Shown here: positions 1 through 40,582 of the stretch, in pieces | How positions within the stretch are numbered: the stretch's first letter is position 1 | Layout of the letters: every line of letters begins with the position of its first letter | Source: a virus | Taxonomy: Duplodnaviria > Heunggongvirae > Uroviricota > Caudoviricetes | Length of the DNA: 40,582 bases | IMG/VR virus record: IMGVR_UViG_2778261692_000003 | Span: 1-40,582 of that record | Direction: 5' to 3' (one strand) | The notes under the pieces: generated by a model | The model's input: only the letters and a program-made list of their open reading frames with translations | Told to the model about the DNA's origin: nothing | Database searches by the model: none | Program-made: the position numbers and the translations under genes

Positions 1-1158
1 ATGCTCACCGTTAAGCAGATTGAAGCAGCAAAGCCGAAAGAAAAACCATACCGCCTTCTCGATGGTAATGGCCTGTACCTTTATGTCCCTGTATCCGGGA
101 AAAAGGTATGGCAGCTTCGCTACAAGATTGACGGTAAGGAAAAAATACTGACCGTAGGAAAATATCCGCTTATGACTTTGCAGGAGGCAAGGGATAAAGC
201 ATGGGCTGCGAGGAAAGACATCTCGGTTGGCATCGATCCGGTAAAAGCGAAAAAGGCTTCGTCTAACAACAACTCCTTTAGCGCCATTTACAAGGAATGG
301 TACGAGCACAAGAAGCAAGTCTGGTCAGTAGGCTATGCAAATGAACTTGCAAAAATGTTTGATGACGACATTTTACCCATCATCGGCGGCCTTGAAATTC
401 AGGATATTGAGCCGATGCAACTGTTGGAAGTAATCCGCAGATTTGAAGATCGCGGCGCAATGGAGCGAGCAAACAAAGCACGCAGAAGATGCGGCGAGGT
501 TTTCCGTTACGCTATTGTCACCGGAAGGGCTAAATATAACCCGGCACCTGACCTTGCAGACGCCATGAAAGGATACCGCAAGAAGAACTTCCCGTTTTTA
601 CCTGCAGACCAGATCCCGGCATTCAACAAAGCACTGGCAACATTTTCAGGAAGTATCGTATCGCTCATTGCCACCAAGGTTTTACGCTACACAGCCCTCA
701 GAACAAAAGAGCTTCGCTCCATGCAATGGAAGAACGTCGATTTTGAAAACAGGATTATCACTATCGACGCCAGTGTGATGAAGGGACGCAAAATTCATGT
801 GGTCCCGATGTCAGACCAGGTGGTTGAACTTCTCACTACGCTAAGCTCAATCACTAAACCAGTATCAGAGTTTGTTTTTGCCGGGCGCAACGATAAGAAG
901 AAGCCAATTTGCGAGAACGCTGTACTGCTTGTGATCAAACGAATCGGCTATGAGGGTCTGGAAAGCGGTCACGGATTCAGGCATGAATTCAGCACGATTA
1001 TGAACGAGCACGAATGGCCTGCTGACGCTATTGAAGTGCAACTGGCGCATGCCAACGGCGGATCTGTACGTGGAATTTACAACCATGCTCAGTATCTCGA
1101 TAAGCGCAGAGAAATGATGCAATGGTGGGCGGACTGGCTTGATGAAAAGGTGGAGTGA
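1..1158 (+). CDS. intS: P4-family tyrosine integrase (IntS of KplE1/CPS-53 type, argW-specific)
   Basis: 385-aa ORF. The N-terminus MLTVKQIEAAKPKEKPYRLLDGNGLYLYV and the C-terminal GHGFRHEF...HANGGSVRGIYNH catalytic region are typical of P4-like integrases. The sequence matches my recollection of E. coli IntS almost residue for residue. Confidence 0.95.
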   Translation: MLTVKQIEAAKPKEKPYRLLDGNGLYLYVPVSGKKVWQLRYKIDGKEKILTVGKYPLMTLQEARDKAWAARKDISVGIDPVKAKKASSNNNSFSAIYKEWYEHKKQVWSVGYANELAKMFDDDILPIIGGLEIQDIEPMQLLEVIRRFEDRGAMERANKARRRCGEVFRYAIVTGRAKYNPAPDLADAMKGYRKKNFPFLPADQIPAFNKALATFSGSIVSLIATKVLRYTALRTKELRSMQWKNVDFENRIITIDASVMKGRKIHVVPMSDQVVELLTTLSSITKPVSEFVFAGRNDKKKPICENAVLLVIKRIGYEGLESGHGFRHEFSTIMNEHEWPADAIEVQLAHANGGSVRGIYNHAQYLDKRREMMQWWADWLDEKVE

Positions 1159-1370
1159 TCCACATTAACTATCGAATGACACAAATCATTGCAATCCAGT
1201 GCAAAGCTTTGTGTGTTTTGTAGACATTGTCGTTGAAAGATGAGATGTATCAATTCAACAACTCAGTGAATTTTTCTTATGTTTCATATAGGAAAAATTT
1301 ATAATGGATTACTATGGATTTTATCGCATAATCATGTGAATGACATTTACAGAAAGTGATCGGTTTAATA

Positions 1371-2489
1371 ATGAACAATAAACTTAGCTCAGTACAGATA
1401 CTTAGAGGATTAGCTGCATTGTCTGTAGTTCTTTTTCACTACAGATTTTGGTTATCACCATTGTATGGAGATTTAACTATCCCTAATAAATATTTATCTT
1501 GGGGTTCTGCTGGTGTTGATTTGTTCTTCGTAATAAGTGGTTTTATTATGATGCATATCACTAGCCGTAAGCCATCTGGTATAAAGTCTGCTATATTCTT
1601 TTCCGTAGAAAGACTCACAAGGATTTTTCCTACATATTTTATTGCTCTCTTTACAGCTTTCTACTTTACATGGGAAGTTGGAATCTTCGTTGACCAAGCT
1701 AAGGTGGAAAATTTACTGAGTGCTTTAACATTCTCTCCTTTTACGGATGCGTACCCTCCTTTGTATGTTGATGCTGGTGGTATATTTGTTATTAGATGGA
1801 CGCTTAACTATGAATTATACTTCTATCTTGTATTCGCACTTTGTTTATTATTCAATAAAAGAACCTCTGGCATAGTCGTATGGATAATGACAACTATCCT
1901 TGTAGGATATATGTTGACTGGAAATGTAACATTATCCACTTCAGGTTATAAAACTGGTACTCCAGAACTTAGCTTTTTAACAAATCCGATAGTAATTGAA
2001 TTTGCTTTAGGCATCCTTGCTGGGCACACAGTTCGTTCAGCAAAATCATGGAGCAATAGATTAAAATACTCATTCACTGCTATATCGGCATTAATTTTTA
2101 TGACTGCAGTCTTCAATGGTTCTATTGAAGGTTATAATTTAAAGACAGGCATCATTGCATACTTCCTCTTAGTGGCGTTCGTAATAAATGATGAAGTTAT
2201 AACAAAAATTACACCATCATTTTTTGTAATGCTTGGTGATATTTCCTTCTCATGGTATCTGCTTCATAACCAGGTAGGTAGTTACATTTCATGGCAGGTT
2301 GAGGCTAATAATCCAGGTGTGATGCACAATGTATACGGGTTCACTATTTTACTAATTTTATCAATTTTTATTGCATTTCTTTCGCATAAATATATTGAAG
2401 TGATACTTACTAACAAGATTAGAAATAAGATATTTATGAGCATCCCTGGTAAACTGGTGGATATGAGGAAAGTAAAACAGGGGGAATAA
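1371..2489 (+). CDS. Acyltransferase family 3 integral membrane protein (O-antigen acetylase-like, serotype-conversion candidate)
   Basis: 372 aa from the ATG at 1371; the ORF-track start at 1356 is a GTG. Carries LRGLAALSVVLFHY and GVDLFFVISGF motifs and about 10 hydrophobic segments. Very low GC. Sits between int and tailspike, as oac does in Sf6. Confidence 0.8.
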   Translation: MNNKLSSVQILRGLAALSVVLFHYRFWLSPLYGDLTIPNKYLSWGSAGVDLFFVISGFIMMHITSRKPSGIKSAIFFSVERLTRIFPTYFIALFTAFYFTWEVGIFVDQAKVENLLSALTFSPFTDAYPPLYVDAGGIFVIRWTLNYELYFYLVFALCLLFNKRTSGIVVWIMTTILVGYMLTGNVTLSTSGYKTGTPELSFLTNPIVIEFALGILAGHTVRSAKSWSNRLKYSFTAISALIFMTAVFNGSIEGYNLKTGIIAYFLLVAFVINDEVITKITPSFFVMLGDISFSWYLLHNQVGSYISWQVEANNPGVMHNVYGFTILLILSIFIAFLSHKYIEVILTNKIRNKIFMSIPGKLVDMRKVKQGE

Positions 2490-2497
2490 TCCCCCCC
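2478..2497. terminator. Hairpin between convergent acyltransferase and tailspike genes (likely end of the late operon)
   Basis: GGGGGA-ATAA-TCCCCC stem-loop at 2480-2495. On the minus strand it is followed by TGTTTTAC. Confidence 0.5.
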
Positions 2498-2511
2498 CCA
2501 CAGCATAAATC

Positions 2512-4317
2512 TTAGTTCAGAATATCTGACTGACTCATAGATATAGCAGTCCAGTATCCGTAGTTTGCATCATAAGCAAATCTTATAGACCGGTGGCGCC
2601 CTGCTGCCGGGCTTGTCCATCCAGAAACTCTGAAGTCAGAAGACCAGTTTACTATTAATTCATCAGATCCAGAAATGTTATGAATAGTCATATCAATAGT
2701 CGCACCGTCTAATTTTTTTGCTACAGACGTAACATTAATTGGTGAACCAGTAGCCGACACAACACAGTATGATGATAAAAATGGGTTAATTTGCACAGTA
2801 CCATTTGATGAAATTATATTGTTGCTACGCGATGGATAAGGGTTAGTGCTTTCTTTTTTAGCTCCAGATGAAATATTGAAAATATTCTCATATGAATTTC
2901 TTAACCCGTTATCTACGATGATAGAATCGTTGCCTAAAAGATTCATACCTATTACTTTATTATCATGCGATGATGAGTCAAAATCTATACCACTGCTTAC
3001 TCCACCAATAAAGCTATTAGCATATGAGCCTTGCACCTGAATGGCTGGAGATGAATAACCAGCTTTTAGACCAATAAAGTCATTTGCATATGTTGTTTTA
3101 TGTAATAACACATCAGTTAAAGAATTAACTTCAAGATCCATGCCAATAACTGAATTCCCAACTGATTGGTTTCTATCATCAGTAGCGTGACCAAACTCAA
3201 TGCCAATATCGTTACCTTCTGATGTGCCATTTATAAATGTACAATTAGACATAAACACCCCACAAATCCCACTACCAGAGGTATGTTCAATAGTGGTATT
3301 CATGTAAGTATTTGCAGAAGACCCACGATCATTACCAGTTCCAAACTCACAATCAGATAAGATTCCGTGAACAGGGGTTGTTTGGAATGCTTCAATATTA
3401 TTACTGCATTGAATATTTTCATAGTGGCAAAGTTGGGTCCACCATTCATGAATAGCGGTCCTTGATATATTTGTCCCACGAATATTTTTGAATATACCTC
3501 CGATAACACCACGCAATGAAAGGCCATCTTTTGCGTGACCACCACCATCAAAGATAATGTTTTCAATATGTGACCCATAACCCCAGAACGAACCACTAGG
3601 CCCGCGAAGATCAATTTCCATAACATAGTCATGACTGCCACTAATGAGCTTAATGCGAGCGCCATCATCTCCATACCAAAATGCAGGACTAGTGAATGAC
3701 AACGGCTGAGATGTAAGGCAAACCCCTGCAGGTTGAACTATACGGACACCAGTATGCGCAGCAGCTACAGCAGCCTGAATTGCCACTGTGTCATCAGTTA
3801 CACCATCGCACTTAGCACCAAAATCTTTTAAGTTGATTATTTGTGCGTTTTTATCATGCTGTGTGATAGCTACCGACCCGGCAACGGGCTGTCTTACGCC
3901 AATTAATGCATCACCTTTTGAATCATCATTAATGTATTCCCCTGATTGAGATAACTGCTCTTTGAAGTCTGGACCAAACTGATCAGGGTCATACTTCAGC
4001 ACATTAGGAAAATAAAACTGCTGTGCACCATACGCATCATAAACAGCCATAGAATGGCCTTGCACGGTTACAAACTTGGCAATCTGTCCGTTATATACTG
4101 GGTAACCAGCAGCGTTAATGATGATTGGTTGAGAAACAGGAACGTGAGAGCCGTCTTCGTTCTCTACATAAACCTGAATCTGGTTTTCAGGATTTACCGG
4201 GTCAGTGTCAATTTTACCGATATAAATTTTGCCATTGGCTACGGCTTTAAAAGAACGAGCCATAGTGAAGAGTTGCGAAGGCATGCTGACCACAACATTT
4301 GCGGTGATATCTGACAT
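2512..4317 (-). CDS. Tailspike: P22 gp9-like head-binding N-domain plus divergent beta-helix receptor-binding/depolymerase domain
   Basis: Start moved to the ATG at 4317 ([17 protein letters not shown]...[27 protein letters not shown]), with GGAG upstream. This N-terminus matches P22 gp9. The downstream [20 protein letters not shown] is a pectate-lyase-like beta-helix start. GC drops after about aa 120. Confidence 0.9.
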
Positions 4318-4438
4318 TTCATTGCTCCAGACGAATGATATGATGCAACCATGATGTGATTGCATACCGAAATGGTACTATTGAGTATTTATCCAGTAGG
4401 TTACGATGCCATTCCACCCAACTGGTGAGGCATCAAGG

Positions 4439-4699
4439 ATGTACAGCAAATACGACGAGGCGCAGTTTCACTTGAGACTTCCGCATGAACTCCACGCGAA
4501 AATTAAGCAGCGTGCGAAGATGAATAACAGGTCGCTGAACTCAGAGATAATTGCAGCGATTGAGGAATCATTGGATAAACAAAGCTCTGCATCAGTTTAC
4601 ATTGACGATGCAGAGCGTATGGCAGAACAACAATCTGATATGGTTAAGAAAATTGTCTTTGATACGCTCAAGAAGCTATATAAAAAAGACAGCAGATAA
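4439..4699 (+). CDS. mnt: Mnt-like ribbon-helix-helix repressor (immI remnant)
   Basis: 86 aa from the ATG at 4439, with GGTGAGG upstream. The N-terminal FHLRLPHELHAKIKQRAKMNNRSLNSEII is an RHH fold. The C-terminus DDAERMAEQQSDMVKKIVFDTLKKLYKK closely parallels P22 Mnt. No arc or ant gene follows. Confidence 0.8.
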   Translation: MYSKYDEAQFHLRLPHELHAKIKQRAKMNNRSLNSEIIAAIEESLDKQSSASVYIDDAERMAEQQSDMVKKIVFDTLKKLYKKDSR

Positions 4700-4719
4700 C
4701 CATCCGTTACGGAGGATTT

Positions 4720-4797
4720 ATGCACAGAGATATGCTGAATATTGCGTTCTACATATTTGGTTTTTGCACGTTCCTGGTGTTTGCGAAGTTATTCTGA
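4720..4797 (+). CDS. Possible 25-aa hydrophobic micro-protein downstream of mnt
   Basis: ATG at 4720 preceded by ACGGAGGA. Translation is MHRDMLNIAFYIFGFCTFLVFAKLF, a single TM-like helix. It overlaps the 3' end of the convergent ejection-protein gene by 9 nt. Too short for statistical support. Confidence 0.25.
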   Translation: MHRDMLNIAFYIFGFCTFLVFAKLF

Positions 4798-7182
4798 CAG
4801 CGCATCAGACTTAGCCCCCTGAGTCAGGGCGTTAATGGCCTTTTGTGCCTGCTGCATGGCTTTCTCAAAGGCTGTTGATCCGCGTGGGGTGTTTGCCATT
4901 CGGAGCATTGCATTTCTGAATGGCTCGCTCTCATATGCGCGAGTAAGAAGTCCGTAGCTTACCGCTGCGCCAGTTGTCGCAGGGTTCATTGCTGTCCCAT
5001 ATCCGATAATGAACGGGATGGTTTGCTGCCCTGTTGGTGTTGTTACTGCCGCTTTTGCAGCCTGCTGCGTGGATTGCAGGTAGTTTTTCAATCCTTTCAG
5101 ATAAGCGGCTTCCTGACCTTTAAATGTGATGCCAGTCTGGTTTTGCAGGATGTTAAGCTGTCGAAGGAACTGGTCAGGGGAACCACCTGATTTCTCCATC
5201 GCCTTTCCAATGATGCCATTGCGCATTTGCGCCCTGCCAACACGACCAACTGAGTTATACAGCGTCTTAATTTCCGATTTGTTCTTGCTGAATAGCATGT
5301 TGTTGACAACTTCCGGCGTCAGGTCGCCTTTCATGAGAACATTCTTCAGCCTGGTATTCTTTAGTTTCGCCGCTTCGTCAGCGTAGACGGCATTGGCCTG
5401 CTGATATTTACGGAGAGTATCGTTGCCAAGATTCTGACCAATGGCACCATTGATATCGTCGGTCATTGCCTTGTAAACGCGCTGAATGGCAGCATCGGAA
5501 CGGTTTGGTAACACTGGTCGCTCCCCCTTCACGTCCATTCTGAACTGGCTGCGCAGATCGCTTAATTGCTTCAAATCCAGATTTACCGGACCATCAGGAC
5601 CAGCATTGCGAACAAGCTCATCACGATAGGACTGAAGTTTTGAAATAGTCTCGTTATCAGCAACCTTACCAAGCTTCTGCAGGTTAGATATTTCTGTATC
5701 AATCTGCTGAATTGCTCTTGCAGGCTGAATGTTTATTCCCGCCATAGCATTCTGAACCTGCTCAAGACGGTTCCCTGCAGCACGACGAATTCCTGATGTT
5801 TTCGCTTTAAGGCTGTCAATAACAACAGCTGGATCATACTCACCGAATTTATCAGCAAATCTCTGCACCAACTGGCTTCTCGCTTCCTGTTGCGTTGCTC
5901 TCATTCCGCTTGTGCCAGCCAGGGGGATATTTTCCGCTGTCGTCTGCGCCATTTTTCCGACGCGGGAAATGGGTTGTAACAGGTCTGTGGTGTGCAGAGG
6001 AACTCCTTCACGTTCTGCAAATCTGATAGCCTGTTGCGCTTCTGGTGCTATCGAACCACGAACACCACGATAAGCAGCACCTAATCCACGTCCGGCAGCG
6101 TTAATAGCACCGCCAGCCAGCACACCAACGCCTAAATCGGTGGCGAGTGCTTCCGCATCATCTTTCGCACTGTTTGCAGCAAGTGATCCAACTGCGTTTT
6201 CTGCGAGAAGGCGAGTTGCCACCTGAGCAATTCGACCAGCAAGTGTTGGTGCCTGTGCTGCCGCTCTCTCAACGCCAGCAGGAGTGAGGTAAGGCAATGC
6301 TTCAGCAAATACCCTTCCCTCTGTCGTTTGTGGAGTCAGCGCGCCTTGCTGAAGGCCAAAGTCCTGCTCTAATCCCTGCGTTGTTACTCGTGGTGCTGGT
6401 TGATATGTACCATCGCCAATGCCGAGTTTACCGCCAGCCCAAGCCGCCGCGCTTGTTACAGCATCAGTGAGTTCAGCAGGTATGTTCGCTACGTTGATTC
6501 CTGCCTGTAGTAAGCCGCGCCCGGTTTCAGCAAGTCCATTACCAAGGTCAGACATTATTCCGCCTTGCTGCTGAACAGGTTTCGGTGCGACAGAACTTAC
6601 GGGTTGAGGTGGCTGCTGACTGGCTGCCTGCTGCTCAATCTGAGCAAATGGATTATTTGGGTCTGACTGCACGCCTGATGCCGATACTTGTTCGGATGAC
6701 TGTGCTTCCAGTTGTGCAAACGGGTTGTTAGGGTCTTGCTGAGGATGTACCTTTGCAGAGGTGGCGCGCTGTTCGACTGTTGAGTCTGTCACCGGGTCAC
6801 CCGCCCATTGAGCAAAGCGATCATCAACGTAACCGCGGCCTTCAGGTCCTGGCGTATATTCACCACGCTTTGCCTTCATAACGTTGCCGGGACCGTCGTG
6901 ATAAGCCTGAAGAGCGTCACGCCAGTTACCAAACTGCTGGTACATCTTTGCCAGATAGCGCGCGCCAGCGTCAGCCTGATATTCGGGGTTTTGCATTTGC
7001 TCATCGGTATAACCCATATCACGCCATGTCCCAGGCATGACCTGAGTCAATCCTACAGCCCCGGCGGAGCTTACTGCGGCAGGGTTGTAAGAAGACTCCT
7101 TGGCACCCAGTGCAGTCATCAACCCTTCTGGCACACCGTAACGTGCGCCAGCCTGCTCTAACAAATCACGGTAATTAGCCAT
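4789..7182 (-). CDS. Ejection (DNA-transfer) protein, gp16 position, with N-terminal lytic transglycosylase (SLT) domain
   Basis: 797 aa. SLT motifs AKESSYNP (catalytic E-S), GLTQVMP and AYHDGPG lie in aa 25-100. The remainder is Gln/Ala-rich. It is the last gene of the three-gene ejection block. Confidence 0.85.
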   Translation of the reverse strand: MANYRDLLEQAGARYGVPEGLMTALGAKESSYNPAAVSSAGAVGLTQVMPGTWRDMGYTDEQMQNPEYQADAGARYLAKMYQQFGNWRDALQAYHDGPGNVMKAKRGEYTPGPEGRGYVDDRFAQWAGDPVTDSTVEQRATSAKVHPQQDPNNPFAQLEAQSSEQVSASGVQSDPNNPFAQIEQQAASQQPPQPVSSVAPKPVQQQGGIMSDLGNGLAETGRGLLQAGINVANIPAELTDAVTSAAAWAGGKLGIGDGTYQPAPRVTTQGLEQDFGLQQGALTPQTTEGRVFAEALPYLTPAGVERAAAQAPTLAGRIAQVATRLLAENAVGSLAANSAKDDAEALATDLGVGVLAGGAINAAGRGLGAAYRGVRGSIAPEAQQAIRFAEREGVPLHTTDLLQPISRVGKMAQTTAENIPLAGTSGMRATQQEARSQLVQRFADKFGEYDPAVVIDSLKAKTSGIRRAAGNRLEQVQNAMAGINIQPARAIQQIDTEISNLQKLGKVADNETISKLQSYRDELVRNAGPDGPVNLDLKQLSDLRSQFRMDVKGERPVLPNRSDAAIQRVYKAMTDDINGAIGQNLGNDTLRKYQQANAVYADEAAKLKNTRLKNVLMKGDLTPEVVNNMLFSKNKSEIKTLYNSVGRVGRAQMRNGIIGKAMEKSGGSPDQFLRQLNILQNQTGITFKGQEAAYLKGLKNYLQSTQQAAKAAVTTPTGQQTIPFIIGYGTAMNPATTGAAVSYGLLTRAYESEPFRNAMLRMANTPRGSTAFEKAMQQAQKAINALTQGAKSDALSE

Positions 7183-8520
7183 TTACTGCCCCAAAGATGG
7201 AAGATATCCGTAGCGATTAATGAAGTCGATTGACAGCTCGGGGTGTTGCTTCAGGTAATCTATAGAAGCCTGAGGCGCTTCCACTCGCTTGATACCGTTT
7301 TGCTGAACGTACTTACCAACCGCCTCATTACGCTTCTGGTTGAGCGTGTTCAGGATGACGCCAGCGTTGCGACGAAAGGACTCCTCGCTCTGCGAGTTCT
7401 GCAGCGAACCAACAGCCTGGTCGAGCTTTTTTCCCTCGGCATCAGAAAGTGCGCCCATGCCTCGCATGGCCTGAACCGCTGTCAGGTATGCTTGGGATTT
7501 AAAGGTATCAAGTCGTGCCTGAGTGTCTGCAGCCTGTGAGCCTGGAACGTTGGGGATTACTCCACGTAAGCCTGTAATGCTCTTAAGTGAAGGAGAACTA
7601 ACGATATCGTTCAGAGTGAACATGCTGGTTGTGAGGGTGTTGATGCCGTCTTTGTAGCCATCATTTAGCGCTTGCTGCTTCTGCTGCAACTGCTGGTTGT
7701 TGGCTGCTATGCGGCTCTGTATTTCCTGGCGCTTCAGGTCGTTAGTTTCTGCTGATAGCATCCGGTCAAGGCGCTTATTTTCGTTGTTAATGCGGTTTGT
7801 TTCTGCGTCCAGATTAATGCGCTGCTGACCTAAATTCGCCTGGATATCTTGCCCGCGCATTGTGATTGCCTGATTCCGAGCGGCGGTTTGCGAATCCAGA
7901 TCCTGACCGCGCATGGTAACCTGGCGACCCTGCATTTTATCCTGTAGGTCAAAGTATTTTTCGGGTCCGAGACTGTTCATCCCCAGGTGATCGACAAATT
8001 CGCCGAACTGCCGCGGGTTCTGTTGGTACATCTGAGCGACGTCCTGAGGATTAACGCCAACACGAGCTAACTCACCGGCGTTGTTTTGCAGCCATGATTG
8101 CATTGCTTCTGGAGACGATGACGCAAGGCGTGCGCCAGCCGCTAAGGTGCCAATAGAATTGCGCTGGTCTTCGTCTGCCCACTTCATACCAGACTGAATC
8201 TTCTCTAATTGACCAGGATATTTGGTCATCAGATCTCGAACCTGCTGCCGATCACCTGACTGGATGGCTGCCGCATATTCTTTTTGGAATGCAGCATCCG
8301 CTTCCTGTTGCTTTGCGGCTTGATATGTTTGAGCGACACTACCCAGTCCCTGCAACGCCTGAAGGCCGATGTTATTGCGACCTGAACGCTCCATTTCGTT
8401 GTTCTGGCGAATATAGGCCAACGCCTCACTTACATCACTTGCCTTTGGCGCATTTGAGTTTTGCCCACCGATACCAGCAAGAAAACCGCCTGAGTTGATT
8501 CCTTGTTGCCAAGTAGCCAT
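7183..8520 (-). CDS. Ejection (DNA-transfer) protein, gp20 position
   Basis: 445 aa, Gln-rich and coiled-coil-like. Its stop abuts the start of the next gene. AAGGTGGG lies upstream of the ATG. Synteny matches P22 7-20-16. Confidence 0.8.
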   Translation of the reverse strand: MATWQQGINSGGFLAGIGGQNSNAPKASDVSEALAYIRQNNEMERSGRNNIGLQALQGLGSVAQTYQAAKQQEADAAFQKEYAAAIQSGDRQQVRDLMTKYPGQLEKIQSGMKWADEDQRNSIGTLAAGARLASSSPEAMQSWLQNNAGELARVGVNPQDVAQMYQQNPRQFGEFVDHLGMNSLGPEKYFDLQDKMQGRQVTMRGQDLDSQTAARNQAITMRGQDIQANLGQQRINLDAETNRINNENKRLDRMLSAETNDLKRQEIQSRIAANNQQLQQKQQALNDGYKDGINTLTTSMFTLNDIVSSPSLKSITGLRGVIPNVPGSQAADTQARLDTFKSQAYLTAVQAMRGMGALSDAEGKKLDQAVGSLQNSQSEESFRRNAGVILNTLNQKRNEAVGKYVQQNGIKRVEAPQASIDYLKQHPELSIDFINRYGYLPSLGQ

Positions 8521-8529
8521 ATTCCCACC

Positions 8530-9204
8530 TTAAAATAATGATCCAAGACCACCGATAATGCCGCCACCAATAGCGCCAACAGCCGTACCTATTCCTGGCA
8601 CCACAGAGCCAATCATCGCCCCTGATGCCGCACCGCTCATGGCACCTCCCAAGGCTGATTGCAGTCCTGATGGTCGGTTAGCATTAGCCGCAGATGCTGC
8701 CGCCTGCTGTTGATACAATTGGCTGACGTTGTTAGCGTAGTTCTGTCCGGCATTTGCCTGACCTGTAAGAGCACCAAGGCCGATATTTGCCAGATTGTTG
8801 TAGTTGTTCATCTGACCTGACAGCCAGTTTTGACCGAGTGTAGGTGCGATTGCTGCCAACTGGTTTCCTGTTGCTGTAGAGCCTAATCCACCAGTTGCCT
8901 CTGCTGCTGCCAGACTCTGGTAACGCGCCTGTCCAGCAAGGTCTTTGTACTGCTGGGAGTTGTAATACTGGTTAAGCGCCTGACCTTGCCCCTGAAGAGA
9001 GGAAAGATTCTGCAACTGTGATACGTACTGCTGAGCAAGTGGCGTGAACGGTGCAAGGTTTTGCATGTTCGTTTGCCACATTTCGCGCTGCAATTCGATG
9101 CCCTTTTCAGTTGCGCGTGCCTGGGCCTTTGAACCGCCATCACTGCCACCTTTGCAGTAAACAGTTTTGCTGAGGTGCTTATTGGCAATCTGGAAAATTA
9201 ACAT
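8530..9204 (-). CDS. Ejection protein, gp7 position, with C-terminal glycine-zipper
   Basis: 224 aa with GAGGAG 7 nt upstream of the ATG at 9204. The C-terminus GGAMSGAASGAMIGSVVPGIGTAVGAIGGGIIGGLGSLF is a glycine-zipper membrane segment. Confidence 0.75.
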   Translation of the reverse strand: MLIFQIANKHLSKTVYCKGGSDGGSKAQARATEKGIELQREMWQTNMQNLAPFTPLAQQYVSQLQNLSSLQGQGQALNQYYNSQQYKDLAGQARYQSLAAAEATGGLGSTATGNQLAAIAPTLGQNWLSGQMNNYNNLANIGLGALTGQANAGQNYANNVSQLYQQQAAASAANANRPSGLQSALGGAMSGAASGAMIGSVVPGIGTAVGAIGGGIIGGLGSLF

Positions 9205-9658
9205 TCGTTAACTCCTCGTATTTTGAGCGCGGTAACTGATAAATCGTGATGCCTACAGGCTTTCCACTGCTGGTATAAGCATCATCAAGGTGACCAACAC
9301 GGGTAGCGCCAAGCAAACGGATAATTGCCCGTCCGTATTTCGTGGTGTCAGGAACCATGGTGATGCTGTTAAGGAATGGTGAGTTTTCGAGAAGCCATTT
9401 GCAGAATAATCGATGCCCTTGCAGTGCATATTCTCCACGGAATCCTGGGTCATACACCGCATGGCATTCAACAACGCTATGCCAGAAGTTACGCACTTCA
9501 TGCACTCCGACTAGCATCAGTCCTTCGTAGATGCCGAGGTATACCGCATCAGGCTTGATGTAGTATTTGTCTCCACTATCTACGATATTTCCCGTATTTG
9601 CTGGGTTGTTGAGGAATTCTGCAAGCTTCACCGGATTATCGATGAGCTTTATTTCCAT
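9179..9658 (-). CDS. gp14-position protein (P22 gene 14-like, head/ejection accessory)
   Basis: 159 aa from the ATG at 9658, which overlaps the needle stop (TGATG). Assigned by position between the needle and ejection genes. Function not recognisable from the sequence alone. Confidence 0.65.
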   Translation of the reverse strand: MEIKLIDNPVKLAEFLNNPANTGNIVDSGDKYYIKPDAVYLGIYEGLMLVGVHEVRNFWHSVVECHAVYDPGFRGEYALQGHRLFCKWLLENSPFLNSITMVPDTTKYGRAIIRLLGATRVGHLDDAYTSSGKPVGITIYQLPRSKYEELTNVNFPDCQ

Positions 9659-10506
9659 CACTGCTCCGCAATGATTTTGATGGTTGTGGCAGTAAACGCC
9701 GCACCATTCGACTGAATGGTTAACGTGCTGCCATTTGTGGCAAGAAAGCCGTCTTTATCCACACTGAAGAACGTAGCTAACATGATGTTATCGGTCGTTG
9801 TCGCCGCATTACGACTGCTTACCAGCGTGTCAGGGACAGAGCCGGAAAAGGTTAGCTGCATTGACCTGTTGGCGGTTCCGCTGGGCCACGTGCCGACAAT
9901 CGACAACTTGAAGAACAAGGTTTTGTTCTCGTTGAACACAACCATCTTGTTGTTAACGGTGTCGAAGAATGGTGCCAACGAGCCGGATGACGGCGTGAGC
10001 GTTTTCAGCAGGCTAACAAGGTTGGTCGGCGCTGTCGGGATGGTTACAGATACACCAGAGTAAACAACCTCTGACTTCTTGCGTGTGGTTGCATACTCCA
10101 GAGCATCAATGCGCGTTTCATGGTCTGAAACCTGCGACTCCAGCGACTGAACTCTGGTATCAAGCGACGCAATATCGCTTTCATTCTGAGTGATTCGTGT
10201 TTCATGTTCCTGAAGAGTTGATTCTGCCTGGCTGATTCGCTCCTCATGATTAACAAGCGTTGCTTCCGCAGCAGAAATTCGCTGCTCATGGTCAGCGAGA
10301 ATCACATCCTGCTCATCGTTCCTGACTTGTGCATCATAAGCGCCCTGTCCGGCCTCGTTGGCCTTGTTAGCCACGTTACCAACATCAGTACCCTGTGCGA
10401 TAACGTAAAGCAGATACGACTGCGAGAAGATATTGCGTGGAAGGACTGATGTGTCGAGCCGTGTAGCCTGAATGATTACCGGCACATTGAGATTCGAATC
10501 AGCCAT
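9658..10506 (-). CDS. Tail needle (P22 gp26 family) with C-terminal knob domain (Sf6/HK620 type)
   Basis: The N-terminus [62 protein letters not shown] is near-identical to P22 gp26. Heptad repeats (HE.RI...E) follow, then a roughly 130-aa non-coiled C-terminus. Confidence 0.9.
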
Positions 10507-11924
10507 TACTCAATCCTTATCTGGCAGCCTGACAGAGTGACAGGTGACTTCGTGATAACGCGCAATTTGAAGCCGACATTTTTCCTGATGCGCCCGACTC
10601 GCTTCCACAAAACACGTTTGTCGTAAACGAACGGTTCATTCTGTTCAATCATCTGCTCACGTCCGTAATTTATGCCGTCAGTGGTTGCAGAGAGGAACAG
10701 GCGGTCGGCGTACTGCGCAACGCCAGTTGACGATTCAACCTCAAGATCGAACACTCTGGCGTTATCCGCTTTGAACAACGGAGTAAACAGCAGGTGTTCC
10801 TGTTGAAGCCCATACTGGCTGCTGATATCGAACTGCAATTTCCCGGTCACCGATTCCAGCTTATCGCCGCACGTTATCTGATTTCCTTCGTAAATGAAGT
10901 CGATAGCGCGGTACACATCGTCATACAAGCCTGTTTTCAGTACACACCATTGCGGACCATTGGCGCTTGAAGATGCGTCGTACACGAGAACATGGCGAGG
11001 AAGGTGGATAATCAGCAACTCATGCGCATCAAAGCGCAACGATTCCATCACGCCATCAGCCAGTTCATCAGCAGTGTAGGAGCGAAGAATTTTCTCAATG
11101 CTCGCGCTGGCGATTGGTGATACCTGACCGGAGACGATGATGTATACAGACGGCGCACCTGTTGCCGGATTGCTGATGAACGCATAAGAATCAGCGAATG
11201 GCGTTTTGCAGTAAGTTCCGGCAATGCCTTTCTGCACCATAAGAGATGGCTGTGCGACATACAAAGCAGCACCAACGGTGGTTGCACCCGTCAGGGAGAA
11301 ATATTCAATCGTCGATGAACCAAAGCAGACGATGAAGTCTCGCCATGTGCCGATACCGATGATGCCGTCCGGCTGCGATTCTGCGCGATATTGTGCGCTG
11401 TAGCGGTCAGGATGCGATTCGTCTTCAAGGTCAGTGATAAACCATGAATCAGTTCCGTCTTTTGACCACGCATAACGCCCACGTAAGCGCGTAATGTCGC
11501 GAACTGAACCTAACTCGTACTGTGTGAATCCGCTGTCTGTAGGCCAGTTTGAGACGGTTTTAACCGTGCCATCATAGCGATACTCGACCAGTTGACCATT
11601 AACGCCTACTGCCTGTGATGTCCTACCGTGTGCCATTGATACGCGACCACTTCCGGAAACATCGCCGACTTCACTTTCTCCTTTGTAGAGCTTGCCACCA
11701 CACACGCGATAAACAGCACTTTGCGCCATGTTGTACTCGACGCCGCGCGATACTCCGTTCACATCAGAACGTTTGGCAATGCCCGGGAATGAGCGAAGAT
11801 ATCCGCTGCTGTTCAGGATTTCTTTGGGTGTAGCCAGCATATTCACTGGCAGATAGTCGATATAGTCGGCGTTTCGGAAGTCTTTGCCGACACCTTTCAT
11901 GAGCGGAAGTTGCTGAATCGGCAT
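10506..11924 (-). CDS. Tail accessory/hub protein (P22 gp10 family)
   Basis: 472 aa, the same length as P22 gp10, starting [33 protein letters not shown]. Syntenic between gp4 and the needle. Confidence 0.9.
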
Positions 11925-11933
11925 TTATTCACC

Positions 11934-12395
11934 TCACGTACTCGGATCATCTTTCTCGATGTAAAACCGATTCCACGTAAACGCGCTTTTGTTACCACTA
12001 CCGCGAGGCATGTCATTTCGCCGCTCAAGTGGTGGTATTTTGGTTAAAGCGATGCAGATTGTCTGATATGCACTGTCAGCAGCGGTAAGGAGAGCGTCTG
12101 ACGGCTGAATGACGTTATCCATGCACACTTGCACAGCGAGCTTCAAAGCGACGCCATCATTTGCCCATGCAGGGATACCTGAATCATCGTCAGGTAACGG
12201 CATGATGCCGTTTTCTGTATCCGCAAACTGATATCCAAGCTCGATACCTTTCGCCTGCCATGCTGCCATCATGTCTTCGAGATCATTAATGGCATCTTCA
12301 ATTGCCTGAGGGTCGGCATCTGTCAACGTGGCATTGGAATACAGCCCGGCTTTTCGTAAAGCCTTAAGAACGAGATCACCCTTCGTTTTCGCCAT
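11934..12395 (-). CDS. Head-to-tail adaptor (P22 gp4 family)
   Basis: 153 aa. Assigned by synteny directly upstream of gp10 and by an acidic helical N-terminal region. Confidence 0.8.
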   Translation of the reverse strand: MAKTKGDLVLKALRKAGLYSNATLTDADPQAIEDAINDLEDMMAAWQAKGIELGYQFADTENGIMPLPDDDSGIPAWANDGVALKLAVQVCMDNVIQPSDALLTAADSAYQTICIALTKIPPLERRNDMPRGSGNKSAFTWNRFYIEKDDPST

Positions 12396-12564
12396 CTTCT
12401 TCCGCCTTAGCCACTTTTTGCTTCGTTGCGGTTTCTTCAGGAGTTTTTACCCAGCCTTTTTTCAGGTGAGATTTAACTTCTTCGTCATCAACAATGATGT
12501 AATCGACAGCAAACTGACCACAGGTGATCATGTTGCCCGGCTTATAGAGCATTGTTCGTGCCAT
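12376..12564 (-). CDS. Small hypothetical protein between coat and gp4
   Basis: 62 aa from the ATG at 12564 (MARTMLYKPGNMITCGQF...), with GGGAGAAG upstream just after the coat terminator. The ORF-track N-terminal extension would run through that terminator hairpin. Confidence 0.5.
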   Translation of the reverse strand: MARTMLYKPGNMITCGQFAVDYIIVDDEEVKSHLKKGWVKTPEETATKQKVAKAEEDGENEG

Positions 12565-12575
12565 TGTCTTCTCCC

Positions 12576-12599
12576 AATAAAAATGGGGCCGAAGCCCCA
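12576..12599 (-). terminator. Intrinsic terminator/attenuator just downstream of the coat gene
   Basis: Minus strand reads TGGGGC-TTCG-GCCCCA followed by TTTTTATT. It has a UUCG tetraloop and a 6-bp GC stem. Confidence 0.65.
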
Positions 12600-12605
12600 C
12601 CAAAA

Positions 12606-13859
12606 TTACTGCCCGGCAATAACGATGCCCGTATATTCAGGAACAAGTACAGAGCAACCGTACAGGGTGGTGAAACGCGCAGTGGTTACACCTTTGATGT
12701 GGTCGAAGGCGTAAGACATGATCAGCGTAGCGCCCTGCTCGGTGGTTGCTGTCATTACTTGTGGACCCTGACCAGTTGGGAACGCCAGCTTGCCGTACAT
12801 CAGTTCAACAGAACCATCAGCCCAGAACAGGTTAGCCGGTGCGGCATTTTTGTTGAGAATGGTGATTGCTGCGCTACTTGCCGCATTAGCATCAACGTTT
12901 GCATATGGTCGGCTGGCGACATCCGCGTTGTCAGGCGGCAGAATTTTCGGGGAGATAGTTACTGTCGTTCCGCTTACTGCCAGAACGCGGAATACCTGCG
13001 GCTGCCCGGTGGTGTCTTTGGTGATCTGGTGTACAGAATTCACGCCAGCAATGGTGAACGCATCGCCAACCTGCAACCCAGATGCAGATACCGTAATAGT
13101 CCCCTGTCGGTTATCCACTGGCATATCGTTGGCATCTTTCGCTTCAACCTTGTGCGCAGGTTCAGCCGCCAGCGTCAGGGAAGTTGCTGTACCCTTCGGA
13201 ACACGACCAGAAATATCCGTCTTGTAGCTATCGAAGGACGCAACCGGAGGGATCTGCGCTTTTTCGTATGCTGTCAGGGTTGCGCCCTGAGCATAGGCAC
13301 GGTGACCAAGCTCGCCAGCAAGGTCTTTGTAGTTGAAGGGGTTCCAGAAAGAGCGACGGTTGATACCCTGAGGTACACCAATCGCCGTCATGGTGGCATC
13401 AATACCTGCCGCACAGTTCCACAAATCACGGCCCTGTGAACCTGTGGTTGAGTCAGCCATCGTGATCACGTTAGTAGCACGCTGCGTAACCATGGAAATC
13501 AGGTCAGAGTCAATCTGTGCAGCAAGGCGCATACCTGCGGCGCGACCAGCTTCAGTTTTATGTTCCGGGTCACGCATTTCACGCGCATCCAGAGTGTACA
13601 GAATGTTTTTCGGCTCCTTGAACACAGAAGGAACAAGGCGCTGAACCAGTGCTGTTGGCGTTTTGCCGCTGAGGTCTAGGCCTTCCTCAATGTTCATGTG
13701 GTAATGCTGCGGACGATACAGAACATCACCTGCTCGCTGCATTGCTGTATCACCGGGACGGAATTTTTTAGCGTTACGGGAAACTACGCAGGCGGCCTCA
13801 AAGCCTTCAACGTAGTTTTCGAACATGATTTCAAGGTCTTTTGCTAATTGGTTAGCCAT
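12606..13859 (-). CDS. Major coat protein (P22 gp5 / Sf6 gp5 family)
   Basis: 417 aa with GGAG upstream. Lies between scaffold and gp4. The C-terminal FWADGSVELM segment parallels P22 FWADDAIRIV. Confidence 0.9.
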   Translation of the reverse strand: MANQLAKDLEIMFENYVEGFEAACVVSRNAKKFRPGDTAMQRAGDVLYRPQHYHMNIEEGLDLSGKTPTALVQRLVPSVFKEPKNILYTLDAREMRDPEHKTEAGRAAGMRLAAQIDSDLISMVTQRATNVITMADSTTGSQGRDLWNCAAGIDATMTAIGVPQGINRRSFWNPFNYKDLAGELGHRAYAQGATLTAYEKAQIPPVASFDSYKTDISGRVPKGTATSLTLAAEPAHKVEAKDANDMPVDNRQGTITVSASGLQVGDAFTIAGVNSVHQITKDTTGQPQVFRVLAVSGTTVTISPKILPPDNADVASRPYANVDANAASSAAITILNKNAAPANLFWADGSVELMYGKLAFPTGQGPQVMTATTEQGATLIMSYAFDHIKGVTTARFTTLYGCSVLVPEYTGIVIAGQ

Positions 13860-13877
13860 GCTTAATGCTCCGATAGG

Positions 13878-14771
13878 TTATTTTTTTGCCTTTTTAGCGG
13901 CGAAATACGGCGTCCAGTCACCAGTTTCCAGCGCCTTGGCTTTCAGTTTGTCGAGGTTGTTGATTACTGCGCCGTTGCTCCCCTTAACTGTCGGGGTTGT
14001 GGCTGCCGTGGTTTTTGCTTTTGGCATGATTCTGGCCTTCGATTCGATACGTTCCAGCAGACGACCAATTGCTACGGGGTTGGTAGCTTCTGCCAGTTGC
14101 TTGCGCAGTTCAGCGTTGCGACCGAGTGCCAGAACAACGATTTCCGGCTTCTCTGACTCAAACAAGATCGCGTTTTGTGTCTCGATGGGGATTTCCTCGA
14201 GTACGGCCTGCTCAGCTTCCTGATAGCCAGGAACTTTGAGAGCCTTAACACGTTGCTGATATTTGGATAATCGCTCTTGATAAGCAGCCTGAAGCTCCTG
14301 CTCCTTCTGCTTGCGAGCCATCTCCTGTTGCTGGTACTTGCCGTTATCCTCTGCCCACTTAGCCATGCGTTGCTGGTAGATTTCTTCATCGAAACCGATG
14401 TCCTCATCATCCAGTTTTGGCATTCGCGGTGGTTGAGTGATTACCGGCTGCTGCTCGACGGGTTTCTGAGACTGACGCATCAGCTCTTTCAGCTCACGGT
14501 CTTTCTCTTTAATCGTCTTGCGCAGGTGTTTTACCAGTCCATGCTCTGCGCCATCTTCGCTGGTTGGCGAATCCAGCTTTTCGTCACCAAAGTAGAATTC
14601 CTGTTCTGATTCGTCGTCATCAGTTTCAGTAGCTTCCTCTGCATCATTGCCGGAGGACTCACTGCCATCTTCTGTTTCGACTTCTTCAGCCAGTTCGACA
14701 TCATCAGGAATCTGCTCTGACGCGTCGGTTTCGATTTCAACTTCTGGTGTGTTTTCTGCCATCTGGTCCAT
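13878..14771 (-). CDS. Scaffolding protein
   Basis: 297 aa with a highly acidic N-terminus and a helical, charged body. Lies between portal and coat, as P22 gp8 does. Confidence 0.8.
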   Translation of the reverse strand: MDQMAENTPEVEIETDASEQIPDDVELAEEVETEDGSESSGNDAEEATETDDDESEQEFYFGDEKLDSPTSEDGAEHGLVKHLRKTIKEKDRELKELMRQSQKPVEQQPVITQPPRMPKLDDEDIGFDEEIYQQRMAKWAEDNGKYQQQEMARKQKEQELQAAYQERLSKYQQRVKALKVPGYQEAEQAVLEEIPIETQNAILFESEKPEIVVLALGRNAELRKQLAEATNPVAIGRLLERIESKARIMPKAKTTAATTPTVKGSNGAVINNLDKLKAKALETGDWTPYFAAKKAKK

Positions 14772-14861
14772 TTGTTACCCCTGTTTACTCGATGTTCAGC
14801 CCATCGGAAGGCAATAGGGTGCCAGGCCTCATAAAGACAGCCATTGCACGTTATGGGTTAA

Positions 14862-17060
14862 TTACTGCTGTGGTTGTTGCTGAGTTGATTTTTGCAGGAT
14901 GCTGCTGATGTCCATGCGCTGCGCATGGCCCTGTGCCTGACTTTTCAGGACAAGCTCCGCATCAGCACGGGCATTGTCTCCTTGCTGTTGCTGGAACTGT
15001 CCGAGCAGTTTCAGAGCCTCGCGGATATCAGATTTCTGCTGGCTATCGGCAGATGCGAGGATTTTCACAACATTTGCCGCTGCAACCTGAGCATCAGTCT
15101 GTGCCTGGAATGCTTTAACCTGAATGGCTGCCTGTTCGTTCTGCGCTTTCTGCAATTCAGCCTGACCAGCAAGAAGCTGACCTTGCGCAGCAACCATAGC
15201 CGGATCCGGCTGACTGGCCTGTTGTTGTTTCGCCTGCTCAACCATCTGCTGTTCTTCTGGTGTTCTCGGCTTAATAACGCCAGACAGAAGCAACTGATTG
15301 CGGTTGTATTCTTTAAGGTCGTCCATCCCTTCGCCGTCCATATTGTCGAGAATCATCGACGATACAAGGTCATGCTTCGGCGTTCCTGGCGGGATAAGTG
15401 CCAGCATGGAAAGCAACGACTTAACCGTTGCATCACGGCGAGTAGCGAACGACTGACCGACATCGACAGTCACTTCATAGTTACCCTGCGAAAGGTCGTT
15501 AAGCGCGATAACCTTCCCTGTCTGACGGTCAACCACTTCACCAGTCATCAGCGCCACGTCATCGCTGCCATCCTCATTAACGATGCGCATTGGCGTATCG
15601 CTGCCATAGACTTCACGAGCCATAGAAAGCCACACGACGCCAGCACGGCGCATGGATTTAGCCATGTTGTCCATGTAGATATAGGACTGCGTGTCCATCC
15701 GGTTAAAGATGCTATCAACGGTATCGGTAGCGACGTTGCTCGGCATGTTCTCAAGCTGCGACGCACCTGTAATTTGCTGAATAGCCGTTCCGGTGTACTG
15801 CAATAGCCCGGCAAGAGCAGGAGGCATTTGTGTCGGAGGTGTCCAGCCAGCAACCTGAGCCTCTGAAATGACCGTTCCGTTTTTGTCCTTCTTGCTGGTC
15901 ATGGGAAGAACTGCAGGTCTTTTCTTATTCCTCTCTGCCCAGTGATTCATTAATGGACCGGGAATGAAATCAACATCCACGATAGGAATGCCATCACCGC
16001 CAGCCTGAGTAGCATTATCTGCAATCATGGAAACCATCAGGTTCTCAAGACGCTGTGCATCCATCGCTTTTGCTGCATGGCCTTCGATTCGCTCCTGATT
16101 ATCAACAAATGAACGACGCCCATATACCGGGATGAGAGGAATATGTTCGCCCGGAATACGCTTCGGTTCTTCCAGCCATTCAGCGCCAGACAGAAGACCG
16201 CAATAAACTCGGCGTTTCTTCACCGTTCGCTCGCCAATCAGTTCGAATGCACCATCGGTCAGCTCGTCGACAATATCTTTGATTTGCTCTTCATCATAGA
16301 TTGCCGTTTCTCCGCTGACAGGGTTACGCCATGCTGTGAGCTTCACCTTCTCTATGCGGACTTCGTAGTAGCGTCCAACATAGATGGCATCTGGCGTTGA
16401 CCAGTCATATTGAGTGCCAGTGTCATCACGAGAAAGGCTTGCCGCGATGGAATCAGGGTATTCAGCCTCGAACGCTTTAGGCGTCATGGAGAACATTTCC
16501 ATAGCCCACATAGCATCAGAACGGTCATATTGCTTGCTGTCCTGATCGAAGAAGACGCATGTCGCTGGGTCGTAAACAGGAAGAAGGCTGATGCGTCGCT
16601 GCTCGTTACTCGGATCCATTTCATCTTCGTAATCGGCACACATGCGGAAACAACCGAATCCGCCCGTTACAGCATCATCAAATGCGTTATCACACGCTTC
16701 GCCACCTGATGTTTCCTGATAGTCAGCGCGGAATTTGCCGTTCATCTTTTCGGCTAACGCTTCCGATGCCTTGTCATCCTTCGGCCTGAATTTAACGCTG
16801 ATGCGATTCTGTCGATACTCGCCAATGATGCGATCACATTCACGGGCAATCTTATTCAGTTCAAAGCGCGGGTAATGCTCAAACCTGCCTTCATCAAATG
16901 AGTAACCAGCGTTTGTGCTGCCTTCCCACTGTGCGCCGGATACCCGGACGAAACGTTGAGCCTCAATAATCTGCTCACGCATATCCTGCGTTGCTGACCA
17001 GGCATTATCAAAGTTGCACAGCACCTTGCGATGCCAGTCAGTCATCTTTTTTTCTGCCAT
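14862..17060 (-). CDS. Portal protein (P22 gp1 family)
   Basis: 732 aa with a long Gln-rich C-terminal barrel-helix region. Lies immediately downstream of the large terminase. Confidence 0.93.
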   Translation of the reverse strand: MAEKKMTDWHRKVLCNFDNAWSATQDMREQIIEAQRFVRVSGAQWEGSTNAGYSFDEGRFEHYPRFELNKIARECDRIIGEYRQNRISVKFRPKDDKASEALAEKMNGKFRADYQETSGGEACDNAFDDAVTGGFGCFRMCADYEDEMDPSNEQRRISLLPVYDPATCVFFDQDSKQYDRSDAMWAMEMFSMTPKAFEAEYPDSIAASLSRDDTGTQYDWSTPDAIYVGRYYEVRIEKVKLTAWRNPVSGETAIYDEEQIKDIVDELTDGAFELIGERTVKKRRVYCGLLSGAEWLEEPKRIPGEHIPLIPVYGRRSFVDNQERIEGHAAKAMDAQRLENLMVSMIADNATQAGGDGIPIVDVDFIPGPLMNHWAERNKKRPAVLPMTSKKDKNGTVISEAQVAGWTPPTQMPPALAGLLQYTGTAIQQITGASQLENMPSNVATDTVDSIFNRMDTQSYIYMDNMAKSMRRAGVVWLSMAREVYGSDTPMRIVNEDGSDDVALMTGEVVDRQTGKVIALNDLSQGNYEVTVDVGQSFATRRDATVKSLLSMLALIPPGTPKHDLVSSMILDNMDGEGMDDLKEYNRNQLLLSGVIKPRTPEEQQMVEQAKQQQASQPDPAMVAAQGQLLAGQAELQKAQNEQAAIQVKAFQAQTDAQVAAANVVKILASADSQQKSDIREALKLLGQFQQQQGDNARADAELVLKSQAQGHAQRMDISSILQKSTQQQPQQ

Positions 17061-17061
17061 A

Positions 17062-18477
17062 TCAACCTACACCACAAGGAATTGAGTAACTGGAATAGTC
17101 GGGTTGCGCAGCCGACTCCGGGCAATGCATACACATCATCAGCGCATCAGCCAGGTTAGGAGATGGAATACCGAGCTTCTGCTTCATTTCGACCTTAGTC
17201 ATAAGCTCCAGCTTCCCGTTGTTATTGAATTTGCGCTGAATCTGCGTCAGTTCTGCAAACAGCTTCTCCAGCATATTCTCGCCTATCGCTTCTTTGTCGA
17301 AACTCAGCATGTCGTCGGGGTCTGCATACTCACCGTGGACAACCGCCCGATATGTCAGATACAGCCTGTCAGCCAGCGCGTAATAGAATTGCGCTCGCTT
17401 ATTGCGGAACACATCGCCAATAGTGCGAACGTTGTCGCCCTGTACGACTTCATCGGCCCATGCTCCGGCCTGATATGGTGCATCTTCATCGAATGGCGAT
17501 TCGCTGCCCTTGAACATCGTGGCGGTGATTTTCTTGCCGGAGAACGCTTCCGTTGTCTGTCTGCGTAGCCCAGCACCAACACCATCACCATCCCACAGGT
17601 AATGGTCAGCGCCGTCTTCAATCGCCAGCGAAGTAGCCCAGTCAGCACCCTCGTTGATGTCCATCAGCAGACCTTCGGCAATGCGCTTAACTACCGAACC
17701 GTGACGCGATGCGTAACCTTTAGCATCTGGCCCTGTATCTGATGGGTCATGCGCAGAGACAACAGCGCCTTTCGCTTTCCATCCGAGTTTCTTGTGCGCA
17801 TCGGTAGCAGATTCAAGCCATTCACGTTTGATGATTGCCATATCACTTGCGCTCACTGGCTCACCCAGCCAGATGTGACGATACAGTGTCGGATTTCTGC
17901 GTTTGCACTCTTCCATCTCCAGACGGAGAACTTCAGGAAAGTGCGGGTTGTCGGTGTAGTTCACCGTCAGCAGACAAATATCATCGGGAGGATTTACAAC
18001 GAATCGCTGATAGGTATCGTCGAGGATGTTCTTCGGGTTAAAGCTCACCCATATTTCGGAAAATGGCTTGCGGATGGTTGGTATCAGGATATCCCATGAT
18101 TCCTTCGTTACCGCTTCCGCTTCCTCCACCCAGCAGATATCAATACCTTCGAGAGATTTAATCTTCGTCGGGTTGTTTTTGATGCCGTAGAACATGAATT
18201 CAGCATTCGTTCCAAGATGACGAATCATGGAACGCTGAATTTCAAACTCAGCCGAATACCCTTCCCGCTCAATGGTATCTTCAAGCAACCGGATTACCGA
18301 ATCGCTGATACTGTTTTGCAGTTCACGAGCGCAGAGAATGAGCACAGGCTGCCGACGCCCCGCTTCAACAAGCAGCCTCGCAATTGCCCATGATTTACCG
18401 CTACCTCGACCGCCTTTGGCAACTTTGTAGCGATGCGCCTCAATGAACGGTTCAAAGATAGGATTAATCGAGGTCAT
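17062..18477 (-). CDS. Terminase large subunit (Sf6 gp2-like)
   Basis: 471 aa. Walker A KGGRGSGKS is near the N-terminus and Walker B/coupling ICWVEEAEAV follows. The ATGA overlap with the small subunit indicates translational coupling. Confidence 0.95.
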   Translation of the reverse strand: MTSINPIFEPFIEAHRYKVAKGGRGSGKSWAIARLLVEAGRRQPVLILCARELQNSISDSVIRLLEDTIEREGYSAEFEIQRSMIRHLGTNAEFMFYGIKNNPTKIKSLEGIDICWVEEAEAVTKESWDILIPTIRKPFSEIWVSFNPKNILDDTYQRFVVNPPDDICLLTVNYTDNPHFPEVLRLEMEECKRRNPTLYRHIWLGEPVSASDMAIIKREWLESATDAHKKLGWKAKGAVVSAHDPSDTGPDAKGYASRHGSVVKRIAEGLLMDINEGADWATSLAIEDGADHYLWDGDGVGAGLRRQTTEAFSGKKITATMFKGSESPFDEDAPYQAGAWADEVVQGDNVRTIGDVFRNKRAQFYYALADRLYLTYRAVVHGEYADPDDMLSFDKEAIGENMLEKLFAELTQIQRKFNNNGKLELMTKVEMKQKLGIPSPNLADALMMCMHCPESAAQPDYSSYSIPCGVG

Positions 18478-18914
18478 TTTCCGAATAGAGTGCTCATCGG
18501 TGATGTTTCAATCTGAATTGCGCCGCCGTCTTTGCCTGTTAGCTCGTGATCAACCTTGTCGCGCCATTTATCCTTCTGTCGGTTCTTAAGCCAGAAAATG
18601 GCAGCGGTTGTATCAGGCGGGTAATACTTCTCAAGCGGAGTTTCGACAATTCTGTTTTCAATAACACGAATATCGATATCTGGAGCCACGAAGCCCATAG
18701 CGCGTTGATAAAGACGATCACTAACTTCTGCATCAGCGACGGCCTTACCCTTTTTTATGGACTCCGAAAACTCAGGATAATCAAGCTTCCACTTGTTAAT
18801 AGTTGACTCACTGACTTCGAAGAAATCAGCAAGCTCTGCATCGGTGTAGCCCAGCAAGCACAGTTTGCGTGCCTGTTCGGCGTACGCCTCTTGATACTTT
18901 GTTGGGCGCGCCAT
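18474..18914 (-). CDS. Terminase small subunit (Sf6 gp1-like, HTH N-domain)
   Basis: 146 aa, starting MARPTKYQEAYAEQARKLCLLGYTDAELADFFEVSESTINKWK (HTH). Lies directly upstream of, and overlaps, the large terminase gene. Confidence 0.85.
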   Translation of the reverse strand: MARPTKYQEAYAEQARKLCLLGYTDAELADFFEVSESTINKWKLDYPEFSESIKKGKAVADAEVSDRLYQRAMGFVAPDIDIRVIENRIVETPLEKYYPPDTTAAIFWLKNRQKDKWRDKVDHELTGKDGGAIQIETSPMSTLFGK

Positions 18915-18916
18915 GT

Positions 18917-19159
18917 TTATGCTCCGGTAGTGAACAGGTCTAACGCTTCCTTCGATTTACGCACCGCTTCGATTGTGCGGGTCGTGATATCTGAATTAGC
19001 GCCGCCTGACTGGAAGTGAATTTTGAATAGCTCAAGCTTCAGTTCGTCAGTGCCAATGAACTGAAATGCTTCCTCTGCGGCTGCGTTCTGGTTCATGACC
19101 AGCTTGTAAATCTCTAACTGGAATTTCTGTTCTTCAGTCATGGGAATAATCTCTGCCAT
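18917..19159 (-). CDS. Small conserved hypothetical protein upstream of terminase (P22 orf80 position)
   Basis: 80 aa with GGAG upstream. Its stop lies 2 nt from the small-terminase start. Confidence 0.6.
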   Translation of the reverse strand: MAEIIPMTEEQKFQLEIYKLVMNQNAAAEEAFQFIGTDELKLELFKIHFQSGGANSDITTRTIEAVRKSKEALDLFTTGA

Positions 19160-19262
19160 TGTTGGCTCCGTTTATCCGTTAAAAGGGATATCAGTTAAGT
19201 TATCCCGTGTAGGGTATAAGCCATTGTCAAAGCCACTCTGTAGGGAATGGCTTTTGTAATAA

Positions 19263-19643
19263 CTACTGTTCGCTTAGCTTCTGCTTCAGCAAGTAACCTT
19301 CGAGCATCCAGATTTTGTTTACAGCATTTTGCCGGGCAATCTTCCGACCAATTTCTGCATCAAAGTTTTCAGGGCTTGCACAGGCACTCTCTCCGGTGAC
19401 GGTGAAGCCATTCTTCAGCACCAGTACGCAGAAAGTGAGCAACTTCAATGGTGATAAATCACGATCGTCTTCTTCTGGTTTTTCCCTGCCACAATATTCG
19501 TTGCTGGAAATGGCACCATTACGTCCATCATAAGCAGTAAAGTAATGCTCGCTTTTAATCACGTCTTCGATGTGCTGCGGGGTAACTCGCGGAGCGGTTT
19601 TGCCTTTCTCAACGATTTCTTTTTCGATTTGCTGGTCGTTCAT
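19263..19643 (-). CDS. Gp49/Gp66-like protein (N4 gp49 / Sf6 gp66 family), function unknown
   Basis: 126 aa. The pattern TFCVLVLKNGFTVTGESACASPENFDAEIGRKIARQNAVNKIWMLEGY is characteristic of that family. Confidence 0.65.
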   Translation of the reverse strand: MNDQQIEKEIVEKGKTAPRVTPQHIEDVIKSEHYFTAYDGRNGAISSNEYCGREKPEEDDRDLSPLKLLTFCVLVLKNGFTVTGESACASPENFDAEIGRKIARQNAVNKIWMLEGYLLKQKLSEQ

Positions 19644-19685
19644 AATTATGACCTTGTTGGTTGTTAAAGATGTTTTTGTGATGGC

Positions 19686-19711
19686 GATAAAAAGGCCGCC
19701 TGAGCGACCTG
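19686..19711 (-). terminator. Intrinsic terminator-like hairpin
   Basis: Minus strand reads AGGTCGC-TCAG-GCGGCCT followed by TTTTTATC, with one G-U pair. Confidence 0.5.
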
Positions 19712-19719
19712 TTAGTTGT

Positions 19720-19893
19720 TCACAACTTCCATTGCTGAAGGTTCAGCATGTCGAAAAATGAGCCGCATTTAGGGATATTTTCCATTCTTGCCCTCTCTTC
19801 AGCCGCTTTGTAATAAGCCATTGGCCTTTTCACACCATCAGCACCAGTGATGTATTCAACGCCTTCCTTCTGGTCTTTGTTTACGGAAACCAT
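19720..19893 (-). CDS. Small hypothetical protein
   Basis: 57 aa from the ATG at 19893 (MVSVNKDQKEGVEYITGADGVKRP...). The ORF-track start at 19908 is a GTG. No recognisable family. Confidence 0.4.
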   Translation of the reverse strand: MVSVNKDQKEGVEYITGADGVKRPMAYYKAAEERARMENIPKCGSFFDMLNLQQWKL

Positions 19894-20179
19894 CGCAACA
19901 TCTTCCACTTGTTCGTTATCGATTCAGCGGATGTCTTTCCATCAGTCCGCCACCACAAAGAATCTTTTTTGCCATAAGGCTGGAGGTTCATCTTTCAGTG
20001 GCTGCCAGTGTTATTTCCCCACTTACTGGCTTGGGTTGTTTCGCTGTACTGCCGTAACTGGTGGTGCACAGATTTAGTTAAATCTGTTCTCGCCTGAACT
20101 ATCTTTTACATACCCGGATTGTGGGGATGTAAATCACGGTTTCATTATCAAGCCCACCCGTAGATGGGCTTTGGAATGG

Positions 20180-20698
20180 TCACTTTGGCAGTCCGGGGAT
20201 CGATATTTGCGCCTGCTGCTCAAGCCTTTCGATTCTTGCTATGAGTTGCGGTTTTTTGATCCTGCCCCAGCGGTTCAGCAAGCGTCCTGACATACTGGCA
20301 ACATCCTTTTCCTTCATGAACTCCAGCATTAACTCGTTGTGCTCTCTTTGGTATGAGTGAGCCATCTCCATCAGCCTGTCACGCATCCAATTAAATGCTT
20401 TGATAAACGCCTCTTTGATGGCGGCAGCTTTTTTGCCGGTAAACGACATGATGATGTACATCGCGCCGTCTTTGGAAATTTCATATTCAACATACTGATT
20501 ACCCTTGTGTTCATAGGTAACCCGCGAAAAGTTGCTGGTTAGAAATTCATCCGAACAGTCTAGCTTTTCGATTTTCTGAATGATGTGGTGATGCTGCTTG
20601 TCGAAGTAAGCTGCTACCTTGCGGGAGGTTGTGATCACGCGATCACCAGAAACAACCACCATGTCCCGGAAATCGAGATTAGCCAATTGATGATTCAT
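20180..20698 (-). CDS. Rha-family phage regulatory protein
   Basis: 172 aa from the ATG at 20698 (MNHQLANLDFRDMVVVSGDRVITTSRKVAAYFDKQHHHIIQKIE...), the typical Rha N-terminal domain. The 81-aa ORF-track extension runs across a terminator and is rejected. Confidence 0.8.
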   Translation of the reverse strand: MNHQLANLDFRDMVVVSGDRVITTSRKVAAYFDKQHHHIIQKIEKLDCSDEFLTSNFSRVTYEHKGNQYVEYEISKDGAMYIIMSFTGKKAAAIKEAFIKAFNWMRDRLMEMAHSYQREHNELMLEFMKEKDVASMSGRLLNRWGRIKKPQLIARIERLEQQAQISIPGLPK

Positions 20699-20840
20699 AG
20701 CGTCTTTACCTTTTAGAAAGTGAGCCTGTCTCACAGAAAAGCCGCCCGAGAGAGGTCGCCACCTATAACGGCATTTCTCAGGCTCGCTTACTGAAAGGCT
20801 CTCGTTAATATGCGCGTGAGATGCGCTGTGAAATTCAGAT

Positions 20841-20867
20841 ATAAAAAAGCCCCGCGAATGCGAGGCT
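20841..20867 (-). terminator. Intrinsic terminator downstream of the lysis cassette
   Basis: Minus strand reads GCCTCGC-ATTC-GCGGGGC followed by TTTTTTATAT. Confidence 0.65.
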
Positions 20868-21040
20868 AAATCCTGGTATTTGTAATGACTGGCTCTTATC
20901 TCAACGCAGCCCCTTACCGCGCGCCAGATGCTCAATATCAAGCATCAGCAATGAGATGTTTAATCTGGATTCACTCCAGAAGTGATCACCACCCTGCCTA
21001 CAGAGCCAGATGTGAAGGATGATGAGTAAAATTATCGCTA

Positions 21041-21508
21041 TCATCGAAGGCATTGCGTCCTGATGTATTCCTGAAGCGTTCTCAGTGCTGTTTGGTCGCG
21101 GATAATTCCGTCCCGGACACCGAGAACGTTTCGTCCAGCAACTGGAGAGAGTTCGACGGTGGCATCATTGCCCATGCCGGAGGCGCCGGAGGTTTCGGCT
21201 GAGGATGGCACAGGGCATTTTCCTTTGACGAGCACCCTGCCACCATTATCAAGCTTGCGCCGAAGAGCATCATTTTCAGCTTTCGCATCAGCTAACTCCT
21301 TCGTGTATTTAGCATCGAGTGCATCAGCAGAACGCTGGCGCTGCTGCATGTCAGTAATGGTGGCGGTCGCCTGCTTCAGCTCACTGACTTTTTTATCGCG
21401 CTGTTCTTTGTAGGCGATGGCGTTATCACGGTAATGATTAACAGCCCATGACAGGCAGACAATGATGCAGATAACCAGAGCGGAGATAATCGCGGTTACT
21501 CTGCTCAT
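21041..21508 (-). CDS. Rz: i-spanin Rz
   Basis: 155 aa. The N-terminal 60 aa ([31 protein letters not shown]...) match lambda Rz. Confidence 0.95.
21082..21288 (-). CDS. Rz1: o-spanin Rz1 (lipoprotein, embedded in Rz in the +1 frame)
   Basis: [21 protein letters not shown] carries a lipobox, followed by the proline-rich [11 protein letters not shown] as in lambda Rz1. The gene is fully nested in Rz. Confidence 0.85.
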
Positions 21509-21981
21509 ACCTCAATCTCTCTGACCGTTCCGCCAGCTTCTTTGAATTTTGCAATCAGGCTGTCAGCCTTATGCTCGAACTGACCATAACCAGCCCCCGG
21601 CAGCGAAGCCCAGATATTGCTGCAACGGTCGATAGCCTGACGGATATCACCGCGATCAATCATCGGCAAAGCGCCACGTTCCTTAATCTGCTGCAGCGCA
21701 ACAGCGTCCTGGCTTTTGGGAGAGAAGTCTTTCAGGCCAAGCTGCTTACGGTAGGCATCCCACCAACGGGAAAGAAGCTGGTAACGTCCGGCTGCTGTTG
21801 ATTTGAGTTTGGGGTTTAGCGTGACAAGTTTGCGAGGGTGATCGGAGTAATCAGTGAATAGCTCACCACCTACAATGACGTCATAACCATGATTTCTGGT
21901 TTTCTGACGTCCGTTATCAGTTCCCTCTGACCACGCCAGCATATCGAGGAACGCCTTACGTTGATTATTGGTTTCCACCAT
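21505..21981 (-). CDS. R: Endolysin (lambda R transglycosylase)
   Basis: 158 aa, near-identical to my recollection of lambda R ([41 protein letters not shown]...). Confidence 0.97.
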
Positions 21982-22288
21982 CTTCTACTCCGGCTTTTTT
22001 AGCAGCGAAGCGTTTGATAAGCGAACCAATCGAGTCAGTACCGATGTAGCCGATGAACACGCTCGTTATATAAGCGAGGTTGCTACTTAGTCCGGCGAAG
22101 TCGAGAAGGTCACGAATGAACCAGGCGATAATGGCGCACATCGTTGCGTCGATTACTGTTTTTGTAAACGCACCGCCATTATATCTGCCGCGAAGGTACG
22201 CCATTGCAAACGCAAGGATTGCCCCGATGCCTTGTTCCTTTGCCGCGAGAATGGCGGCTAACAGGTCATGTTTTTCTGGCATCTTCAT
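21965..22288 (-). CDS. S: Holin/antiholin (lambda S107/S105 dual-start)
   Basis: 107 aa. [41 protein letters not shown] is identical in pattern to lambda S, including the Met1-Lys2-Met3 dual start. Confidence 0.97.
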
Positions 22289-22753
22289 GTCTTACCCCCA
22301 ATAAGGGGATTTGCTCTATTTAATTAGGAATAAGGTCGGTTACTGATAGAACAAATCCAGGCTACTGTGTTTAGTAATCAGATTTGTTCGTGACCGATAT
22401 GCACGGGCAAAACGGCATGAGGTTGTTAGCGCAGCCTCTTGCCACCCGCTTTCACGAAGGTCATGTGTAGAAGGCCGCAGCGTAACTATCACTGATGAAT
22501 TCAGGATAGCCAGTAGCTACGGCTCAGTTTGGGTTGTGCTGTTGCTGGGCGGCGATGACGCCTGTACGCATTTGGTGATCCGGTTCTGCTTCCGGTATTC
22601 GCTTAATTCAGCACAACGGAAAGAGCACTGTATGTTGCCGGGCCAGATGTCGGCTGCACAGGGAGTCATTGCCGACCCACGCCCTAAACACACTCGTAAA
22701 TGCGCTTAGGGTTGACTCCCCTGGTATCCAGTTATTCCCCGGCTGGGGATACT

Positions 22754-22801
22754 CCGCGCGACGCTAATGCGTTTCGTCCCTCATGGACTCGTCAGGCGCG
22801 C
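22754..22801 (-). ncRNA. Candidate type I hammerhead self-cleaving ribozyme in the late-operon leader
   Basis: Minus-strand RNA reads GCGCGC CUGACGA GUCC AUGAG GGAC GAAA CGC AUUA GCG UC|GCGCGG. All invariant core positions are present: C3 U4 G5 A6 G8 A9, G12 A13 A14, A15.1-U16.1 and C17. Stem II is 4 bp with G10.1-C11.1, stem III is 4 bp and stem I is 5 GC pairs. Predicted cleavage lies between plus-strand positions 22760 and 22759. Confidence 0.6.
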
Positions 22802-22817
22802 AATGCTCTTACCTGTT
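22802..22817 (-). repeat. 16-bp direct repeat copy A (5' strand of the distal clamp hairpin)
   Basis: AATGCTCTTACCTGTT on the plus strand, identical to 23053-23068. In the minus-strand RNA it pairs with 22612-22629 (about 15 bp with one mismatch and one bulge). Confidence 0.8.
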
Positions 22818-23052
22818 GTGTACCCATTATTAATCACACCGGGCCAGTGCGCCGAATTTGTTTACAAGGAGTCGGAAGACCTTGCTGACTTACAGGCTAT
22901 TACGCCGCCATCAGAACAACATCATCGTTTGCATTTATCTTTGTGGTCAGTTTCTAAAAACCCGCAAAGTCGCCAACTCTGACGAAAACTATCGTTGTGC
23001 TGCCACAACGATAAGAGCACTCGGTGCATTTAAGCCAAGCCCCATAAGGGAG

Positions 23053-23068
23053 AATGCTCTTACCTGTT
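23053..23068 (-). repeat. 16-bp direct repeat copy B (5' strand of the proximal clamp hairpin)
   Basis: AATGCTCTTACCTGTT on the plus strand. In the minus-strand RNA it pairs with 23004-23020. Confidence 0.8.
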
Positions 23069-23076
23069 ACACAGAT

Positions 23077-23137
23077 ATAAAAAATCCCGAAACCGTTATG
23101 CAGGCTCTAACTATTACCTGCGAACTGTTTCGGGATT
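23077..23137 (-). terminator. tR' (lambda late terminator, target of Q antitermination)
   Basis: Minus strand reads AATCCCGAAAC...GTTTCGGGATT followed by TTTTTAT. This matches the lambda tR' sequence as I remember it. Confidence 0.9.
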
Positions 23138-23270
23138 GCATTTTACAGACCTCTCAGCCTGCGATGGTTGGAGTTCCAGACGATGCGCCGAAGTGACCAA
23201 CTAGGCGGAATCGGTAGTAAGCGCCGCCTCTTTTCATCTCACTACCACAACGAGCGAATTAACCCATCGT
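23077..23270 (-). ncRNA. 6S-type late leader RNA (pR' to tR')
   Basis: About 194 nt from the inferred pR' start to tR'. The sequence (GGGTTAATTCGCTCGTTGTGGTAGTGAGATGAAAAGAGGCGGCGC...) is essentially the lambda 6S RNA. The 5' end is inferred, not observed. Confidence 0.8.
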
Positions 23271-23277
23271 TGAGTCA

Positions 23278-23306
23278 AATTTACCCAACTTTATTCAAAA
23301 AGTCAA
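23278..23306 (-). promoter_or_regulatory. Late promoter pR' (with the qut region just downstream)
   Basis: On the minus strand, -35 TTGACT (23301-23306), a 17-nt spacer and -10 TAAATT (23278-23283). The -10-like AACGAT pause element follows, as in lambda. Confidence 0.85.
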
Positions 23307-23348
23307 TATCATGCCGTTAATATGTTGCCATCCGTGGCAATCATGCTG

Positions 23349-23972
23349 TTAACGTGTGACCGTATTCAAAATGTTGTCTGCGATTGACTCTTCTTTGTGG
23401 CATTGCACCACCAGAGCGTCATACAGCGGCTTAACAGTGCGTGACCAGGTTGGTTGGGTAAGGTTTGGTACTAGCATCGTCACAGCGCGATATGCAGCGC
23501 TTGCTGGCATTCTTGAATAACCGACGCCTTTGCATCTTCCGCATTCTTTCTCAACAACTCTCCCCCACTGCTCTGTTTTTGCTATATCAACCGCACGGCC
23601 TGTACCGTGGCAATCTCTGCATCTTGCGCCCGGCGTCGCGGCACTACGGCAATAATCCGCATAAGCGAATGTTGCGAGCACTTGCAGTACCTTAGCCTTA
23701 GTATTTCCTTCGAGCTTTGCCACACCACGGTATTTCCCCGATACCTTGTGTGCAAATTGCATCAGATAGTTGATAGCCTTTTGTTTGTCGTTCTGGCTGA
23801 GTTCGTGCTTACCGCAGAATGCAGCCATACCGAATCCGGCTTGTGATTGCGCCATCCCCATAGCAGCCATCACATCAGTACCGGAAAGAGAGTCAGAAGC
23901 CGTAGCCCGTGGTGAGTCGCTCATCATCGGGCTTTTTGGCGAATGAAATTTAGCTACGCTTTCGAGTCTCAT
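23349..23972 (-). CDS. Q: Late antiterminator Q (lambda type)
   Basis: 207 aa, with the zinc-binding CRDCHGTG...CGRCKGVG. The sequence follows lambda Q throughout. Confidence 0.97.
23672..23704 (+). promoter_or_regulatory. PaQ, cII-dependent antisense promoter inside Q
   Basis: TTGC-N6-TTGC (23672-23685), then 13 nt, then TAGTAT (23699-23704). The geometry is identical to PRE at 30001-30033. Confidence 0.6.
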
Positions 23973-24634
23973 GCGCCTTCTCCCTGTACCTGAATCAATG
24001 TGAGGTTTCCGCAGAACACTGCGCCGGTATCGATATACATCTGGTTGGCAAACTTGAGTGGTTTCACTGCTGGCGTATGACCAAAGATGAACGTGTCCGC
24101 TCCTTTGATTTCTTTCACGATCCCGTCTTGTGAGTTGCTGATTCGTTCGCGGTTCCAGATTACCTGCTGATGATCAACTGGCTTTCCGAACTCGTATTCA
24201 TCACAAGGATAATCGGCGTGGCAGATGACATATTTTTTACCTTTGCTCACCAGTTCAATGATTAACGGAAGTTCATCTGCTTTATGGGCAAGAGCTTTAG
24301 CCAGAATTTCTTTGTCGTAATCGAGATTGAAGAACCAGCCACCGCCATTAAGCAGCCAGTGATTAACGTTTCCACGCTCTGATAAGCCATCAATCATCAT
24401 TTGCTCATGGTTTCCACGTACAGCTCGGAACCAGGGGAATGTGATTAATTCCAGACATTCGACGTTCTCTGTACCGCGATCGACCAAATCGCCAACCGAG
24501 ATAAGCAGGTCTTTTTTGGTGTCGAATCCTATCGTCTCCAGTTTTTTCATCAGGTTCGTGTAGCATCCGTGCAGATCGCCAACTACCCAAATATTTCGGT
24601 ATTTGCTGCCATCAATTCTTTCGTAATAGCGCAT
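23969..24634 (-). CDS. Ser/Thr protein phosphatase (lambda PPase, NinI)
   Basis: 221 aa from the ATG at 24634 ([25 protein letters not shown]...GDLVDRG...GNHE), carrying the metallophosphoesterase motifs. The ORF-track 25-aa extension is rejected because GGAGTG lies before 24634. Confidence 0.95.
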
Positions 24635-24818
24635 CTCTTTCACTCCATCCGCGATGAACCATAAGAACGTCGTTGACGATGGCGTGCATTTTCCCGTCTT
24701 TATCATCAACGTATTTTCTTACCGTGCCGCGACTACATTTCAGTCTGCGTGCCACTTCTGTCTGGTTTCCGTATGCTTCAACGAGCATGTCTGGAATGGT
24801 TTTTACTGAGAACGTCAT
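24612..24818 (-). CDS. ninH: NinH
   Basis: 68 aa, [37 protein letters not shown], matching lambda NinH. Confidence 0.9.
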
Positions 24819-25426
24819 GCGGCCTCACTTCTGCTATTTCGCAGGTCTTTGAGTTTCTGTTGGTACTCTGCCTTGATCGCCTTGCACTCTTCGACAGTCC
24901 AGCGATGGCGGTTATGGTTTGATTCGATTTCGTCTACTGCTTCCTGCCCGATTCGGTTAATCAGTTCGACGCGATACGGAACGAGATTTCCGCTTTTATG
25001 CTGGTTGCACACCACGCATTGCTTGTGAATATTGCGTTCATCAAATCGGAGTTGAGGTGCCGCAGCAGTTGTCCGGTAATGTCCAGCATCCCACTGAGCA
25101 GACGTGAGCGTTCCGCACGAGATACATGGTAAGTCGCGGTCTCTTTCTCTGATGAAGGCGTTTACGGCTTGTTGGGCTTGTTTAATCCAGTAACTGCGGG
25201 GCTTTAAGGCGAGTTTTCGAATCTTAAGTTTATCTTTCTGTTTCTGCTCCTCTCGTCGTCGTTTCTTCTCTGCTGCTTTTTCCGCTTTTTCGCGTTCTTT
25301 ACTTCGTCGTTCGAGTGCTATCTTGGCTCCACACTCTGGAGAGCACCACCACTGATTAGCGAATGTAGGGTGAAACCATTCCCGACATTCTTCGTTTTTA
25401 CATCGTCTTCGCGCTGGTTTAGCCAT
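24815..25426 (-). CDS. ninG: NinG (recombination-associated, Cys-rich)
   Basis: 203 aa, [20 protein letters not shown]...CISCG...[10 protein letters not shown], matching lambda NinG. Confidence 0.95.
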
Positions 25427-25595
25427 CGTCTTCTTCCTCGTACATTGAGCTATTCGGATCGCTCATCAGTTCTGCGCAGCAATCGGAGCACACATGAACT
25501 TCCAGCACATGCAGCTTCTGACCGCAGTTAGCGCACGTTAAAGCTCGCTCGACGCTTTCTTTCTGGTATTGAAGGGATTGGGATGGGCTAAGCAT
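25419..25595 (-). CDS. ninF: NinF
   Basis: 58-aa ORF below the ORF-track cutoff, translated by hand: [58 protein letters not shown]. This matches lambda NinF. Its stop overlaps the ninG start. Confidence 0.85.
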
Positions 25596-25969
25596 TATTG
25601 GATTCTCTGCATCATGAGAAAGACAATCATGGCTGCGCGGAGAGGGTTGTCATCAAGAGTAATATGCTCACCAAAGCTATCAGCCTCCCACCATGACACT
25701 GCTTTCATGCCAGGGTTTGCTCGCTTGTATGCACATACGCTGATCATGTTTTCCATGATAATCGGCCATGCGTCTGCTGGGTTTGCGCATGGGTTAAAGG
25801 AACCGCGCTCAACTTCTACTTCAACTGCGTCTCCGTTTACAATGTCTCCCTCAAATGAGACAAACACCATATCGCCATTCTCACCTTCTTTGTAATCCGG
25901 TGATCCGTTATGAATGGCTTCGAATACCGCCACGTTAATTTCAAAATCACTTAACTGTGAATAATCCAT
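25595..25969 (-). CDS. NinX-position hypothetical protein
   Basis: About 124 aa. The start at 25969 or 25975 follows GAGGAA. It lies between ninE and ninF, where P22 carries ninX. Function unknown. Confidence 0.6.
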   Translation of the reverse strand: MDYSQLSDFEINVAVFEAIHNGSPDYKEGENGDMVFVSFEGDIVNGDAVEVEVERGSFNPCANPADAWPIIMENMISVCAYKRANPGMKAVSWWEADSFGEHITLDDNPLRAAMIVFLMMQRIQ

Positions 25970-25971
25970 TG

Positions 25972-26148
25972 TCATTTCCTCGCACGATGTCTTAGCCACC
26001 GTATATCCCACAGGTGAGCCGTGTAGTTGAATGTTTTTACGTCAGATTCTTTTGGGATTGGCTTGCGTTTATTTCTGGAGCGTTTCGTTGGAAGGTATTT
26101 GCAGTTTTCGCAGATGATGTCGGTGATACTTCGTCGCTGTCGCCTCAT
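25972..26148 (-). CDS. ninE: NinE
   Basis: 58 aa from the ATG at 26148: [53 protein letters not shown]. This matches lambda NinE. Confidence 0.85.
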
Positions 26149-26747
26149 GCCGCCCTGTCTCCCCATCGCGCTTTCATTGTTTCATTTGCAAATCGCCAGA
26201 ATCTTCCTTTGTGATATGAGCTTTCGCCATTACAGCAACGACTAATTGACGAACTATCAAATCCTTCTCTGACAGCATCCATAGCTGCTTCATAATAAAC
26301 CTCCTCCCCAGTTTTCATGTCAGTAGAAATAACAGCTTTACTGGCAGGATGATCACCACTAAATTTACCTAGCGATATAGGTATTCTTCCATTTTGTTTA
26401 TATCCGTGCTTTGAGTTTTCAGAATGTGATACCCATTCAAGGTTTTCAGCCCTATTGTCATCTCTTTGCCCATTTTTGTGATTAACTACCAAGCCATCAC
26501 AGAACCCTGTACAGAATGCTTTCGCAACTATCCTGTGGGCGCTGTATTTCTTACCGTATACCTTTATTTGAAGATATCCTGTCGACTTGCACTTGAATGG
26601 TTTTACGCTAGTGCCATTAATTATTTTCTTATATGGCCTCTGTCTGGTTGATGTTACTGTAATTTCCCTCGTAATAGACCTGAAATTTCCTTTATTGCTA
26701 ACCTGATAAAATGGAATTCCTTCGATATCTACCCAAACCTCAATCAT
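26145..26747 (-). CDS. Free-standing HNH homing endonuclease (NUMOD4 + HNH_3-like), C-terminally fused to the ancestral NinB tail
   Basis: 200 aa, low [22 protein letters not shown] is NUMOD4-like. [18 protein letters not shown]...[25 protein letters not shown] is the HNH motif. The last 9 aa, KARWGDRAA, equal the lambda NinB C-terminus. Confidence 0.8.
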
Positions 26748-27156
26748 AATTCCTCCATTCGCTAAGATGAATTGAGTTCATGGCACAATATGCTTCTATG
26801 TAGTCCATTATTTCGGATATTTTTTTTACAGATAGAGTCGCCGTACTCTCTCTGATGTTTATTAGCTCACCTTCTAACCCTGATATAATCTCAGGGTGCT
26901 GGTTGGTTGCAATCTGCCAACCAGAAACGAATAACCCCTTCCAAAACTCAATATTTCTTGCTTTTCCATGATATGTAGCCTTCTTACTTATTTCAGATAG
27001 CATCGCGTGAAGGCGTGCATTTTGCCGAATGCTGCGGTTGCGCTCCTGAATGATCACTACGATTGGCTTGGTTGGGTCTGGAAGGATTTGCTGTACTGCG
27101 TGAATAGCGTTTTGCTGATGTGCCGGAGATCGAATTTCAAAGGTTAGTTTTTTCAT
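26740..27156 (-). CDS. ninB: NinB (Orf-family recombination mediator), chimeric allele
   Basis: 138 aa from the ATG at 27156, with GAGGGAAG upstream. The first ~43 aa are lambda-identical (MKKLTFEIRSPAHQQNAIHAVQQILPDPTKPIVV.IQERNRS). The rest is a divergent, low-GC NinB-like sequence. Confidence 0.85.
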   Translation of the reverse strand: MKKLTFEIRSPAHQQNAIHAVQQILPDPTKPIVVIIQERNRSIRQNARLHAMLSEISKKATYHGKARNIEFWKGLFVSGWQIATNQHPEIISGLEGELINIRESTATLSVKKISEIMDYIEAYCAMNSIHLSEWRNYD

Positions 27157-27172
27157 GACTTCCCTCTCCCCC

Positions 27173-27204
27173 AAATAAAAAGGCCTGCGATTACCAGCAG
27201 GCCT
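27173..27204 (-). terminator. tR2-type intrinsic terminator upstream of the nin region
   Basis: Minus strand reads AGGCCTGCTGGTAATCGCAGGCCT followed by TTTTATTT, the same as the lambda tR2 hairpin as I recall it. Confidence 0.85.
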
Positions 27205-27232
27205 GTTATTAGCTCAGTGATGTAGATGGTCA

Positions 27233-28669
27233 TCAGAATCCTCCTTTCTTCTTGGACTGCGGTTCCTCGCGTTCACGGCGGCGCATTTCAGCAGACTGTT
27301 GGTCTGTGTCATAAATAGCGCCATTTGCCTGAATGCAATACACCGTGCCGGTATTGCCATGACGATTGAGACGAAGGATTAGTTCAGTTTCACCAGGTGG
27401 AACACTGTCATCAAAAGCGCCTTCACGATGGATCCCGACCCAATAATCGCAATCCTGTTCAATCTGCCCTGTATCTCGTGAGTCACTTGGTAATGGGCGT
27501 TTATTGGTTCGGCTTTCCAGTGCGCGGTTAAGCTGCGTCAGAAGCACAACAACGCAATCAAGCTCTTTGGCAAGGTTCTTCAGTCCTTTGGTGATCATGC
27601 CGTAAGCAAGGTCGTTGCGATCGGCCTTTTCAGCGGTCATTAGTGTCAGGTAATCGACCAGAATCATGCCAACACATCCTTTTTCTCGCTTGATTCGACG
27701 GCTTTCGCTGACGATTTGAGCCAGAGATAATCCCGGCGTGTCGTCGATGTAAAGCAGGTCGATTTCACTCAAGCGATTTGCTGTTTCGATCGCCCTGTTG
27801 AAGTCACCATCGTAATCACCCTGATAGCCGTCATCAGCGTCATTTGTCGCCGGAAGGTAAAAAATATTCGGGTTAACACCTGACTTCTGTCCTACCAGTT
27901 TTTCCAGTATCTGATCACCTGGCATTTCAAGGCTGAACATCAGAGCAGGCTTTTTCTCATGCACTGCGCAGTTGATTGCCATCTGGCTGTATAGCGTCGT
28001 TTTCCCCATCTTAGGGCGAGCGCCAATGACAAACAGAGAGCCTTTCACCAGACCTTTCGGTGACAGCATCCTGTCCAACGATGGGATCCCTGTGCTCATT
28101 CCCCGTTGTTCTCCTGATGGGTCAAATCTCTTCTCAAGGTCGCTAACCCAGTCTTCCATGACCTCACCAAATGAACGAAGGCCGCGACGCGATCCGGTTT
28201 TTGCATGGTCTGTCAGTTGCGTGAAAATCGACTGAATAGCTTCGTACTTCTGCGTCGCAGTCATTCCGTTGCGGGAATAGAGCAATTCCGTCGCTTCAGT
28301 CATGCGGTTGATGGCGTAGCGTTCCATTGCGGTTTCACGAACCTGCATTGCATAGGCAACGATGTTTGCTGCGCTTGGCGTGTTCTTTGCGATCTCAGCG
28401 ATATAAGCAAAACCGCCAACAGACACCGTTAACGATTTACGCTCCAGTTCATCGAAAAGCGTCAGGCCATCTACTGGCTTTTGCTCCCGGTGCATTCTGG
28501 TTATTTCTTCGAAAAGGATTTTGTGTGGTCGGCTGTAAAATGAATCGGGCTTCAGCATCGCCAGAACTTTCTGGACGCGCTCACTGCTGTCATCATCCAG
28601 AAGCAATCCACCAATCACCGCCTGCTCTGCCTCGATGCTATGGGGCGGCGCATAAAAATTATCGGTCAT
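27233..28669 (-). CDS. Replicative DNA helicase (DnaB family, P22 gp12-like)
   Basis: 478 aa from the ATG at 28669. The N-domain reads PPHSIEAEQAVIGGLLLD, Walker A is GARPKMGKT, and the C-terminus is RecA-like. Confidence 0.92.
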   Translation of the reverse strand: MTDNFYAPPHSIEAEQAVIGGLLLDDDSSERVQKVLAMLKPDSFYSRPHKILFEEITRMHREQKPVDGLTLFDELERKSLTVSVGGFAYIAEIAKNTPSAANIVAYAMQVRETAMERYAINRMTEATELLYSRNGMTATQKYEAIQSIFTQLTDHAKTGSRRGLRSFGEVMEDWVSDLEKRFDPSGEQRGMSTGIPSLDRMLSPKGLVKGSLFVIGARPKMGKTTLYSQMAINCAVHEKKPALMFSLEMPGDQILEKLVGQKSGVNPNIFYLPATNDADDGYQGDYDGDFNRAIETANRLSEIDLLYIDDTPGLSLAQIVSESRRIKREKGCVGMILVDYLTLMTAEKADRNDLAYGMITKGLKNLAKELDCVVVLLTQLNRALESRTNKRPLPSDSRDTGQIEQDCDYWVGIHREGAFDDSVPPGETELILRLNRHGNTGTVYCIQANGAIYDTDQQSAEMRRREREEPQSKKKGGF

Positions 28670-29549
28670 CGTGTTCACCCTCACGAACTTTCAGGTAGGT
28701 ATTGTCGTTAAGCAGGAAATCAAATCCCTTTTTGTGCCAGACGGTTCCGCGTTGATGGTTTGGACGCTCTTCGAACATCCATCGGCAATTTTCGCCTACG
28801 TAGCTCAAATAATTTCTCCAGTCCTGCATCGTGAACCCATGCCCGTCAAGCTGGCGGGTTATCACTCCGGCTTTGCGCCAGAACGTTCGGATCTGGTTTT
28901 TACGCTTGTCATTCAGTGCGCGGATTTTTGGCGCTTCAGGAAGGATTTCGTGGTAAGCATCGACAACATCCTGACAGCTAACGGAAGGTTTTTTCTTGTC
29001 AGACTTTTTGTCTGCTGCGGTACTCTCTAATACGTCAGTATTAGAGATATTATTTATATTATTGTTTATGGACAACCGTTGGACAACCGTTGGACAATCT
29101 CCGCTGAGAGCCGCGCCATTACTGGTGTTTGCGTTGGACAACCGTTGGACAACCGTTGGACAATTTTTTGACTGAAAATCGTCATATTTAACGATTGTAA
29201 ACAGGCTAAATTTCTTCCCCATCGAGCAAATATTAAGCATCCCTTTCGACTCAAAAGTCCGCAATAAGCTCCGAACTTTGTTGTCGGGGATGAATGTTTC
29301 TCTGACCAGCGACGGGCGTCCAGTTATCATCTGACCGCGATCAACAGTTATCGGCCCGATATCCGTATTGACGACAGTAGATTCGTGATTAGCCTTGAGG
29401 ATTAAGTGAAGCCAAAGATGTACTGCCTGAGAGTCCTTATAGAGCCTGCTGTCCATAAACTGGCGGTGTATAGAGACATACCCCATACTGGATGCCTCCT
29501 GATGTTGTACAGGGTTATGCCTGTAATCAGCTAACTTAACGACGCCCAT
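28659..29549 (-). CDS. Replication initiation protein (O-like) containing the origin iterons
   Basis: 296 aa with AGGAG 6 nt upstream. CPTVVQRLS occurs twice in the protein and is the translation of the iteron clusters. Lies directly upstream of, and overlaps, the helicase gene. Confidence 0.8.
   Translation of the reverse strand: MGVVKLADYRHNPVQHQEASSMGYVSIHRQFMDSRLYKDSQAVHLWLHLILKANHESTVVNTDIGPITVDRGQMITGRPSLVRETFIPDNKVRSLLRTFESKGMLNICSMGKKFSLFTIVKYDDFQSKNCPTVVQRLSNANTSNGAALSGDCPTVVQRLSINNNINNISNTDVLESTAADKKSDKKKPSVSCQDVVDAYHEILPEAPKIRALNDKRKNQIRTFWRKAGVITRQLDGHGFTMQDWRNYLSYVGENCRWMFEERPNHQRGTVWHKKGFDFLLNDNTYLKVREGEHDDR
29025..29167. repeat. Replication origin: two clusters of three 11-bp iterons plus an AT-rich tract and a 9-bp inverted repeat
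   Basis: GGACAACCGTT units start at 29069, 29080, 29091 and at 29135, 29146, 29157. The clusters are 66 bp (6 x 11) apart. An AT-rich tract lies at 29041-29068. The inverted repeat CTCTAATAC-GTCA-GTATTAGAG lies at 29025-29046. Confidence 0.8.
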
Positions 29550-29697
29550 GTTTCACTCCTGCTTTGGCTAGTCTGTAAACACCAACAAGGCGCTCTGCGA
29601 ACGCCCTGTTATTTGCTGCGGCTACCACTAATCCCTCAGGTGAATCAGGGTGTCGAATCTCTTCTTTTTCCTGGTATTTCTTACGACGTTTTGTCAT
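29536..29697 (-). CDS. Small basic hypothetical protein (53 aa) at the position of the lambda O start
   Basis: Translated by hand: MTKRRKKYQEKEEIRHPDSPEGLVVAAANNRAFAERLVGVYRLAKAGVKHGRR. AGGAGTAATT precedes the ATG, the same context as the lambda O start. Overlaps the initiator start by 14 nt. Confidence 0.4.
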   Translation of the reverse strand: MTKRRKKYQEKEEIRHPDSPEGLVVAAANNRAFAERLVGVYRLAKAGVKHGRR

Positions 29698-29707
29698 AAT
29701 TACTCCT

Positions 29708-29786
29708 GTGGATTGATCCAGTAATGACCTCAGAATTCCATCTGGATTTGTTCAGAACGCTCGGTTGCCGCCGGGCGTTTTTTATT
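29708..29786 (+). ncRNA. oop: oop antisense RNA (anti-cII)
   Basis: GATTGATCCAGTAATGACCTCAGAA.TCCATCTGGATTTGTTCAGAACGCTCGGTTGCCGCCGGGCGTTTTTTATT is near-identical to lambda oop. The -10 CATAAT lies at 29695-29700. The terminator is CGCTCGG/CCGGGCG plus a T-run. It overlaps the cII 3' end. Confidence 0.8.
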
Positions 29787-30023
29787 GGTGAGAATCGAAG
29801 CAACTTGTCGTGCCAATCGAGCCATATCGTCGTCAACGACGCCCCATTCAAGAACAGCAAGCAGCATTGAGAACTTTGGAATCCAATCCCTCTTCCACCT
29901 GCTGATCTGCGACTTATCAACTCCCACAGCTTCCGCTGTCTTCTCAGTTCCAAGCATTGCGATTTTGTTAAGCAACGCACTCTCGATTCTTAGAGCCTCG
30001 TTGCGTTTGTTTGCACGAACCAT
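29730..30023 (-). CDS. cII: Transcriptional activator cII (lambda)
   Basis: 97 aa from the ATG at 30023: MVRANKRNEALRIESALLNKIAMLGTEKTAEAVGVDKSQISRWKRDWIPKF... This is essentially identical to lambda CII. Confidence 0.97.
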   Translation of the reverse strand: MVRANKRNEALRIESALLNKIAMLGTEKTAEAVGVDKSQISRWKRDWIPKFSMLLAVLEWGVVDDDMARLARQVASILTNKKRPAATERSEQIQMEF

Positions 30024-30033
30024 ATGTAAGTAT
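30001..30033 (+). promoter_or_regulatory. PRE (cII-activated establishment promoter)
   Basis: TTGCGTTTGTTTGC (TTGC-N6-TTGC), then 13 nt, then AAGTAT, inside the cII 5' end as in lambda. Confidence 0.8.
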
Positions 30034-30081
30034 TTCCTTAACAAATAAGAAGTTATGCGCATCAACTTATGCGCGTTGTAT

Positions 30082-30125
30082 TCCCGCATTTCGGCGGGAA
30101 TGAGGACCATGACTGTTAAAGAGCG
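30082..30125 (-). promoter_or_regulatory. nutR (boxA + boxB)
   Basis: On the minus strand, boxA is CGCTCTTTAACA and boxB is TCCCGC-CGAAAT-GCGGGA, directly after the cro stop. boxB is identical to the one in nutL. Confidence 0.8.
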
Positions 30126-30132
30126 GTGTTAC

Positions 30133-30357
30133 TTATGCTGCCTGATTCGGTTTTGGAAACAGGTGTGGCAAATCGGGGCGAATTTCGTAAGCCTTGATCT
30201 GCCCTCCAGTGGCGTTAACGATGGCGGTAACTTTCTCTGGAGAGACCAATCCGCCTTTCAGCCATTTGTGTACTGCTGGCTGCGTTACACCACACTTGTC
30301 GGCAAGGCGCTTTTGGCTACCGACAATTTTCAAGGCTCGTTGAATTACTAAATTCAT
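30133..30357 (-). CDS. cro: Cro-type repressor (HTH, YdaS/Cro-like)
   Basis: 74 aa from the ATG at 30357, with AGAGG 7 nt upstream. The HTH reads SQKRLADKCGVTQPAVHKWL. It is the first gene of the rightward operon, divergent from cI. Confidence 0.8.
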   Translation of the reverse strand: MNLVIQRALKIVGSQKRLADKCGVTQPAVHKWLKGGLVSPEKVTAIVNATGGQIKAYEIRPDLPHLFPKPNQAA

Positions 30358-30383
30358 GAGCATACCTCTTGTGGTCATTGATT

Positions 30384-30456
30384 ATAACCAAAGATAACTC
30401 AAGTTATAAAAAATAGCAATAACCTTTGTTATTTTACTTTGGATAACCGTAGTTAT
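30384..30456. promoter_or_regulatory. OR operator region with PR and PRM
   Basis: Three ATAAC-N4-GTTAT inverted repeats lie at 30394-30407, 30419-30432 and 30443-30456, with centres 24-25 bp apart. There is also a half-site at 30384-30388. The PR -10 TATAAT is on the minus strand at 30382-30387. A possible PRM -10 TATAGA lies at 30454-30459, which would give a leaderless cI mRNA. Confidence 0.75.
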
Positions 30457-30468
30457 AGATTTGTGGGT

Positions 30469-31176
30469 ATGAAAACATTCGCAGAAAGACTAAATGCAGC
30501 CATGAGCTCAGCTGGGGTATCACAATCACAGCTTGCTGACATGGTTGGAATATCTCAGCCAGCCATACAGAAGATGTCGTCCGGTAAAACAAACGGATCT
30601 CGCAAGATGGTTGAATTAGCCAATGCTTTAAAAGTGCGCCCTGAATGGCTTAGTTCTGGTATTGGTGAAATGAGGGATGGTGCACATGAAGAACCATCCA
30701 ATGTCCGTGAGTCATCTTTAAAAGCTGTGGTATGGGAAGACATTAAAAGAAACGATGACGAGTTTGTTGCGTTGCCTCTTCTTAACGTTTCGCTTTCAGC
30801 TGGAAGCGGTAGCTGCGAGCTAGAGGAATCATCGGAGTTCTCTTTGGTTTTCAGAAAGCACTATCTGAAAAAGATGGGAGTATCTGAAAGATCAGCCAAG
30901 CTAGTTAGGGTTGTAGGGCAAAGCATGGAACCAACGCTTCACGATGGCGATGTTGTTGGTGTTAACACGCAAGATACCACAATCAGAGATGGTAAAACCT
31001 ACGCTATTTGCCAGTCTGATTTGTTACGAGTAAAAACATTAATCGCCACCCCTACATCGGTGATAATCAGATCAATAAATCGCGAAGAGTACCCGGATGA
31101 AGTAATGGATAGAGATGAATTTCATGAAACCGTAAGGATTATTGGCAGAGTATTCTGGTCGTCTCATAGTTGGTAA
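30469..31176 (+). CDS. cI: CI-type prophage repressor (HTH_XRE + S24 LexA-like autopeptidase)
   Basis: 235 aa from the ATG at 30469. The HTH reads SQSQLADMVGISQPAIQKM. An Ala-Gly cleavage site lies in SLSAGSG. The catalytic Ser is in GQSMEPT and the catalytic Lys in LRVKTL. Confidence 0.9.
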   Translation: MKTFAERLNAAMSSAGVSQSQLADMVGISQPAIQKMSSGKTNGSRKMVELANALKVRPEWLSSGIGEMRDGAHEEPSNVRESSLKAVVWEDIKRNDDEFVALPLLNVSLSAGSGSCELEESSEFSLVFRKHYLKKMGVSERSAKLVRVVGQSMEPTLHDGDVVGVNTQDTTIRDGKTYAICQSDLLRVKTLIATPTSVIIRSINREEYPDEVMDRDEFHETVRIIGRVFWSSHSW

Positions 31177-31216
31177 CCGATAATCAGAAGAAGACTTACG
31201 GAAGTGCGGAGGGATA

Positions 31217-31513
31217 ATGGAATTTCTGACAGTTTTTGTTGTTGTTTTGGTCATCATTCTTTTTGTTTTGCTAAGCATTAGCAAAAAGCTATCTCAAATG
31301 ATTGAACATAGCTCTAATCGAGCAAAAGAAGAAGAGCATCTAATTGATATAAAAGAGATTCTCTCTGATATAAAAATCACATTAGATGAAATAAAATACA
31401 CAACAGATCTAATTGAACAGTATAAAATACCAACCCCAAACGAGAGAAAAGCAATAGATCAATATCGTATTGACTTAGAAATCGACGAAATGCTAAGCAA
31501 TAGAAAGGACTAA
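31217..31513 (+). CDS. Single-pass membrane protein of unknown function in the rex/BstA position (lysogen-expressed moron candidate)
   Basis: 98 aa with GGAGGG just upstream, starting 41 nt after the cI stop with no intervening terminator. The N-terminal TM is FLTVFVVVLVIILFVLLSI followed by KK. The C-terminal part is acidic and helical. Very low GC. A strong terminator follows. Confidence 0.7.
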   Translation: MEFLTVFVVVLVIILFVLLSISKKLSQMIEHSSNRAKEEEHLIDIKEILSDIKITLDEIKYTTDLIEQYKIPTPNERKAIDQYRIDLEIDEMLSNRKD

Positions 31514-31543
31514 AAACACCCGGCCTCAGTGCCGGGTTTTTCT
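31512..31543 (+). terminator. Intrinsic terminator ending the cI-moron unit
   Basis: ACCCGGC-CTCAGT-GCCGGGT followed by TTTTTCTT. The preceding A-run makes it potentially bidirectional. Confidence 0.85.
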
Positions 31544-31667
31544 TACCCTGCCGTTCACCACCCAATCAACCATCCTCAGCATAGACAAGCATCAAGCCAA
31601 AGGTAACACCTTCACCCCGCACGCAAGCCCTCAAACACCAATCAATCAGCAACATTTACAAAAATAA

Positions 31668-31753
31668 AATACCTTTGTTATCCATCACTTATAACTTATT
31701 TACCACAAAATATAAATTAGGTTATTGACCACACCTATAACCTAAGTTATCTT
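31668..31753 (+). promoter_or_regulatory. OL operators and PL promoter
   Basis: PL has -35 TTGACC (31725-31730), a 17-nt spacer and -10 TATCTT (31748-31753). The operators are ATAAC-CTAA-GTTAT (31737-31750), ATAAA-TTAG-GTTAT (31712-31725) and the weaker AATAC-CTTT-GTTAT (31668-31681). Confidence 0.75.
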
Positions 31754-31799
31754 TAAGCCATCAGCAGGACGCTGGAAGCCAAACGGAACAGATTGGCAG

Positions 31800-31840
31800 G
31801 CTCTTTAACATTGATGGGATTGTCCCGCCGAAATGCGGGA
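31800..31840 (+). promoter_or_regulatory. nutL (boxA + boxB)
   Basis: boxA GCTCTTTAACA (31800-31810) and boxB TCCCGCCGAAATGCGGGA (31823-31840), identical to the nutR boxB. Confidence 0.8.
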
Positions 31841-31947
31841 ACCAAAGAGTAGTTGGCTTTGGGGTGACGTGAAGTGCAGCTGCACGACGGCAACCGGAAG
31901 ATAAGCACCCGGCGCGTCACCGCCAAAGTCAATCATCGGAGGTCAAC

Positions 31948-32220
31948 ATGACAGTAGTCATTACATATCTGGCTGACGATAACGCCAGAAATCGCCGCAG
32001 AGCACGCAGACAGGCTCAACGTGAACAGGCAATGCAAGAACAGCGATTGGCGCGAAAAATTGCGCTAAAGCTCTCTGGTTGCGTCAGAGCAGACAAAGCA
32101 GCATCACTAGGAAGCCTTTGCTGCAAGAAGGCAGATGAATGCAGTGGAAGTATTTGCCTGCCAAACGTAGCCGTTTACGCGGCAGGCTACCGGAAATCAA
32201 AACAATTGACGGCGAGGTAA
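31948..32220 (+). CDS. N-type antiterminator (P22 gp24 family)
   Basis: 90 aa. An arginine-rich motif NARNRRRARRQAQREQ lies near the N-terminus. The C-terminus LPNVAVYAAGYRKSKQLTAR parallels the P22 gp24 C-terminus. GGAGG lies upstream. Confidence 0.85.
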   Translation: MTVVITYLADDNARNRRRARRQAQREQAMQEQRLARKIALKLSGCVRADKAASLGSLCCKKADECSGSICLPNVAVYAAGYRKSKQLTAR

Positions 32221-32222
32221 TT

Positions 32223-32585
32223 ATGGGTCAGGAAGAAAAATATGAGCTTAAAAAGCTCATTGAAGAAGACGCCATAGAAGAAATTGCAGCATTAACAACA
32301 GCTATAAAGAATATTAGGTATGCGCTAAATACGCTTATCTCCTCATGCGACAAAAATAGCAGGGAATTTTTGATACTTGGCGCAGCTCTAGGAATAGTTG
32401 ATGCGGCAACGCTTCACCTAATTACTCATGACAATATTCTTATTGAGCCGTATGAAACATTACTGCTTGTCAGGCAAAAAATGGCTGATGCCGCAGCAAA
32501 TGGAGACCTTCAACTTTACATCGACTTAAGGAAAGTATTAAGGCGAATGGTCAGAACTGAAGGAGATATCCCCCTGACAAAATAA
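32223..32585 (+). CDS. Hypothetical helical protein (120 aa), first gene of the N-cIII accessory island
   Basis: ATG at 32223 after GAGGTAATT, starting 3 nt after the N stop. Low GC. No recognisable motif. Confidence 0.6.
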   Translation: MGQEEKYELKKLIEEDAIEEIAALTTAIKNIRYALNTLISSCDKNSREFLILGAALGIVDAATLHLITHDNILIEPYETLLLVRQKMADAAANGDLQLYIDLRKVLRRMVRTEGDIPLTK

Positions 32586-32765
32586 GGGGGTGAGAGGATT
32601 TTACTATTTTCCTCGCTGTAGGGGTACACGAGAACCACCGAGCCTGATGTGGTTAAAAGACAGGCACAATCTTTACTACCGCAAGCCACGCAGTGAAATG
32701 GGTGTGACTTGTGTTGGTCGCCAGAAAATGAAATTAGGCAGCAAACCACTTATTTGAGGTGATAT

Positions 32766-33188
32766 ATGGAAGAACAAGCAAACAAGATTCTCGTAGAACT
32801 ACTGCAAAAAGCCAGCAATGGAATAGACGCGGCTGTTTCATTTAGCCAGGCACAGATTCCTGATGTTGTTCATCAGTTGCTAATATGGAGTTTTGTCCAT
32901 AGCGCACTTTCCCAAGTGACTGGGTTGTTGCTTTTAATTGCAGCAATAAAACTTCCTAGTTTTGCAAGAACGGCAAGAAATAATGGCGAGAGATGGACGT
33001 CTTTCGATGGATGTCCAAATGATGGATATTTTATATCTTCGTTTTATTACGATATATGCACCGTATTTGCTCCTGTATTTGGCTCAATTATTGGCGTTTC
33101 AATTATCGCCTTCAATTTCGAATGGTTGAAGATTTGGCTTGCACCTAAGTTATTCCTAATTGAATATGCAGCATCATTGGTTAAGTAA
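32766..33188 (+). CDS. Hypothetical inner-membrane protein (140 aa, 2-3 TM segments)
   Basis: TTATTTGAGGTGATAT precedes the ATG. Hydrophobic segments are LLIWSFVHSALSQVTGLLLLIAAI and ICTVFAPVFGSIIGVSIIAF. A terminator follows. Confidence 0.65.
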   Translation: MEEQANKILVELLQKASNGIDAAVSFSQAQIPDVVHQLLIWSFVHSALSQVTGLLLLIAAIKLPSFARTARNNGERWTSFDGCPNDGYFISSFYYDICTVFAPVFGSIIGVSIIAFNFEWLKIWLAPKLFLIEYAASLVK

Positions 33189-33192
33189 TTTC

Positions 33193-33218
33193 AGGCCGCA
33201 TAGTCGGCCTTTATTTTT
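33193..33218 (+). terminator. Intrinsic terminator
   Basis: AGGCCG-CATAGT-CGGCCT followed by TTATTTTT. Confidence 0.8.
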
Positions 33219-33266
33219 GGCATAAACAAGAGAATAAACACCGCACTGAATTATTTGAGGTGAGAT

Positions 33267-33737
33267 ATGACAAAATCATGGAGCGTACCTTTTCCTGAAT
33301 CAGAAACTGAACATGATGGAATGCCTGTTTTCTGGAGATTCCAGGCGACAGTTGAAGAAGATGGAATCAAAATATTCGCACTTCAATATATAGCTTTTCA
33401 TCAGACAGAGCATTATGCATGGTTGGTTCCTGCGCATTGGATTGTTAATTTTAAACCAACACCAAATCAGTGGTTACAGGAATGGAAACAAAGGAGAAAT
33501 AGATATGCAATTAAGAAAGTAGCAAAAAATGCAGAAAGATCTTTTGCATTCCCGACGAAGAAACTTGCCATTGAAAGTTTATTGCGCCGGAAGAAATACC
33601 ATTTAATGAGAATCAAACAAGATTTGGCTGTTGTATCAACTCTTGTTGATGGGATGAAGAATATTGATACATCAACACCAGATATTGAATATAACTTTGG
33701 ACACAACCAAGAAACAGAAAACTGGGTGTTTTATTAG
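33267..33737 (+). CDS. Hypothetical soluble Trp-rich protein (156 aa)
   Basis: TTATTTGAGGTGAGAT precedes the ATG, the same 13-nt RBS box as the preceding gene. Low GC. No recognisable motif. Confidence 0.65.
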   Translation: MTKSWSVPFPESETEHDGMPVFWRFQATVEEDGIKIFALQYIAFHQTEHYAWLVPAHWIVNFKPTPNQWLQEWKQRRNRYAIKKVAKNAERSFAFPTKKLAIESLLRRKKYHLMRIKQDLAVVSTLVDGMKNIDTSTPDIEYNFGHNQETENWVFY

Positions 33738-33841
33738 TACGAATAAGCACTGTGTATTCATTCCAACGAGTGAATACACGGAGCAATGTCGCTCATAACT
33801 AAACAGGAGCCGACTTGTTCTGATTATTGGAAATCTTCTTT

Positions 33842-33866
33842 GCCCTCCAGTGTGAGGGCCTTTTTA
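33842..33866 (+). terminator. Intrinsic terminator
   Basis: GCCCTC-CAGTGT-GAGGGC followed by CTTTTTAT. A separate 9-bp-stem hairpin without a T-run lies at 33752-33779. Confidence 0.7.
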
Positions 33867-33931
33867 TATGCATACCAATAACGCTTCACTCGAGGCGTTT
33901 TCGTTATGCATTCAAACAGAAGGAGCATCCT

Positions 33932-34102
33932 ATGCAACAGTTCGCTATTGCAGGGGCGGCATTGGTTCGCCCTTTCAACCCGATTTTATCGGTACAGCAT
34001 TCACGAAAAAATATTTTAACCGGAGCAGACTTTAAACAACCAAGAATGAAAAGTTTGCTCGAAAAGCTTTGGGATATTTTGAAACAACAAGGCCGTCCAT
34101 GA
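33932..34102 (+). CDS. CIII-like protein (FtsH inhibitor family), tentative
   Basis: 56 aa with GGAG 6 nt upstream. It starts MQQFAIAG, and the C-terminal KSLLEKLWDILKQQGRP resembles the ..SLLER....L.DIL.QPG.P core of lambda/P22 CIII. Its position before erf matches P22 c3. Confidence 0.5.
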   Translation: MQQFAIAGAALVRPFNPILSVQHSRKNILTGADFKQPRMKSLLEKLWDILKQQGRP

Positions 34103-34257
34103 GTTTTACAGATAACTGGTCAGACGAAGAATTCATTCGTCAGATGAAAGAATTAATCGGTAACGAAGGAGATATTCATGTCACTTGCAACCACAGTGAA
34201 GGAGAGCAAGTTACAGAGACGCGTGTACACGCAGAAAGCTCTCTGGTATCGCCATAA
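34099..34257 (+). CDS. Small acidic hypothetical ORF (kil/arf position), frame conflict with the next ORF
   Basis: 52 aa from an ATG that overlaps the previous stop (ATGA). It overlaps 34178-34348 by 80 nt in another frame, so at most one of the two may be fully real. Confidence 0.3.
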   Translation: MSFTDNWSDEEFIRQMKELIGNEGDIHVTCNHSEGEQVTETRVHAESSLVSP

Positions 34258-34348
34258 TGGCGACCGCGAAGGAATGCGGGTATGTCTTAATTTGTCCCGA
34301 GTCGAAGTATTAAATCAGCGTTATTTCCTTGGGCCATGTCCATTCTGA
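34178..34348 (+). CDS. Small basic hypothetical ORF (kil/arf position)
   Basis: 56 aa, translated by hand: MSLATTVKESKLQRRVYTQKALWYRHNGDREGMRVCLNLSRVEVLNQRYFLGPCPF. GAAGGAG lies 6 nt upstream. It ends 10 nt before erf. Confidence 0.35.
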   Translation: MSLATTVKESKLQRRVYTQKALWYRHNGDREGMRVCLNLSRVEVLNQRYFLGPCPF

Positions 34349-34358
34349 GAACAAACAT

Positions 34359-34964
34359 ATGAGCAAAGAATTTTACGCAAGACTGGCAGCTATTCAGGAG
34401 AATCTGAACGCGCCAAAAAATCAGTACAACTCATTCGGTAAATATAAATACAGAAGCTGCGAAGATATTCTTGAAGGCGTTAAGCCGTTACTGAATGGTC
34501 TGTTTTTATCAATCAGCGATGAAGTTGTGTTGATTGGTGATCGGTATTACGTGAAAGCCACGGCAACTATTACCGATGGCGAAAACAGTCATACGGCAAC
34601 CGCTCTTGCACGAGAGGAAGAAATCAAGAAAGGAATGGATTCTGCACAAGTTACGGGAGCTACAAGCTCTTATGCACGCAAGTATTGCCTCAATGGTTTG
34701 TTCGGCATTGATGATGCGAAAGATGCAGATACAGACGAGCATAAACATCAGCAGAACGCAGCAGCAAAGCAATCAAAACCATCACTTACACCTGAACAGG
34801 TTCTAAAAGCATTCACTGACGCAGCAATGCAGAAAAACACCGTAGAAGAGCTTAAACAGGCGTTCGCCAAAGCGTGGAAGATGCTCGAAGGCACGCCGGA
34901 GCAGCACAAAGCGCAGGACGTTTACAACATCAGACGAGACGAATTAGAAGGAGCTGCTGCTTAA
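34359..34964 (+). CDS. erf: Erf single-strand annealing recombinase
   Basis: 201 aa from the ATG at 34359. MSKEFYARLA.IQE.LNAPKNQYNSFGKYKYRSCEDILEGVKPLL.GLFLSISDE.VLIGDRYYVKATATITDGENSH is near-identical to P22 Erf. Confidence 0.95.
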   Translation: MSKEFYARLAAIQENLNAPKNQYNSFGKYKYRSCEDILEGVKPLLNGLFLSISDEVVLIGDRYYVKATATITDGENSHTATALAREEEIKKGMDSAQVTGATSSYARKYCLNGLFGIDDAKDADTDEHKHQQNAAAKQSKPSLTPEQVLKAFTDAAMQKNTVEELKQAFAKAWKMLEGTPEQHKAQDVYNIRRDELEGAAA

Positions 34965-35347
34965 TGGCACATTCGATTACTGTAAGACTAAACAAGCCCG
35001 CAAGAGAGTTTCAGGCCGGGGAAAATATCGGATTCAACATCCGTGCTGGCGTTCAGTATTACGATCGCCAGACAAAAAAGAAAGAATGGACAAACTACAG
35101 CGCCGTTGTATTTGCCAAGCCGGGAGCGCAAGCGGATTACTACCGTAGTGTTCTTGTTGAAGGTGGCATTGTGGAAATTACCGGAGAAAACATCAGGGTT
35201 GATGTTTATCAGGGGCAAAATGGTCAATCAATCACTCTTGAATTACTGAATGCAAAGATTGGATTTGCAGCTTCAGGAAATGGCCCGCAGCAGCAAAGTA
35301 GTAATCATCAAAATCATCCTGAATACGACGATTCAATTCCCTTCTAA
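34964..35347 (+). CDS. SSB-like single-stranded DNA-binding protein
   Basis: 127 aa. The ATG overlaps the erf stop (TAATG). It has an OB-fold-sized body, a Gln-rich linker, and an acidic tip DDSIPF resembling the bacterial SSB DDDIPF tail. Confidence 0.7.
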   Translation: MAHSITVRLNKPAREFQAGENIGFNIRAGVQYYDRQTKKKEWTNYSAVVFAKPGAQADYYRSVLVEGGIVEITGENIRVDVYQGQNGQSITLELLNAKIGFAASGNGPQQQSSNHQNHPEYDDSIPF

Positions 35348-35370
35348 ATTAGCAAAATAAGGATTCCATT

Positions 35371-35667
35371 ATGCCAGCGCCTCTGTATGGTGCGGATGAC
35401 CCGCGCCGCTGTTCCGGCAATTCCGTATCGGAGGTGCTGGATAAATTCAGAAAAAACTACGACATGATAATGTCGCTACCGCAGGAAACGAAAGAGGAAA
35501 AGGAATTTCGCCATTGTATATGGCTTGCAGAGAAAGAAGAACGAGAGCGAATTTACCAGACATCAATCCGACCATTCCGCAAAGCCACATATACCCACTT
35601 CCCTGAATATATCGACCCGCGTCTGCGTAATTACCGCTCACGCTATGGCGCTATCAGTAATGACTGA
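35371..35667 (+). CDS. Abc2-like (anti-RecBCD) protein, tentative
   Basis: 98 aa with AAGGA upstream. Its size and its position downstream of erf match P22 abc2. The assignment rests on synteny and memory only. Confidence 0.5.
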   Translation: MPAPLYGADDPRRCSGNSVSEVLDKFRKNYDMIMSLPQETKEEKEFRHCIWLAEKEERERIYQTSIRPFRKATYTHFPEYIDPRLRNYRSRYGAISND

Positions 35668-35677
35668 GGAATTAACA

Positions 35678-35968
35678 ATGAAAACAATGAAGCTAAACAT
35701 CGACCTCGGAAAATACGTTATTACCGGAACCAAACACGACCTGATTCTTAATGAAAGAGGAATTATCAAAGAAGGTGAGAATGCAGGAAAAGAAACACTA
35801 AGCCGTATCGGTTATTACAGCAAGTTTGAGCATCTGGTTAAAGAGTTATGCAACCGTGAAATCCTGTTATCTCAGGCGCAGACGCTACAGGATATTCAGC
35901 AACATATCGAGACTTTAGGTGTGTCACTTAGCATGGCTATTGACCAGGTCGTGGAGAGTAAATCATGA
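35678..35968 (+). CDS. Hypothetical protein (96 aa)
   Basis: ATG at 35678 after GAGGAATTAACA. The ORF-track upstream extension overlaps the previous gene. Confidence 0.6.
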
Positions 35969-36132
35969 GAGGACTTGCATACAATCCCGGCATTCTTCCG
36001 GCAGAAATGATTATTCGCCAACGCGTAAAGCCAATGCCATCGAGAGAGGAATTGCTTAAGAGAAATTCTTTTCCGTCAGTGAATCAAAACAAATATCTGA
36101 ATGCGATGTGGCGCAAAGGAGGCAACCAGTGA
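35965..36132 (+). CDS. Small hypothetical protein (55 aa)
   Basis: Below the ORF-track cutoff. It has an ATGA overlap with the previous stop, and its own stop overlaps the next GTG start (GTGA). Translation: [55 protein letters not shown]. Confidence 0.45.
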
Positions 36133-36383
36133 GTAATTCAGCACGACTACAGCTTGGTTTTTCACCGCTATCAAAAACTATCATGCTGGCAAAAATGCGC
36201 GATGTTGAAGGTGGACGTATGCGCGTTGGCAATGATCCAGGTCGTGATGTTACCAATGAGGCTGCTCAATTGGTGTGGCAACTGGTCATGGCTGAAGGTG
36301 GTGAGATAGTGTGGGAGCTGGATGATGGTTCTCGCATGGTGTTGAAGGCAGAAAAGCAGGAGGCAACCAGTGAGCAAGATTGA
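36129..36383 (+). CDS. Hypothetical protein (84 aa), GTG start
   Basis: GTG at 36129 preceded by AAAGGAGG plus 6 nt. The same 17-nt junction recurs at the next gene. Confidence 0.6.
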
Positions 36384-37041
36384 CTATCAGGCACTGCGTG
36401 AGTTAGCAAAACAGGCAACACAGGGTGAATGGGTCGCATTTATTTCGCCGGGCAAATACGGCACGTACGCCGTACACACACCAGGTGATAATCATCACGG
36501 AGATATTGTCGACTGGCCAGGATTCGACGAACAGAAAAACGCAGAGAACAACGCTCGTTATATCGCAGCTTTCAACCCTGAAGTAGTGCAGGCGCTGCTG
36601 GATGAACGGGAAAGAAACCAGCAATACATAAAACGCCGCGACCAGGAGAACGAGGATATTGCGCTTACGGTAGGGAAGCTGCTAATCGAAAACGGCCGGC
36701 TTGTTGCAGATACGCTACGCCACTTAGCTGATAACGAAATCGACTCTGATTATTTTGCTATCACCTCAACGAATGAGAACGGTACTGAAATTGATCATGA
36801 GATGGCTATTACCGATTACGCACTGCAAGCTGCCGGAACTGTAGACGAATTGGTTGCGGCGCTGGAATCCGCAGAGAAGCGCATAGCAGAACTGGAAACG
36901 CGGGAAATACTGCTACCGGAACGTAGCAGTATGCTTCATCGAACAGATTTTCACGATGATTACCAAACGGTAATGGCATACAAAGTTTCTGAAGTCATCG
37001 CTGCAATCCGCGCCGCTGGCATTCGCATCAAAGGAGAGTGA
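36370..37041 (+). CDS. Ead/Ea22-like protein
   Basis: 223 aa, GTG start after AGGAGG plus 6 nt. The N-terminus [18 protein letters not shown] and the coiled-coil ALESAEKRIAELE are typical of the Ead/Ea22 family. Confidence 0.7.
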   Translation: MSKIDYQALRELAKQATQGEWVAFISPGKYGTYAVHTPGDNHHGDIVDWPGFDEQKNAENNARYIAAFNPEVVQALLDERERNQQYIKRRDQENEDIALTVGKLLIENGRLVADTLRHLADNEIDSDYFAITSTNENGTEIDHEMAITDYALQAAGTVDELVAALESAEKRIAELETREILLPERSSMLHRTDFHDDYQTVMAYKVSEVIAAIRAAGIRIKGE

Positions 37042-37042
37042 T

Positions 37043-37252
37043 ATGGCTATCGCTGCAAGTTACACCATGCATCTCTATTGTGATTTCCTCCAGTGTACAG
37101 ATGGCAAATATAAGTCGCCAGACTTCGGTGAGTATATAGGTACGTCATGGGCTGGCTGTGCAAAAGAGGAGCGCAAGGATGGCTGGCGAATAAGCAAAGA
37201 CAAAACGCGTGCTTTTGCGCCCGGGCATAAAGTTTTGAGGATTAACAAATGA
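37043..37252 (+). CDS. Small Cys-containing hypothetical protein (69 aa)
   Basis: AGGAGAGTGAT precedes the ATG. Tightly packed between neighbouring genes. Confidence 0.55.
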   Translation: MAIAASYTMHLYCDFLQCTDGKYKSPDFGEYIGTSWAGCAKEERKDGWRISKDKTRAFAPGHKVLRINK

Positions 37253-38025
37253 CCACTATAACCAAAGAGCGACTGCTGACAATCAAGCAGTGGCGCGAAA
37301 CATACGGACCGGGTAGCAACGTTGTACTGCCAGCAGAAGAAGCGGAAGAACTGGCGCGGATTGCACTGACATCGCTGGAAGCAGAGCCGGTGGCTTATAT
37401 TTTCAAACATCCGGCCGGGAAATTATTCTGGGCTTTAACGGATGAAAGCAATAAAGAGCAAGCGGACGTTATTCCTGTTTATGCTGCCGCGCCTGCGTCG
37501 GTTGTGCCGGATAATGCATCAGAGCCTCTTGCTTATGCTTACAAAGAGCTTACGCCTGAGATTATGCGCAACCATTTAGCTGTATTCGAGCGATATGGAA
37601 TAGCCCCAAACGATAGCTCTACCACAATTCAGGCACTGCGAATCGCGCTGGATGGTATAGAGCGGAGCGACGCCATGCTTCATGGTGCCGAACCTGTAAG
37701 CCAAACTTACAAGTTGAACGAGCTGTCGGGCAACTCTCCGGTAACTCCGGATGGTTGGATAAGCTGTAGTGAGCGAATGCCTGTAATTGGCGAGCTAAAT
37801 TGGAGAACTAGTTTTCCTTTACTGGTTACGTGTGAGATCGGCGTTATACCTGCTTATTACGGCTTTGTAAGCATTAATGGTGAAAGACATTATGGCTTTA
37901 TGGAGAGTCTTAAATATGGAGATGATAGCGGCAACCATCCTCAAACTAATGAATATGACCTGATTAGCAATGTCACACACTGGATGCCTCTACCAGAACC
38001 GCCTCAGGAGGTTAACCGTGGCTAA
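37249..38025 (+). CDS. DUF551-type early protein
   Basis: 258 aa. The C-terminal WISCSERMP...THWMPLPEPP is the DUF551 signature. Confidence 0.7.
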   Translation: MTTITKERLLTIKQWRETYGPGSNVVLPAEEAEELARIALTSLEAEPVAYIFKHPAGKLFWALTDESNKEQADVIPVYAAAPASVVPDNASEPLAYAYKELTPEIMRNHLAVFERYGIAPNDSSTTIQALRIALDGIERSDAMLHGAEPVSQTYKLNELSGNSPVTPDGWISCSERMPVIGELNWRTSFPLLVTCEIGVIPAYYGFVSINGERHYGFMESLKYGDDSGNHPQTNEYDLISNVTHWMPLPEPPQEVNRG

Positions 38026-38055
38026 CCTGCAACTTGCCGTAAAAGGTGAATAACA

Positions 38056-38084
38056 ATCCTCGCACTCTCGGGGATTTCTTTTAT
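38056..38084 (+). terminator. Intrinsic terminator (first of a tandem pair)
   Basis: ATCCTCG-CACTCT-CGGGGAT followed by TTCTTTT. Confidence 0.65.
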
Positions 38085-38087
38085 ATG

Positions 38088-38112
38088 AACTCGCTACGGC
38101 GAGTTTTGTTTT
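38088..38112 (+). terminator. Intrinsic terminator (second of a tandem pair)
   Basis: AACTCGC-TACG-GCGAGTT followed by TTGTTTT. Confidence 0.7.
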
Positions 38113-38125
38113 ATGGAGACAAGAA

Positions 38126-38470
38126 ATGTCAGATTTGGCTATGAAGGTTTTGAAATGGCAATCAACTGGCGATGTCGGCATCAGTAGCGCAACTCTTGCC
38201 TCAATCGCATGTGGCCTGAAAAAGAATATCTATGGTCATGGCTTCGGTGCTCCACATGACGCAGCCGATTTCAGACGATGCGTTGCACTTGTTGAGCAGA
38301 TTCCAGAAATCAGAGATTCATTCGACAAGGTTGCAAAGCGCGTTCCGGCATTCAAAGGAATCCTCAACGAATGGGATTCCCTCGTTGCTCTGTTGAAGTC
38401 TGAAATGAAGATACACGGAAACAAAGCACCAAAAACTTACAGAAGAATCAGCGAGCTACGCAAGGACTAA
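38126..38470 (+). CDS. Hypothetical protein (114 aa) insulated by terminators on both sides
   Basis: GGAGA lies upstream of the ATG. Two terminators precede it and two hairpins follow it. No recognisable motif. Confidence 0.65.
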   Translation: MSDLAMKVLKWQSTGDVGISSATLASIACGLKKNIYGHGFGAPHDAADFRRCVALVEQIPEIRDSFDKVAKRVPAFKGILNEWDSLVALLKSEMKIHGNKAPKTYRRISELRKD

Positions 38471-38538
38471 CCATGAAATAACACAGCCTCACACTCGATG
38501 AGGCCTGTTCATTTCTCAAGATATCCAGACCTATCATC

Positions 38539-38562
38539 GCCGCATCAATGCGGCTTTTTATT
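38539..38562 (+). terminator. Intrinsic terminator upstream of torI
   Basis: GCCGCA-TCAA-TGCGGC followed by TTTTTATT. A weaker hairpin lies at 38486-38504. Confidence 0.8.
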
Positions 38563-38569
38563 GCCTGAT

Positions 38570-38585
38570 TTGCAGGTTCGATTCC
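38570..38585 (+). repeat. 16-bp fragment identical to the argW tRNA T-stem/T-loop
   Basis: TTGCAGGTTCGATTCC equals the argW segment immediately 5' of the attR core sequence, from my recollection of argW. No acceptor or anticodon arm is adjacent, so it is not a tRNA gene. Confidence 0.6.
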
Positions 38586-38604
38586 CTATTCGGAGATAGC
38601 ACTC

Positions 38605-38805
38605 ATGCAACACGAACTACAACCTGATTCACTGGTTGATTTGAAATTCATCATGGCTGATACTGGCTTCGGTAAGACCTTCATCTATGACCGGATTAAG
38701 TCCGGAGACCTGCCTAAAGCCAAAGTTATCCACGGACGAGCAAGATGGTTATATCGTGACCATTGTGAATTCAAAAATAAGCTCTTAAGCCGCGCTAATG
38801 GGTAA
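38605..38805 (+). CDS. torI: Excisionase / recombination directionality factor TorI (AlpA/Xis family)
   Basis: 66 aa: MQHELQPDSLVDLKFIMADTGFGKTFIYDRIKSGDLPKAKVIHGRARWLYRDHCEFKNKLLSRANG. This matches my recollection of E. coli TorI. GGAG lies 9 nt upstream. Confidence 0.93.
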   Translation: MQHELQPDSLVDLKFIMADTGFGKTFIYDRIKSGDLPKAKVIHGRARWLYRDHCEFKNKLLSRANG

Positions 38806-38876
38806 AATAGCGGGTAAAATATTTCTCACATCTAAAAAATATCATTCCAATCAATCCCCTGCCGCGCCAAGTAGAT

Positions 38877-38891
38877 GTCTGCAGGGGACAC
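38877..38891 (+). other. attR core (copy of the argW 3' end)
   Basis: CTGCAGGGGACACCA is the 3' T-stem strand plus acceptor strand plus CCA of argW. It lies 71 bp after torI. A tandem GGGTAAAATA x2 at 38800-38821 lies in the arm and may be a protein-binding site. Confidence 0.8.
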
Positions 38892-39281
38892 CAGATACCC
38901 TTCAAACGAAATCTACCTTCACCCCGTAAAAGATGGGTTTGGCAGCACACTTGCCTTATATCTACTCATTTTTACTGCAACAGGTTGAAATCTCAGCACT
39001 GTCAGAAAGCGCTGATGACTAAACAGCCCTGAGCCGGGCGATGTAACCATCACACAGAATCCTGATAGCGAAATATGGCGTGACTCGATACTTCACTCCG
39101 CAATGCATTCCTTGATGAATTCGCAGGACCGTGATACACGGGACAGGTCACTGAATGACGACAATGTCCTGGAAATCAGCGAACCGCGCATCTGAAGTAC
39201 ATTTGAGCGACTGTACCAGAACATGAATGAGGCGTTTGGATTAGGCGATTATTAGCAGGGCTAAGCATTTTACTATTATTA

Positions 39282-39325
39282 TTTTCCGGTTGAGGGATAT
39301 AGAGCTATCGACAACAACCGGAAAA
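39282..39325. other. Long hairpin downstream of cscB
   Basis: TTTTCCGGTTG ... CAACCGGAAAA forms an 11-bp stem with a 22-nt loop. There is no clean U-run on either strand, so terminator function is uncertain. Confidence 0.35.
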
Positions 39326-39334
39326 AGTTTACGT

Positions 39335-40582
39335 CTATATTGCTGAAGGTACAGGCGTTTCCATAACTATTTGCTCGCGTTTTTTACTCAAGAAGAAAAT
39401 GCCAAATAGCAACATCAGGCAGACAATACCCGAAATTGCGAAGAAAACTGTCTGGTAGCCTGCGTGGTCAAAGAGTATCCCAGTCGGCGTTGAAAGCAGC
39501 ACAATCCCAAGCGAACTGGCAATTTGAAAACCAATCAGAAAGATCGTCGACGACAGGCGCTTATCAAAGTTTGCCACGCTGTATTTGAAGACGGATATGA
39601 CACAAAGTGGAACCTCAATGGCATGTAACAACTTCACTAATGAAATAATCCAGGGGTTAACGAACAGCGCGCAGGAAAGGATACGCAACGCCATAATCAC
39701 AACTCCGATAAGTAATGCATTTTTTGGCCCTACCCGATTCACAAAGAAAGGAATAATCGCCATGCACAGCGCTTCGAGTACCACCTGGAATGAGTTGAGA
39801 TAACCATACAGGCGCGTTCCTACATCGTGTGATTCGAATAAACCTGCATAAAAGACAGGAAAAAGTTGTTGATCAAAAATGTTATAGAAAGACCACGTCC
39901 CCACAATAAATATGACGAAAACCCAGAAGTTTCGATCCTTGAAAACTGCGATAAAATCCTCTTTTTTTACCCCTCCCGCATCTGCCGCTACGCACTGGTG
40001 ATCCTTATCTTTAAAACGCATGTTGATCATCATAAATACAGCGCCAAATAGCGAGACCAACCAGAAGTTGATATGGGGACTGATACTAAAAAATATGCCG
40101 GCAAAGAACGCGCCAATAGCATAGCCAAAAGATCCCCAGGCGCGCGCTGTTCCATATTCGAAATGAAAATTTCGCGCCATTTTTTCGGTGAAGCTATCAA
40201 GCAAACCGCATCCCGCCAGATACCCCAAGCCAAAAAATAGCGCCCCCAGAATTAGACCTACAGAAAAATTGCTTTGCAGTAACGGTTCATAAACGTAAAT
40301 CATAAACGGTCCGGTCAAGACCAGGATGAAACTCATACACCAGATGAGCGGTTTCTTCAGACCGAGTTTATCCTGAACGATGCCGTAGAACATCATAAAT
40401 AGAATGCTGGTAAACTGGTTGACCGAATAAAGTGTACCTAATTCCGTCCCTGTCAACCCTAGATGTCCTTTCAGCCAAATAGCGTATAACGACCACCACA
40501 GCGACCAGGAAATAAAAAAGAGAAATGAGTAACTGGATGCAAAACGATAGTACGCATTTCTGAATGGAATATTCAGTGCCAT
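39335..40582 (-). CDS. cscB: Sucrose:H+ symporter CscB (oligosaccharide/H+ symporter, LacY family)
   Basis: 415-aa 12-TM MFS protein. MALNIPFRNAYYRFASSYSFLFFISWSLWWSLYAIWLKGHLGL matches E. coli CscB as I remember it. The start codon lies at the window edge. The csc locus is known to sit next to argW. Confidence 0.93.
   Translation of the reverse strand: MALNIPFRNAYYRFASSYSFLFFISWSLWWSLYAIWLKGHLGLTGTELGTLYSVNQFTSILFMMFYGIVQDKLGLKKPLIWCMSFILVLTGPFMIYVYEPLLQSNFSVGLILGALFFGLGYLAGCGLLDSFTEKMARNFHFEYGTARAWGSFGYAIGAFFAGIFFSISPHINFWLVSLFGAVFMMINMRFKDKDHQCVAADAGGVKKEDFIAVFKDRNFWVFVIFIVGTWSFYNIFDQQLFPVFYAGLFESHDVGTRLYGYLNSFQVVLEALCMAIIPFFVNRVGPKNALLIGVVIMALRILSCALFVNPWIISLVKLLHAIEVPLCVISVFKYSVANFDKRLSSTIFLIGFQIASSLGIVLLSTPTGILFDHAGYQTVFFAISGIVCLMLLFGIFFLSKKREQIVMETPVPSAI

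Follow-up and report, generated by a model that had tools for sequence, protein, structure and literature searches.

The window analysed here (40,582 nucleotides in full) holds a prophage that, judged from its sequence, is a P22-like Lederbergvirus of the CUS-3/HK620/Sf6 group residing in the argW tRNA gene. Its top whole-region matches are Lederbergvirus records, and the gene order of these phages is present throughout, i.e. terS-terL-portal-scaffold-coat-gp4-gp10-gp26-gp14-gp7-gp20-gp16-tailspike, with a head-binding domain on the tailspike. As the initial annotation had described, the recombination genes intS and torI lie at opposite prophage ends. The left, attL-proximal end is occupied by intS (1-1158, plus strand), a tyrosine integrase (Pfam Arm-DNA-bind_3, Phage_int_M and Phage_integrase) with 99% amino acid identity to KplE1 IntS of K-12, HK620 Int, Sf6 gp16 and CUS-3 IntS. 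An acyltransferase gene follows in a stretch of low GC (1356-2489, plus strand; GC 0.36); its product (Pfam PF01757 Acyl_transf_3, E 6e-23) is 26% identical to Sf6 Oac, and the gene is likely to be an O-antigen (lysogenic conversion) gene.

The P22-like virion genes span 2512-18914 on the minus strand. The tailspike (2512-4365; Pfam Head_binding and Pect-lyase) joins a P22-type head-binding N-terminus, 96% identical to that of HK620, to a divergent receptor-binding domain, and the entire protein is 99% identical to that of the E. coli QML220601 prophage. In the remaining block (4789-18914; gp16, gp20, gp7, gp14, gp26, gp10, gp4, coat, scaffold, portal, terL and terS) all genes are full length: the head genes and terS give full-length matches of 95-100% to CUS-3/Kapi1, gp26, gp10 and terL are 97-99% identical to their Sf6/HK620 counterparts, and gp16 is 97% identical to that of Sf6 over 590 of 797 residues. 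The earlier description of Sf6/P22 podovirus morphogenesis thus holds for the P22-like block as such, but not for portal, scaffold, coat and gp4, which are of CUS-3/Kapi1 type (95-100%) and share only 29-56% identity with Sf6/P22.

In the late region, also on the minus strand, lie the lysis cassette S, R and Rz/Rz1 (21041-22288), a lambda-type pR'-qut-6S-tR' region (23076-23310) whose alignment with lambda 44550-44790 is near-identical, and a lambda-type Q antiterminator (23349-23972; 99% amino acid identity). The attribution of Q, pR', SRRz and nin to lambda is sound for Q, for the pR' region and for S (99%) and R (98%), but Rz is only 62% identical to lambda (98% to Kapi1) and the nin region is mosaic, combining segments of lambda, P22 and Sf6 with an HNH endonuclease insert. 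The replication module (27233-29697, minus strand), comprising a 53-residue ORF, an O-like initiator and a DnaB-type helicase, is 98-100% identical to Sf6 genes 42-44; it is of Sf6/HK620/HK022 type, without a lambda O/P match. The immunity region (30133-31176) is non-lambda for both cro (30133-30378, minus strand; Pfam YdaS/P22_Cro) and cI (30439-31176, plus strand; HTH_3 and Peptidase_S24). The nearest relatives of this cI are the repressors of a few Stx1 phages (98-99% identity), and no close match was found in lambda, P22, Sf6, HK620 or CUS-3, in keeping with the foreign cI/cro pair proposed earlier. The N antiterminator (31948-32220, plus strand), previously called P22-type, is instead of HK620/phage-21 type, being 96% identical to HK620 N and merely 35% identical to P22 gp24.

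The lambda lysogeny circuit has cII acting on PRE, PI and PaQ, together with sib retroregulation. A lambda-type cII is encoded here (29730-30023, minus strand; matching PDB 1xwr), identical to that of lambda at 96 of 97 residues, the single change (A76S) lying beyond the N-terminal part of the protein. PRE (30001-30033, plus strand) consists of the box TTGCGTTTGTTTGC at 30001-30014, a 13-nt interval and AAGTAT, and is directed through cro to cI; PaQ (23672-23704, plus strand), antisense inside Q, has the box TTGCGAGCACTTGC at 23672-23685, 13 nt and TAGTAT. Both boxes are identical to those of lambda save for one spacer base (PaQ against lambda 44186-44173), and lambda homology starts at approximately the +1 position of PRE. 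The oop antisense RNA region (29708-29784, plus strand) aligns with lambda 38599-38675, and the corresponding sequence carries an oop annotation in the HK633 record; its body, terminator and -10 are kept, and its -35 sits in non-lambda sequence. The reported retention of lambda cII, oop, PRE and PaQ is accordingly borne out, with the boxes in lambda's exact geometry and oop differing at the -35. Whilst cII with the lambda DNA-binding domain, PRE and PaQ are all present, PI is not. TTGC-N6-TTGC occurs eight times in the window (3.5 ± 1.9 expected), with the lambda -10 geometry only at PRE and PaQ; a PI-type N6 box is missing from the sequence preceding torI, from attR and from the P' arm alike, and the window yielded no PaI-like box that has a usable -10.

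At the right end, torI (38605-38805, plus strand) encodes a recombination directionality factor (RDF; PHROG 66 excisionase, PDB 1z4h) identical over 66 of 66 residues to K-12 TorI, HK620 HkaC and Sf6 gp18. Attachment site attR (38800-38893) contains two GGGTAAAATA repeats (38800-38821) and, starting 73 nt after the end of torI, the core CTGCAGGGGACACCA (38879-38893), which marks the right prophage boundary. This core is identical to the 3' end of argW and is duplicated at both ends, the attL copy being present in contig L131, from which the sequence 5' of intS, outside the window, was taken (no mismatches to window positions 1-4158). At 38570-38585 (plus strand), 16 nt of the argW T-arm, TTGCAGGTTCGATTCC, are repeated; the CUS-3 record names this repeat 'attL/attR core', and in the tRNA gene the corresponding segment directly adjoins the att core. 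Since the torI cassette sits exactly between two argW-derived segments that are contiguous in the tRNA, the arrangement suggests that attP once contained a longer block of tRNA identity, into which the RDF gene may have been inserted. Four terminator-like hairpins precede torI (38055-38559, plus strand; fold z -3.1), the strongest being GCCGCATCAATGCGGC at 38539-38554, followed by a U-run at 38555-38559. Over 3.4 kb nine such hairpins were found where 3.4 ± 2.0 would be expected, and HK620, Sf6, Kapi1 and CUS-3 have a hairpin at the corresponding place. No sigma-70-like promoter was found upstream of torI.

In L131 the order is argW, PintS, intS, with the attL core inside argW and 176 nt from the start of this core to the intS ATG. 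Between core and ATG lies PintS, a sigma-70 promoter (TTGACA-N18-TAAAAA) with a consensus -35, and the contig differs from the mapped K-12 attL at three of 193 nt. The promoter was therefore correctly predicted to lie in the attL region beyond the window: PintS overlaps attL, and int is transcribed away from the tRNA. A cII box in this missing sequence had been the other prospect raised, and the 176-nt stretch before intS contains no TTGC-N5-7-TTGC on either strand, even with up to one mismatch.

The combination of modules, considered unusual in the initial annotation, recurs elsewhere, as CUS-3, HF4s, vB_EcoP-683R2 and Louie all join IntS to a lambda-type cII. The closest known system is CUS-3 (CP000711, E. 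coli K1 RS218), which shares the argW site, the PRE box and a lambda-type cII region (99% identical), as well as portal, scaffold, coat, gp4, gp10, terL and terS at 95-100%, S and R at 99-100%, and a right end with the same terminator, TTGC-N5-TTGC and tRNA-fragment sequence; its GenBank record stops at this tRNA fragment, so that torI is not included. CUS-3 differs from the window in its Q, which is of phage-21 type, its cI/cro, its helicase and its O, and it has an endosialidase as tailspike as well as an ant/mnt region. HK620 and Sf6 carry the same int/attP/torI module, HK620 further sharing N, the helicase (99%) and lambda-type Q, S and R, and Sf6 the O-like initiator (98%), the helicase (99%) and gp16/gp26. 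They differ in having a P22-C1-type rather than lambda-type cII (the window's cII-region ORF is 55-63% identical), other immunity regions, other head genes (29-56% identity) and another tailspike specificity. KplE1 (CPS-53, K-12; Panis et al. 2007, 2010) likewise has intS and PintS at attL and torI at attR, with the same 15-16 nt argW core, but only a 10-kb remnant of this prophage is left, which lacks cI, cII, N and the virion genes and in which the N5 box reads TTAC and the hairpin upstream of it is degenerate. Relative to lambda, the window lacks PI, int lies across attP from xis/torI, and the int promoter, by analogy with KplE1, would be constitutive and autoregulated. In P22, C1 acts on PRE, Pa23 and PaI, and here too the record lists no int promoter activated by C1, PaI being antisense and upstream of xis; unlike in the window, int and xis are adjacent on the same side of attP.

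With no canonical cII target promoter for int, the lysogeny decision and integrase expression are indeed coupled differently from lambda, as had been proposed. This different wiring is, however, no unsolved problem: Panis et al. (2007, 2010) have already described a separate intS promoter that IntS and TorI both repress. For the sub-family comprising KplE1, HK620, Sf6 and CUS-3, the integrase promoter overlaps attL and int is explicitly uncoupled from the RDF gene, and PintS has been mapped by primer extension at the K-12 attL (Panis et al. 2010, PMC2951348); P2, 186 and P4 are other uncoupled cases, the P4 int being repressed by Int and Vis (PMC2951348). The architecture is thus ordinary for the CUS-3/HK620/Sf6 group, and the significance of the present analysis is small, in that it re-derives from sequence what was published in 2007-2010 for KplE1, HK620, Sf6 and CUS-3.

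Overall, we consider it likely that this prophage uses the published KplE1-type module, with intS driven by PintS, torI driven by PL, and only an indirect input from cII. Gene order, identities, the anatomy of promoters and boxes and the missing cII box are observed here, PintS itself in the identical contig outside the window; the PintS start site and its repression come from the literature, and repression of intS by IntS and TorI, known for KplE1 only, is assumed for this prophage from its sequence identity with that module. In the circular phage the order is PL ... torI - attP - intS on one strand; integration breaks it at attP, so that intS ends up at attL and torI at attR. From its sigma-70 promoter in the P' arm (attL), which with a consensus -35 should need no activator, intS would be transcribed at a level kept low by IntS and TorI; torI, having no promoter of its own and lying behind several terminators, would be expressed only by N-antiterminated transcription from PL. 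Of the lambda targets, cII retains PRE (cI establishment) and PaQ (anti-Q) but has no int promoter, and the lysogeny decision would therefore reach the recombination module indirectly: cII would activate PRE, CI would build up, PL would be shut off and TorI synthesis would stop. Without TorI, the bias towards excision would disappear and PintS would be freed from TorI repression, allowing IntS to integrate the genome. We infer this double-negative coupling during infection from excision-side data on a cryptic prophage.

Read-through from PL across attP would also yield early IntS, so that PintS may not be the sole source. It is possible, though unlikely, that the Int used for integration comes mainly from such N-antiterminated transcripts, made in the circular form only, with a hairpin behind intS acting as a retroregulator or terminator that separates PL from PintS transcripts; this reading overlaps the KplE1-type explanation and is not exclusive of it. 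In the HK620 phage record torI, attP core and int follow one another on the same strand and no terminator intervenes between torI and int, which fits both the gene order given above and such read-through. The hairpin, with a U-rich tail (1179-1222, plus strand; RNA fold -16.5 kcal/mol, z -2.7), is probably the int terminator; homologous hairpins follow intS in K-12 and HK620, and the HK620 record annotates a terminator there. Its portion at 1179-1214 matches lambda 27470-27507, a segment just past tI/sib, including the same TTGC box (TTGC-N6-TTGC at 1191-1204, minus strand); the K-12 copy matches lambda at 36 of 38 nt, and the window's copy is more diverged in the 5' arm. Against this reading, nothing corresponding to the lambda tI stem (about 27540-27578) is present after intS, only the neighbouring hairpin being common to both, and the hairpin is absent after intS in Sf6, Kapi1 and QML220601, which indicates that it is not a fixed component of the module. 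Read-through transcripts would, moreover, also make TorI, which represses PintS and drives excision.

A group-wide form of this idea, in which cII has no direct input to integrase, topology itself acts because PL crosses attP only when the genome is circular, and the lambda-derived hairpin sorts PL from PintS transcripts, seems to us rather improbable. Were it true, it would amount to an inverted form of lambda's sib logic, integration removing the promoter and not the retroregulator.

Still less probable is a cII-activated PI in front of torI. The absence of TTGC-N6-TTGC upstream of this gene, noted earlier, is correct for the exact motif (none on the plus strand from 32941 to torI), but a TTGC-N5-TTGC, TTGCCTGATTTGC, at 38561-38573 (plus strand), 32 nt before the torI ATG, had been overlooked. 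HK620 and Sf6 carry an annotated putative PI/cII site there ('cII protein' binding and 'phage integration' promoter in the HK620 record, 'pI' in that of Sf6), and in the circular phage transcription from it would pass torI and attP before reaching intS. HK620, Sf6, Kapi1, CUS-3 and the window all have the N5 motif, which sits right behind a terminator like a promoter bypassing termination; a perfect double repeat less than 60 nt from torI on the correct strand is improbable by chance, there being only four N5 boxes in the whole window. Nevertheless, the site departs from cII/C1 promoters in spacer, -10 hexamer and repeat conservation alike. All the characterised or annotated ones compared (lambda PRE, PI and PaQ; P22 PRE, Pa23 and PaI; CUS-3/Sf6 PaQ) have N6, 13 nt and a hexamer with A2 and T6, whereas the hexamer 13 nt downstream of the N5 box is TATTCG, and shifting the register by one in either direction gives CTATTC or ATTCGG. 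TTAC replaces the first repeat in 30 of 119 related IMG/VR contigs (12 of 41 with a cII gene in view, five of 11 with none in view), the minor-allele frequency of this repeat (0.29, in the 75 contigs with enough flank) equals that of torI synonymous sites, as for a neutral position, and the second repeat merely belongs to the tRNA-derived segment. Such a transcript would also put TorI ahead of IntS and so favour excision, which lambda PI avoids. The site is probably non-functional, and the cII-activated 'PI' that GenBank has long listed for HK620 and Sf6 is probably an erroneous annotation.

That the prophage is defective and its regulatory wiring a relic without present function is scarcely credible, for although K-12 KplE1, whose int/torI ends are the same, is a remnant of this kind, and this exact prophage is absent from the complete E. 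coli genomes of the collection, the distance between att cores (~39.05 kb) is in the size class of Sf6, HK620, CUS-3 and Kapi1, the virion, lysis, replication and regulatory ORFs are all full length and 95-100% identical to those of isolated plaque-forming phages, and the prophage has no IS element or transposase, its sole insert being the HNH homing endonuclease between nin genes. On these features the prophage is apparently complete and functional. Phages of the CUS-3/HK620/Sf6 group are common serotype-converting phages of E. coli and Shigella.

The initial annotation held that the cII circuitry of this prophage is separated from its integrase target, so that the lysogeny decision and integrase expression must be wired differently from lambda. 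An exact-protein look-up with IntS retrieved a Logan contig (L131, derived from the SRA) that matches window positions 1-4158 with zero mismatches and runs on upstream of intS through argW, yfdC and mlaA. The 176 nt between the att core and the intS ATG in this contig contain TTGACA-N18-TAAAAA, i.e. the PintS promoter of Panis et al. (2010, PMC2951348), and the attL stretch matches that of K-12 with 3 mismatches in 193 nt. No TTGC-N5/6/7-TTGC element is present between the att core and the ATG on either strand, allowing up to one mismatch, and this identical contig accordingly holds no cII box upstream of intS. Unlike PintS, whose -35 hexamer is consensus, activator-dependent cII promoters lack a consensus -35.

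Different wiring is thus upheld both by the missing box and by the literature, where the start site of the sigma-70 promoter PintS was mapped and IntS and TorI were each found to repress it (Panis et al. 2010, PMC2951348). The same paper opens with the int/torI arrangement of this phage group and proposes that expression of the recombination directionality factor (RDF) alone controls excision, whilst a 2012 follow-up reports HK620 HkaC and Sf6 gp18 as 100% identical to TorI. The HK620 phage record shows torI (hkaC), then the attP core, then int, all on one strand; integration therefore leaves int next to attL and torI next to attR, an order also seen in K-12 KplE1 and CUS-3. The placement of intS (1-1158) and torI (ending at 38805) at opposite prophage ends is as initially described; the observation is largely accurate, with the arrangement and its regulatory consequence already published.

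The 550 nt preceding torI hold four terminator-like hairpins (38055-38559, +), downstream of which, up to the torI ATG, no sigma-70-like promoter was detected; lacking a recognisable promoter and lying behind four hairpins, torI is therefore expected to be expressed only via N-antiterminated PL transcription. Two alternative sequences occur upstream of torI (a window/K-12 type and an HK620/Sf6/Kapi1/CUS-3 type), each of which finishes with an identically placed hairpin. The simplest model, and the most likely one, is an indirect, double-negative coupling of the lysogeny decision to IntS. cII would turn on PRE (and PaQ), upon which CI would build up and close PL; TorI production would then cease, which would end the bias towards excision and free PintS from repression by TorI, and IntS would integrate the phage genome. 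This model builds on the observed anatomy and, by analogy, on PintS regulation as established in KplE1 experiments, from which we infer the behaviour during infection.

As a non-exclusive alternative to double-negative coupling, PL transcription could read through into int early in infection; no terminator-like element was found between torI and int in the circular form. Under such read-through the hairpin directly 3' of intS (1179-1222, +; -16.5 kcal/mol, z -2.7 by RNA folding) may serve as a terminator or processing site. The K-12 copy of this hairpin is ~36/38 identical to lambda (L002) 27470-27507, the window copy being more diverged in the 5' arm; the lambda segment, in the b region distal to int, comes shortly past tI and may be part of sib. 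K-12 and HK620 have the hairpin after intS, CUS-3 has a shortened form, and Sf6, Kapi1 and QML220601 lack it. Antisense to int, the hairpin contains the TTGC-N6-TTGC also found at lambda 27484-27497. We rejected this box (1191-1204, -) as a cII-driven anti-int promoter, as it forms loop and stem of a hairpin that lambda also has, and the lambda box at 27484 is to our knowledge not a cII site.

A direct connection, through a functional cII-dependent PI upstream of torI, appears very unlikely. The candidate, TTGCCTGATTTGC (TTGC-N5-TTGC, 38561-38573), went unnoticed in the initial annotation; it sits 32 nt before the torI ATG, directly after a strong terminator hairpin (38539-38554) and U-run. 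The same 13-mer is annotated in the HK620 record as a 'cII protein' site inside a 'phage integration' promoter, and the same spot is labelled 'pI; possible integrase expression promoter' in the Sf6 record. However, its N5 spacer and TATTCG hexamer depart from the reference cII/C1 promoters (lambda PRE, PI and PaQ; P22 PRE, Pa23 and PaI; PaQ of CUS-3 and Sf6), all of which have an N6 spacer, 13 nt, and a hexamer whose second base is A and sixth base T. Amongst 119 IMG/VR contigs with adjacent sequence the first repeat reads TTGC in 88, TTAC in 30 and TTTC in one, and TTAC occurs regardless of a visible cII, in 12 of 41 contigs with a cII gene of any type and in 5 of 11 in which 9.5 kb or more of upstream sequence shows no cII. 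The minor-allele frequency of the site (0.29; 75 contigs with enough flanking sequence) equals that of torI synonymous sites (0.24-0.40), and the second repeat is explained as the start of a tRNA-derived 16-mer. Finally, a transcript from this position would carry TorI ahead of IntS, the reverse of the outcome of lambda PI. The element is thus probably non-functional, and these comparisons suggest, as a mild novelty, that the annotated 'PI' of HK620 and Sf6 is not a conserved cII site. No P22-PaI-like antisense promoter was found upstream of torI in the window.

Further TTGC-N6-TTGC boxes at 10079, 14328, 20236, 32928 (+) and 37448 (-) were dismissed as cII sites, since each lies within coding sequence with no acceptable -10 at 13 nt (TCAATG, CCACTT, TGCCCC, CCTAGT and AGCCCA, respectively). 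The box at 32928-32941 (+; TTGCTTTTAATTGC), on the PL-sense strand within an Sf6 gp34 homologue, is kept in CUS-3 and Sf6, but its hexamer lacks A at position 2 and the surrounding gene is 93-94% identical in these phages, so that its conservation is probably that of coding sequence.

The torI cassette (38586-38878, 293 nt) is placed exactly between two argW-contiguous segments, 38570-38585 (TTGCAGGTTCGATTCC) and 38879-38893 ((C)TGCAGGGGACACCA), the latter being the attR core CTGCAGGGGACACCA and equal to the argW 3' end. This placement, itself a mild novelty, recurs in HK620, Sf6, Kapi1 and K-12, and looks as if an ancestral attP with a longer tRNA-identity block had taken up the RDF gene within that block. 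The CUS-3 GenBank record takes the first segment as 'att core' and leaves torI out as a result. As Rfam gathering and ARAGORN scans of the window gave no match, the argW-like 16-mer is a fragment and not a tRNA gene.

The module combination, initially called unusual, is found in sequenced phages, e.g. CUS-3 (sequenced 2007), which has the same PRE box and is 99% identical in IntS and in the cII region and 95-100% in the head genes. By megablast against phage records, relatives across the whole region are Lederbergvirus podoviruses of E. coli and Shigella (Kapi1, CUS-3, IME10, Sf6, HK620 and others), matching in mosaic pieces at 94-97% identity. Lambda-type cII occurs at 95-99% nucleotide identity in 129 phage records; P22-like podoviruses with it include CUS-3, Gally, JEP4, HF4s, Louie, vB_EcoP-720R6 and vB_EcoP-683R2, of which CUS-3, HF4s, 683R2 and Louie also match intS. 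HK620 and P22 itself likewise carry lambda-type Q, S and R in a P22-like phage.

Gene-by-gene tblastn against lambda, P22, Sf6, HK620, Kapi1, K-12 KplE1 and CUS-3 gave the layout. IntS (+) is 99% identical to K-12, HK620, Sf6 and CUS-3. Morphogenesis, described as Sf6/P22, is indeed encoded by a complete virion block in P22 order (4789-18914, -), but head genes and terS are of CUS-3/Kapi1 type (95-100%, only 29-56% to Sf6/P22), with gp10 and terL 99% identical to Sf6/HK620. A Rha-family gene (20180-20941, -) is followed by S, R and Rz (21041-22288, -; 99%, 98% and 62% to lambda), the lambda pR'/qut/tR' (23076-23310, -), Q (23349-23972, -; 99% lambda) and a mosaic nin region (23969-27174, -); the claim of lambda genes here holds for Q, ninG, ninI, S, R and the first half of Rz, but not elsewhere. 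Extra sequence relative to lambda downstream of tR' (22635-23068, -), in which Rfam and tRNA scans found nothing, comprises a 251-nt unit with a 16-nt direct repeat at its ends (AACAGGTAAGAGCATT, 23053-23068 and 22802-22817), then ~170 GC-rich nt that match nothing in lambda. The nin region includes an inserted NUMOD4 and HNH_3 homing-endonuclease gene (26145-26747, -; GC 0.40, low) with no counterpart in lambda, P22, Sf6, HK620, Kapi1 or CUS-3.

Beyond an Sf6/HK620-type replication module (27233-29697, -), cII (29730-30023, -) is identical to lambda cII but for one residue, and the lambda geometry of PRE (box 30001-30014) and PaQ (23672-23685) is confirmed, both reading TTGC-N6-TTGC, 13 nt, then AAGTAT and TAGTAT, respectively. 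Homology to lambda sets in ~19 nt ahead of the cII ATG, practically where PRE transcription starts, spans the oop terminator and oop -10, and breaks off within the first few bases of the next gene. In Kapi1 (L008) cII (30344-30640) has an unrelated N-terminal part and exactly the lambda C-terminus (LTNKKRPAATERSEQIQMEF); this end overlaps oop, placing the mosaic joint within cII. The cro/cI pair (30133-31176) is foreign to lambda, as proposed, cI being closest to a few Stx1 phages (98-99%). N (31948-32220, +), thought to be P22-type, instead shares 96% identity with HK620 N, which is of the phage 21/H19B type, but just 35% with P22 gp24. Early-left genes (+), which PHROG scans assign only to families of unknown function where unnamed, run to 38805 and end with torI (100% K-12 TorI; PDB 1z4h); host DNA follows, with cscB from 39335. 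Adding the 176 nt upstream of the window gives a prophage of ~39.05 kb, alike to Sf6 (39.0 kb), HK620 (38.3 kb), Kapi1 (39.4 kb) and CUS-3 (40.2 kb). Amongst the complete E. coli genomes searched, none has this prophage, and the left 4.4 kb is covered to 69% at best. All essential ORFs are full length compared with plaque-forming relatives and the prophage contains no IS elements, giving no sign of defectiveness.

A Mnt/Arc-family repressor gene (4406-4699, +; 49% identical to P22 mnt), with no ant or arc gene alongside, apparently represents a reduced immI region. Low-GC DNA (1356-4365) holds a serotype-conversion/host-range cassette of an Acyl_transf_3 (Pfam) conversion gene (1356-2489, +) and a tailspike with a P22-type head-binding N-terminus (2512-4365, -), which runs off the end of L131. 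Exact-protein look-up gave no record for the acyltransferase (GTG start), and for the tailspike only a 4.6-kb contig; a prophage of E. coli QML220601 (yak) has the tailspike at 99% identity but not the acyltransferase.

Follow-up and report, generated by a model that had tools for sequence, protein, structure and literature searches.

The late leader of the phage analysed here carries, in the gap between genes Q and S, two copies of an imperfect hairpin stem (a clamp), each of which encloses a different RNA, and the question that arises is what such stems do for the transcript and what the enclosed RNAs are. The window, i.e., the whole stretch of DNA that was analysed, comprises the 40,582 nucleotides of an IMG/VR virus record (IMGVR_UViG_2778261692_000003; Caudoviricetes). 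In a preliminary description of this DNA, the sequence AACAGGTAAGAGCATT was placed twice on the minus strand, at 23068-23053 and 22817-22802, and both copies are indeed there, together with their partner sequences (23021-23004 and 22630-22612, also on the minus strand); much as then proposed, they enclose 30 nt (stem 1) and 172 nt (stem 2). The stems are real, but the length of about 15 bp then given to each does not hold: stem 2 has about 19-20 bp, including a bulged A and a U.U mismatch, and stem 1 probably comprises an inner duplex of about 10 bp. The coordinates of the features are collected in Table 1.

Table 1. Features of the late leader, in window coordinates, with the basis or a remark for each.
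Feature	Position	Strand	Basis or remark
pR'-like promoter	23306-23278		Promoter scan
tR' terminator of the late leader	23077..23134	(-)	96% identity to lambda around 44758
Stem 1, 5' arm (GUAACAGGUAAGAGCAUUC)	23052..23070	(-)	Forms in isolated MFE fold, z = -3.07
Cargo 1, 30 nt (UCCCUUAUGGGGCUUGGCUUAAAUGCACCG)	23022..23051	(-)	
Stem 1, 3' arm (AGUGCUCUUAUCGUUGUG)	23004..23021	(-)	
Hairpin AUCGUUGUG-GCAG-CACAACGAU	22991..23012	(-)	Rival pairing for outer stem 1
tmRNA-like module (module A), 5' end GAUAGUUUUCG	22821..22993	(-)	Rfam sub-threshold matches and homologous copies
Tag frame GCA AAC GAU GAU GUU GUU CUG AUG GCG GCG UAA = ANDDVVLMAA*	22900..22932	(-)	
Module A H-type pseudoknots PKa and PKb	22822..22884	(-)	Compensatory variants
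PKa	Hairpin 22884-22865, loop CCGA with UCGG 22855-22852		
PKb	Hairpin 22851-22835, loop GCCC with GGGU 22826-22822		
Stem 2, 5' arm (CACAACAGGUAAGAGCAUUG)	22801..22820	(-)	MFE fold
Type-I hammerhead	22755..22800	(-)	Rfam Hammerhead_1, 24.7 bits; complete core; stem II covariation
Conserved double-pseudoknot RNA, downstream of the predicted hammerhead cut	22631..22759	(-)	Covariation; diverged homologues
H1	22752-22747 with 22729-22724		
PK1 (GCCGGG/CCCGGC)	22743-22738 with 22642-22637		Second pseudoknot
H2	22721-22713 with 22668-22660		
H3	22711-22682		
PK2 (GUCGGC/GCCGAC)	22676-22671 with 22654-22649		
Stem 2, 3' arm (CAGUGCUCUUUCCGUUGUG)	22612..22630	(-)	Sequence inspection; lambda-like leader resumes downstream

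The comparison with phage lambda sets the frame. As had been claimed, lambda has exactly one clamp copy enclosing a few tens of nucleotides (44788-44865, with a cargo of 39 nt), whereas this phage has two with different cargos. An insertion in the Q-S gap relative to lambda was likewise correctly recognised, but it amounts to about 0.39 kb of extra RNA instead of 0.45 kb. The arms of stem 2 are identical to those of lambda, whose stem likewise measures 19-20 bp, a single bulge and a single mismatch included; the arms of stem 1 differ from lambda at a few positions and the pairing is kept. The corresponding MFE z values are -3.1 (stem 1), -3.7 (lambda stem) and -4.7 (stem 2 together with its cargo). 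A 99.4% identical copy of this prophage is present in E. coli EC6622.

The two hairpins had been regarded as duplicated. There are indeed two copies with different cargo, but they are two members of a widespread family and not a local duplication. This stem scaffold occurs in (i) lambdoid; (ii) P1-type; (iii) T7-like; (iv) N4-like; and (v) Jersey-like phages, as well as in phage tRNA operons. It consists of a stem of about 20 bp with a sequence-fixed base (ACAAC-A-GGUAA / UUUCC-GUUGU, with the A bulged), an inner part of 8 bp that covaries freely, and a hypervariable apical cargo. The census comprises 150 elements with 104 distinct cargos of 29-180 nt, which fall into 54 unrelated cargo clusters; the type of cargo 1 is found also in Klebsiella phage MK54 and in P1-type phage-plasmids, and 13 cargos have T-loop-like motifs adjoining an arm. 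The elements are located directly after tR'-like terminators or within phage tRNA clusters, on the tRNA strand: in a P1-type plasmid, for instance, the element begins 3 nt after tRNA-Thr, and in a T7-like phage it lies after the terminator of the capsid gene.

Several lines of evidence indicate that the scaffold acts as RNA. A scan by structure alone recovered 127 stems in 1.98 Mb of related loci and none in shuffled sequence. When elements were picked by the base motifs alone (152 elements, with 33 inner-arm combinations), 7-8 of the 8 inner pairs could form in 29 of the 33 combinations, including every one with unrelated sequences. In arm-only constructs, 97.8% of the cells are paired and 8 pairs are changed on both sides, a result that none of 500 shuffles equalled, while slid controls reach 37-63%. 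The outer stem is also compensatory between contexts (CUAUC/GAUAG vs ACAAC/GUUGU), and G.U pairs are confined to the transcribed strand. The conservation of the arms as such is overstated, because the related loci were retrieved with an exact 19-mer.

No known family accounts for the scaffold. Rfam searches at gathering and at permissive E-values returned no family for the stems or for the GC-rich domain downstream of the hammerhead, and gave sub-threshold hammerhead and tmRNA matches only; neither the arm sequence nor the tag peptides described below appear in the searchable literature, and the 16-mer tag pattern found only chance matches in the genome collection, among the matches listed. 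Some resemblances were considered and set aside. The first 8 nt of the rrn boxA recur in the 3' arm UGCUCUUU; a boxA reading was rejected because the segment covaries and is base-paired. A CRISPR-like repeat-spacer arrangement does not fit arms that are inverted rather than direct, with no cas genes, and a purely DNA-level element such as a MITE or an integron attC is opposed by the transcribed-strand G.U pairs and by the RNA product. A likeness of GGUAAGAGC to a tRNA D-arm or to RNase P J11/12 is too short to judge. Finally, an above-threshold STnc100 match in L184 led to a preprint on Pas sRNAs, which are other prophage sRNAs located elsewhere.

For lambda, an RNA product of the stem has been reported. 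According to a preprint, LPR2 is seen as a single defined band of about 63 nt (a gel estimate), associated with Hfq and specific to the lytic cycle. The Northern probe used for LPR2 is the exact reverse complement of lambda 44816-44850, i.e., cargo and the start of the 3' arm; judged by sequence, the lambda stem copy is the source of LPR2. Since the RNA of about 63 nt is shorter than the lambda stem-loop of 78 nt, cuts within the stem are implied, and the segment that runs from GG to CC at the conserved base of that stem measures exactly 63 nt. The LPR2 preprint does not describe the stem scaffold, its covariation, the hypervariable cargo or the spread to other phage families. Daniels et al. 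(1988) reportedly found RNase III sites in the lambda late transcript, and the sites mapped there may lie elsewhere in the leader.

Taken as a whole, we consider it probable, with moderate confidence, that the clamps are phage RNA processing cassettes, in which the stem is cut by a double-strand nuclease and both the cargo and the RNA between cassettes are freed. The cassette would be transcribed in the Q-antiterminated late leader in this phage, and in phage tRNA/ncRNA operons elsewhere. A double-strand-specific nuclease, most likely the host RNase III, would then cut at the conserved base of the stem, and this cut would free the cargo hairpin as a small RNA, of which the Hfq-bound LPR2 would be the lambda example; cutting would also detach the RNA located between two cassettes from the mRNA. 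For this phage, the following products would be expected: (i) a hairpin RNA of about 55 nt from cassette 1; (ii) a tmRNA-like RNA of about 190 nt from between the cassettes; (iii) from cassette 2, cut by its own hammerhead between C22760 and G22759, a 5' piece of about 60 nt with a 2',3'-cyclic phosphate end and a double-pseudoknot RNA of about 130-135 nt with a 5'-OH end; and (iv) the late mRNA of S-R-Rz, starting at a new 5' end. What we infer here is which nuclease acts, where it cuts and what roles the double-pseudoknot RNA, the tmRNA-like RNA and the various cargo RNAs have.

The preliminary description had seen a plausible RNase III substrate in these duplexes, and the reading as a likely double-strand RNase site holds up. 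Two details qualify the part of RNase III. The outer 3' strand of stem 1, GUUGUG, finds a better partner in the CACAAC that lies downstream and forms with it a separate 10-bp hairpin, which is followed by UUUU and has a terminator-like score. In its real context, stem 1 probably keeps just its inner pairs, stacked on this neighbouring hairpin, and in consequence the remaining duplex would be too short for classical RNase III. In addition, the sequence needs of RNase III are loose and do not by themselves account for a base motif that is near-invariant from one phage family to the next; the stem base may also bind a sequence-specific protein or take part in a tertiary contact.

The cargo of stem 2 begins with a hammerhead of type I. 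Its core is complete (CUGACGA ... GAAA, with the A15.1-U16.1 pair and GUC before the cut), and the MFE fold shows the three-way junction; of the three helices, stem I is open and the other two are closed. Scored by Rfam, the hammerhead falls short of the threshold of 34 bits (E = 0.0024 in a search of 1.15 kb) because stem I is short (5 bp). The same hammerhead form is present in 83 viral contigs; across the homologues, stem II has 2 compensatory pairs, stems I and III are conserved with every pair intact, and variation is seen at N7 (C, A or U) and in the triplet (GUC or GUA). Self-cleavage at the predicted site is an activity that we infer from these sequences.

Downstream of the predicted cut lies a conserved RNA with two pseudoknots, for which there is no Rfam family. 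Together with diverged homologues (L261, L314, L320, L317 and L323), the hammerhead-domain alignment has 97.5% of its cells paired and 16 pairs changed on both sides across about 5 independent lineages, and none of 500 shuffles scored as high. Compensatory changes support all variable helices and both pseudoknots, in line with the covariation check proposed in the preliminary description. Of the helices then suggested, the interleaved GUCGGC/GCCGAC is a true pseudoknot with compensatory changes of its own, and CCCUAA/UUAGGG extends to 11 bp; CAGGGGAGUCA/UGACUCCCUG exists, but covariation turns its proposed bulge into a continuous helix of 9 bp (GGGGAGUCA/UGACUCCCU). GUAUCC/GGAUAC never varies across the homologues and, hence, is neither supported nor contradicted. 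The second pseudoknot, PK1, had been missed. The hammerhead and the domain stand as a unit of their own, which is found without any stem as well: in L317 it lies inside an array of 17 tRNAs and ends 3 nt before tRNA-Gly, so that both its ends would be set by processing. Other ribozyme-like readings of the GC-rich domain were discarded: the topology does not fit an HDV-like fold, a hairpin-ribozyme match (AGUCAACC) is devoid of internal loops, and the only agreement with a group-I-like P3/P7 topology is in the order of the strands.

Between the two cassettes lies a further element that had gone unnoticed, module A, of about 173 nt, which has the parts of a tmRNA coding region without a tRNA-like domain: (i) a resume-codon context; (ii) a tag frame; (iii) a stop-codon helix; and (iv) two pseudoknots. 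The Rfam models tmRNA_permuted (26.3 bits) and beta_tmRNA (17.4 bits) match it below threshold and align to the tag region only. A total of 108 copies were found; there are copies with 88-93% identity in unrelated phages (siphoviruses, N4-like podoviruses and others). The resume codon GCA stands in an AUAAAU context and the stop codon in a hairpin loop; the 14 tag variants all have 10 codons plus the stop and take the form AN[DE]x..L[AM][AV]A, with acidic residues at positions 3-4, and the frame is apparently under selection at the peptide level. In the 82 copies that were parsed, all four stems of PKa and PKb are fully paired, with 3-12 compensatory variants per stem. RNAalifold recovered the nested stems of the pseudoknots, established no equivalent of the upstream PK1 of tmRNA, and in the 5' region gave invariant pairs that establish no structure; when the module is folded by itself, its nested MFE structure does not reach significance (z = -0.8). 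The tRNA-like domain of a tmRNA (acceptor stem with G3.U70, 3' CCA and T-arm) was not found in module A, and ARAGORN, which did detect the genuine tmRNA in L127, reported no tmRNA or tRNA in the window and none overlapping the elements in 100+ related loci.

The exchange of cargos between phages suggests another role for the arms, namely that of DNA-level recombination linkers, at which homologous recombination between co-infecting phages would exchange the enclosed segment, with the RNA hairpin being incidental. Arms that are near-identical in unrelated phage families around wholly different cargo speak for it, as do the 96% identity of the hammerhead cargo between a lambdoid and a T7-like phage, the high identity of module A across phage types and the annotation of a nearby segment in phage CUS-3 as "boundary sequence". 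Nevertheless, linkers would leave unexplained why the inner arms are compensatory with G.U pairs on the transcribed strand only, why their orientation always tracks the transcription unit or the tRNA strand, and why the lambda copy yields a discrete RNA; recombination at the arms probably does spread cargos, as a consequence of a conserved RNA element and not as its purpose, and we regard the linker explanation as unlikely. Quite unlikely, too, is that the stems stay uncleaved and act as structural insulators or stabilisers, which shield the neighbouring RNAs from RNase E and exonucleases and keep the modules folding independently. With -27 to -33 kcal/mol the hairpins are highly stable, and they are placed between structured RNA genes, as insulators would be, and the hammerhead alone would separate the upstream and downstream RNA. 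Against insulation stand the cuts within the stem to which the size of LPR2 points, and a sequence-fixed base which, with its bulge and mismatch, looks more like a site for recognition or cleavage than like any ordinary stable helix.

Module A raises a different alternative, namely a two-piece (permuted) tmRNA in disguise: both the stem and the hairpin GUUGUG/CACAAC would derive from the acceptor stem, the module would serve trans-translation as the coding piece with a phage-specified tag, and breaks in the loop, by the hammerhead or by RNase P at the T-arm cargos, would create the termini. Conservation of the tag frames at the peptide level speaks for it, as does a resume context that agrees with that of genuine phage permuted tmRNAs (L127) at each of 16 nt; in addition, the module 5' AUAGUUUUCGUC resembles AUAGGUUCGAC of L127, T-loop-like motifs lie beside an arm in the 13 cargos already mentioned, and cutting of the loop by the hammerhead would leave two RNA pieces joined by the stem. 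Nonetheless, the module is not linked to any acceptor end, CCA, G3.U70 or T-arm, and ARAGORN and the Rfam tmRNA models fail on it; in C1, L061, L115 and L204 a sigma-70 promoter abuts GAUAG at the module 5' end, so those RNAs have no 5' acceptor strand; the 2',3'-cyclic phosphate left by a hammerhead cannot be aminoacylated; and most stems among the loci surveyed occur without the module. The permuted tmRNA is given very little probability.

On the preferred reading, that of processing cassettes, phages would have a general route to make and exchange small RNAs, and phage sRNAs could be found by position rather than by sequence. Few pieces of DNA are as well studied as the lambda late leader, yet the stem of its LPR2, an RNA reported only recently, belongs to a scaffold common to lambdoid and other phage types, in which nearly every copy has a different cargo. 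More tentatively, as a possibility that we would not put above doubtful, the cassettes may constitute a platform shared by enterobacterial phages, in which a fixed stem carries small RNAs swapped by recombination, and the two payloads described here may represent new host-directed RNA classes. As parts of this same tentative proposal, one payload would be a tmRNA mimic devoid of a tRNA-like domain, its tag frame being under selection and its 5' end being complementary to the tag codons of the host ssrA, and the other a double-pseudoknot RNA whose exact 5'-OH end would be made by a dedicated hammerhead. In any case, the double-pseudoknot RNA is conserved, supported by covariation, outside known families and small enough for structure and function work, and a tag frame without a tRNA-like domain poses a testable question on how phages interfere with, or make use of, ribosome rescue.

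Processing stems cut by RNase III are known from the intercistronic hairpins of phage T7, the flanks of 16S and 23S rRNA and the intervening sequences of Salmonella 23S rRNA. Like these, the stems described here are long imperfect duplexes with an internal bulge or mismatch in a polycistronic transcript, and they enclose or separate functional RNAs; the Salmonella intervening sequences, in particular, are variable and horizontally mobile inserts, as is the cargo here. Unlike in those systems, the base of the stem here keeps one sequence throughout the phage families, and what is produced seems to be the cargo. At the lambda LPR2 locus, the arms are the same and, as here, the Q-dependent late transcript has the stem 8 nt downstream of tR'; the Hfq association and the discrete small RNA are known from lambda.

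GOLLD and ROOL are large ornate phage RNAs next to tRNA genes, with variable periphery and conserved cores. The units described here are also structured non-coding RNAs beside phage tRNA clusters with a conserved core and a variable periphery, but they have no sequence or Rfam match to GOLLD or ROOL, and they are small and modular, each being bounded by its own stem.

Hammerheads have been described before in intergenic regions of phages and prophages, some of them with a part in processing long transcripts (Perreault et al., 2011; PMC3088659). The present one shares with them (Rfam RF00163) a complete core and a phage intergenic setting, but it is located inside the loop of a processing stem, is always fused to the double-pseudoknot RNA and has a short stem I. 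With tmRNA (two-piece forms RF04321 and RF01850), module A shares the resume context, a tag of 10 codons, the stop codon in a hairpin loop and downstream pseudoknots, and its tag ANDDVVLMAA resembles the E. coli tag ANDENYALAA; in contrast to tmRNA, it is only about 173 nt long, has two pseudoknots and lacks acceptor stem, CCA and T-arm. A literature search for phage tmRNA-like genes turned up only the cases of mycobacteriophages and of Bacillus phage G. Among the former, mycobacteriophage DS6A has a tmRNA that consists of the tRNA-like domain only (PMC4131195), of which module A is the converse.

The window phage is lambdoid, and the landmarks of its late region are collected in the table. 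Between tR' and S, lambda aligns at both ends (~96%) but covers only 48% of the interval; therefore, ~0.39 kb in the window phage is absent from lambda, so that the insertion in the Q-S gap claimed in the preliminary description is present but smaller than the ~0.45 kb proposed. The stem, or clamp hairpin, does occur only once in lambda, as the preliminary description states, at 44788-44865, 8 nt 3' of tR'. Hundreds of phage records share the ~250 nt directly 5' of S (window 22290-22540) at 95-98% conservation, and in phage CUS-3 this stretch is labelled 'bsq3; boundary sequence'; the analogous place in Stx phages, just 5' of the holin gene, holds the PasA and PasC sRNAs.

Features of the late region in the window
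Feature	Position	Strand	Remarks
Q	23972-23349	minus	
pR'-like promoter	23306-23278	minus	promoter scan
tR' terminator	23134-23077	minus	
tmRNA-like module	22993-22821	minus	between stem 1 and stem 2
Hammerhead	22800-22755	minus	complete catalytic core, GUC triplet
Double-pseudoknot RNA	22759-22631	minus	3' of the predicted hammerhead cut, within cassette 2
Holin S start	22288	minus	then R and Rz

The 16-mer AACAGGTAAGAGCATT is indeed found twice on the minus strand (23068-23053 and 22817-22802). Both of its described partners are present, with exact ends at 23021-23004 and 22630-22612; the enclosed length of 172 nt stands for stem 2, while stem 1 encloses 30 nt and not ~32. In isolation, the proposed helix forms in stem 1 (z-score, -3.1), in the lambda stem (-3.7) and in stem 2 folded together with its cargo (-4.7). 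When stem 1 is folded with its real downstream context, the inner ~10 bp alone are retained: in the predicted fold, GUUGUG of its outer 3' strand pairs with a perfect CACAAC, so that an adjacent hairpin of 10 bp arises, with UUUU 3' of it.

Covariation indicates that the arms pair as an RNA helix whose base is fixed. A structure-only scan returned 127 stems vs 0 in shuffled sequence and, among elements defined independently of inner pairing, the inner arms formed 7-8 of 8 pairs in 29 of 33 combinations. Inner arms of unrelated sequence all form 7-8 of 8 pairs (e.g., GCUGCUUG/CAGGCAGC, GGGAGCUG/CAGUUUCC, and UGACACUU/GAGUGUCA). With GAAA in place of the cargo (arm-only constructs), 97.8% of cells are paired and 8 pairs are altered on both sides, a result reached by 0 of 500 shuffles. 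The outer 5 bp are compensatory between contexts (CUAUC/GAUAG vs ACAAC/GUUGU). The base itself (ACAAC, a bulged A and GGUAA opposite UUUCC-GUUGU) is almost invariant, a conservation of the arms that is overstated by the retrieval of loci with exact arm patterns.

The stems are members of a widespread family across phages. BLAST against phage records separates the region into distinct modules: (i) window 22993-22801, with 88-93% identity in Jersey-like siphoviruses, N4-like Gamaleyaviruses, Felixounaviruses, Erwinia phages and others; and (ii) the hammerhead half, which a T7-like Enterobacter phage carries at 96% identity in the interval that separates its capsid and tail-tubular genes. The constant part in all these cases is the stem CACAACAGGUAAGAGCAYUG ... 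CAGUGCUCUUUCCGUUGUG, and the insert differs. Over 120 IMG/VR contigs matched a scan with the 5' arm, and the unrelated inserts among them number in the dozens. The 150 elements defined by the two base motifs only hold 104 distinct cargos of 29-180 nt in 54 unrelated clusters which, together with the arm covariation, bear out the earlier proposal that the stems enclose different cargo RNAs. Elements lie straight after tR'-like terminators or within clusters of phage tRNA genes, where they share the strand of the tRNAs in every case. In a phage-plasmid of P1 type, tRNA-Thr is followed after 3 nt by the element, then by two further stems and a terminator; in E. coli plasmid NZ_CP027590 (L325 2498-3350), these three elements and the terminator occupy ~850 unannotated bases of the tRNA operon. 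There are ~264 E. coli plasmid matches of this kind.

Several other observations concern these loci. A conserved hairpin, GUGAAUGCGCAGGCUGAUGCGC, lies 3' of the stem's 3' arm in 36 of 150 elements (about a quarter; e.g., L002, L014, and L029). T-arm-like hairpins (GGUUCGAAUCC, GGGUUCAACUCCC) adjoin one arm in 13 cargos (e.g., L131, L126, and L194), some of which hold two; a role of these hairpins in directing RNase P or tertiary contacts is conceivable, and ARAGORN called none of these cargos a tRNA. In L126, L148, L149, L197, L220 and L226, the tmRNA-like module has 3' of it another type of stem, CCCAC-CAAU-GAGAGC ... GCUCUC-AUUC-GUGGG, whose cargo likewise varies; next come a conserved stretch, UAACAACGGGCAUGUCGCCUUAGUAAAUCCC, and a short hairpin, GCUCCACGAAACGGAGC. 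Such modules can therefore form long arrays in lambdoid late leaders. One 85-nt cargo from the 5'-arm scan, AGCGGUUCGAUUCCGCUUGACUGAUGAGGCCGCAAGGCGCGCUGG...GAGAAACCC, contains CUGAUGAG ... GAAAC, whose spacing misfits the canonical hammerhead and which may be a variant or a chance occurrence. At ~1 kb from a stem element, a six-tRNA cluster includes a CUA-anticodon phage tRNA (L042 9535-9610; tRNA-Pyl according to ARAGORN), likely an amber suppressor. Above-threshold Rfam matches to the prophage sRNA STnc100 and int-alpA RNA (L184 1118-1331, minus; L029 264-330, minus; L261 5537-5601, plus) are unrelated to the stems.

Regarding cassette 2 (stem 2 and its cargo), the hammerhead scores 24.7 bits vs the Rfam threshold of 34 because its stem I has only 5 bp. 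The same type-I form, CUGANGAGUCC-N5-GGACGAAACGC with a stem I of 5-6 bp, is present in 83 IMG/VR viral contigs (L230-L308), mostly a short way 5' of ORFs and, in many environmental phage contigs, right at the 5' side of the ORF start; a few adjoin tRNA-like sequences. Phage hammerheads reportedly cut long transcripts (PMC3088659), and the positions in the 83 contigs agree with this.

Pattern scans retrieved diverged homologues of the whole hammerhead and double-pseudoknot unit (L261, L314, L320, L317, and L323). The structure evaluated on a 12-sequence alignment, with two pseudoknots and three nested helices besides the three stems of the hammerhead, has 97.5% of cells paired and 16 pairs altered on both sides (0 of 500 shuffles as high; slid controls, 33-45%), a covariation resting on about five independent lineages. 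The pseudoknot GUCGGC/GCCGAC, suspected from the sequence, is upheld by covariation (GUGUGC/GCACAC in L317), and a second one, GCCGGG/CCCGGC, also covaries (GGCGGG/CCCGCC, GAAGGG/CCCUUC). The helix described as 10 bp with one bulge exists, as a continuous 9-bp helix, and GUAUCC/GGAUAC shows no variation in the alignment. In L317, the unit lies without a stem in a 17-tRNA array and ends 3 nt before tRNA-Gly; therefore, hammerhead and domain constitute one self-contained RNA gene. We infer that the 5' end of the double-pseudoknot RNA, which has no Rfam family match, is made by the ribozyme.

Lambda 44816-44850, which spans the cargo and the first part of the 3' arm, is matched exactly, in reverse complement, by the published Northern probe for the small lambda RNA LPR2. 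LPR2 is described as a lytic-cycle RNA that gives one defined ~63-nt band, purifies together with Hfq and adjoins 6S RNA. From GG to CC of the conserved base, the lambda stem measures exactly 63 nt. Given this link and the evidence for an RNA helix, double-strand processing cassettes are the best explanation of the stems. The cutting enzyme is likely RNase III; a 1988 paper by Daniels et al. reportedly deals with RNase III sites in the lambda late transcript. The comparisons show the structures and the family relationships; for the nuclease, the cut sites, ribozyme activity and all functions we infer the following course. The late transcript, or that of a phage ncRNA operon, would fold into cassettes, and cuts at the conserved stem bases would excise the cargo hairpins and detach the module that lies between the cassettes. 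A hammerhead cut at C22760/G22759 would leave the cassette 2 cargo in two pieces: a 5' piece ending in a 2',3'-cyclic phosphate, which is established hammerhead chemistry, and the double-pseudoknot RNA with a 5'-OH end. Stem 2 could still hold both pieces together.

Between the cassettes, Rfam tmRNA_permuted and beta_tmRNA align, sub-threshold, to 22954-22900, a stretch with the tag frame GCA AAC GAU GAU GUU GUU CUG AUG GCG GCG UAA UAG (ANDDVVLMAA). Among 108 module copies there are 14 tag variants, each with 10 codons and a stop, acidic at positions 3-4 and closing with an L[AM][AV]A-type motif; the E. coli tmRNA tag, ANDENYALAA, likewise has acidic positions 3-4 and a similar end. The stop codon lies within a hairpin loop, and 3' of this hairpin there are two H-type pseudoknots whose four stems are all perfectly kept, with 3-12 compensatory variants each. 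The module has no tRNA-like domain: ARAGORN was negative on every copy; the same tool detects a genuine permuted tmRNA in an unrelated locus, L127. Furthermore, a sigma-70 promoter abuts the module 5' end in four phage lineages and, in consequence, there is no room for an acceptor strand. The module does not belong to the tmRNA family as defined. In siphoviruses, it comes first in a small operon (promoter-module-stem-tRNAs) antisense to tail genes.

The L127 tmRNA (1376-1695; two-piece, tag ANDNIAYEEFALAA, small phage contig) shares its resume-codon context with the module over 16 identical nt; it also has AUAGGUUCGAC at the place of the module's AUAGUUUUCGUC. The module 5' end, UAGUUUUCGUC (window 22993-22983), has 11 bp of complementarity to nt 95-108 of E. 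coli ssrA (L446), GACGAAAACUA, the stretch of tag codons 3-6. At -15.2 kcal/mol, the duplex is equalled in energy by 5 of 300 composition-matched shuffled 14-mers. The GUUUUCG core is invariant and the extension is lost in some variants; because these lose part of the pairing, possible pairing with host ssrA is a lead only.

Three things were not found in Rfam or the searchable literature: a scaffold that phage families have in common and whose cargo is hypervariable, a double-pseudoknot RNA linked to a hammerhead, and a tmRNA-like module that lacks the tRNA-like domain. The parts have precedents in RNase III-type processing stems, LPR2, phage hammerheads and tmRNA.

Follow-up and report, generated by a model that had tools for sequence, protein, structure and literature searches.

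A predicted hammerhead ribozyme in a lambda-like late leader, probably one unit with a mobile, double-pseudoknotted phage RNA

A 48-nt stretch in the late leader of a lambda-like prophage raises the question of whether a hammerhead ribozyme is encoded there and, if so, what it would be for. The stretch lies on the minus strand at 22754..22801 of a viral sequence of 40,582 nucleotides (IMGVR_UViG_2778261692_000003), which was analysed as a whole and is called the window below. The original prediction described it as a self-cleaving motif that would separate the leader from the late mRNA. Our analysis, which is a comparison of sequences, gives a probability of about three in four that the motif is a genuine hammerhead united with a small RNA of phages that is horizontally mobile and had not been described before. 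The window features described below are all on the minus strand.

The minus strand from 22801 to 22754 (48 nt) reads GCGCGCCUGACGAGUCCAUGAGGGACGAAACGCAUUAGCGUCGCGCGG, identical to the earlier reading, and every core position named there was present in the window. The motif is of type I, with a complete core and three stems that close as described. In the sequence, the core C3-A9 (CUGACGA) occupies 22795-22789 and G12 A13 A14 occupies 22775-22773. Stem I has 5 bp (22800-22796/22759-22755), stem II has 4 bp and the loop AUGAG (22788-22785/22779-22776), and stem III has 4 bp including the A15.1-U16.1 pair and the loop AUUA (22772-22769/22764-22761). With 5, 4 and 4 bp the stems are minimal, and each is supported both by the sequence and by covariation. 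The cleavage nucleotide C17 is at 22760, which places the predicted scissile bond between 22760 and 22759. A 3-bp extension of stem I that had also been proposed was not retained, because its flanks are used elsewhere. According to the comparative data, the 3' flank GAGUAUCC is part of helix H1 of an attached domain described below. For the 5' flank AGAGCAUUG, the pairing partner is the distal arm of a long hairpin (22630..22612).

The gene order on the minus strand is NinG, a phosphatase, Q (23972..23349), a gap of 1,061 nt, S (22288..21965), R and Rz, and the region is 97% identical to lambda on either side. The tR' terminator was assigned to 23079..23136 by its ~96-97% identity to lambda. 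The distances given earlier were correct: the motif is ~275 nt past tR' and ~466 nt before the start codon of S (22288), on the late-transcript strand and within the read-through (Q-antiterminated) transcripts downstream of tR'. The segment 23052..22631 of the window (422 nt) stands in place of lambda 44806-44843 (38 nt). In lambda, tR' is followed by a long imperfect hairpin composed of CACAACAGGUAAGAGCAUUG, a 37-nt loop and then CAGUGCUCUUUCCGUUGUG. Copy 1 of this hairpin in the window (23005..23068), with a loop of 28 nt, is the counterpart of the lambda hairpin right after tR'. Copy 2 has the 5' arm CACAACAGGUAAGAGCAUU at 22802..22820, identical to lambda 44787-44806, and the 3' arm CAGUGCUCUUUCCGUUGUG at 22612..22630, recognized by comparison with lambda and in the minimum free energy (MFE) fold. 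The arms of copy 2 pair in the MFE fold, and the "loop" that they enclose is a 170-nt cassette (22800..22631) in which the hammerhead comes first. In Enterobacter phage EhYP and at loci L008, L012 and L030 the cassette is bordered by these arms as well.

The long hairpin (CACAACAGGUAAGAGCAYUG ... CAGUGCUCUUUCCGUUGUG; lambda 44787-44880) is also found at the 3' end of a tmRNA-like tag element in many phages. In the loop, which is hypervariable, there are either unrelated sequences of 28-38 nt or the hammerhead cassette of 170 nt. From these sequences the hairpin looks like a preferred site of insertion or recombination, or a processing site, possibly of RNase III.

In the window, the tag element (~190 nt, 22821..22993) lies between the two hairpin copies and is context, not a part of the ribozyme. 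Its translation gives a start-less frame, ANDDVVLMAA and a stop codon (22932..22900), preceded by AUAAAU. The E. coli ssrA tag is ANDENYALAA. Of 50,697 phage records, 762 carried the element; they come from unrelated families, with P1, HK633, Ackermannviridae, Ounavirinae and N4-like phages among them, and the tag changes conservatively across these records (ANDDVVLMAA, ANEEMYLAVA, ANDSEVLMAA, ANDNVFLAVA, ANDDLMMVAA). It has covarying helices and no recognisable acceptor stem; ARAGORN called no tmRNA in it, the Rfam tmRNA_permuted model gave 26-27 bits against a threshold of 47, and no description of it was found in the literature searched. In P1 (L256, record 68791-68976) the element lies in the leader of the ban operon, ahead of tRNA-Asn and tRNA-Thr. 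It starts at the end of the annotated "dicF-like region" and is outside the P1 annotation.

The ribozyme cannot be called a general feature of lambdoid late leaders: lambda is without the module, which was carried by 15 of 5,426 complete E. coli genomes and by 4 of 50,697 phage records. In E. coli the copies are unannotated and occupy the interval from Q to the holin gene of lambdoid prophages. E. coli A35 (NZ_CP028740, 1,844,179-1,844,348) is one lysogen with the module. That no ribozyme had been described at this position agrees with our searches, since PGAP annotates none and none was mentioned in the open-access literature searched.

We examined how readily such a motif would arise by chance. 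A descriptor of the type I hammerhead matched once in the 40.6-kb window, at 22754..22801, and did not match in 300 dinucleotide shuffles, relaxed stem lengths included. The MFE fold of a 221-nt context retained all three hammerhead stems (z = -4.0), and the isolated 48-mer folded no better than its shuffles (z = -0.68). A scan of the whole window with Rfam at gathering thresholds gave no match. With Hammerhead_1 (RF00163) the motif scored 24.7 bits (E = 0.0011 in a 551-nt search) in an end-to-end match to the model, against a gathering threshold of 34, which is a curation cut-off and not a biochemical criterion. Its relatives scored 23-31 bits with RF00163, RF00008 or RF02275, below the gathering threshold in every member tested. 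A covariance model built here (R1) gave 99.4 bits at the motif, its sole significant match in the window (E<=1). The original prediction had named a sub-threshold Rfam score as a refutation and proposed covariation in homologues as a further test; formally the score falls on the adverse side (24.7 versus 34), yet the covariation turned out clearly positive, with compensatory changes in stems I, II and III.

The relatives show how strongly the motif is preserved. Among 39 distinct ribozyme-bearing homologues, GAAA and the A15.1-U16.1 pair were present in all, CUGANGA in 38 and the G10.1-C11.1 pair in 34. Position 17 was C in 22, A in 15 and U in 2 homologues, and never G. Compensatory changes were observed in 2 of 5 pairs of stem I (92% of alignment cells paired), 3 of 4 pairs of stem II (89%) and 2 of 4 pairs of stem III (100%), compared with 32-45% of cells paired in slid controls. 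Judged by these patterns, the hammerhead is clearly under selection in the members that bear it, and sequence, structure and covariation together identify the motif as a genuine representative of the hammerhead class, its cleavage being a prediction. The sub-threshold Rfam score and the indifferent folding of the isolated 48-mer are what one would expect if the motif were a chance or decayed hammerhead-like sequence without a catalytic role. Such an origin is highly improbable given that none of the 300 shuffled windows contained such a motif, that all three stems show compensatory changes, and that the core is invariant, with position 17 never G, throughout the 39 diverged homologues, which represent many phage types and six or more bacterial phyla.

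Comparison of the homologues also changed the view of what the motif belongs to. Instead of a free-standing 48-nt ribozyme, we found an insert in helix P1 of a conserved, pseudoknotted RNA of ~125 nt (22634..22759), the 5' end of which (GCGCGGAG...) is that of the predicted downstream cleavage product. The helices of this domain were judged from pair counts on two alignments, A1 and A4. H1 (GUAUCC/GGAUAC) is formed by 22752-22747 and 22729-22724. H2 (22743-22738/22642-22637) pairs the H1 loop with the 3' end and makes a pseudoknot with H1. H3 is formed by 22721-22714 and 22667-22660, and H4 (22711-22701/22692-22682) is an inner, optional hairpin. H5 (22676-22671/22654-22649) encloses the 3' strand of H3 and makes a pseudoknot with it. 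Helix P1 thus meets two interlocked pseudoknots, H1/H2 and H3/H5, at a junction; P1 is the hammerhead stem I, and the hammerhead core with stems II and III occupies the P1 loop.

In 22 aligned full modules, 95.7% of cells paired, compared with 77.5% in shuffles and 32-45% in slid controls, and compensatory changes were found in 31 of 50 pairs, hammerhead stems I, II and III included. In alignment A4, made of 36 diverse cores, 99.1% of cells paired (70% in shuffles, 35-48% in slid controls), 22 of 26 pairs were compensatory, and the covariation score was 0.74 versus 0.17. The strand of the domain was fixed by an invariant G.U pair in A4. About 40 positions of the domain are invariant, with the words GCGCGGA, GAAUAAC, CAG, GCGUGGG, UGCAG and CAUCU. 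E-value scans of the window region and 20 diverse loci with Rfam 15 (4,227 covariance models) gave nothing on the domain, and no description of the composite of hammerhead and domain was found in the open-access literature searched. What is new here, as the alignments show, is a hammerhead with a constant, covariation-supported partner RNA that is absent from Rfam 15.

Several known RNAs were considered for the domain and rejected. A tRNA-like or tmRNA acceptor piece, with stem I as the acceptor stem, does not fit: the third P1 pair is G-C in place of G3.U70, T-loop and CCA are absent, and the upstream flank shows no conservation. In neither the window nor the module did ARAGORN call a tRNA or tmRNA, and the Rfam tmRNA matches fall only on the separate tag element upstream. 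An HDV-like, pistol-like or RNase P P4-like core and the known riboswitches were dismissed on the order of the helices and the lack of an Rfam match. YrlA (RF02553) had no match on the domain in any locus; the sole YrlA-like match (45 bits, with a threshold of 69) was at L310, on a distinct RNA whose end is 19 nt upstream of the domain.

The family was found in two circular permutations. Type A, the form in the window, has its ends at the P1/H2 junction, and type B has them in H4 or H3. In type B, H4', GCGUGGG, H5, H3', H5', CAUCU and H2' come in this order upstream of the hammerhead, and the 5' half comes downstream. The type B hammerhead joins H2' to GCGCGGAG, and therefore its cleavage would yield two RNA pieces that H2, H3 and H4 hold together. 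The 46 distinct cores were divided into 17 of type A, all with a hammerhead, 22 of type B with a hammerhead, and 7 of type B in which no intact hammerhead is present. In six of these seven a linker of 2-37 nt takes its place, and the remaining one has a degenerate hammerhead core. In several of them, for example L299, L300, L310 and L315, the linker is able to form a small hairpin with GCGGA or GCGCGG, and GCGGA pairs with the linker in a shifted register (UCCGC-AGGC-GCGGA). Because 7 of the 46 cores lack an intact ribozyme, we regard the domain as an autonomous RNA class in which the hammerhead is a common insert of the P1 loop, and to which a nick or a free 5' end is not essential.

The two permutations also differ in the ribozyme itself. 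The stem II loop AGUAACGC is common to many type B members, whereas the stem II loops of type A vary; the conserved loop may dock on the domain. A tertiary contact of stem I with the stem II loop is needed for fast cleavage by hammerheads at physiological Mg2+. In type A members we saw no conserved loop-loop pairing of this kind, and in the window no such contact was identified. The 3' strand of stem I, GCGCG(GA), is almost invariant across members.

Pattern scans of viral, metagenomic and genomic collections gave 73 loci in total for the 46 distinct cores, with hosts in Proteobacteria, Firmicutes, Actinobacteria, Chloroflexi and Patescibacteria. A pattern of the 5'-half words gave 0 loci in genome contigs, and the matches of the 14-mer GCGCGGAGTATCCC and of a hammerhead-anchored gapped pattern were almost all random and GC-rich. 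The 170-nt cassette was 97% identical in a T7-like Enterobacter phage, where it again sits in the long hairpin and separates the capsid terminator from the tail tubular gene, and 80% identical in Pectobacterium and Dickeya phages, where it lies directly before tRNA-Met. In several phage lineages the RNA is directly flanked by tRNAs, in arrays of 13-27 tRNAs with spacers of 0-13 nt. Copies from Firmicutes and Patescibacteria have their own promoter (TTGACA-17-TATNNT) and an intrinsic terminator, and other copies are just 3' of terminators in late or structural operons.

A gene for an RtcB RNA ligase (PF01139, E = 1.5e-113) adjoins the module in two lineages, whose RtcBs are 42% identical. An obligatory partnership with RtcB was ruled out by 14 other RtcB loci that are without the module, two of them with a 98% identical RtcB, and the link is therefore lineage-specific and not general. 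Loci L082 and L257 were compared with L258 and L259, which have a 98% identical RtcB. The type B module of ~160 nt is cleanly present in the former, between a terminator and the ribosome-binding site of rtcB, and absent from the latter, a sequence difference which shows a recent gain or loss of the cassette. Since near-identical phages, and likewise lambda and the window, differ by its presence or absence, the cassette moves independently.

Other RNA-related genes accompany hammerhead-less members. The segment 99-2300 of L310 (IMGVR_UViG_3300034152_000478) holds a Ro60/Rsr homologue (TROVE and Ro60-vWA), a tRNA, the YrlA-like RNA and the hammerhead-less domain, which is followed by an RNase H gene. 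L300 (IMGVR_UViG_3300045837_000152), on a contig classed as viral, has a bacterial class A RNase P RNA (2968-3382, 266 bits) in an array of 27 tRNAs, and the hammerhead-less domain of that array is directly between tRNA-Lys and tRNA-Gly. The L300 form represents the minimal core, of ~108 nt. This company of tRNA arrays, RtcB, Ro60 with Y RNA, RNase P RNA and tmRNA-like RNA points to a place of the domain in the biology of tRNA or RNA repair.

Two further loci were recorded for their small RNAs. At L152 (JACCDR010171026.1) the module and a tRNA-Ser are followed by an RprA-like sRNA (608-701, 63.9 bits against a threshold of 70), and the three make up an array of small non-coding RNAs on a phage-like contig. 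On the viral contig of L311, which also carries a type A module, ARAGORN called a tRNA with a CUA anticodon at 5067-5141 (labelled tRNA-Pyl; possibly an amber suppressor).

In the window, the hammerhead would cleave the Q-antiterminated late transcript between C22760 and G22759. The upstream piece would end in a 2',3'-cyclic phosphate, and GCGCGGAG... would begin with a 5'-OH (G22759). The 19-bp outer hairpin would keep the pieces paired, and therefore we infer that the product would be a nicked, compact RNA within the late leader. The primary role of the ribozyme would be to provide a defined 5' end or a nick for the domain RNA, the other ends of which would be set by flanking tRNA-processing enzymes, a terminator or the outer hairpin. 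As a side effect, the leader would be physically severed from the lysis/morphogenesis mRNA. The separation of leader and late mRNA put forward in the original prediction thus stands as a predicted consequence of an active ribozyme, and is probably not the reason for its presence, because members in tRNA arrays, members that are stand-alone genes and members without a ribozyme argue against it as the selected function.

If processing of late mRNA were nevertheless the purpose, the ribozyme would sever the pR' leader, and the domain would stay on the mRNA as a cap-like 5'-OH fold that tunes stability or translation. The motif is indeed on every Q-antiterminated transcript. Many relatives closely follow an intrinsic terminator and precede an ORF by 20-60 nt, as in EhYP, where the ORF encodes tail tubular protein A, in L082, where it is rtcB, and in L011, L020 and L134. 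Moreover, the processing of long phage transcripts has been suggested before for prophage hammerheads that flank genes (PMC3088659). We consider this account rather unlikely, however, because the RNA also occurs in tRNA arrays with 0-13 nt spacers and no downstream ORF, in stand-alone copies with their own promoter and terminator, and in hammerhead-less forms. In addition, ~40 invariant nucleotides and two pseudoknots exceed the needs of a stabilising 5' hairpin, and lambda and most lambdoid phages do without the module. In a different proposal, the domain senses a metabolite, a tRNA or a protein and controls cleavage through P1/stem I, like engineered aptazymes. Ribozyme and domain are connected through stem I, and the three-way junction where they meet is 5 bp away from the core. 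The 3' strand of stem I is nearly invariant though only its pairing should matter, there being no known catalytic reason for fixed nucleotides in a hammerhead stem I (PMC10085705). The shifted register of GCGGA and the linker in hammerhead-less members indicates that alternative P1 pairings exist, and the conserved stem II loop AGUAACGC of many type B members suggests a docking contact. An allosteric ribozyme is quite unlikely all the same: no ligand or alternative "off" structure was identified, locations in tRNA arrays and stand-alone genes are atypical for riboswitches, and the hammerhead-less members have no obvious expression platform.

A more specific suggestion, tentative and rather unlikely, is that the composite is a self-nicking phage RNA that enters a bacterial RNA-repair pathway; in a variant of it, the domain would be a sensor and the RNA the first natural allosteric hammerhead. 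The ribozyme would produce a scaffolded nick with the same 2',3'-cyclic-phosphate and 5'-OH ends as a tRNA cut by an anticodon nuclease. Nicked tRNAs ending in 2',3'-cyclic phosphate are ligands of RtcR and substrates of RtcB (PMC7790460, PMC10159003). A role in RNA repair is an attractive hypothesis because hammerhead cleavage would give the ends that RtcB acts on and that RtcR-activating nicked tRNAs carry. The nicked RNA could be an inducer of RtcR-RtcBA, a substrate or regulator of a phage RtcB, or a decoy. The RtcR-activating region of Gifsy-1 (PMC9879122) was considered as a copy of the module and rejected, as it is in the immunity/replication segment and not in the Q-S leader.

Our main reading, a genuine hammerhead united with a mobile phage RNA, can be placed beside known systems. 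Like the type I hammerheads of RF00163, the motif has the full core, three helices, H17 in place and loop-closed stems II and III, and in type A members stem I bears the ends of the RNA. It differs in that the 5-bp stem I runs directly into the three-way junction of a 125-nt domain, in its Rfam score below the threshold and in the near invariance of the stem I 3' strand; in type B there is no open hammerhead stem, because the ends sit in the attached domain. Hammerheads described in prophages and phages (PMC3088659) are likewise intergenic, on long transcripts, and proposed to process them. They are free-standing and often paired around genes, whereas that of the window is single and an integral insert in a larger conserved RNA, and in the main text of that report we found no mention of an enterobacterial or lambdoid hammerhead. 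The HDV-like theta ribozymes (PMC10879173) are also small self-cleaving ribozymes in phage tRNA regions with a proposed part in the maturation of neighbouring RNA; they are of a different class and flank tRNAs, whereas here the ribozyme is inside a helix of a non-tRNA, pseudoknotted partner.

Two-piece (circularly permuted) tmRNA and other permuted RNA genes offer another parallel, in which one fold is encoded in two gene orders and the processed permuted form would act as two base-paired pieces. The present domain has no sequence or structural homology to tmRNA, and its processing is predicted to be autocatalytic. Nicked tRNAs (PMC7790460, PMC10159003) are alike in the predicted chemistry of the ends and in the topology of a nicked structured RNA, and family members are found beside rtcB, beside rsr/YrlA and among tRNAs. 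Unlike nicked tRNAs, the domain is not tRNA-like by ARAGORN or Rfam, and the hammerhead-less members cannot nick themselves.

Hammerheads have been known in prophages since 2011, and their function there is still a proposal (PMC3088659). Our result would turn such an orphan ribozyme into a step in the biogenesis of a specific RNA. The permutation, the optional loss of the ribozyme and the company of tRNA, RtcB, Ro60 and RNase P point to RNA repair or tRNA biology during infection; if the self-nicking roles are true, they would help phages to counter tRNA-cleaving defences. If cleavage is efficient, the late mRNA of these prophages would begin with a 5'-OH and a structured RNA, and such a start, if true, would bear on models of late gene expression. 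Since a lambda-like prophage of E. coli has one member between tR' and S, the hypothesis is open to standard lambda genetics.

Follow-up and report, generated by a model that had tools for sequence, protein, structure and literature searches.

What does a prophage gain from a gene that it carries directly behind its repressor? Few phage genes are active in every lysogen, and those expressed together with the prophage repressor belong to them; the two studied occupants of the slot between cI and N, rexAB and bstA, are both abortive-infection systems. The window analysed here, i.e., the whole stretch of 40,582 nucleotides, is a P22-like lambdoid prophage, and its cI-N slot is occupied by a gene of 98 codons that we call ORF98. 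The concept of cargo in repressor operons is already known, and the ORF98 family is rare and uncharacterised.

ORF98 lies between the cI stop codon and an intrinsic terminator

The cI repressor gene (positions 30469-31176, plus strand) has a coding sequence of 708 nt for 235 amino acids with HTH_3 and Peptidase_S24 domains, and the identical 708-nt cI coding sequence is found in the RefSeq annotation at locus L002. It is followed on the same strand by a 40-nt spacer (31177-31216) and by ORF98 (31217-31513), which was taken from the list of open reading frames and assigned to phrog_18389 by an HMM match. An earlier note on this DNA had placed the start of ORF98 41 nt past the cI stop codon, and this is indeed the case: the stop codon ends at 31176, and the ATG at 31217 begins with the 41st base. 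The other readings of this interval were borne out as well. The GGAGG-type ribosome binding site is the Shine-Dalgarno sequence GGAGGG at 31208-31213, 3 nt before the ATG, a spacing that is short but usable; the terminator scan found no site between cI and ORF98; and an intrinsic terminator follows ORF98 upstream of OL and PL. This terminator, ACCCGGC-N6-GCCGGGT with a T-run at 31518-31545, is bidirectional, and its hairpin (31518-31537; 7 bp, 6 of them GC, followed by TTTTTCTT) was scored by the scan on both strands.

The immunity region around ORF98 has a canonical layout. Three matches to the operator pattern ATAACnnnnGTTAT make up OR in the cro-cI interval (30394-30456), and two (31712-31750) make up OL, where they overlap a PL-like promoter, TTGACC-17-TATCTT, placed by the promoter scan at 31725-31753 (OL with PL: 31712-31753, plus strand). 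The window has 6 matches to this pattern compared with 0.92 expected, and none of 100 shuffles reached 6. On the right, the slot is limited by the gene for the N antiterminator (31948-32220, plus strand; PF25694, E = 1.6e-14; phrog_271). A PRM-like site, TTTACT-17-TAGATT (30433-30461, plus strand), was read from the sequence and ends 7 nt before the cI ATG; it agrees with the consensus at 8 of 12 positions, which is under the threshold of the scanner, and was hence not listed by the scan. This promoter would make the cI mRNA leaderless, as in lambda. The pattern match to a cII box, TTGCGTTTGTTTGC (30001-30014, plus strand), lies inside the 5' end of cII and is directed toward cI and ORF98 in a PRE-like arrangement. 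Matches to this pattern by itself are fairly common (8 compared with 3.5 expected), and the site may function as PRE by analogy with lambda.

Homologues of ORF98 follow many different repressors

In every lambdoid context examined, the homologue of ORF98 lies on the cI strand, after an S24 repressor gene and before N. These contexts comprise the window, at least 30 E. coli contigs from IMG/VR, three Citrobacter/metagenome loci and six loci with homologues of 35-48% identity, and they take in a Yersinia-type member. The homologues sit behind at least eight different S24 repressors, most pairs of which are less than 45% identical or unalignable, and the pattern of similarity among the small proteins does not track that of the repressors: the small proteins of the window and of locus L003 are 76% identical, while their cI genes are unalignable. 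The spacer between repressor and homologue is 1, 12, 14, 15, 23, 24, 40, 41 or 54 nt long (homologues down to 35% identity). The position of the Shine-Dalgarno sequence is conserved among the homologue loci, and a GC hairpin with a T-run is present 3' of the homologue in most of them, with none clear at L038 and L043. Three distant members (L039, L040 and L046; 26-36% identity) are found in non-lambdoid contexts with no recognisable repressor upstream. A separate observation concerns the homologue that starts 1 nt behind its repressor, where the arrangement suggests translational coupling.

The sole candidate for a private promoter of ORF98, at 31142-31170 in the 3' end of cI, scores 9/12, which is at chance level. 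Where a homologue starts only 1-15 nt after its cI gene, and the cI genes are unrelated, a conserved private promoter would have no room; we therefore rejected a separate ORF98 promoter, and dependence on the repressor promoters is the parsimonious reading. Because of the Shine-Dalgarno sequence, the lack of an intervening terminator, the terminator before OL/PL and the conserved synteny, we strongly infer that ORF98 would be the second cistron of the cI message, with transcription starting at PRM in the lysogen and at PRE while lysogeny is being established. This transcript would stop at the hairpin at 31518-31545, before OL/PL, and ORF98 would be translated independently from its own strong Shine-Dalgarno sequence.

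ORF98 is a protein-coding gene of a rare family

An open frame of 98 codons has a probability of about 2e-4 at the base composition of ORF98, and an equally long open stretch occurred in 15 of 5000 shuffles of positions 31177-31543. Comparison of ORF98 with three Citrobacter/metagenome copies (73-77% protein identity, dS 0.8-1.3) gave a dN/dS of 0.12-0.18, and in the E. coli complete genomes listed as carriers (99) the gene is annotated by RefSeq. The mRNA segment of ORF98 folds better than its shuffles (z = -4.4). It had no match in Rfam, and an sRNA or riboswitch was rejected in view of this result and of the clear coding signature. We conclude that ORF98 is a genuine protein-coding accessory gene.

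The earlier note could assign the protein to no family. This has changed: residues 1-98 of ORF98 align with positions 1-98 of the profile of phrog_18389 (PHROGs v4, unknown function) with an E value of 1.9e-61, and the same model matches all 17 diverged relatives of ORF98. There is no difference between the two, and ORF98 is a member of that family. An exhaustive HMM search of 1.84 billion representatives yielded 14 cluster representatives, among them one from Yersinia frederiksenii and one distant sequence from Pelagicoccus, the others being metagenome sequences; a word-indexed search returned relatives from E. coli and Citrobacter only. The members share an N-terminal hydrophobic helix, a linker that differs among them in both sequence and length, and, towards the C-terminus, the conserved motif IKY[TV]TDxIEKYKLPxxER..ID..ID.EI, with Y69, P72, D81 and E88 invariant. 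This motif is kept across Escherichia, Citrobacter and the Yersinia-type member.

Among 5426 E. coli complete genomes, 99 (~1.8%) carry ORF98, in all cases on the chromosome, and the carriers are prophages of diverse pathotypes including ETEC, ExPEC, O26 and O111 strains. When four family members were compared with 50,697 phage records by tblastn, the only match was the Stx1a-converting phage Stx1a_10051, where the gene is unannotated. The cI-ORF98 module thus occurs with two virion types, in the P22-like prophage of the window and in an Stx1a-converting phage, so that it is not bound to a single injection machinery. In a scan of genome contigs, the family alignment produced 61 pattern matches, but not one of them was confirmed. 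Literature searches for WP_000394869, phrog_18389 and DUF3024 found no papers, and no expression data were found for members of the ORF98 family. LC744178 and Stx1a_10051 were not in any paper found, the matches having come from the term 'Stx1a phages' alone, and neither of the two accessions looked up is present in the DefensePredictor supplements.

Scans of ORF98 and its 17 relatives against Pfam, NCBIfam and PADLOC gave only sub-threshold, compositional matches to transmembrane or coiled-coil segments, and no Pfam or NCBIfam family was common to more than three of the 17 relatives. The best Pfam match of ORF98 was DUF5385 (15.7 bits compared with a cut-off of 25). DUF5385, DUF948, ZorB and MscL were all rejected as sub-threshold matches of this compositional kind. 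The ZorB/MotB stator-like model PDLC00651 matched at E = 0.0043 and 14.6 bits, covering residues 3-56 (transmembrane segment and linker) only; there is no partner gene, and MotB in the PDB was matched at E = 0.4. A profile search of PDB sequences returned only designed coiled coils, with MotB and sodium-channel transmembrane segments at E > 0.1. The Foldseek check that the earlier note had recommended was uninformative: the results for PDB and BFVD were empty or insignificant.

The cI-N slot is a cargo hotspot

The OR-to-OL region used as a query matched 163 E. coli genomes, 98 of them with both cI and ORF98, and in about 57 of the 163 the homology ends exactly at the cI stop codon. Strain 2014C-3061 (L048) has a 93%-identical cI and the same Cro accession, and therefore the same immunity as the cI of the window; it has a DUF3024 gene 37 nt downstream instead of ORF98. 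O145- and O157-type prophages (L049) have a 79%-identical cI and no same-strand gene in the slot, and in strain 3CM ORF98 is interrupted by an IS3 element. The content of the slot thus changes, with a DUF3024 gene or nothing next to a cI that is the same or related. This makes the slot a cargo hotspot, in which ORF98 is a cassette, namely a promoter-less moron. The literature agrees with the earlier statement that this slot houses rexAB and bstA in other phages: the cI-N interval is described as a mosaic hotspot with rexAB in lambda and bstA in BTP1, an idea that is credited there to Degnan et al. 2007 (PMC8585504).

The reading of ORF98 as a moron, made in the earlier note from its low GC content, held up. 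ORF98 has a GC content of 30.6% (GC3 27%), indeed far below that of its neighbours as the note had stated, compared with 43.5% (GC3 38%) for cI and 46.9% for the window, and it is present or absent at the same site among close relatives. On the other hand, it has no promoter of its own upstream (spacers of 1-54 nt; candidate at chance level), and the strong terminator after it is shared with a locus that lacks the gene. There, the hairpin CCCGGC-N6-GCCGGG also follows cI, while the rest of the interval between cI and the hairpin is not homologous. The hairpin may therefore belong to the backbone, as a module-boundary element, rather than to the ORF98 cassette, and we rejected the terminator as part of a mobile cassette.

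Predicted architecture of the ORF98 protein

The N-terminal transmembrane helix proposed earlier, with KK behind it, was recovered at residues 3-21 (31223-31279), which have a mean Kyte-Doolittle hydropathy of 3.4 and are followed by SKK. A variable linker (residues 22-43) leads to an Ile-heptad stalk (44-71; 31346-31429), a YKIPTP turn (69-74) and a C-terminal helix (74-97; 31436-31507). What had been described as IK-EIL-type repeats resolves into four heptads, DIKEILS/DIKITLD/EIKYTTD/LIEQYKI, each of which has Ile at its first core position; TRF reports a 21-nt period with two copies in ORF98. The AF2 model (pLDDT 80-81) has a helix at residues 2-68, a turn at 69-73 and a second helix at 74-97.

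In all 17 aligned members, there is no K or R before the transmembrane segment, one to four occur within 15 residues after it, and the tails are net acidic. According to the positive-inside rule, this distribution strongly suggests an N-out/C-in topology with the conserved domain in the cytoplasm. The exposure of the acidic tail that the earlier note implied does not agree with this result, as the charge distribution predicts the tail to be cytoplasmic and not periplasmic. The transmembrane segment is purely aliphatic, without polar, charged or Gly residues, and is less conserved than the C-terminal hairpin (0.47 compared with 0.64); for these reasons it looks like an anchor and not like the lining of a channel. 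The Ile-heptad stalk is predicted to oligomerise the protein, probably as a coiled coil. ORF98 is thus likely to be a membrane-tethered coiled-coil oligomer whose small, conserved helical hairpin is exposed on the cytoplasmic side of the inner membrane.

Proposed role and alternatives

We propose that ORF98, a promoter-less moron whose slot in this P22-like lambdoid prophage runs from cI to the immunity terminator, would act as a bitopic inner-membrane protein with an aliphatic N-terminal anchor. Its stalk would probably oligomerise, and the acidic, conserved helical hairpin with the YK[IL]P turn would be shown at the cytoplasmic face of the membrane. The protein may then shield the lysogen from superinfecting phages by binding, from the cytoplasmic side, a step of infection that is located at the membrane. 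Candidate targets would be the conduit for DNA delivery, an entry factor of the host in its inner membrane, or a phage protein that is made early and associates with the membrane. ORF98 itself is unlikely to form a pore. We favour this explanation as a whole, i.e., a membrane-anchored moron co-transcribed with cI that protects the lysogen, only tentatively, and it may prove wrong slightly sooner than right.

The defence role against other phages is proposed from the position of the gene; it is plausible, and still somewhat more apt to fail than to hold. Counting against it, ORF98 has no sequence or fold similarity to known exclusion or defence proteins in PADLOC, the PDB or BFVD (Foldseek). 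A block on the periplasmic side does not fit, as the conserved domain is predicted to be cytoplasmic. Direct sensing of phages would be at odds with a C-terminal hairpin that is highly conserved and shows no diversification, and a conserved host target would suit this pattern equally well. The occurrence of the module with two virion types also counts against the defence role, and so do the three distant members in non-lambdoid contexts. With these qualifications, ORF98 appears to be a good candidate for a lysogen-protecting factor.

In a different reading, ORF98 is a lysogenic-conversion factor unrelated to phages. It would be a small inner-membrane regulator that binds and modulates a membrane protein of the host, such as a transporter, a sensor kinase or part of the envelope or division machinery, and so alters the physiology of the host or its fitness in the gut. 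A single transmembrane segment with a short coiled coil is generic for small regulators of membrane proteins, the C-terminal motif is conserved from Escherichia and Citrobacter to the Yersinia-type member, and the gene is carried in prophages of ETEC, ExPEC, O26 and O111 strains. We nevertheless consider such a role unlikely: there is no homology to known regulators, the family is rare (the 14 representatives and ~1.8% of E. coli complete genomes mentioned above), and its lambdoid copies are confined to the repressor operon.

In another alternative, ORF98 does not exclude phages and instead modulates the lysis-lysogeny switch or induction as a membrane-tethered partner of the immunity operon, via FtsH/HflKC-cII, RecA-dependent cI cleavage or the CI/Cro balance. 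Tuning of the switch and of induction has been proposed for lambda RexA/RexB. A precedent for a gene of this slot is given by a preprint whose title reads 'Bacteriophage lambda RexA and RexB Functions Assist the Transition from Lysogeny to Lytic Growth' (10.1101/2021.04.19.439022). The linkage to autocleavable S24 repressors that differ widely in specificity, with a gap of just 1 nt at one locus, would agree with this alternative, as would the additional expression from PRE during establishment that the cII box leads one to expect, and a conserved, non-diversifying cytoplasmic domain fits a conserved regulatory target of host or phage. However, the same or a close cI works with DUF3024 or with nothing in the slot, so that ORF98 is dispensable for the switch, one of the phages carrying a family member also encodes cIII, and the Pfam, NCBIfam and PADLOC scans link ORF98 neither to cIII or RexA/B nor to any regulator. 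We regard a function of this kind as quite unlikely.

A membrane toxin or abortive-infection pore, be it a triggered depolarising RexB-like or holin-like protein or a post-segregational killer, would match the slot of rexAB as well as the combination of an N-terminal transmembrane segment and an oligomerisation-prone stalk. It is improbable in view of the single aliphatic segment, which has the features of an anchor described above and is less conserved than the tail, and no gene for a partner, sensor or antitoxin is present at the loci of ORF98 or its homologues; moreover, constitutive expression together with cI would be lethal unless the toxin had a control element. Finally, although the sequence is AT-rich and rare and its mRNA segment is well folded, the idea that ORF98 is not a functional protein gene, i.e., a chance open reading frame, a decaying remnant or a structured RNA in the 3' UTR of cI, is nearly excluded by the dN/dS values, and the length of the frame for its composition, the preservation of family length and motif down to 26-35% identity, the conserved position of the Shine-Dalgarno sequence and the Rfam result speak against it too.

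Among these readings, protection of the lysogen is the most likely one. The ORF98 family, which is uncharacterised, is clearly under purifying selection and keeps to its slot behind many unrelated repressors, and ORF98 is small enough for quick testing by cloning. If ORF98 had an effect on defence or induction, this would matter for phage traffic and for the biology of toxin phages in pathogens; if there is no such phenotype, ORF98 would be one more ordinary moron. As Stx1a-converting phages carry the gene, an effect on superinfection of O26/O111 strains or on Stx induction is conceivable: ORF98 could steer which phages superinfect these pathogens, or the inducibility of Stx prophages.

Comparison with known repressor-linked and exclusion systems

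Like the lambdoid morons, a concept that reportedly goes back to Juhala/Hendrix, ORF98 is an extra gene of odd composition that is patchy among close phages and bounded by a terminator. Unlike them, it lacks a private promoter and leans on the repressor promoters, and the terminator may be an element of the backbone.

Rex consists of two genes, for the polytopic RexB and the cytoplasmic sensor RexA. ORF98, in contrast, is one single-pass protein of 98 amino acids, and there is no partner gene before the terminator. The likeness to lambda rexA-rexB lies in the slot, which is situated 3' of cI and ahead of the immunity terminator with OL/PL, and in the involvement of a membrane protein (PMC8585504), and also in the presumed expression from PRM and PRE. 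ORF98 had no Pfam, PHROG or PADLOC match to the Rex proteins, where PADLOC v2 may hold no Rex models.

BstA is encoded by a single gene directly 3' of the repressor in a P22-like prophage. This gene has a Rho-independent terminator of its own, its synteny with the repressor is kept across hosts, and bstA is highly expressed from the prophage in lysogeny, presumably via the repressor promoter (PMC8585504). ORF98 is likewise a single gene just after the repressor in a P22-like prophage. BstA is described as a soluble protein that localises to the places where phage DNA is replicated and is not anchored in the membrane (PMC8585504), whereas ORF98 has 98 amino acids, is predicted to be membrane-anchored and has no PADLOC or Pfam match to BstA.

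[quoted passage not shown] ORF98 is also predicted to be an inner-membrane protein of a P22-like prophage, but it has one transmembrane segment, a putatively cytoplasmic coiled-coil tail, a place in the cI operon and no sequence similarity to SieA; in the window, there is no room for sieA at its canonical place.

To summarize, the Pfam, PADLOC, PDB and Foldseek searches gave no homology or fold link of ORF98 to Rex, BstA or known defence proteins: ORF98 is placed like rexAB and bstA, yet has none of the features of membership that were tested for them. It is possible, though doubtful, that its family, which stays right behind heteroimmune S24 repressors across Enterobacterales phages, represents a hitherto unrecognised single-protein, membrane-tethered partner of the immunity operon with a new mechanism at the cytoplasmic face, which would be either exclusion or defence, through the DNA-delivery conduit or the capture of an early phage protein, or modulation of repressor cleavage and induction.

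Carriage and boundaries of the cI-ORF98 module

ORF98, the gene for a 98-aa single-TM protein located 3′ of the repressor gene cI (window 31217-31513, + strand), is not confined to P22-like prophages. The Stx1a-converting phage Stx1a_10051 (LC744178.1) carries the same cI-ORF98 module as the window, showing that this immunity module is common to P22-like and Stx phage backbones. The same module was also found in O26 and O111:H8 strains (E. coli matches H28, H40 and H43).

The immunity-terminator hairpin CCCGGC-N6-GCCGGG, which lies at 31518-31537 in the window, is kept across the E. coli and Citrobacter loci. It lies downstream of the ORF98 homologue at loci L003, L005 and L006 and occurs even at an E. 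coli cI locus that has no ORF98 gene (L049, 3917-3934). In Citrobacter, the same hairpin also terminates a convergent small gene, encoding either a DUF2767 protein or an unnamed one. The hairpin may be a recombination joint at the module boundary.

ORF98 is not the only cargo of the interval between cI and N. At the locus of E. coli 2014C-3061 (L048), a DUF3024 gene (3833-4174) lies 37 nt downstream of a cI that is 93% identical to that of the window and of the same immunity; the GC content of the DUF3024 gene is not lowered, and literature searches for DUF3024 returned no papers. The cI-N interval is also a target of insertion sequences, as seen in two strains: strain 19AR1321 has ISEc12, of the IS21 family, inserted between N and the terminator (L002, 5472-7774), and in strain 3CM ORF98 is interrupted by an element of the IS3 family (L050, 4038-5266), leaving the 75-aa fragment P0010 as a remnant.

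The ORF98 mRNA segment (window 31170-31560) had a folding energy of -91.5 kcal/mol (z = -4.4), far more stable than dinucleotide shuffles. This excess stems partly from the terminator and an internal 21-nt repeat, and the segment had no match in Rfam.

Other regions of the prophage

Downstream of N, window 32139-33737 is a low-GC block (36-38%) with three ORFs belonging to phrogs of unknown function: phrog_7374, which overlaps the 3′ end of N, phrog_3054, a hydrophobic protein of 140 aa, and phrog_1636. In the corresponding area of the 19AR1321 locus, sieB is found on the opposite strand. At the window edge, a 415-aa ORF (39335-40582) matched only phrog_17800, of unknown function, at a site where an integrase might be expected.

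The tailspike gene (2512-4365) is adjoined by an O-acetyltransferase/O-antigen acetylase-like ORF (1356-2489) matching phrog_3333, which is probably a serotype-converting lysogenic-conversion gene. Between the tailspike gene and the gp16-like ejection protein gene (4789-7182), the sole occupant of window 4366-4788 is an Arc/Mnt-like ORF of 97 aa (4406-4699, + strand), and there is no space for the canonical sieA gene. That ORF98 stands in for sieA in this P22-like prophage is pure speculation; in P22, the same place holds the canonical superinfection exclusion gene, whose product has 162 aa and three TM segments (PMC10883804).

Follow-up and report, generated by a model that had tools for sequence, protein, structure and literature searches.

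A probable cassette slot for early lytic genes between N and cIII in a lambda/P22-like phage

What fills the interval between N and cIII in a lambda/P22-like phage, and how did it come to be assembled? We address this question for a virus (Caudoviricetes) of record IMGVR_UViG_2778261692_000003, of which all 40,582 nucleotides were analysed (the window). A first-pass annotation had recognised a low-GC accessory island of three ORFs between the N-like and cIII-like genes, in the place that lambda and P22 use for ral, sieB and gene 17. The ORFs stand where it put them (32223-32585, 32766-33188 and 33267-33737, encoding 120, 140 and 156 aa), all on the plus strand and co-oriented with PL, and the low GC content holds, at 39.4% in 32223-33866 against 46.9% in the whole window. 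The placement in an accessory slot is likewise borne out: the same position is taken by sieB, orf28 and ral in lambda and by ral in CUS-3, the equivalent position in P22 by sieB, ral and gene 17, and among related phages gene content differs between conserved flanks, giving a mosaic map. The locus is the well-known variable ral/sieB slot and ordinary in kind, and by their sequence matches its three genes are already catalogued hypothetical proteins. The combination of hkaQ, ORF2 and gp45 was not found in any other record compared, and each of the three genes is absent from some related phages (CUS-3, HK620, HK97 and other compared loci). We consider it probable that the region is a hypervariable accessory slot of the PL operon, in which three mobile single-gene cassettes carry early lytic genes. 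The features are as follows.

31948..32220, plus strand: N antiterminator, 90 aa, HK620 type, left anchor of the slot (Pfam N_peptide, 1.6e-14; phrog_271)
32223..32585, plus strand: ORF1, HkaQ, 120 aa, acidic (98% to HK620 hkaQ over aa 30-120; phrog_7374)
32587..32684, minus strand: orphaned sieB/hkaP upstream (promoter) region (alignment with lambda, P22, HK620 and Stx1a_10051)
32672..32757, plus strand: 3′ remnant of a second, lambda/CUS-3-type N, ending in YYRKPRSEMGVTCVGRQKMKLGSKPLI and a stop (97% to the last 86 nt of CUS-3 N)
32750..32768, plus strand: box copy 1, left boundary sequence of the slot (CTT ATT TGA, SD GAGGTGA, ATG of ORF2)
32766..33188, plus strand: ORF2, 140 aa, two-TM hairpin protein, PHROG 3054 (94% to CUS-3 ECRS218_0047)
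33193..33218, plus strand: intrinsic terminator travelling with the ORF2 cassette (with ORF2 in CUS-3 and L139, both without ORF3)
33232..33248, plus strand: left copy of the short repeat bracketing the ORF3 cassette, GAATAAACACCGCACTG
33251..33269, plus strand: box copy 2, second junction copy, with SD and ATG of ORF3
33267..33737, plus strand: ORF3, HK97 gp45 / 933W hypothetical protein, 156 aa (phrog_1636)
33741..33784, plus strand: right slot boundary, GAATAA and then a conserved hairpin with a 14-bp stem
33842..33899, plus strand: backbone terminators tL2A (33842-33866) and tL2B (33880-33899), by homology to HK620 tL2A/tL2B
33932..34102, plus strand: cIII, right anchor gene (phrog_550, 2.7e-22)

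The island takes the same operon position as lambda N-sieB-orf28-ral-(hairpin)-tL2-ea10-cIII and P22 24-sieB-ral-orf78-orf87-17-c3, and its control logic of PL, nutL, N and internal terminators is the same; by homology to the HK620 annotation, nutL lies upstream of the slot at approximately 31799-31840. The gene content, in contrast, is entirely different, and sieB, orf28, ral, ea10 and gene 17 are all missing. Only the promoter region has survived the deletion of the sieB-type gene, and N is the 90-aa HK620-type allele, followed by hkaQ. This stretch corresponds to the hkaQ-hkaP module of HK620, with about 95% identity at the DNA level (94.9% over 31660-32597) and the same 2-nt spacing between N and hkaQ; HK620, however, also has the opposite-strand putative exclusion gene hkaP, which is absent here, as in E. 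coli 631. At the other end, an H-19B segment with a gene annotated ‘17’ is missing from the window, its expected place being the 33866/33870 joint.

The first-pass annotation had noticed an identical 13-nt box, TTATTTGAGGTGA, ahead of the second and third genes (32750-32762 and 33251-33263) and suggested independently acquired cassettes with a shared junction. Both copies are present and, with the start codon counted in, span 19 nt, TTATTTGAGGTGAnATATG; two matches compare with 0.04 expected, and none of 100 shuffles reached two. The box reads as the Leu-Ile-stop of a lambda-type N, a near-perfect SD (GAGGTGA) and the ATG that opens the following gene, and this content provides a functional reason for its conservation. 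What precedes it is mostly the KMKLGSKPLI-stop end of several N alleles. What follows it varies: at 120 occurrences on IMG/VR viral contigs, 13 unrelated ORF families begin at the box ATG, including lambda orf28, whose own copy (CTATTTAAGGTGATATATG) makes the lambda left junction the same, and orf184, which shares an accessory region with ral and has a published phenotype (Silas et al., bioRxiv 10.1101/2023.04.06.535777). The context of GAATAAACACnGCACTGAA, box and gp45 occurs at eight of 127 box occurrences (the IMG/VR contigs, six phage loci and the window).

Comparison of individual loci shows how the cassettes are nested. In HK97 and 933W, gp45 sits behind the same box as ORF3, directly after N and a short N′ remnant, whereas here the ORF2 cassette intervenes; relative to HK97, H-19B, Stx1a_10051 and 611R6, ORF2 and its terminator are an insertion between two box copies. 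The ral segment of CUS-3 is flanked by two box copies as well. Pairwise blastn breakpoints fall, within blastn resolution, on the box, on GGGGTRAGAGG and on GAATAA..GCACTG. The box-flanked ORF2 insertion and the 13 families that start at the box strongly support the suggestion of independent cassettes sharing a junction. On these alignments, the box has the character of a boundary sequence, being short and shared at a module junction by phages whose flanking genes differ. Boundary (linker) sequences of lambdoid mosaicism are attributed to Susskind & Botstein 1978 and Clark et al. 2001 in PMC3029335, and these sequences, like the accessory regions of Silas et al., are likewise short conserved junctions with many alternative genes between flanks. 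The CUS-3 ‘bsq5’ differs from the box, being a 502-bp stretch between cI and N. Recombination may have occurred within the box itself, an argument that is correlative, as short repeats are also expected if cassettes bring their own flank.

The right boundary is conserved in the loci compared. The hairpin at 33747-33784 (−21.7 kcal/mol, z −8.55) is identical in 100 of 116 copies, and lambda has it unchanged at 34008-34045, just downstream of ral. At least six different upstream contexts end in CGAATAA at this hairpin, and in CUS-3 and HK620 the GAATAAACACCGCACTG motif leads directly into it. Of the intrinsic terminators that the second and third genes had each been credited with, both exist as hairpins followed by a T-run (33193-33210 and 33842-33859; −9.7 and −10.7 kcal/mol; z −2.8 and −2.9), but only the assignment of the first to ORF2 stands. 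Because 33842-33866 is common to HK620 (as tL2A), CUS-3 and L139, all of which lack ORF3, it belongs to the backbone; a third terminator-like hairpin follows at 33880-33899.

The island can now be drawn as an exact map of a swap slot, with left and right junctions, two nested cassettes and two scars. At least 13 unrelated gene families, of which one has a published phenotype, use a single 19-nt junction made up of N stop, SD and ATG. Prophage and metagenome data could thus be mined easily for early accessory genes by taking the interval from box to hairpin; the current understanding of lambdoid genome organisation is left unchanged. In the model that we favour, a slot positionally equivalent to lambda sieB-orf28-ral in the leftward early (PL) operon would hold three independently mobile single-gene cassettes (hkaQ, ORF2 with its own terminator, and gp45), bounded by the 19-nt box on the left and by GAATAA and the conserved hairpin on the right, with the tL2 terminators beyond. 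Recombination at junctions of 11-19 nt would swap, insert and delete cassettes between co-infecting phages and prophages.

For the products of these cassettes, the earlier annotation had pointed to exclusion and anti-restriction functions. No homology was seen between the three proteins and Ral, SieB, HkaP or P22 gp17. None of the three ORFs has a Pfam or PHROG match to Ral, and no Pfam or PHROG sie match to SieB was found; by hhalign, the ORF2 profile has a probability of 0.3 against lambda SieB and 0.2 against HkaP, and the gp45 profile 0.1 against P22 gp17. Scans of all three proteins with Pfam, NCBIfam and PADLOC gave no match, the sole PADLOC hit to a known defence system being an insignificant one of ORF3 to Cas1_II (E 0.016), and sequence and profile searches of the PDB and Foldseek searches with both structure models were all negative. 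A literature search by accession number and gene name turned up no work on what hkaQ, gp45 or ORF2 does. Most Stx-converting phages carry gp45, and many virulent and temperate phages carry relatives of ORF2; both being functionally blank, they are reasonable candidates for counter-defence screens. Like their slot-mates Ral, gene 17 and orf184, the cassette products might, very tentatively, be factors for host takeover or counter-defence that the phage can do without, with gp45 as a basic soluble protein and HkaQ as an acidic, helical near-orphan beside the 90-aa N allele.

ORF3, described at first as Trp-rich and soluble, does contain seven Trp and no TM segment, with a pI of 9.1. It is 98.7-99.4% identical to HK97 gp45 and its counterparts in 933W and other Stx phages, and 99% identical in 63 phage records, mostly of Stx phages. 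Its homologues form 33 clusters, the named ones all from Enterobacterales of several genera; full-length homologues are 54-99% identical, and 27 columns are invariant across 24 aligned sequences. Pfam gave no match for any of the 24. The AF2 model built from them is unusable because of its pLDDT of 55.5, and a BFVD Foldseek search with it returned only borderline matches to unnamed phage proteins.

ORF2 has the TM segments expected of it, as two hydrophobic stretches (aa 43-66 and 95-118), and two such segments recur in 103 of 105 homologues. The family comprises 479 clusters, from temperate and virulent phages, strictly virulent ones included. Conserved motifs at the N terminus (1-41) and C terminus (118-140) enclose a hypervariable core, mean pairwise identity by region being 85%, 30%, 15%, 17% and 89%; F26, P32, Q37-L39, W41, W77 and A126-K128 are invariant. 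Vibrio, rV5-like and N4-like phages retain the end motifs at the protein level. The core cannot be aligned even for alleles that share 93-100% identity elsewhere. At the DNA level, the gene is an intragenic mosaic, with the core replaced wholesale among near-identical lambdoid alleles. ORF2 shares its family, end motifs and two TM segments with CUS-3 ECRS218_0047 (which follows ral in that phage), SPN9CC AEW47744 and PHROG 3054. It differs in the allele of the central TM hairpin and loop, and its length of 140 aa compares with 121 and 149 aa in others. Foldseek with the AF2 model (105 sequences, pLDDT 71) found nothing in the PDB at E<=0.001 and only uncharacterised relatives in BFVD.

Ends conserved across very different phages around an unalignable core fit the maintenance of many alleles, and this pattern, with the early operon place and the occurrence in virulent and temperate phages, raises the possibility that ORF2 is a lytic-cycle membrane factor, acting in superinfection exclusion or neutralising membrane-acting abortive infection, with the TM hairpin setting its specificity. 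T4 Imm and Sp exclude superinfecting phages, and rII acts against Rex. We regard this role as possible, if on balance unlikely. In the databases searched, no characterised exclusion or anti-Abi protein proved homologous to ORF2, and its variability may in part reflect low constraint, because TM segments tolerate substitution. Moreover, its 121-aa relative SPN9CC AEW47744 was included (as orf47, UDP0047) in a 200-gene screen; the main text does not name orf47, and the genes given there with phenotypes do not include it (Silas et al., bioRxiv 10.1101/2023.04.06.535777). Within the slot model, ORF2 might be an inner-membrane hairpin protein whose conserved juxtamembrane ends would provide the activity and whose swappable core would provide specificity. 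Somewhat more doubtful still is the generalisation that the whole family represents unrecognised, widespread phage inner-membrane specificity factors, the TM hairpin and loop picking the competing phage or host defence to be blocked; if it were true, lambdoid phages would use the slot to exchange specificities for exclusion or for countering abortive infection. The juxtamembrane motifs that would carry the common activity read QIPDVxxQLLxW ... WLKIWLAPKLYLIEYAASLVK.

By analogy with lambda biology, the slot model predicts that all three genes are transcribed from PL. Lambdoid tL terminators stop transcription without N and are read through with it; hkaQ and ORF2, being upstream of the first terminator, would therefore be made together with N, and gp45, being beyond it, would need N antitermination. 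Control by PL and N would make them early lytic genes, repressed in the lysogen. Transcripts independent of PL had been entertained by the first-pass annotation, but no promoter for the island genes was found between them and PL, and a crude consensus scan, which weak or activator-dependent promoters could escape, found no sigma-70-like promoter upstream of ORF2 or ORF3. Among the eight other listed contigs with an identical ORF2 protein, ORF2 begins 8 nt past the N stop in five, and gp45 follows ORF2 by 78 nt in seven. The lack of a promoter and the proximity of ORF2 to N in relatives make lysogen-expressed exclusion unlikely. As for the criteria of a moron, ORF2 has its own terminator, GC is low (36-39% against 47%), no promoter of its own was found upstream of ORF2 or ORF3, and the terminator downstream of ORF3 is that of the backbone.

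We therefore judge it improbable that the region is a prophage-expressed defence or superinfection-exclusion island, made in the lysogen like sieB or rex. Its low GC content would suit such an island, as would a membrane protein with a hypervariable core in a slot that bears sieB in lambda and P22 and the putative exclusion gene hkaP in HK620. SieB, however, is encoded on the opposite strand from its own promoter, between N and ral, and hkaP is likewise an opposite-strand gene with its own promoter, an arrangement not found for these three PL-oriented ORFs; the sieB-type gene itself is deleted here. Also against it are the position of ORF2 abutting the N stop in relatives, its homologues in strictly virulent phages, the PADLOC result and the lack of any hhalign relation to SieB and HkaP.

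The 180-bp gap between hkaQ and ORF2 had been proposed to hold a promoter or a small RNA. Its two noted hairpins (GAGGA/TCCTC and AACCAC/GTGGTT) are both present, at −7.2 and −5.6 kcal/mol, but on both strands shuffled sequences fold as well as the 180 nt do (z −0.03 and −0.54), and no Rfam family matches, which argues against a small RNA. As for the promoter, an orphaned sieB-promoter-like region exists on the minus strand; the consensus scan called no promoter there. Lambda and P22 have nearly the same sequence upstream of sieB. In the P22virB-3 annotation, the stretch that aligns with 32596-32628 is the ‘sieB RNA start site’ promoter, and a −10-like TAAAAT stands at 32598-32603 on the minus strand. 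The sieB/hkaP gene is missing, and no minus-strand gene follows the retained region. In HK620 and Stx1a_10051, the 11-nt motif GGGGTRAGAGG stands on either side of a 533-bp hkaP segment; here the deletion joint is at 32587-32597. The adjoining N remnant matches N genes by tblastn, corresponds to a stretch of E. coli 631 annotated by PGAP as ‘regulator, incomplete’, and has a full second N at its place in relatives carrying HkaQ.

From these alignments the gap reads as a recombination scar. Two events could have produced it: an N(90 aa)-hkaQ(-hkaP) module would have been set upstream of a resident N, which decayed to 86 nt, and the sieB-like hkaP would have been deleted between GGGGTRAGAGG repeats, leaving the promoter region behind. 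That the gap is instead a regulatory element, with the orphaned promoter driving a leftward antisense RNA against hkaQ and N, or with a small RNA, is a little less credible than the exclusion island. The retained homologue of the P22 sieB promoter with its good −10, and the recurrence of the hkaP-less arrangement in three complete E. coli genomes (E. coli 631 has the same deletion), are in its favour; the folding, Rfam and promoter-scan results are against it, and recombination scarring explains the sequence fully.

HkaQ has few homologues, with only five clusters in 5.8e9 proteins; an exhaustive phmmer search of 1.84e9 representatives found six matches, too few for a deeper alignment for folding. 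This near-orphan status, together with the lack of family or structure matches, might suggest spurious or decaying ORFs in an island of non-functional filler, a reading that we consider very improbable given the strong SD at each ORF, gp45 and ORF2 intact across genera and phage types, and a 63%-identical HkaQ homologue, P0156, that keeps its full length and the same Met start. In the slot model, hkaQ is the first cassette behind N. Its ORF starts 2 nt past the N stop, with the SD within the last N codons, and P0156 likewise lies 2 nt past a 90-aa N. A 148-aa version of ORF1 starting at 32139, as in some NCBI records, was rejected, as the 63% homologue begins at the Met of the 120-aa form, which has a good SD. 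Strict coupling of the 90-aa N to HkaQ was also rejected, the full-length N being present in 17 phage records against just seven for hkaQ. In HK620, a reporter insertion between hkaP and hkaQ gave viable phage (PMC4506075).

The window genome is of the P22/lambda-like type, with its leftward early operon on the plus strand. The feature studied is the N-to-cIII interval, downstream of which lie Erf, SSB and Abc2; the surrounding map is as follows.

29730–30110, minus strand: cII
30133–30378, minus strand: cro
30439–31176: cI
31725–31753: PL-like promoter (promoter scan)
31948–32220: N (Pfam N_peptide, 1.6e-14)
33932–34102: cIII (phrog_550, 2.7e-22)

ORF calling bore out the sizes and coordinates that the first-pass annotation had given for three accessory genes here (ORF1, ORF2 and ORF3, of 120, 140 and 156 aa), and the region is low in GC as claimed (39.4%, versus 46.9% for the window). 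The same annotation found no recognisable function in them. None has a match in Pfam, NCBIfam, PADLOC or any PDB sequence. All three are already catalogued phage genes, and the locus is textbook lambdoid mosaicism in the known N–cIII accessory region.

The mosaic was mapped by blastn against CUS-3, HK620, HK97, Stx1a_10051, 611R6, H-19B and further contigs. Positions 31660–32597 are the N–hkaQ module of HK620. In HK620 and Stx1a_10051, a 533-bp segment bracketed by GGGGTRAGAGG comes next, carrying hkaP, which lies on the opposite strand and has the annotation of a putative exclusion protein; the window lacks this segment and has a joint at 32587–32597 instead. Positions 32672–34349 match, at 99.7–99.8% identity, contigs where ORF2 is directly abutted by an intact N of the lambda/P22 type. 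Relative to HK97, H-19B, Stx1a_10051 and 611R6, 32769–33250 (ORF2 and its terminator) is an insertion, and a repeated box on its two sides aligns to a single copy in these four; in CUS-3, two copies of the box enclose a ral-bearing segment. The ORF3 cassette is flanked by GAATAA(ACACC)GCACTG at 33232–33248 and 33741–33752, the left copy of which joins the downstream backbone directly in CUS-3, HK620 and contig L139, all without ORF3. Every piece of the three-gene combination is already known. Neither a phage record nor any of 5,426 complete E. coli genomes holds 80% of 31900–34300 in one place, so the combination is new among the records searched.

The duplicated 13-nt box reported upstream of ORF2 and ORF3 is real, and the true repeat is longer: a 19-nt sequence, TTATTTGAGGTGAnATATG, that includes the start codon and occurs twice in the window (32750–32768 and 33251–33269), against 0.04 copies expected. 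Upstream of it, in most of the 127 occurrences in all loci then compared, is a reading frame ending in KMKLGSKPLI and a stop, the C-terminus common to several N alleles (codons ...AAA ATG AAA TTA GGC AGC AAA CCA CTT ATT TGA). The box therefore consists of the last two N codons and stop, GAGGTGA and the ATG of the next gene; GAGGTGA complements the 3′ end of 16S rRNA almost completely. The earlier reading of cassettes sharing a junction sequence was right and can now be put precisely: box copies flank the ORF2 insertion, and across at least 120 occurrences on at least 119 IMG/VR contigs, at least 13 unrelated ORF families begin at the box ATG. Among the occurrences listed, at least 52 precede lambda orf28, at least 33 gp45 (the HK97 name of ORF3) and at least 4 the ORF2 family; lambda has a copy with 2 mismatches in front of orf28. 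Another of the families, of 107 aa, is orf184, which is placed in one accessory region with ral and the protein of which triggers the gop-beta-cII abortive system (Silas et al., bioRxiv 10.1101/2023.04.06.535777). The remaining families are PHROGs of unknown function.

At the other end, a hairpin at 33747–33784 (14-bp stem, −21.7 kcal/mol, z −8.55, no T-run behind it) is identical in 100 of 116 copies in the compared loci, and most differences fall within the loop. It is preceded by at least six different contexts, every one ending in CGAATAA, and lambda (NC_001416) has the identical hairpin at 34008–34045, just downstream of ral. This hairpin marks the variable slot's right-hand boundary. It carries no annotation in the HK620, HK97, CUS-3 or lambda records, and could serve in RNA processing or stability, or be a hotspot for recombination. 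It is followed by homologues of HK620 tL2A and tL2B. The two terminators previously assigned to ORF2 and ORF3 are both good hairpin-plus-T-run sites, and a third lies at 33880–33899; 33193–33218 does travel with ORF2, but 33842–33866 belongs to the backbone rather than to ORF3, because the tL2 homologues sit behind the conserved hairpin. At 33866/33870, right after the tL2A-like terminator, H-19B and Stx1a_10051 have an extra segment of about 340 bp (L006 2161–2500), the H-19B annotation of which notes similarity to P22 gene 17. Since the window is without it, this joint is another cassette junction.

The 180-bp non-coding gap between ORF1 and ORF2 (32586–32765), once proposed to hold a promoter or a small RNA, is best read, on alignment with lambda, P22, HK620 and Stx1a_10051, as the scar of two recombination events. 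An almost invariant block (about 32608–32684) precedes sieB in lambda and P22, and hkaP in HK620. For the matching stretch, the P22virB-3 record gives the promoter and RNA start of sieB, reading from the opposite strand; its window counterpart is 32596–32628, with TAAAAT on the minus strand. In the window this putative promoter is orphaned. A small RNA is not supported, as on either strand the gap folds no better than shuffled sequences (z −0.03 and −0.54) and has no Rfam match. Positions 32672–32757 are the final 86 nt of a lambda/CUS-3-type N gene (tblastn matches N genes); PGAP labels the corresponding stretch of E. coli 631 an incomplete ‘regulator’, and metagenomic HkaQ relatives have a complete second N gene at this position.

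In these relatives (Logan contigs L130–L133), one PL operon has two N-type genes: a 90-aa N_peptide gene with the HkaQ homologue, then, at the sieB/hkaP position, a 94-aa gene on the opposite strand that matches GhoS weakly, and last a complete 98-aa Phage_N_antitermin gene. This layout looks like the ancestral state of the window’s N remnant. Lambda, P22 and HK620 each have two copies of the motif CTGTAGGGGT ahead of sieB/hkaP, with a spacing of about 36 nt, which may form a regulatory repeat in the promoter region of sieB; in the window (32587–32624), the hkaP deletion removed the left copy.

ORF2 is the most informative of the three proteins. It is 94% identical to CUS-3 ECRS218_0047 (phrog_3054) and has 479 homologue clusters; the two or three transmembrane segments claimed for it are counted as two hydrophobic segments, present in 103 of 105 homologues. 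Mean pairwise identity is 85% over residues 1–41 and 89% over residues 118–140, versus 30% in TM1, 15% in the loop and 17% in TM2. As protein sequence, the end motifs are kept in phages as different as an rV5-like coliphage, an N4-like Salmonella phage and a Vibrio phage, so the ends are functionally constrained. The gene (32766–33188; core 32886–33125) is itself mosaic: against 121-aa and 149-aa alleles of other lambdoid contigs, its 5′ end is 93–100% and its 3′ end 73–100% identical in DNA, and the TM-hairpin core is unalignable, so the core is exchanged as a unit. An AF2 model (pLDDT 71) comprises a long helix, a loop and two helices; structure searches gave no significant neighbour, and hhalign no link to SieB or HkaP. 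A 121-aa relative, UDP0047 (orf47), was in a 200-gene screen; the main text nowhere names orf47, and the genes listed there with phenotypes do not include it (Silas et al., bioRxiv 10.1101/2023.04.06.535777).

ORF3, Trp-rich and soluble as described (seven Trp, no TM segment, pI 9.1), is HK97 gp45, 99% identical in 63 phage records including 933W and many other Stx phages. It has 33 clusters, the named ones all Enterobacterales. An alignment of 24 sequences has 27 invariant columns, which include five Trp and the basic residues R79, K84, K87, R91, R107 and K109. The structure model is unreliable (pLDDT 55.5), and P22 gp17 is no relative of gp45. The homologue in a Pectobacterium prophage adjoins xis–int, not N, indicating that gp45 moves independently.

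ORF1 is HK620 HkaQ (98% identity over aa 30–120; phrog_7374), almost an orphan, with five clusters only in 5.8 billion proteins and six matches when 1.84 billion representatives were searched exhaustively. The sole diverged full-length homologue (P0156, 63%) has the same start Met and lies 2 nt after a 90-aa N, as does ORF1. HkaQ is acidic, probably helical and adjoins the 90-aa N allele. A longer 148-aa ORF (32139–32585), overlapping the N end in another frame and named ‘antitermination N domain protein’ in some NCBI records, is probably an annotation artefact, since the 63% homologue begins at the 120-aa Met. Strict coupling of N to HkaQ was also rejected: full-length matches to the window N occur in only 17 phage records, versus 7 for hkaQ. 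This N is mosaic, with residues 1–66 like phages N7 and Gally (92–94%) and 66–90 like N of 933W and other Stx2 phages (88–91%).

The promoter scan gave no promoter-like site upstream of ORF2 or ORF3. In five of the eight other contigs listed with an identical ORF2 protein, 8 nt separate the N stop from the ORF2 start, and in seven of the eight gp45 lies 78 nt downstream of ORF2. From this close spacing and the lack of own promoters, we infer that ORF1–3 belong to the PL transcript. If expression follows the lambda pattern, N would be co-expressed with hkaQ and ORF2; gp45, past the first terminator, would depend on N antitermination; and all three accessory genes would be repressed in the lysogen, which argues against a sieB- or rex-type prophage-expressed role. 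The idea of a prophage-expressed defence island is likewise unsupported, given the probable PL transcript, the blank PADLOC check for each ORF and the lack of a SieB/HkaP link. The expected PL expression fits the known PL-early accessory occupants Ral, gene 17, Abc, Gam, Kil and orf184, which act in host takeover or counter-defence. Our working model, drawn from position, operon logic and conservation pattern, is that ORF1–3 are early-lytic accessory proteins of this kind, with ORF2 a membrane specificity factor.

A stronger candidate than ORF1–3 for prophage-expressed exclusion or defence is a 98-aa ORF at 31217–31513 (30.6% GC; phrog_18389, unknown function), directly after cI and before PL, because its rexAB/hkaS position makes co-transcription with cI in the lysogen probable. 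The protein combines a single TM segment at the N terminus with a tail that is acidic and coiled-coil-like, matches only weakly to ZorB/MotB (E 0.0043) and DUF5385, and is followed by a bidirectional terminator at 31518–31537.

Follow-up and report, generated by a model that had tools for sequence, protein, structure and literature searches.

The prophage KplE1 and the phages HK620 and Sf6 provide the reference modules with attP placed between int and xis, and their att sites have been footprinted in detail. In KplE1 the duplicated core is 16 nt long (CTGCAGGGGACACCAT), the arm-type sites are built around TAAA (the motif that was mutated to study them), and intS is transcribed from its own promoter, PintS, which lies in attL (Panis et al. 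2010, PMC2951348). The same arm carries five sites for the excisionase TorI (I1–I5), with GTTCG, GTCCG or GATCG as their cores; TorI, like IntS, represses PintS by way of att sites, I4 and I5 being the TorI sites involved (PMC2951348). The two proteins interact in solution, and a 135-bp attR with its left primer in the 3' end of torI suffices for excision in vitro (PMC3509656). In HK620, the sequence record (AF335538, Clark et al.) places a promoter named pI, for 'phage integration', at 605–643 with a cII-binding site at 606–618, and the Sf6 record calls the same region pI and marks a 'boundary sequence' there. Both annotations are predictions. In other phages, RDFs are known to regulate their own operon, as do P4 Vis, 186 Apl and P2 Cox. 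Vis, for example, represses P4 Pint (PMC7286903).

Here we describe a conserved element upstream of torI in a viral sequence of 40,582 nt, which we refer to as the window (the whole stretch of DNA analysed). The window is a complete argW prophage, running from the intS start codon (intS 1–1158) to the host gene cscB.

A second copy of the argW T-arm upstream of torI

A copy of the argW T-arm, 13–16 bases long, lies just 5' of torI and is a real feature of the locus (Table 1). The 16-mer to which the earlier note had drawn attention, TTGCAGGTTCGATTCC, is exact and unique in the window and ends 19 nt before the torI ATG, as that note had stated. It covers the end of the variable loop, the 5' strand of the T-stem, the T-loop and the first two bases of the T-stem 3' strand. 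After its final CC the sequence runs on without a T-stem continuation, unlike a tRNA gene or pseudogene, and ARAGORN found no tRNA gene or cloverleaf in the window. The argW sequence given in the earlier note turns out to be correct: in L001, an unoccupied argW–cscB site whose downstream flank is identical to that of the window, the gene reads ...GGGCTAATTGCAGGTTCGATTCCTGCAGGGGACACCAgataccc. On this gene the fragment corresponds to positions 46–61 and the attR core to positions 61–75, so that the two pieces do rejoin with an overlap of 1 nt.

Table 1. Positions of the features discussed in the text, counted from the first nucleotide of the window.
Feature	Position	Strand	Remarks
Remnant of the eaC-end/xis-start region (mosaic joint)	38464–38533	+	~91% identity to P22, ST64T and others
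Intrinsic terminator, GCCGCAT-CA-ATGCGGC plus T-run	38539–38562	+	closes the early-left operon
TTGC-N5-TTGC	38561–38573	+	HK620 cII-binding site of the pI promoter
16-mer of the earlier note, TTGCAGGTTCGATTCC	38570–38585	+	argW positions 46–61
T-loop box, CAGGTTCGATTYCC	38573–38586	+	conserved alignment block, 14 nt
torI Shine-Dalgarno sequence, GGAG	38592–38595	+	CGGAG or TGGAG kept in orthologues
torI (excisionase/RDF gene)	38605–38805	+	66 aa, identical to K-12 TorI
Two tandem GGGTAAAATA repeats, P arm	38800–38821	+	candidate IntS arm-type sites, TAAA motif
P-arm side of the core, putative C half-site, AGTAGATGT	38870–38878	+	decayed E. coli T-loop remnant
attR core, CTGCAGGGGACACCA	38879–38893	+	argW positions 61–75; bacterial DNA from 38894
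cscB	39335–40582	−	host gene, right end of the window

The match is not a coincidence. The number of 16-nt matches to any part of argW expected in the window, both strands included, is 0.0011, and this figure together with the exact and unique match rules out chance; in 200 shuffles the longest argW match was mostly 10–12 nt, and 16 nt was reached in one shuffle. The fragment is also present in KplE1 of the K-12 type (L002) and in HK620, and Sf6 matches the same stretch at 96.5% identity. It is kept within E. coli-type modules as well: 75 of 80 IMG/VR loci with identical TorI retain the 16-mer, behind three different upstream terminators. Not all of it need come from the tRNA, however. The match is real over its whole length, but the first four bases, TTGC, may owe nothing to argW, because the second of the TTGC repeats that precede HK022 xis aligns with them. 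The extra TTG that brings the match to 16 nt in E. coli belongs to this TTGC, and the part shared across the family is only CAGG...CC.

The earlier note had read the fragment and the core as a single argW 3' end that was split around the excisionase gene, an ancestral attP with 30 nt of contiguous argW identity having later received the torI cassette. The two pieces do abut in argW with their 1-nt overlap and have the same orientation, as this account demands, but the T-loop homology of the core was never removed. In most lineages (A/T)TTCGATGT-N-TGCAGGGG stands directly left of the core; this remnant differs from the tRNA by two or three changes, and the window keeps only GTAGATGT of it. A tRNA-derived attP that still reaches the T-loop beside the core makes the piece upstream of torI a separate second copy and not half of a split attachment site. 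The segment supposedly inserted would also need to have brought a whole functional P arm, and the TTGC at the start of the fragment aligns with the HK022 repeat. We regard the split as already contradicted by these comparisons, and its probability as very small indeed. The fragment lies 293 nt from the core and is not contiguous with the crossover region. The sequence of the core and its identity with the argW 3' end had been given correctly, but its coordinates (38877–38891) were off by 2 nt. Where a locus continues beyond torI, it nearly always ends in an argW-type core, (C/T/A)TG(C/T)AGGG(G/A)AC(A/G)CCA. A scar of tandem integration was rejected on logic, since the internal junctions left by IntS tandem insertions are attP-like, and an isolated B half-site is never produced.

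Between torI and the core, the tandem GGGTAAAATA repeats lie where they had been described, at 38800–38809 and 38812–38821, and the first overlaps the torI stop codon. Of the two roles proposed for them, Int or RDF binding, they fit that of candidate IntS arm-type sites: they contain TAAA and resemble the P' sites GGGTAAAAA and GGATAAAATA of attL, where inverted TTTACCC, present twice, belongs to the same motif family. GCGGGTAAAA is conserved in most orthologues. The P arm also holds CCCCTGC (38856–38862, plus strand), an inverted copy of the core segment GCAGGGG (38881–38887) located 18 nt upstream of it and kept in most lineages. A similar AATCCCCTG follows the core at a distance of about 37 nt in the P' arm of attL (L160, ~1021–1029). 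Both could be accessory core-type sites or form a hairpin.

The right flank (window 38894–40582) is the sucrose permease gene cscB, where K-12 has dsdC, and by this flank the host evidently carries a csc-type argW locus; the best match of the att region among complete E. coli genomes is only 97.9% identical. Directly after the attR core, five loci (L053, L059, L060, L074 and L091) encode another P4-like integrase (MLLSDIQIKRAK...) that brings arm repeats of its own, which indicates that a second island occupies argW in tandem. On the left, the strong terminator mentioned in the earlier note is present, as a hairpin (38539–38554) with its T-run. It is common to lambda/HK022-type phages, as is the ATTGCCTG that follows it, and forms the left boundary of the torI-attP-intS module. 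Homology to HK022/mEp506 ends at about 38567, and KplE1-type homology begins at 38539–38555. Directly 5' of the terminator, upstream of the recombination module, lies the eaC/xis remnant, in a place where P22-like phages annotate xis/eaC. Its identity to P22-like phages marks a joint at which a KplE1-type module evidently replaced a P22- or lambda-type xis-int module. A 33-codon ORF (38498–38599) that spans this joint and the T-arm copy is probably meaningless.

Conservation of the box among TorI modules

To describe the element across the family, we aligned the loci of TorI homologues, using one genome per species (24 loci) together with viral contigs. The conserved block, which we call the box, reads CAGGTTCGATT(C/T)CC and is kept in the E. 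coli, Enterobacter, Citrobacter, Serratia, Pantoea and Edwardsiella modules, with flanks that are wholly different between genera. Over 17 lineages its information content is 1.2–2.0 bits per position, the C/T position having 0.83 bit, and the flanks 5' of it mostly have less than 0.6 bit. Of the 16 non-E. coli lineages, 8 have all 13 of the tRNA-identical bases and 14 have 11 or more. In the same lineages, identity to the window at torI third-codon positions averages 0.56 and the 5' flanks are unalignable. A box kept while its flanks and the third-codon positions (~56% identity) have diverged indicates purifying selection wherever the box is present.

Its placement is constrained as well. The box is always on the torI strand and 4–7 nt before the Shine-Dalgarno sequence, or 12 nt in a Serratia-type lineage (L010 and L134); the distance to the Shine-Dalgarno sequence is thus near-fixed, whereas the distance to upstream elements is variable. 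Tandem copies are found in L126, L127 and L129 (with a period of 17 nt), in L123 (14 nt) and in L008 (~13 nt). The box is missing in L012, where TorI shares 97% identity with the L011 protein, and, among the loci aligned, in the more distant TorI homologues; on this comparison it is dispensable. L012 (2440–2500) is a Dryocola prophage in which the terminator runs straight into the Shine-Dalgarno sequence, with no box. The TorI that its own resembles is that of the Citrobacter-type module, and this prophage is a natural box-deletion control.

The identity between the box and argW stops at position 61, which is the exact start of the attP/attB identity block. We looked for covariation between the box and the local tRNA in three places. 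The Edwardsiella-type argW (L420) has the same T-arm and is uninformative; in L148 the 5' flank of the box, TTACAGG, does not match its TGCAGG-type target; and Proteus, with an argW T-stem of ACAGG/CCTGT, has a TorI-like locus that lacks the box.

IntS and TorI as candidate binders

The box equals the tRNA-side flank of attB, left of the identity block, and is identical over 13–16 nt to the B half-site. In attB an overlap region and the B' partner follow this half-site, whereas the box is followed by neither and lies about 290 bp from the real core; it therefore cannot recombine. From the inverted repeat of attP we derived a model, GATGT-N / TGCAGGG / GACAC, with a putative 7-bp overlap and half-sites of the form GRYGT; this form, common to C and C', would be the best half-site for IntS. 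On this derived model, the GATTC or GATTT of the box matches GRYGT-N at 3 of 5 positions, as B does, which suggests that the box may be a weak half-site like B. No IntS arm-type site was found near the box, and neither the box nor the P4-type element described below fits the IHF consensus by eye. The 135-bp attR that suffices in vitro begins about 200 bp downstream of the fragment (in L002 coordinates), so the box is not needed for strand exchange in vitro.

TorI is the other candidate. As we read them, the TorI sites of K-12 attL are AGTTCGCT, AGTCCGCA, AGTTCGTC, GGTTCGCT and AGATCGTT. The box contains a TorI-type pentamer, GTTCG, at 38576–38580, and its GGTTCGAT matches 7 of the 8 positions of the 8-mer at the fourth attL GTTCG, GGTTCGCT, which we read as I4. 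Like the attL sites, it has this pentamer on the same strand relative to the module and beside the start of a recombination gene. For a closer comparison we derived a position weight matrix from 43 candidate TorI sites, extracted by pentamer pattern from an alignment of nine diverged attL arms of the IntS type. Among these 43, the base after GTTCG is C in 31 and T in 12 and never A or G, and the base before it is A in 31, C in 7, G in 3 and T in 2. In 17 of 17 lineages the pentamer of the box is preceded by G and followed by A, off the flank preferences of attL. The box does not rank among the top 23 positions that the matrix listed for the window and was rejected as a canonical TorI site. The attL candidates stand in arrays, phased at a fixed 10 or 20 bp, and TorI binds such arrays cooperatively; most lineages have one copy of the box, and where it is duplicated the periods, 13–17 nt, do not fit the 10-bp phasing of TorI. 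Conservation covers about 7 nt in the attL sites, as opposed to 14 nt in the box. At best, then, the box would be an atypical TorI site. By analogy with Vis, Apl and Cox, an RDF-type site directly 5' of the RDF gene would give autoregulation; those systems, however, have mapped promoters and arrays of sites, whereas the torI box is a single atypical site with no mapped promoter.

In attL itself, the T-loop of argW supplies a further GTTCG (L160, 961–965), located 31 bp from the pentamer assigned to I1 (992–996) and 51 bp from that of I2 (1012–1016). Because it is roughly in helical phase with both, the tRNA T-loop could be an extra TorI contact.

Elements that resemble the box also occur in other P4-family modules at argW, whose integrases are 31–48% identical to IntS and whose arm-type repeats are different. 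Here GGTTCGAT is flanked by direct and inverted arm-type repeats, 137–139 nt after the tRNA end and 23–51 nt ahead of the int start (attL arms of L161, L177, L185, L189, L249, L257, L262 and L264). The RDF-like phased repeats of these modules are CGTCYA, not GTTCG. At leuX, P4-type modules (L523–L556) have CTTCGATT or AATTCGATC in the same place despite a leuX T-loop that reads TTCGAGT, and the element therefore does not track the target tRNA; ssrA-targeting modules have nothing comparable there. A general role of the box as a 'target mimic' in P4-family arms was rejected for this reason, the TTCGAT element being independent of the target and unusable as support. In addition, the P4-family element precedes int among arm repeats whereas the torI box precedes the RDF gene, and the two may be unrelated.

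Possible roles of the box

We consider a regulatory, co-opted role, one of the possibilities raised in the earlier note, the best reading of the fragment. More specifically, we propose, with a probability of roughly one in three, that the box is an operator through which IntS and/or TorI limits transcription into torI-attP-intS. It sits in the torI leader, after the early-left terminator and within the annotated pI region. IntS, a candidate because the box is the sequence it must recognise left of attB, would bind through its core-binding/catalytic domains; TorI, a candidate because of the GTTCG pentamer, may bind as well or instead. Our confidence is divided between the two, with a slightly larger share for IntS, and either one taken singly is an unlikely binder. 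The bound box would throttle read-through or pI transcription entering the module, and the concentrations of TorI and IntS would thereby stay within narrow limits. The comparisons establish that the box exists, where it lies, that it is identical to the tRNA, that it is conserved and that excision in vitro does without it; we infer that a protein binds it, which protein that is and what its regulatory effect would be. For the operator we count the strong conservation of the box, its fixed orientation and near-fixed spacing to the torI start, its tandem duplications, the end of argW identity at the attP/attB block, the GTTCG, the precedent of PintS repression and the pI/cII context. Against it we count the atypical TorI flanks, the lone site, the weak half-site with no arm-type site near, the position outside the 135-bp attR, the absence from L012 and the lack of a sigma-70-like promoter to regulate. 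In a more specific form of the idea, which we hold to be unlikely, argW phages would keep the box as a mimic of the tRNA side of attB that acts as a sensor or operator: IntS protomers tethered at P-arm sites 215–235 bp away would reach the box, and binding of IntS or TorI would loop out or block torI.

Three other accounts compete with the operator. The position of the box, always on the sense strand and usually 4–7 nt from the Shine-Dalgarno sequence while upstream distances vary, would also suit an RNA leader element in the torI 5' UTR that acts on the translation, processing or stability of a read-through transcript, for example by binding a factor that recognises T-arms or by masking the Shine-Dalgarno sequence. 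The box is probably transcribed, because torI has no convincing promoter of its own. The only frequent variation in the box, C/T, could pair with G53 as G-C or G-U, a change that suits an RNA pair, although mutations of this kind are also the commonest; and in an Edwardsiella/Pantoea subgroup a 6-bp hairpin around the box survives loop mutations in L114. Folding each lineage separately gave no common hairpin, however, and minimum free energies close to those of shuffles (z about 0) in 14 of 17 lineages. Only GG/CC could close the 7-nt loop, and the 5' CAGG is kept without a conserved complement. No Rfam family matched, and no known factor is implicated. A conserved RNA hairpin or known RNA family is not supported, and we think an RNA-level role in general rather unlikely.

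Somewhat less probable is that the box belongs to pI itself, the cII-activated promoter that Clark et al. predicted for HK620, and fills the stretch from the TTGC repeats to the -10. On this account intS would be driven through torI and attP during lysogenisation, and no TorI would be made, the start lying at or after the torI Shine-Dalgarno sequence. The HK620 and Sf6 annotations mark the region (the HK620 promoter corresponds to 38560–38598), and the terminator, the TTGC repeats and the Shine-Dalgarno sequence of an RDF gene follow one another as in the cII-dependent pI region that precedes xis in lambda and HK022. HK022 reads TTGC-GTGTAA-TTGC and then GGAGActttgcgATG(xis), so that the left part of our region aligns with its TTGC-N6-TTGC and following GGAGA; the window reads TTGC-CTGAT-TTGC, then AGGTTCGATTCCCTATTC and then GGAGAtagcactcATG(torI), and thus has 18 extra bases, AGGTTCGATTCCCTATTC, between the second TTGC and the Shine-Dalgarno sequence. 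The KplE1-type module also differs in having int beyond attP. By analogy with the spacing of lambda pRE, pI would start between the Shine-Dalgarno sequence and the torI ATG, about 5 nt short of the latter. With such a start, pI, if real, would serve intS rather than torI. This bears on the promoter that the earlier note had proposed for torI, TTGCAG-17-GAGATA: it coincides with HK620 pI and so is already a published prediction, but it is weak, its hexamers matching the consensus at 3 of 6 and 2 of 6 positions, and it would not serve torI. The torI Shine-Dalgarno sequence lies inside the putative -10, GAGATA (38593–38598). A scan of 38100–39000 returned no passing sigma-70-like promoter, and a sigma-70 promoter at the box was rejected. 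As for torI, it fits the absence of a dedicated promoter that the gene is reportedly expressed from read-through transcripts normally stopped by Rho. Besides the poor hexamers, several points weigh against pI as the reason for the box. The repeats are spaced N5 and not N6 as in lambda and HK022, and they are absent outside E. coli-type modules, where the box is conserved; invariance over 13 nt is not normal for a promoter spacer; and Panis et al. have intS transcribed from its own promoter in attL.

The box could also be a non-functional relic, a piece of argW captured once and hitch-hiking at the module boundary, perhaps through aberrant or illegitimate IntS joining at the left edge of the overlap or through TAATTGC microhomology. 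The end of the identity exactly where the attP/attB block begins would suit the former route, and the occurrence of TAATTGC in both the HK022 xis-upstream region and argW the latter. The box lies within 10–15 nt of the mosaic boundary, where Sf6 has its annotated 'boundary sequence', and L012 does without it. The obstacle is its conservation, which a scar, an origin that the earlier note had also suggested, leaves unexplained: neutral retention of 13 bases has a probability of 0.56^13, about 5e-4, per lineage, the lineages not being fully independent. We consider a relic less probable again than pI.

We found neither a description of the box nor binding data for it in the accessible literature. 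If the box were inert, it would merely be an old tRNA scar at a mosaic boundary. If it serves as a mimic of attB, the synthesis of excisionase would be coupled to the occupancy state of the recombination proteins, which would add a new regulatory layer to a textbook-grade model (KplE1, HK620 and Sf6), and the TTCGAT elements in other P4-family int leaders would then point to a general principle. And if, in the wider operator reading, the box binds IntS or TorI, a feedback on the excisionase would be added to the known feedback on intS, and a 5-bp mutation would offer a simple handle on how the stability of lysogeny is set.
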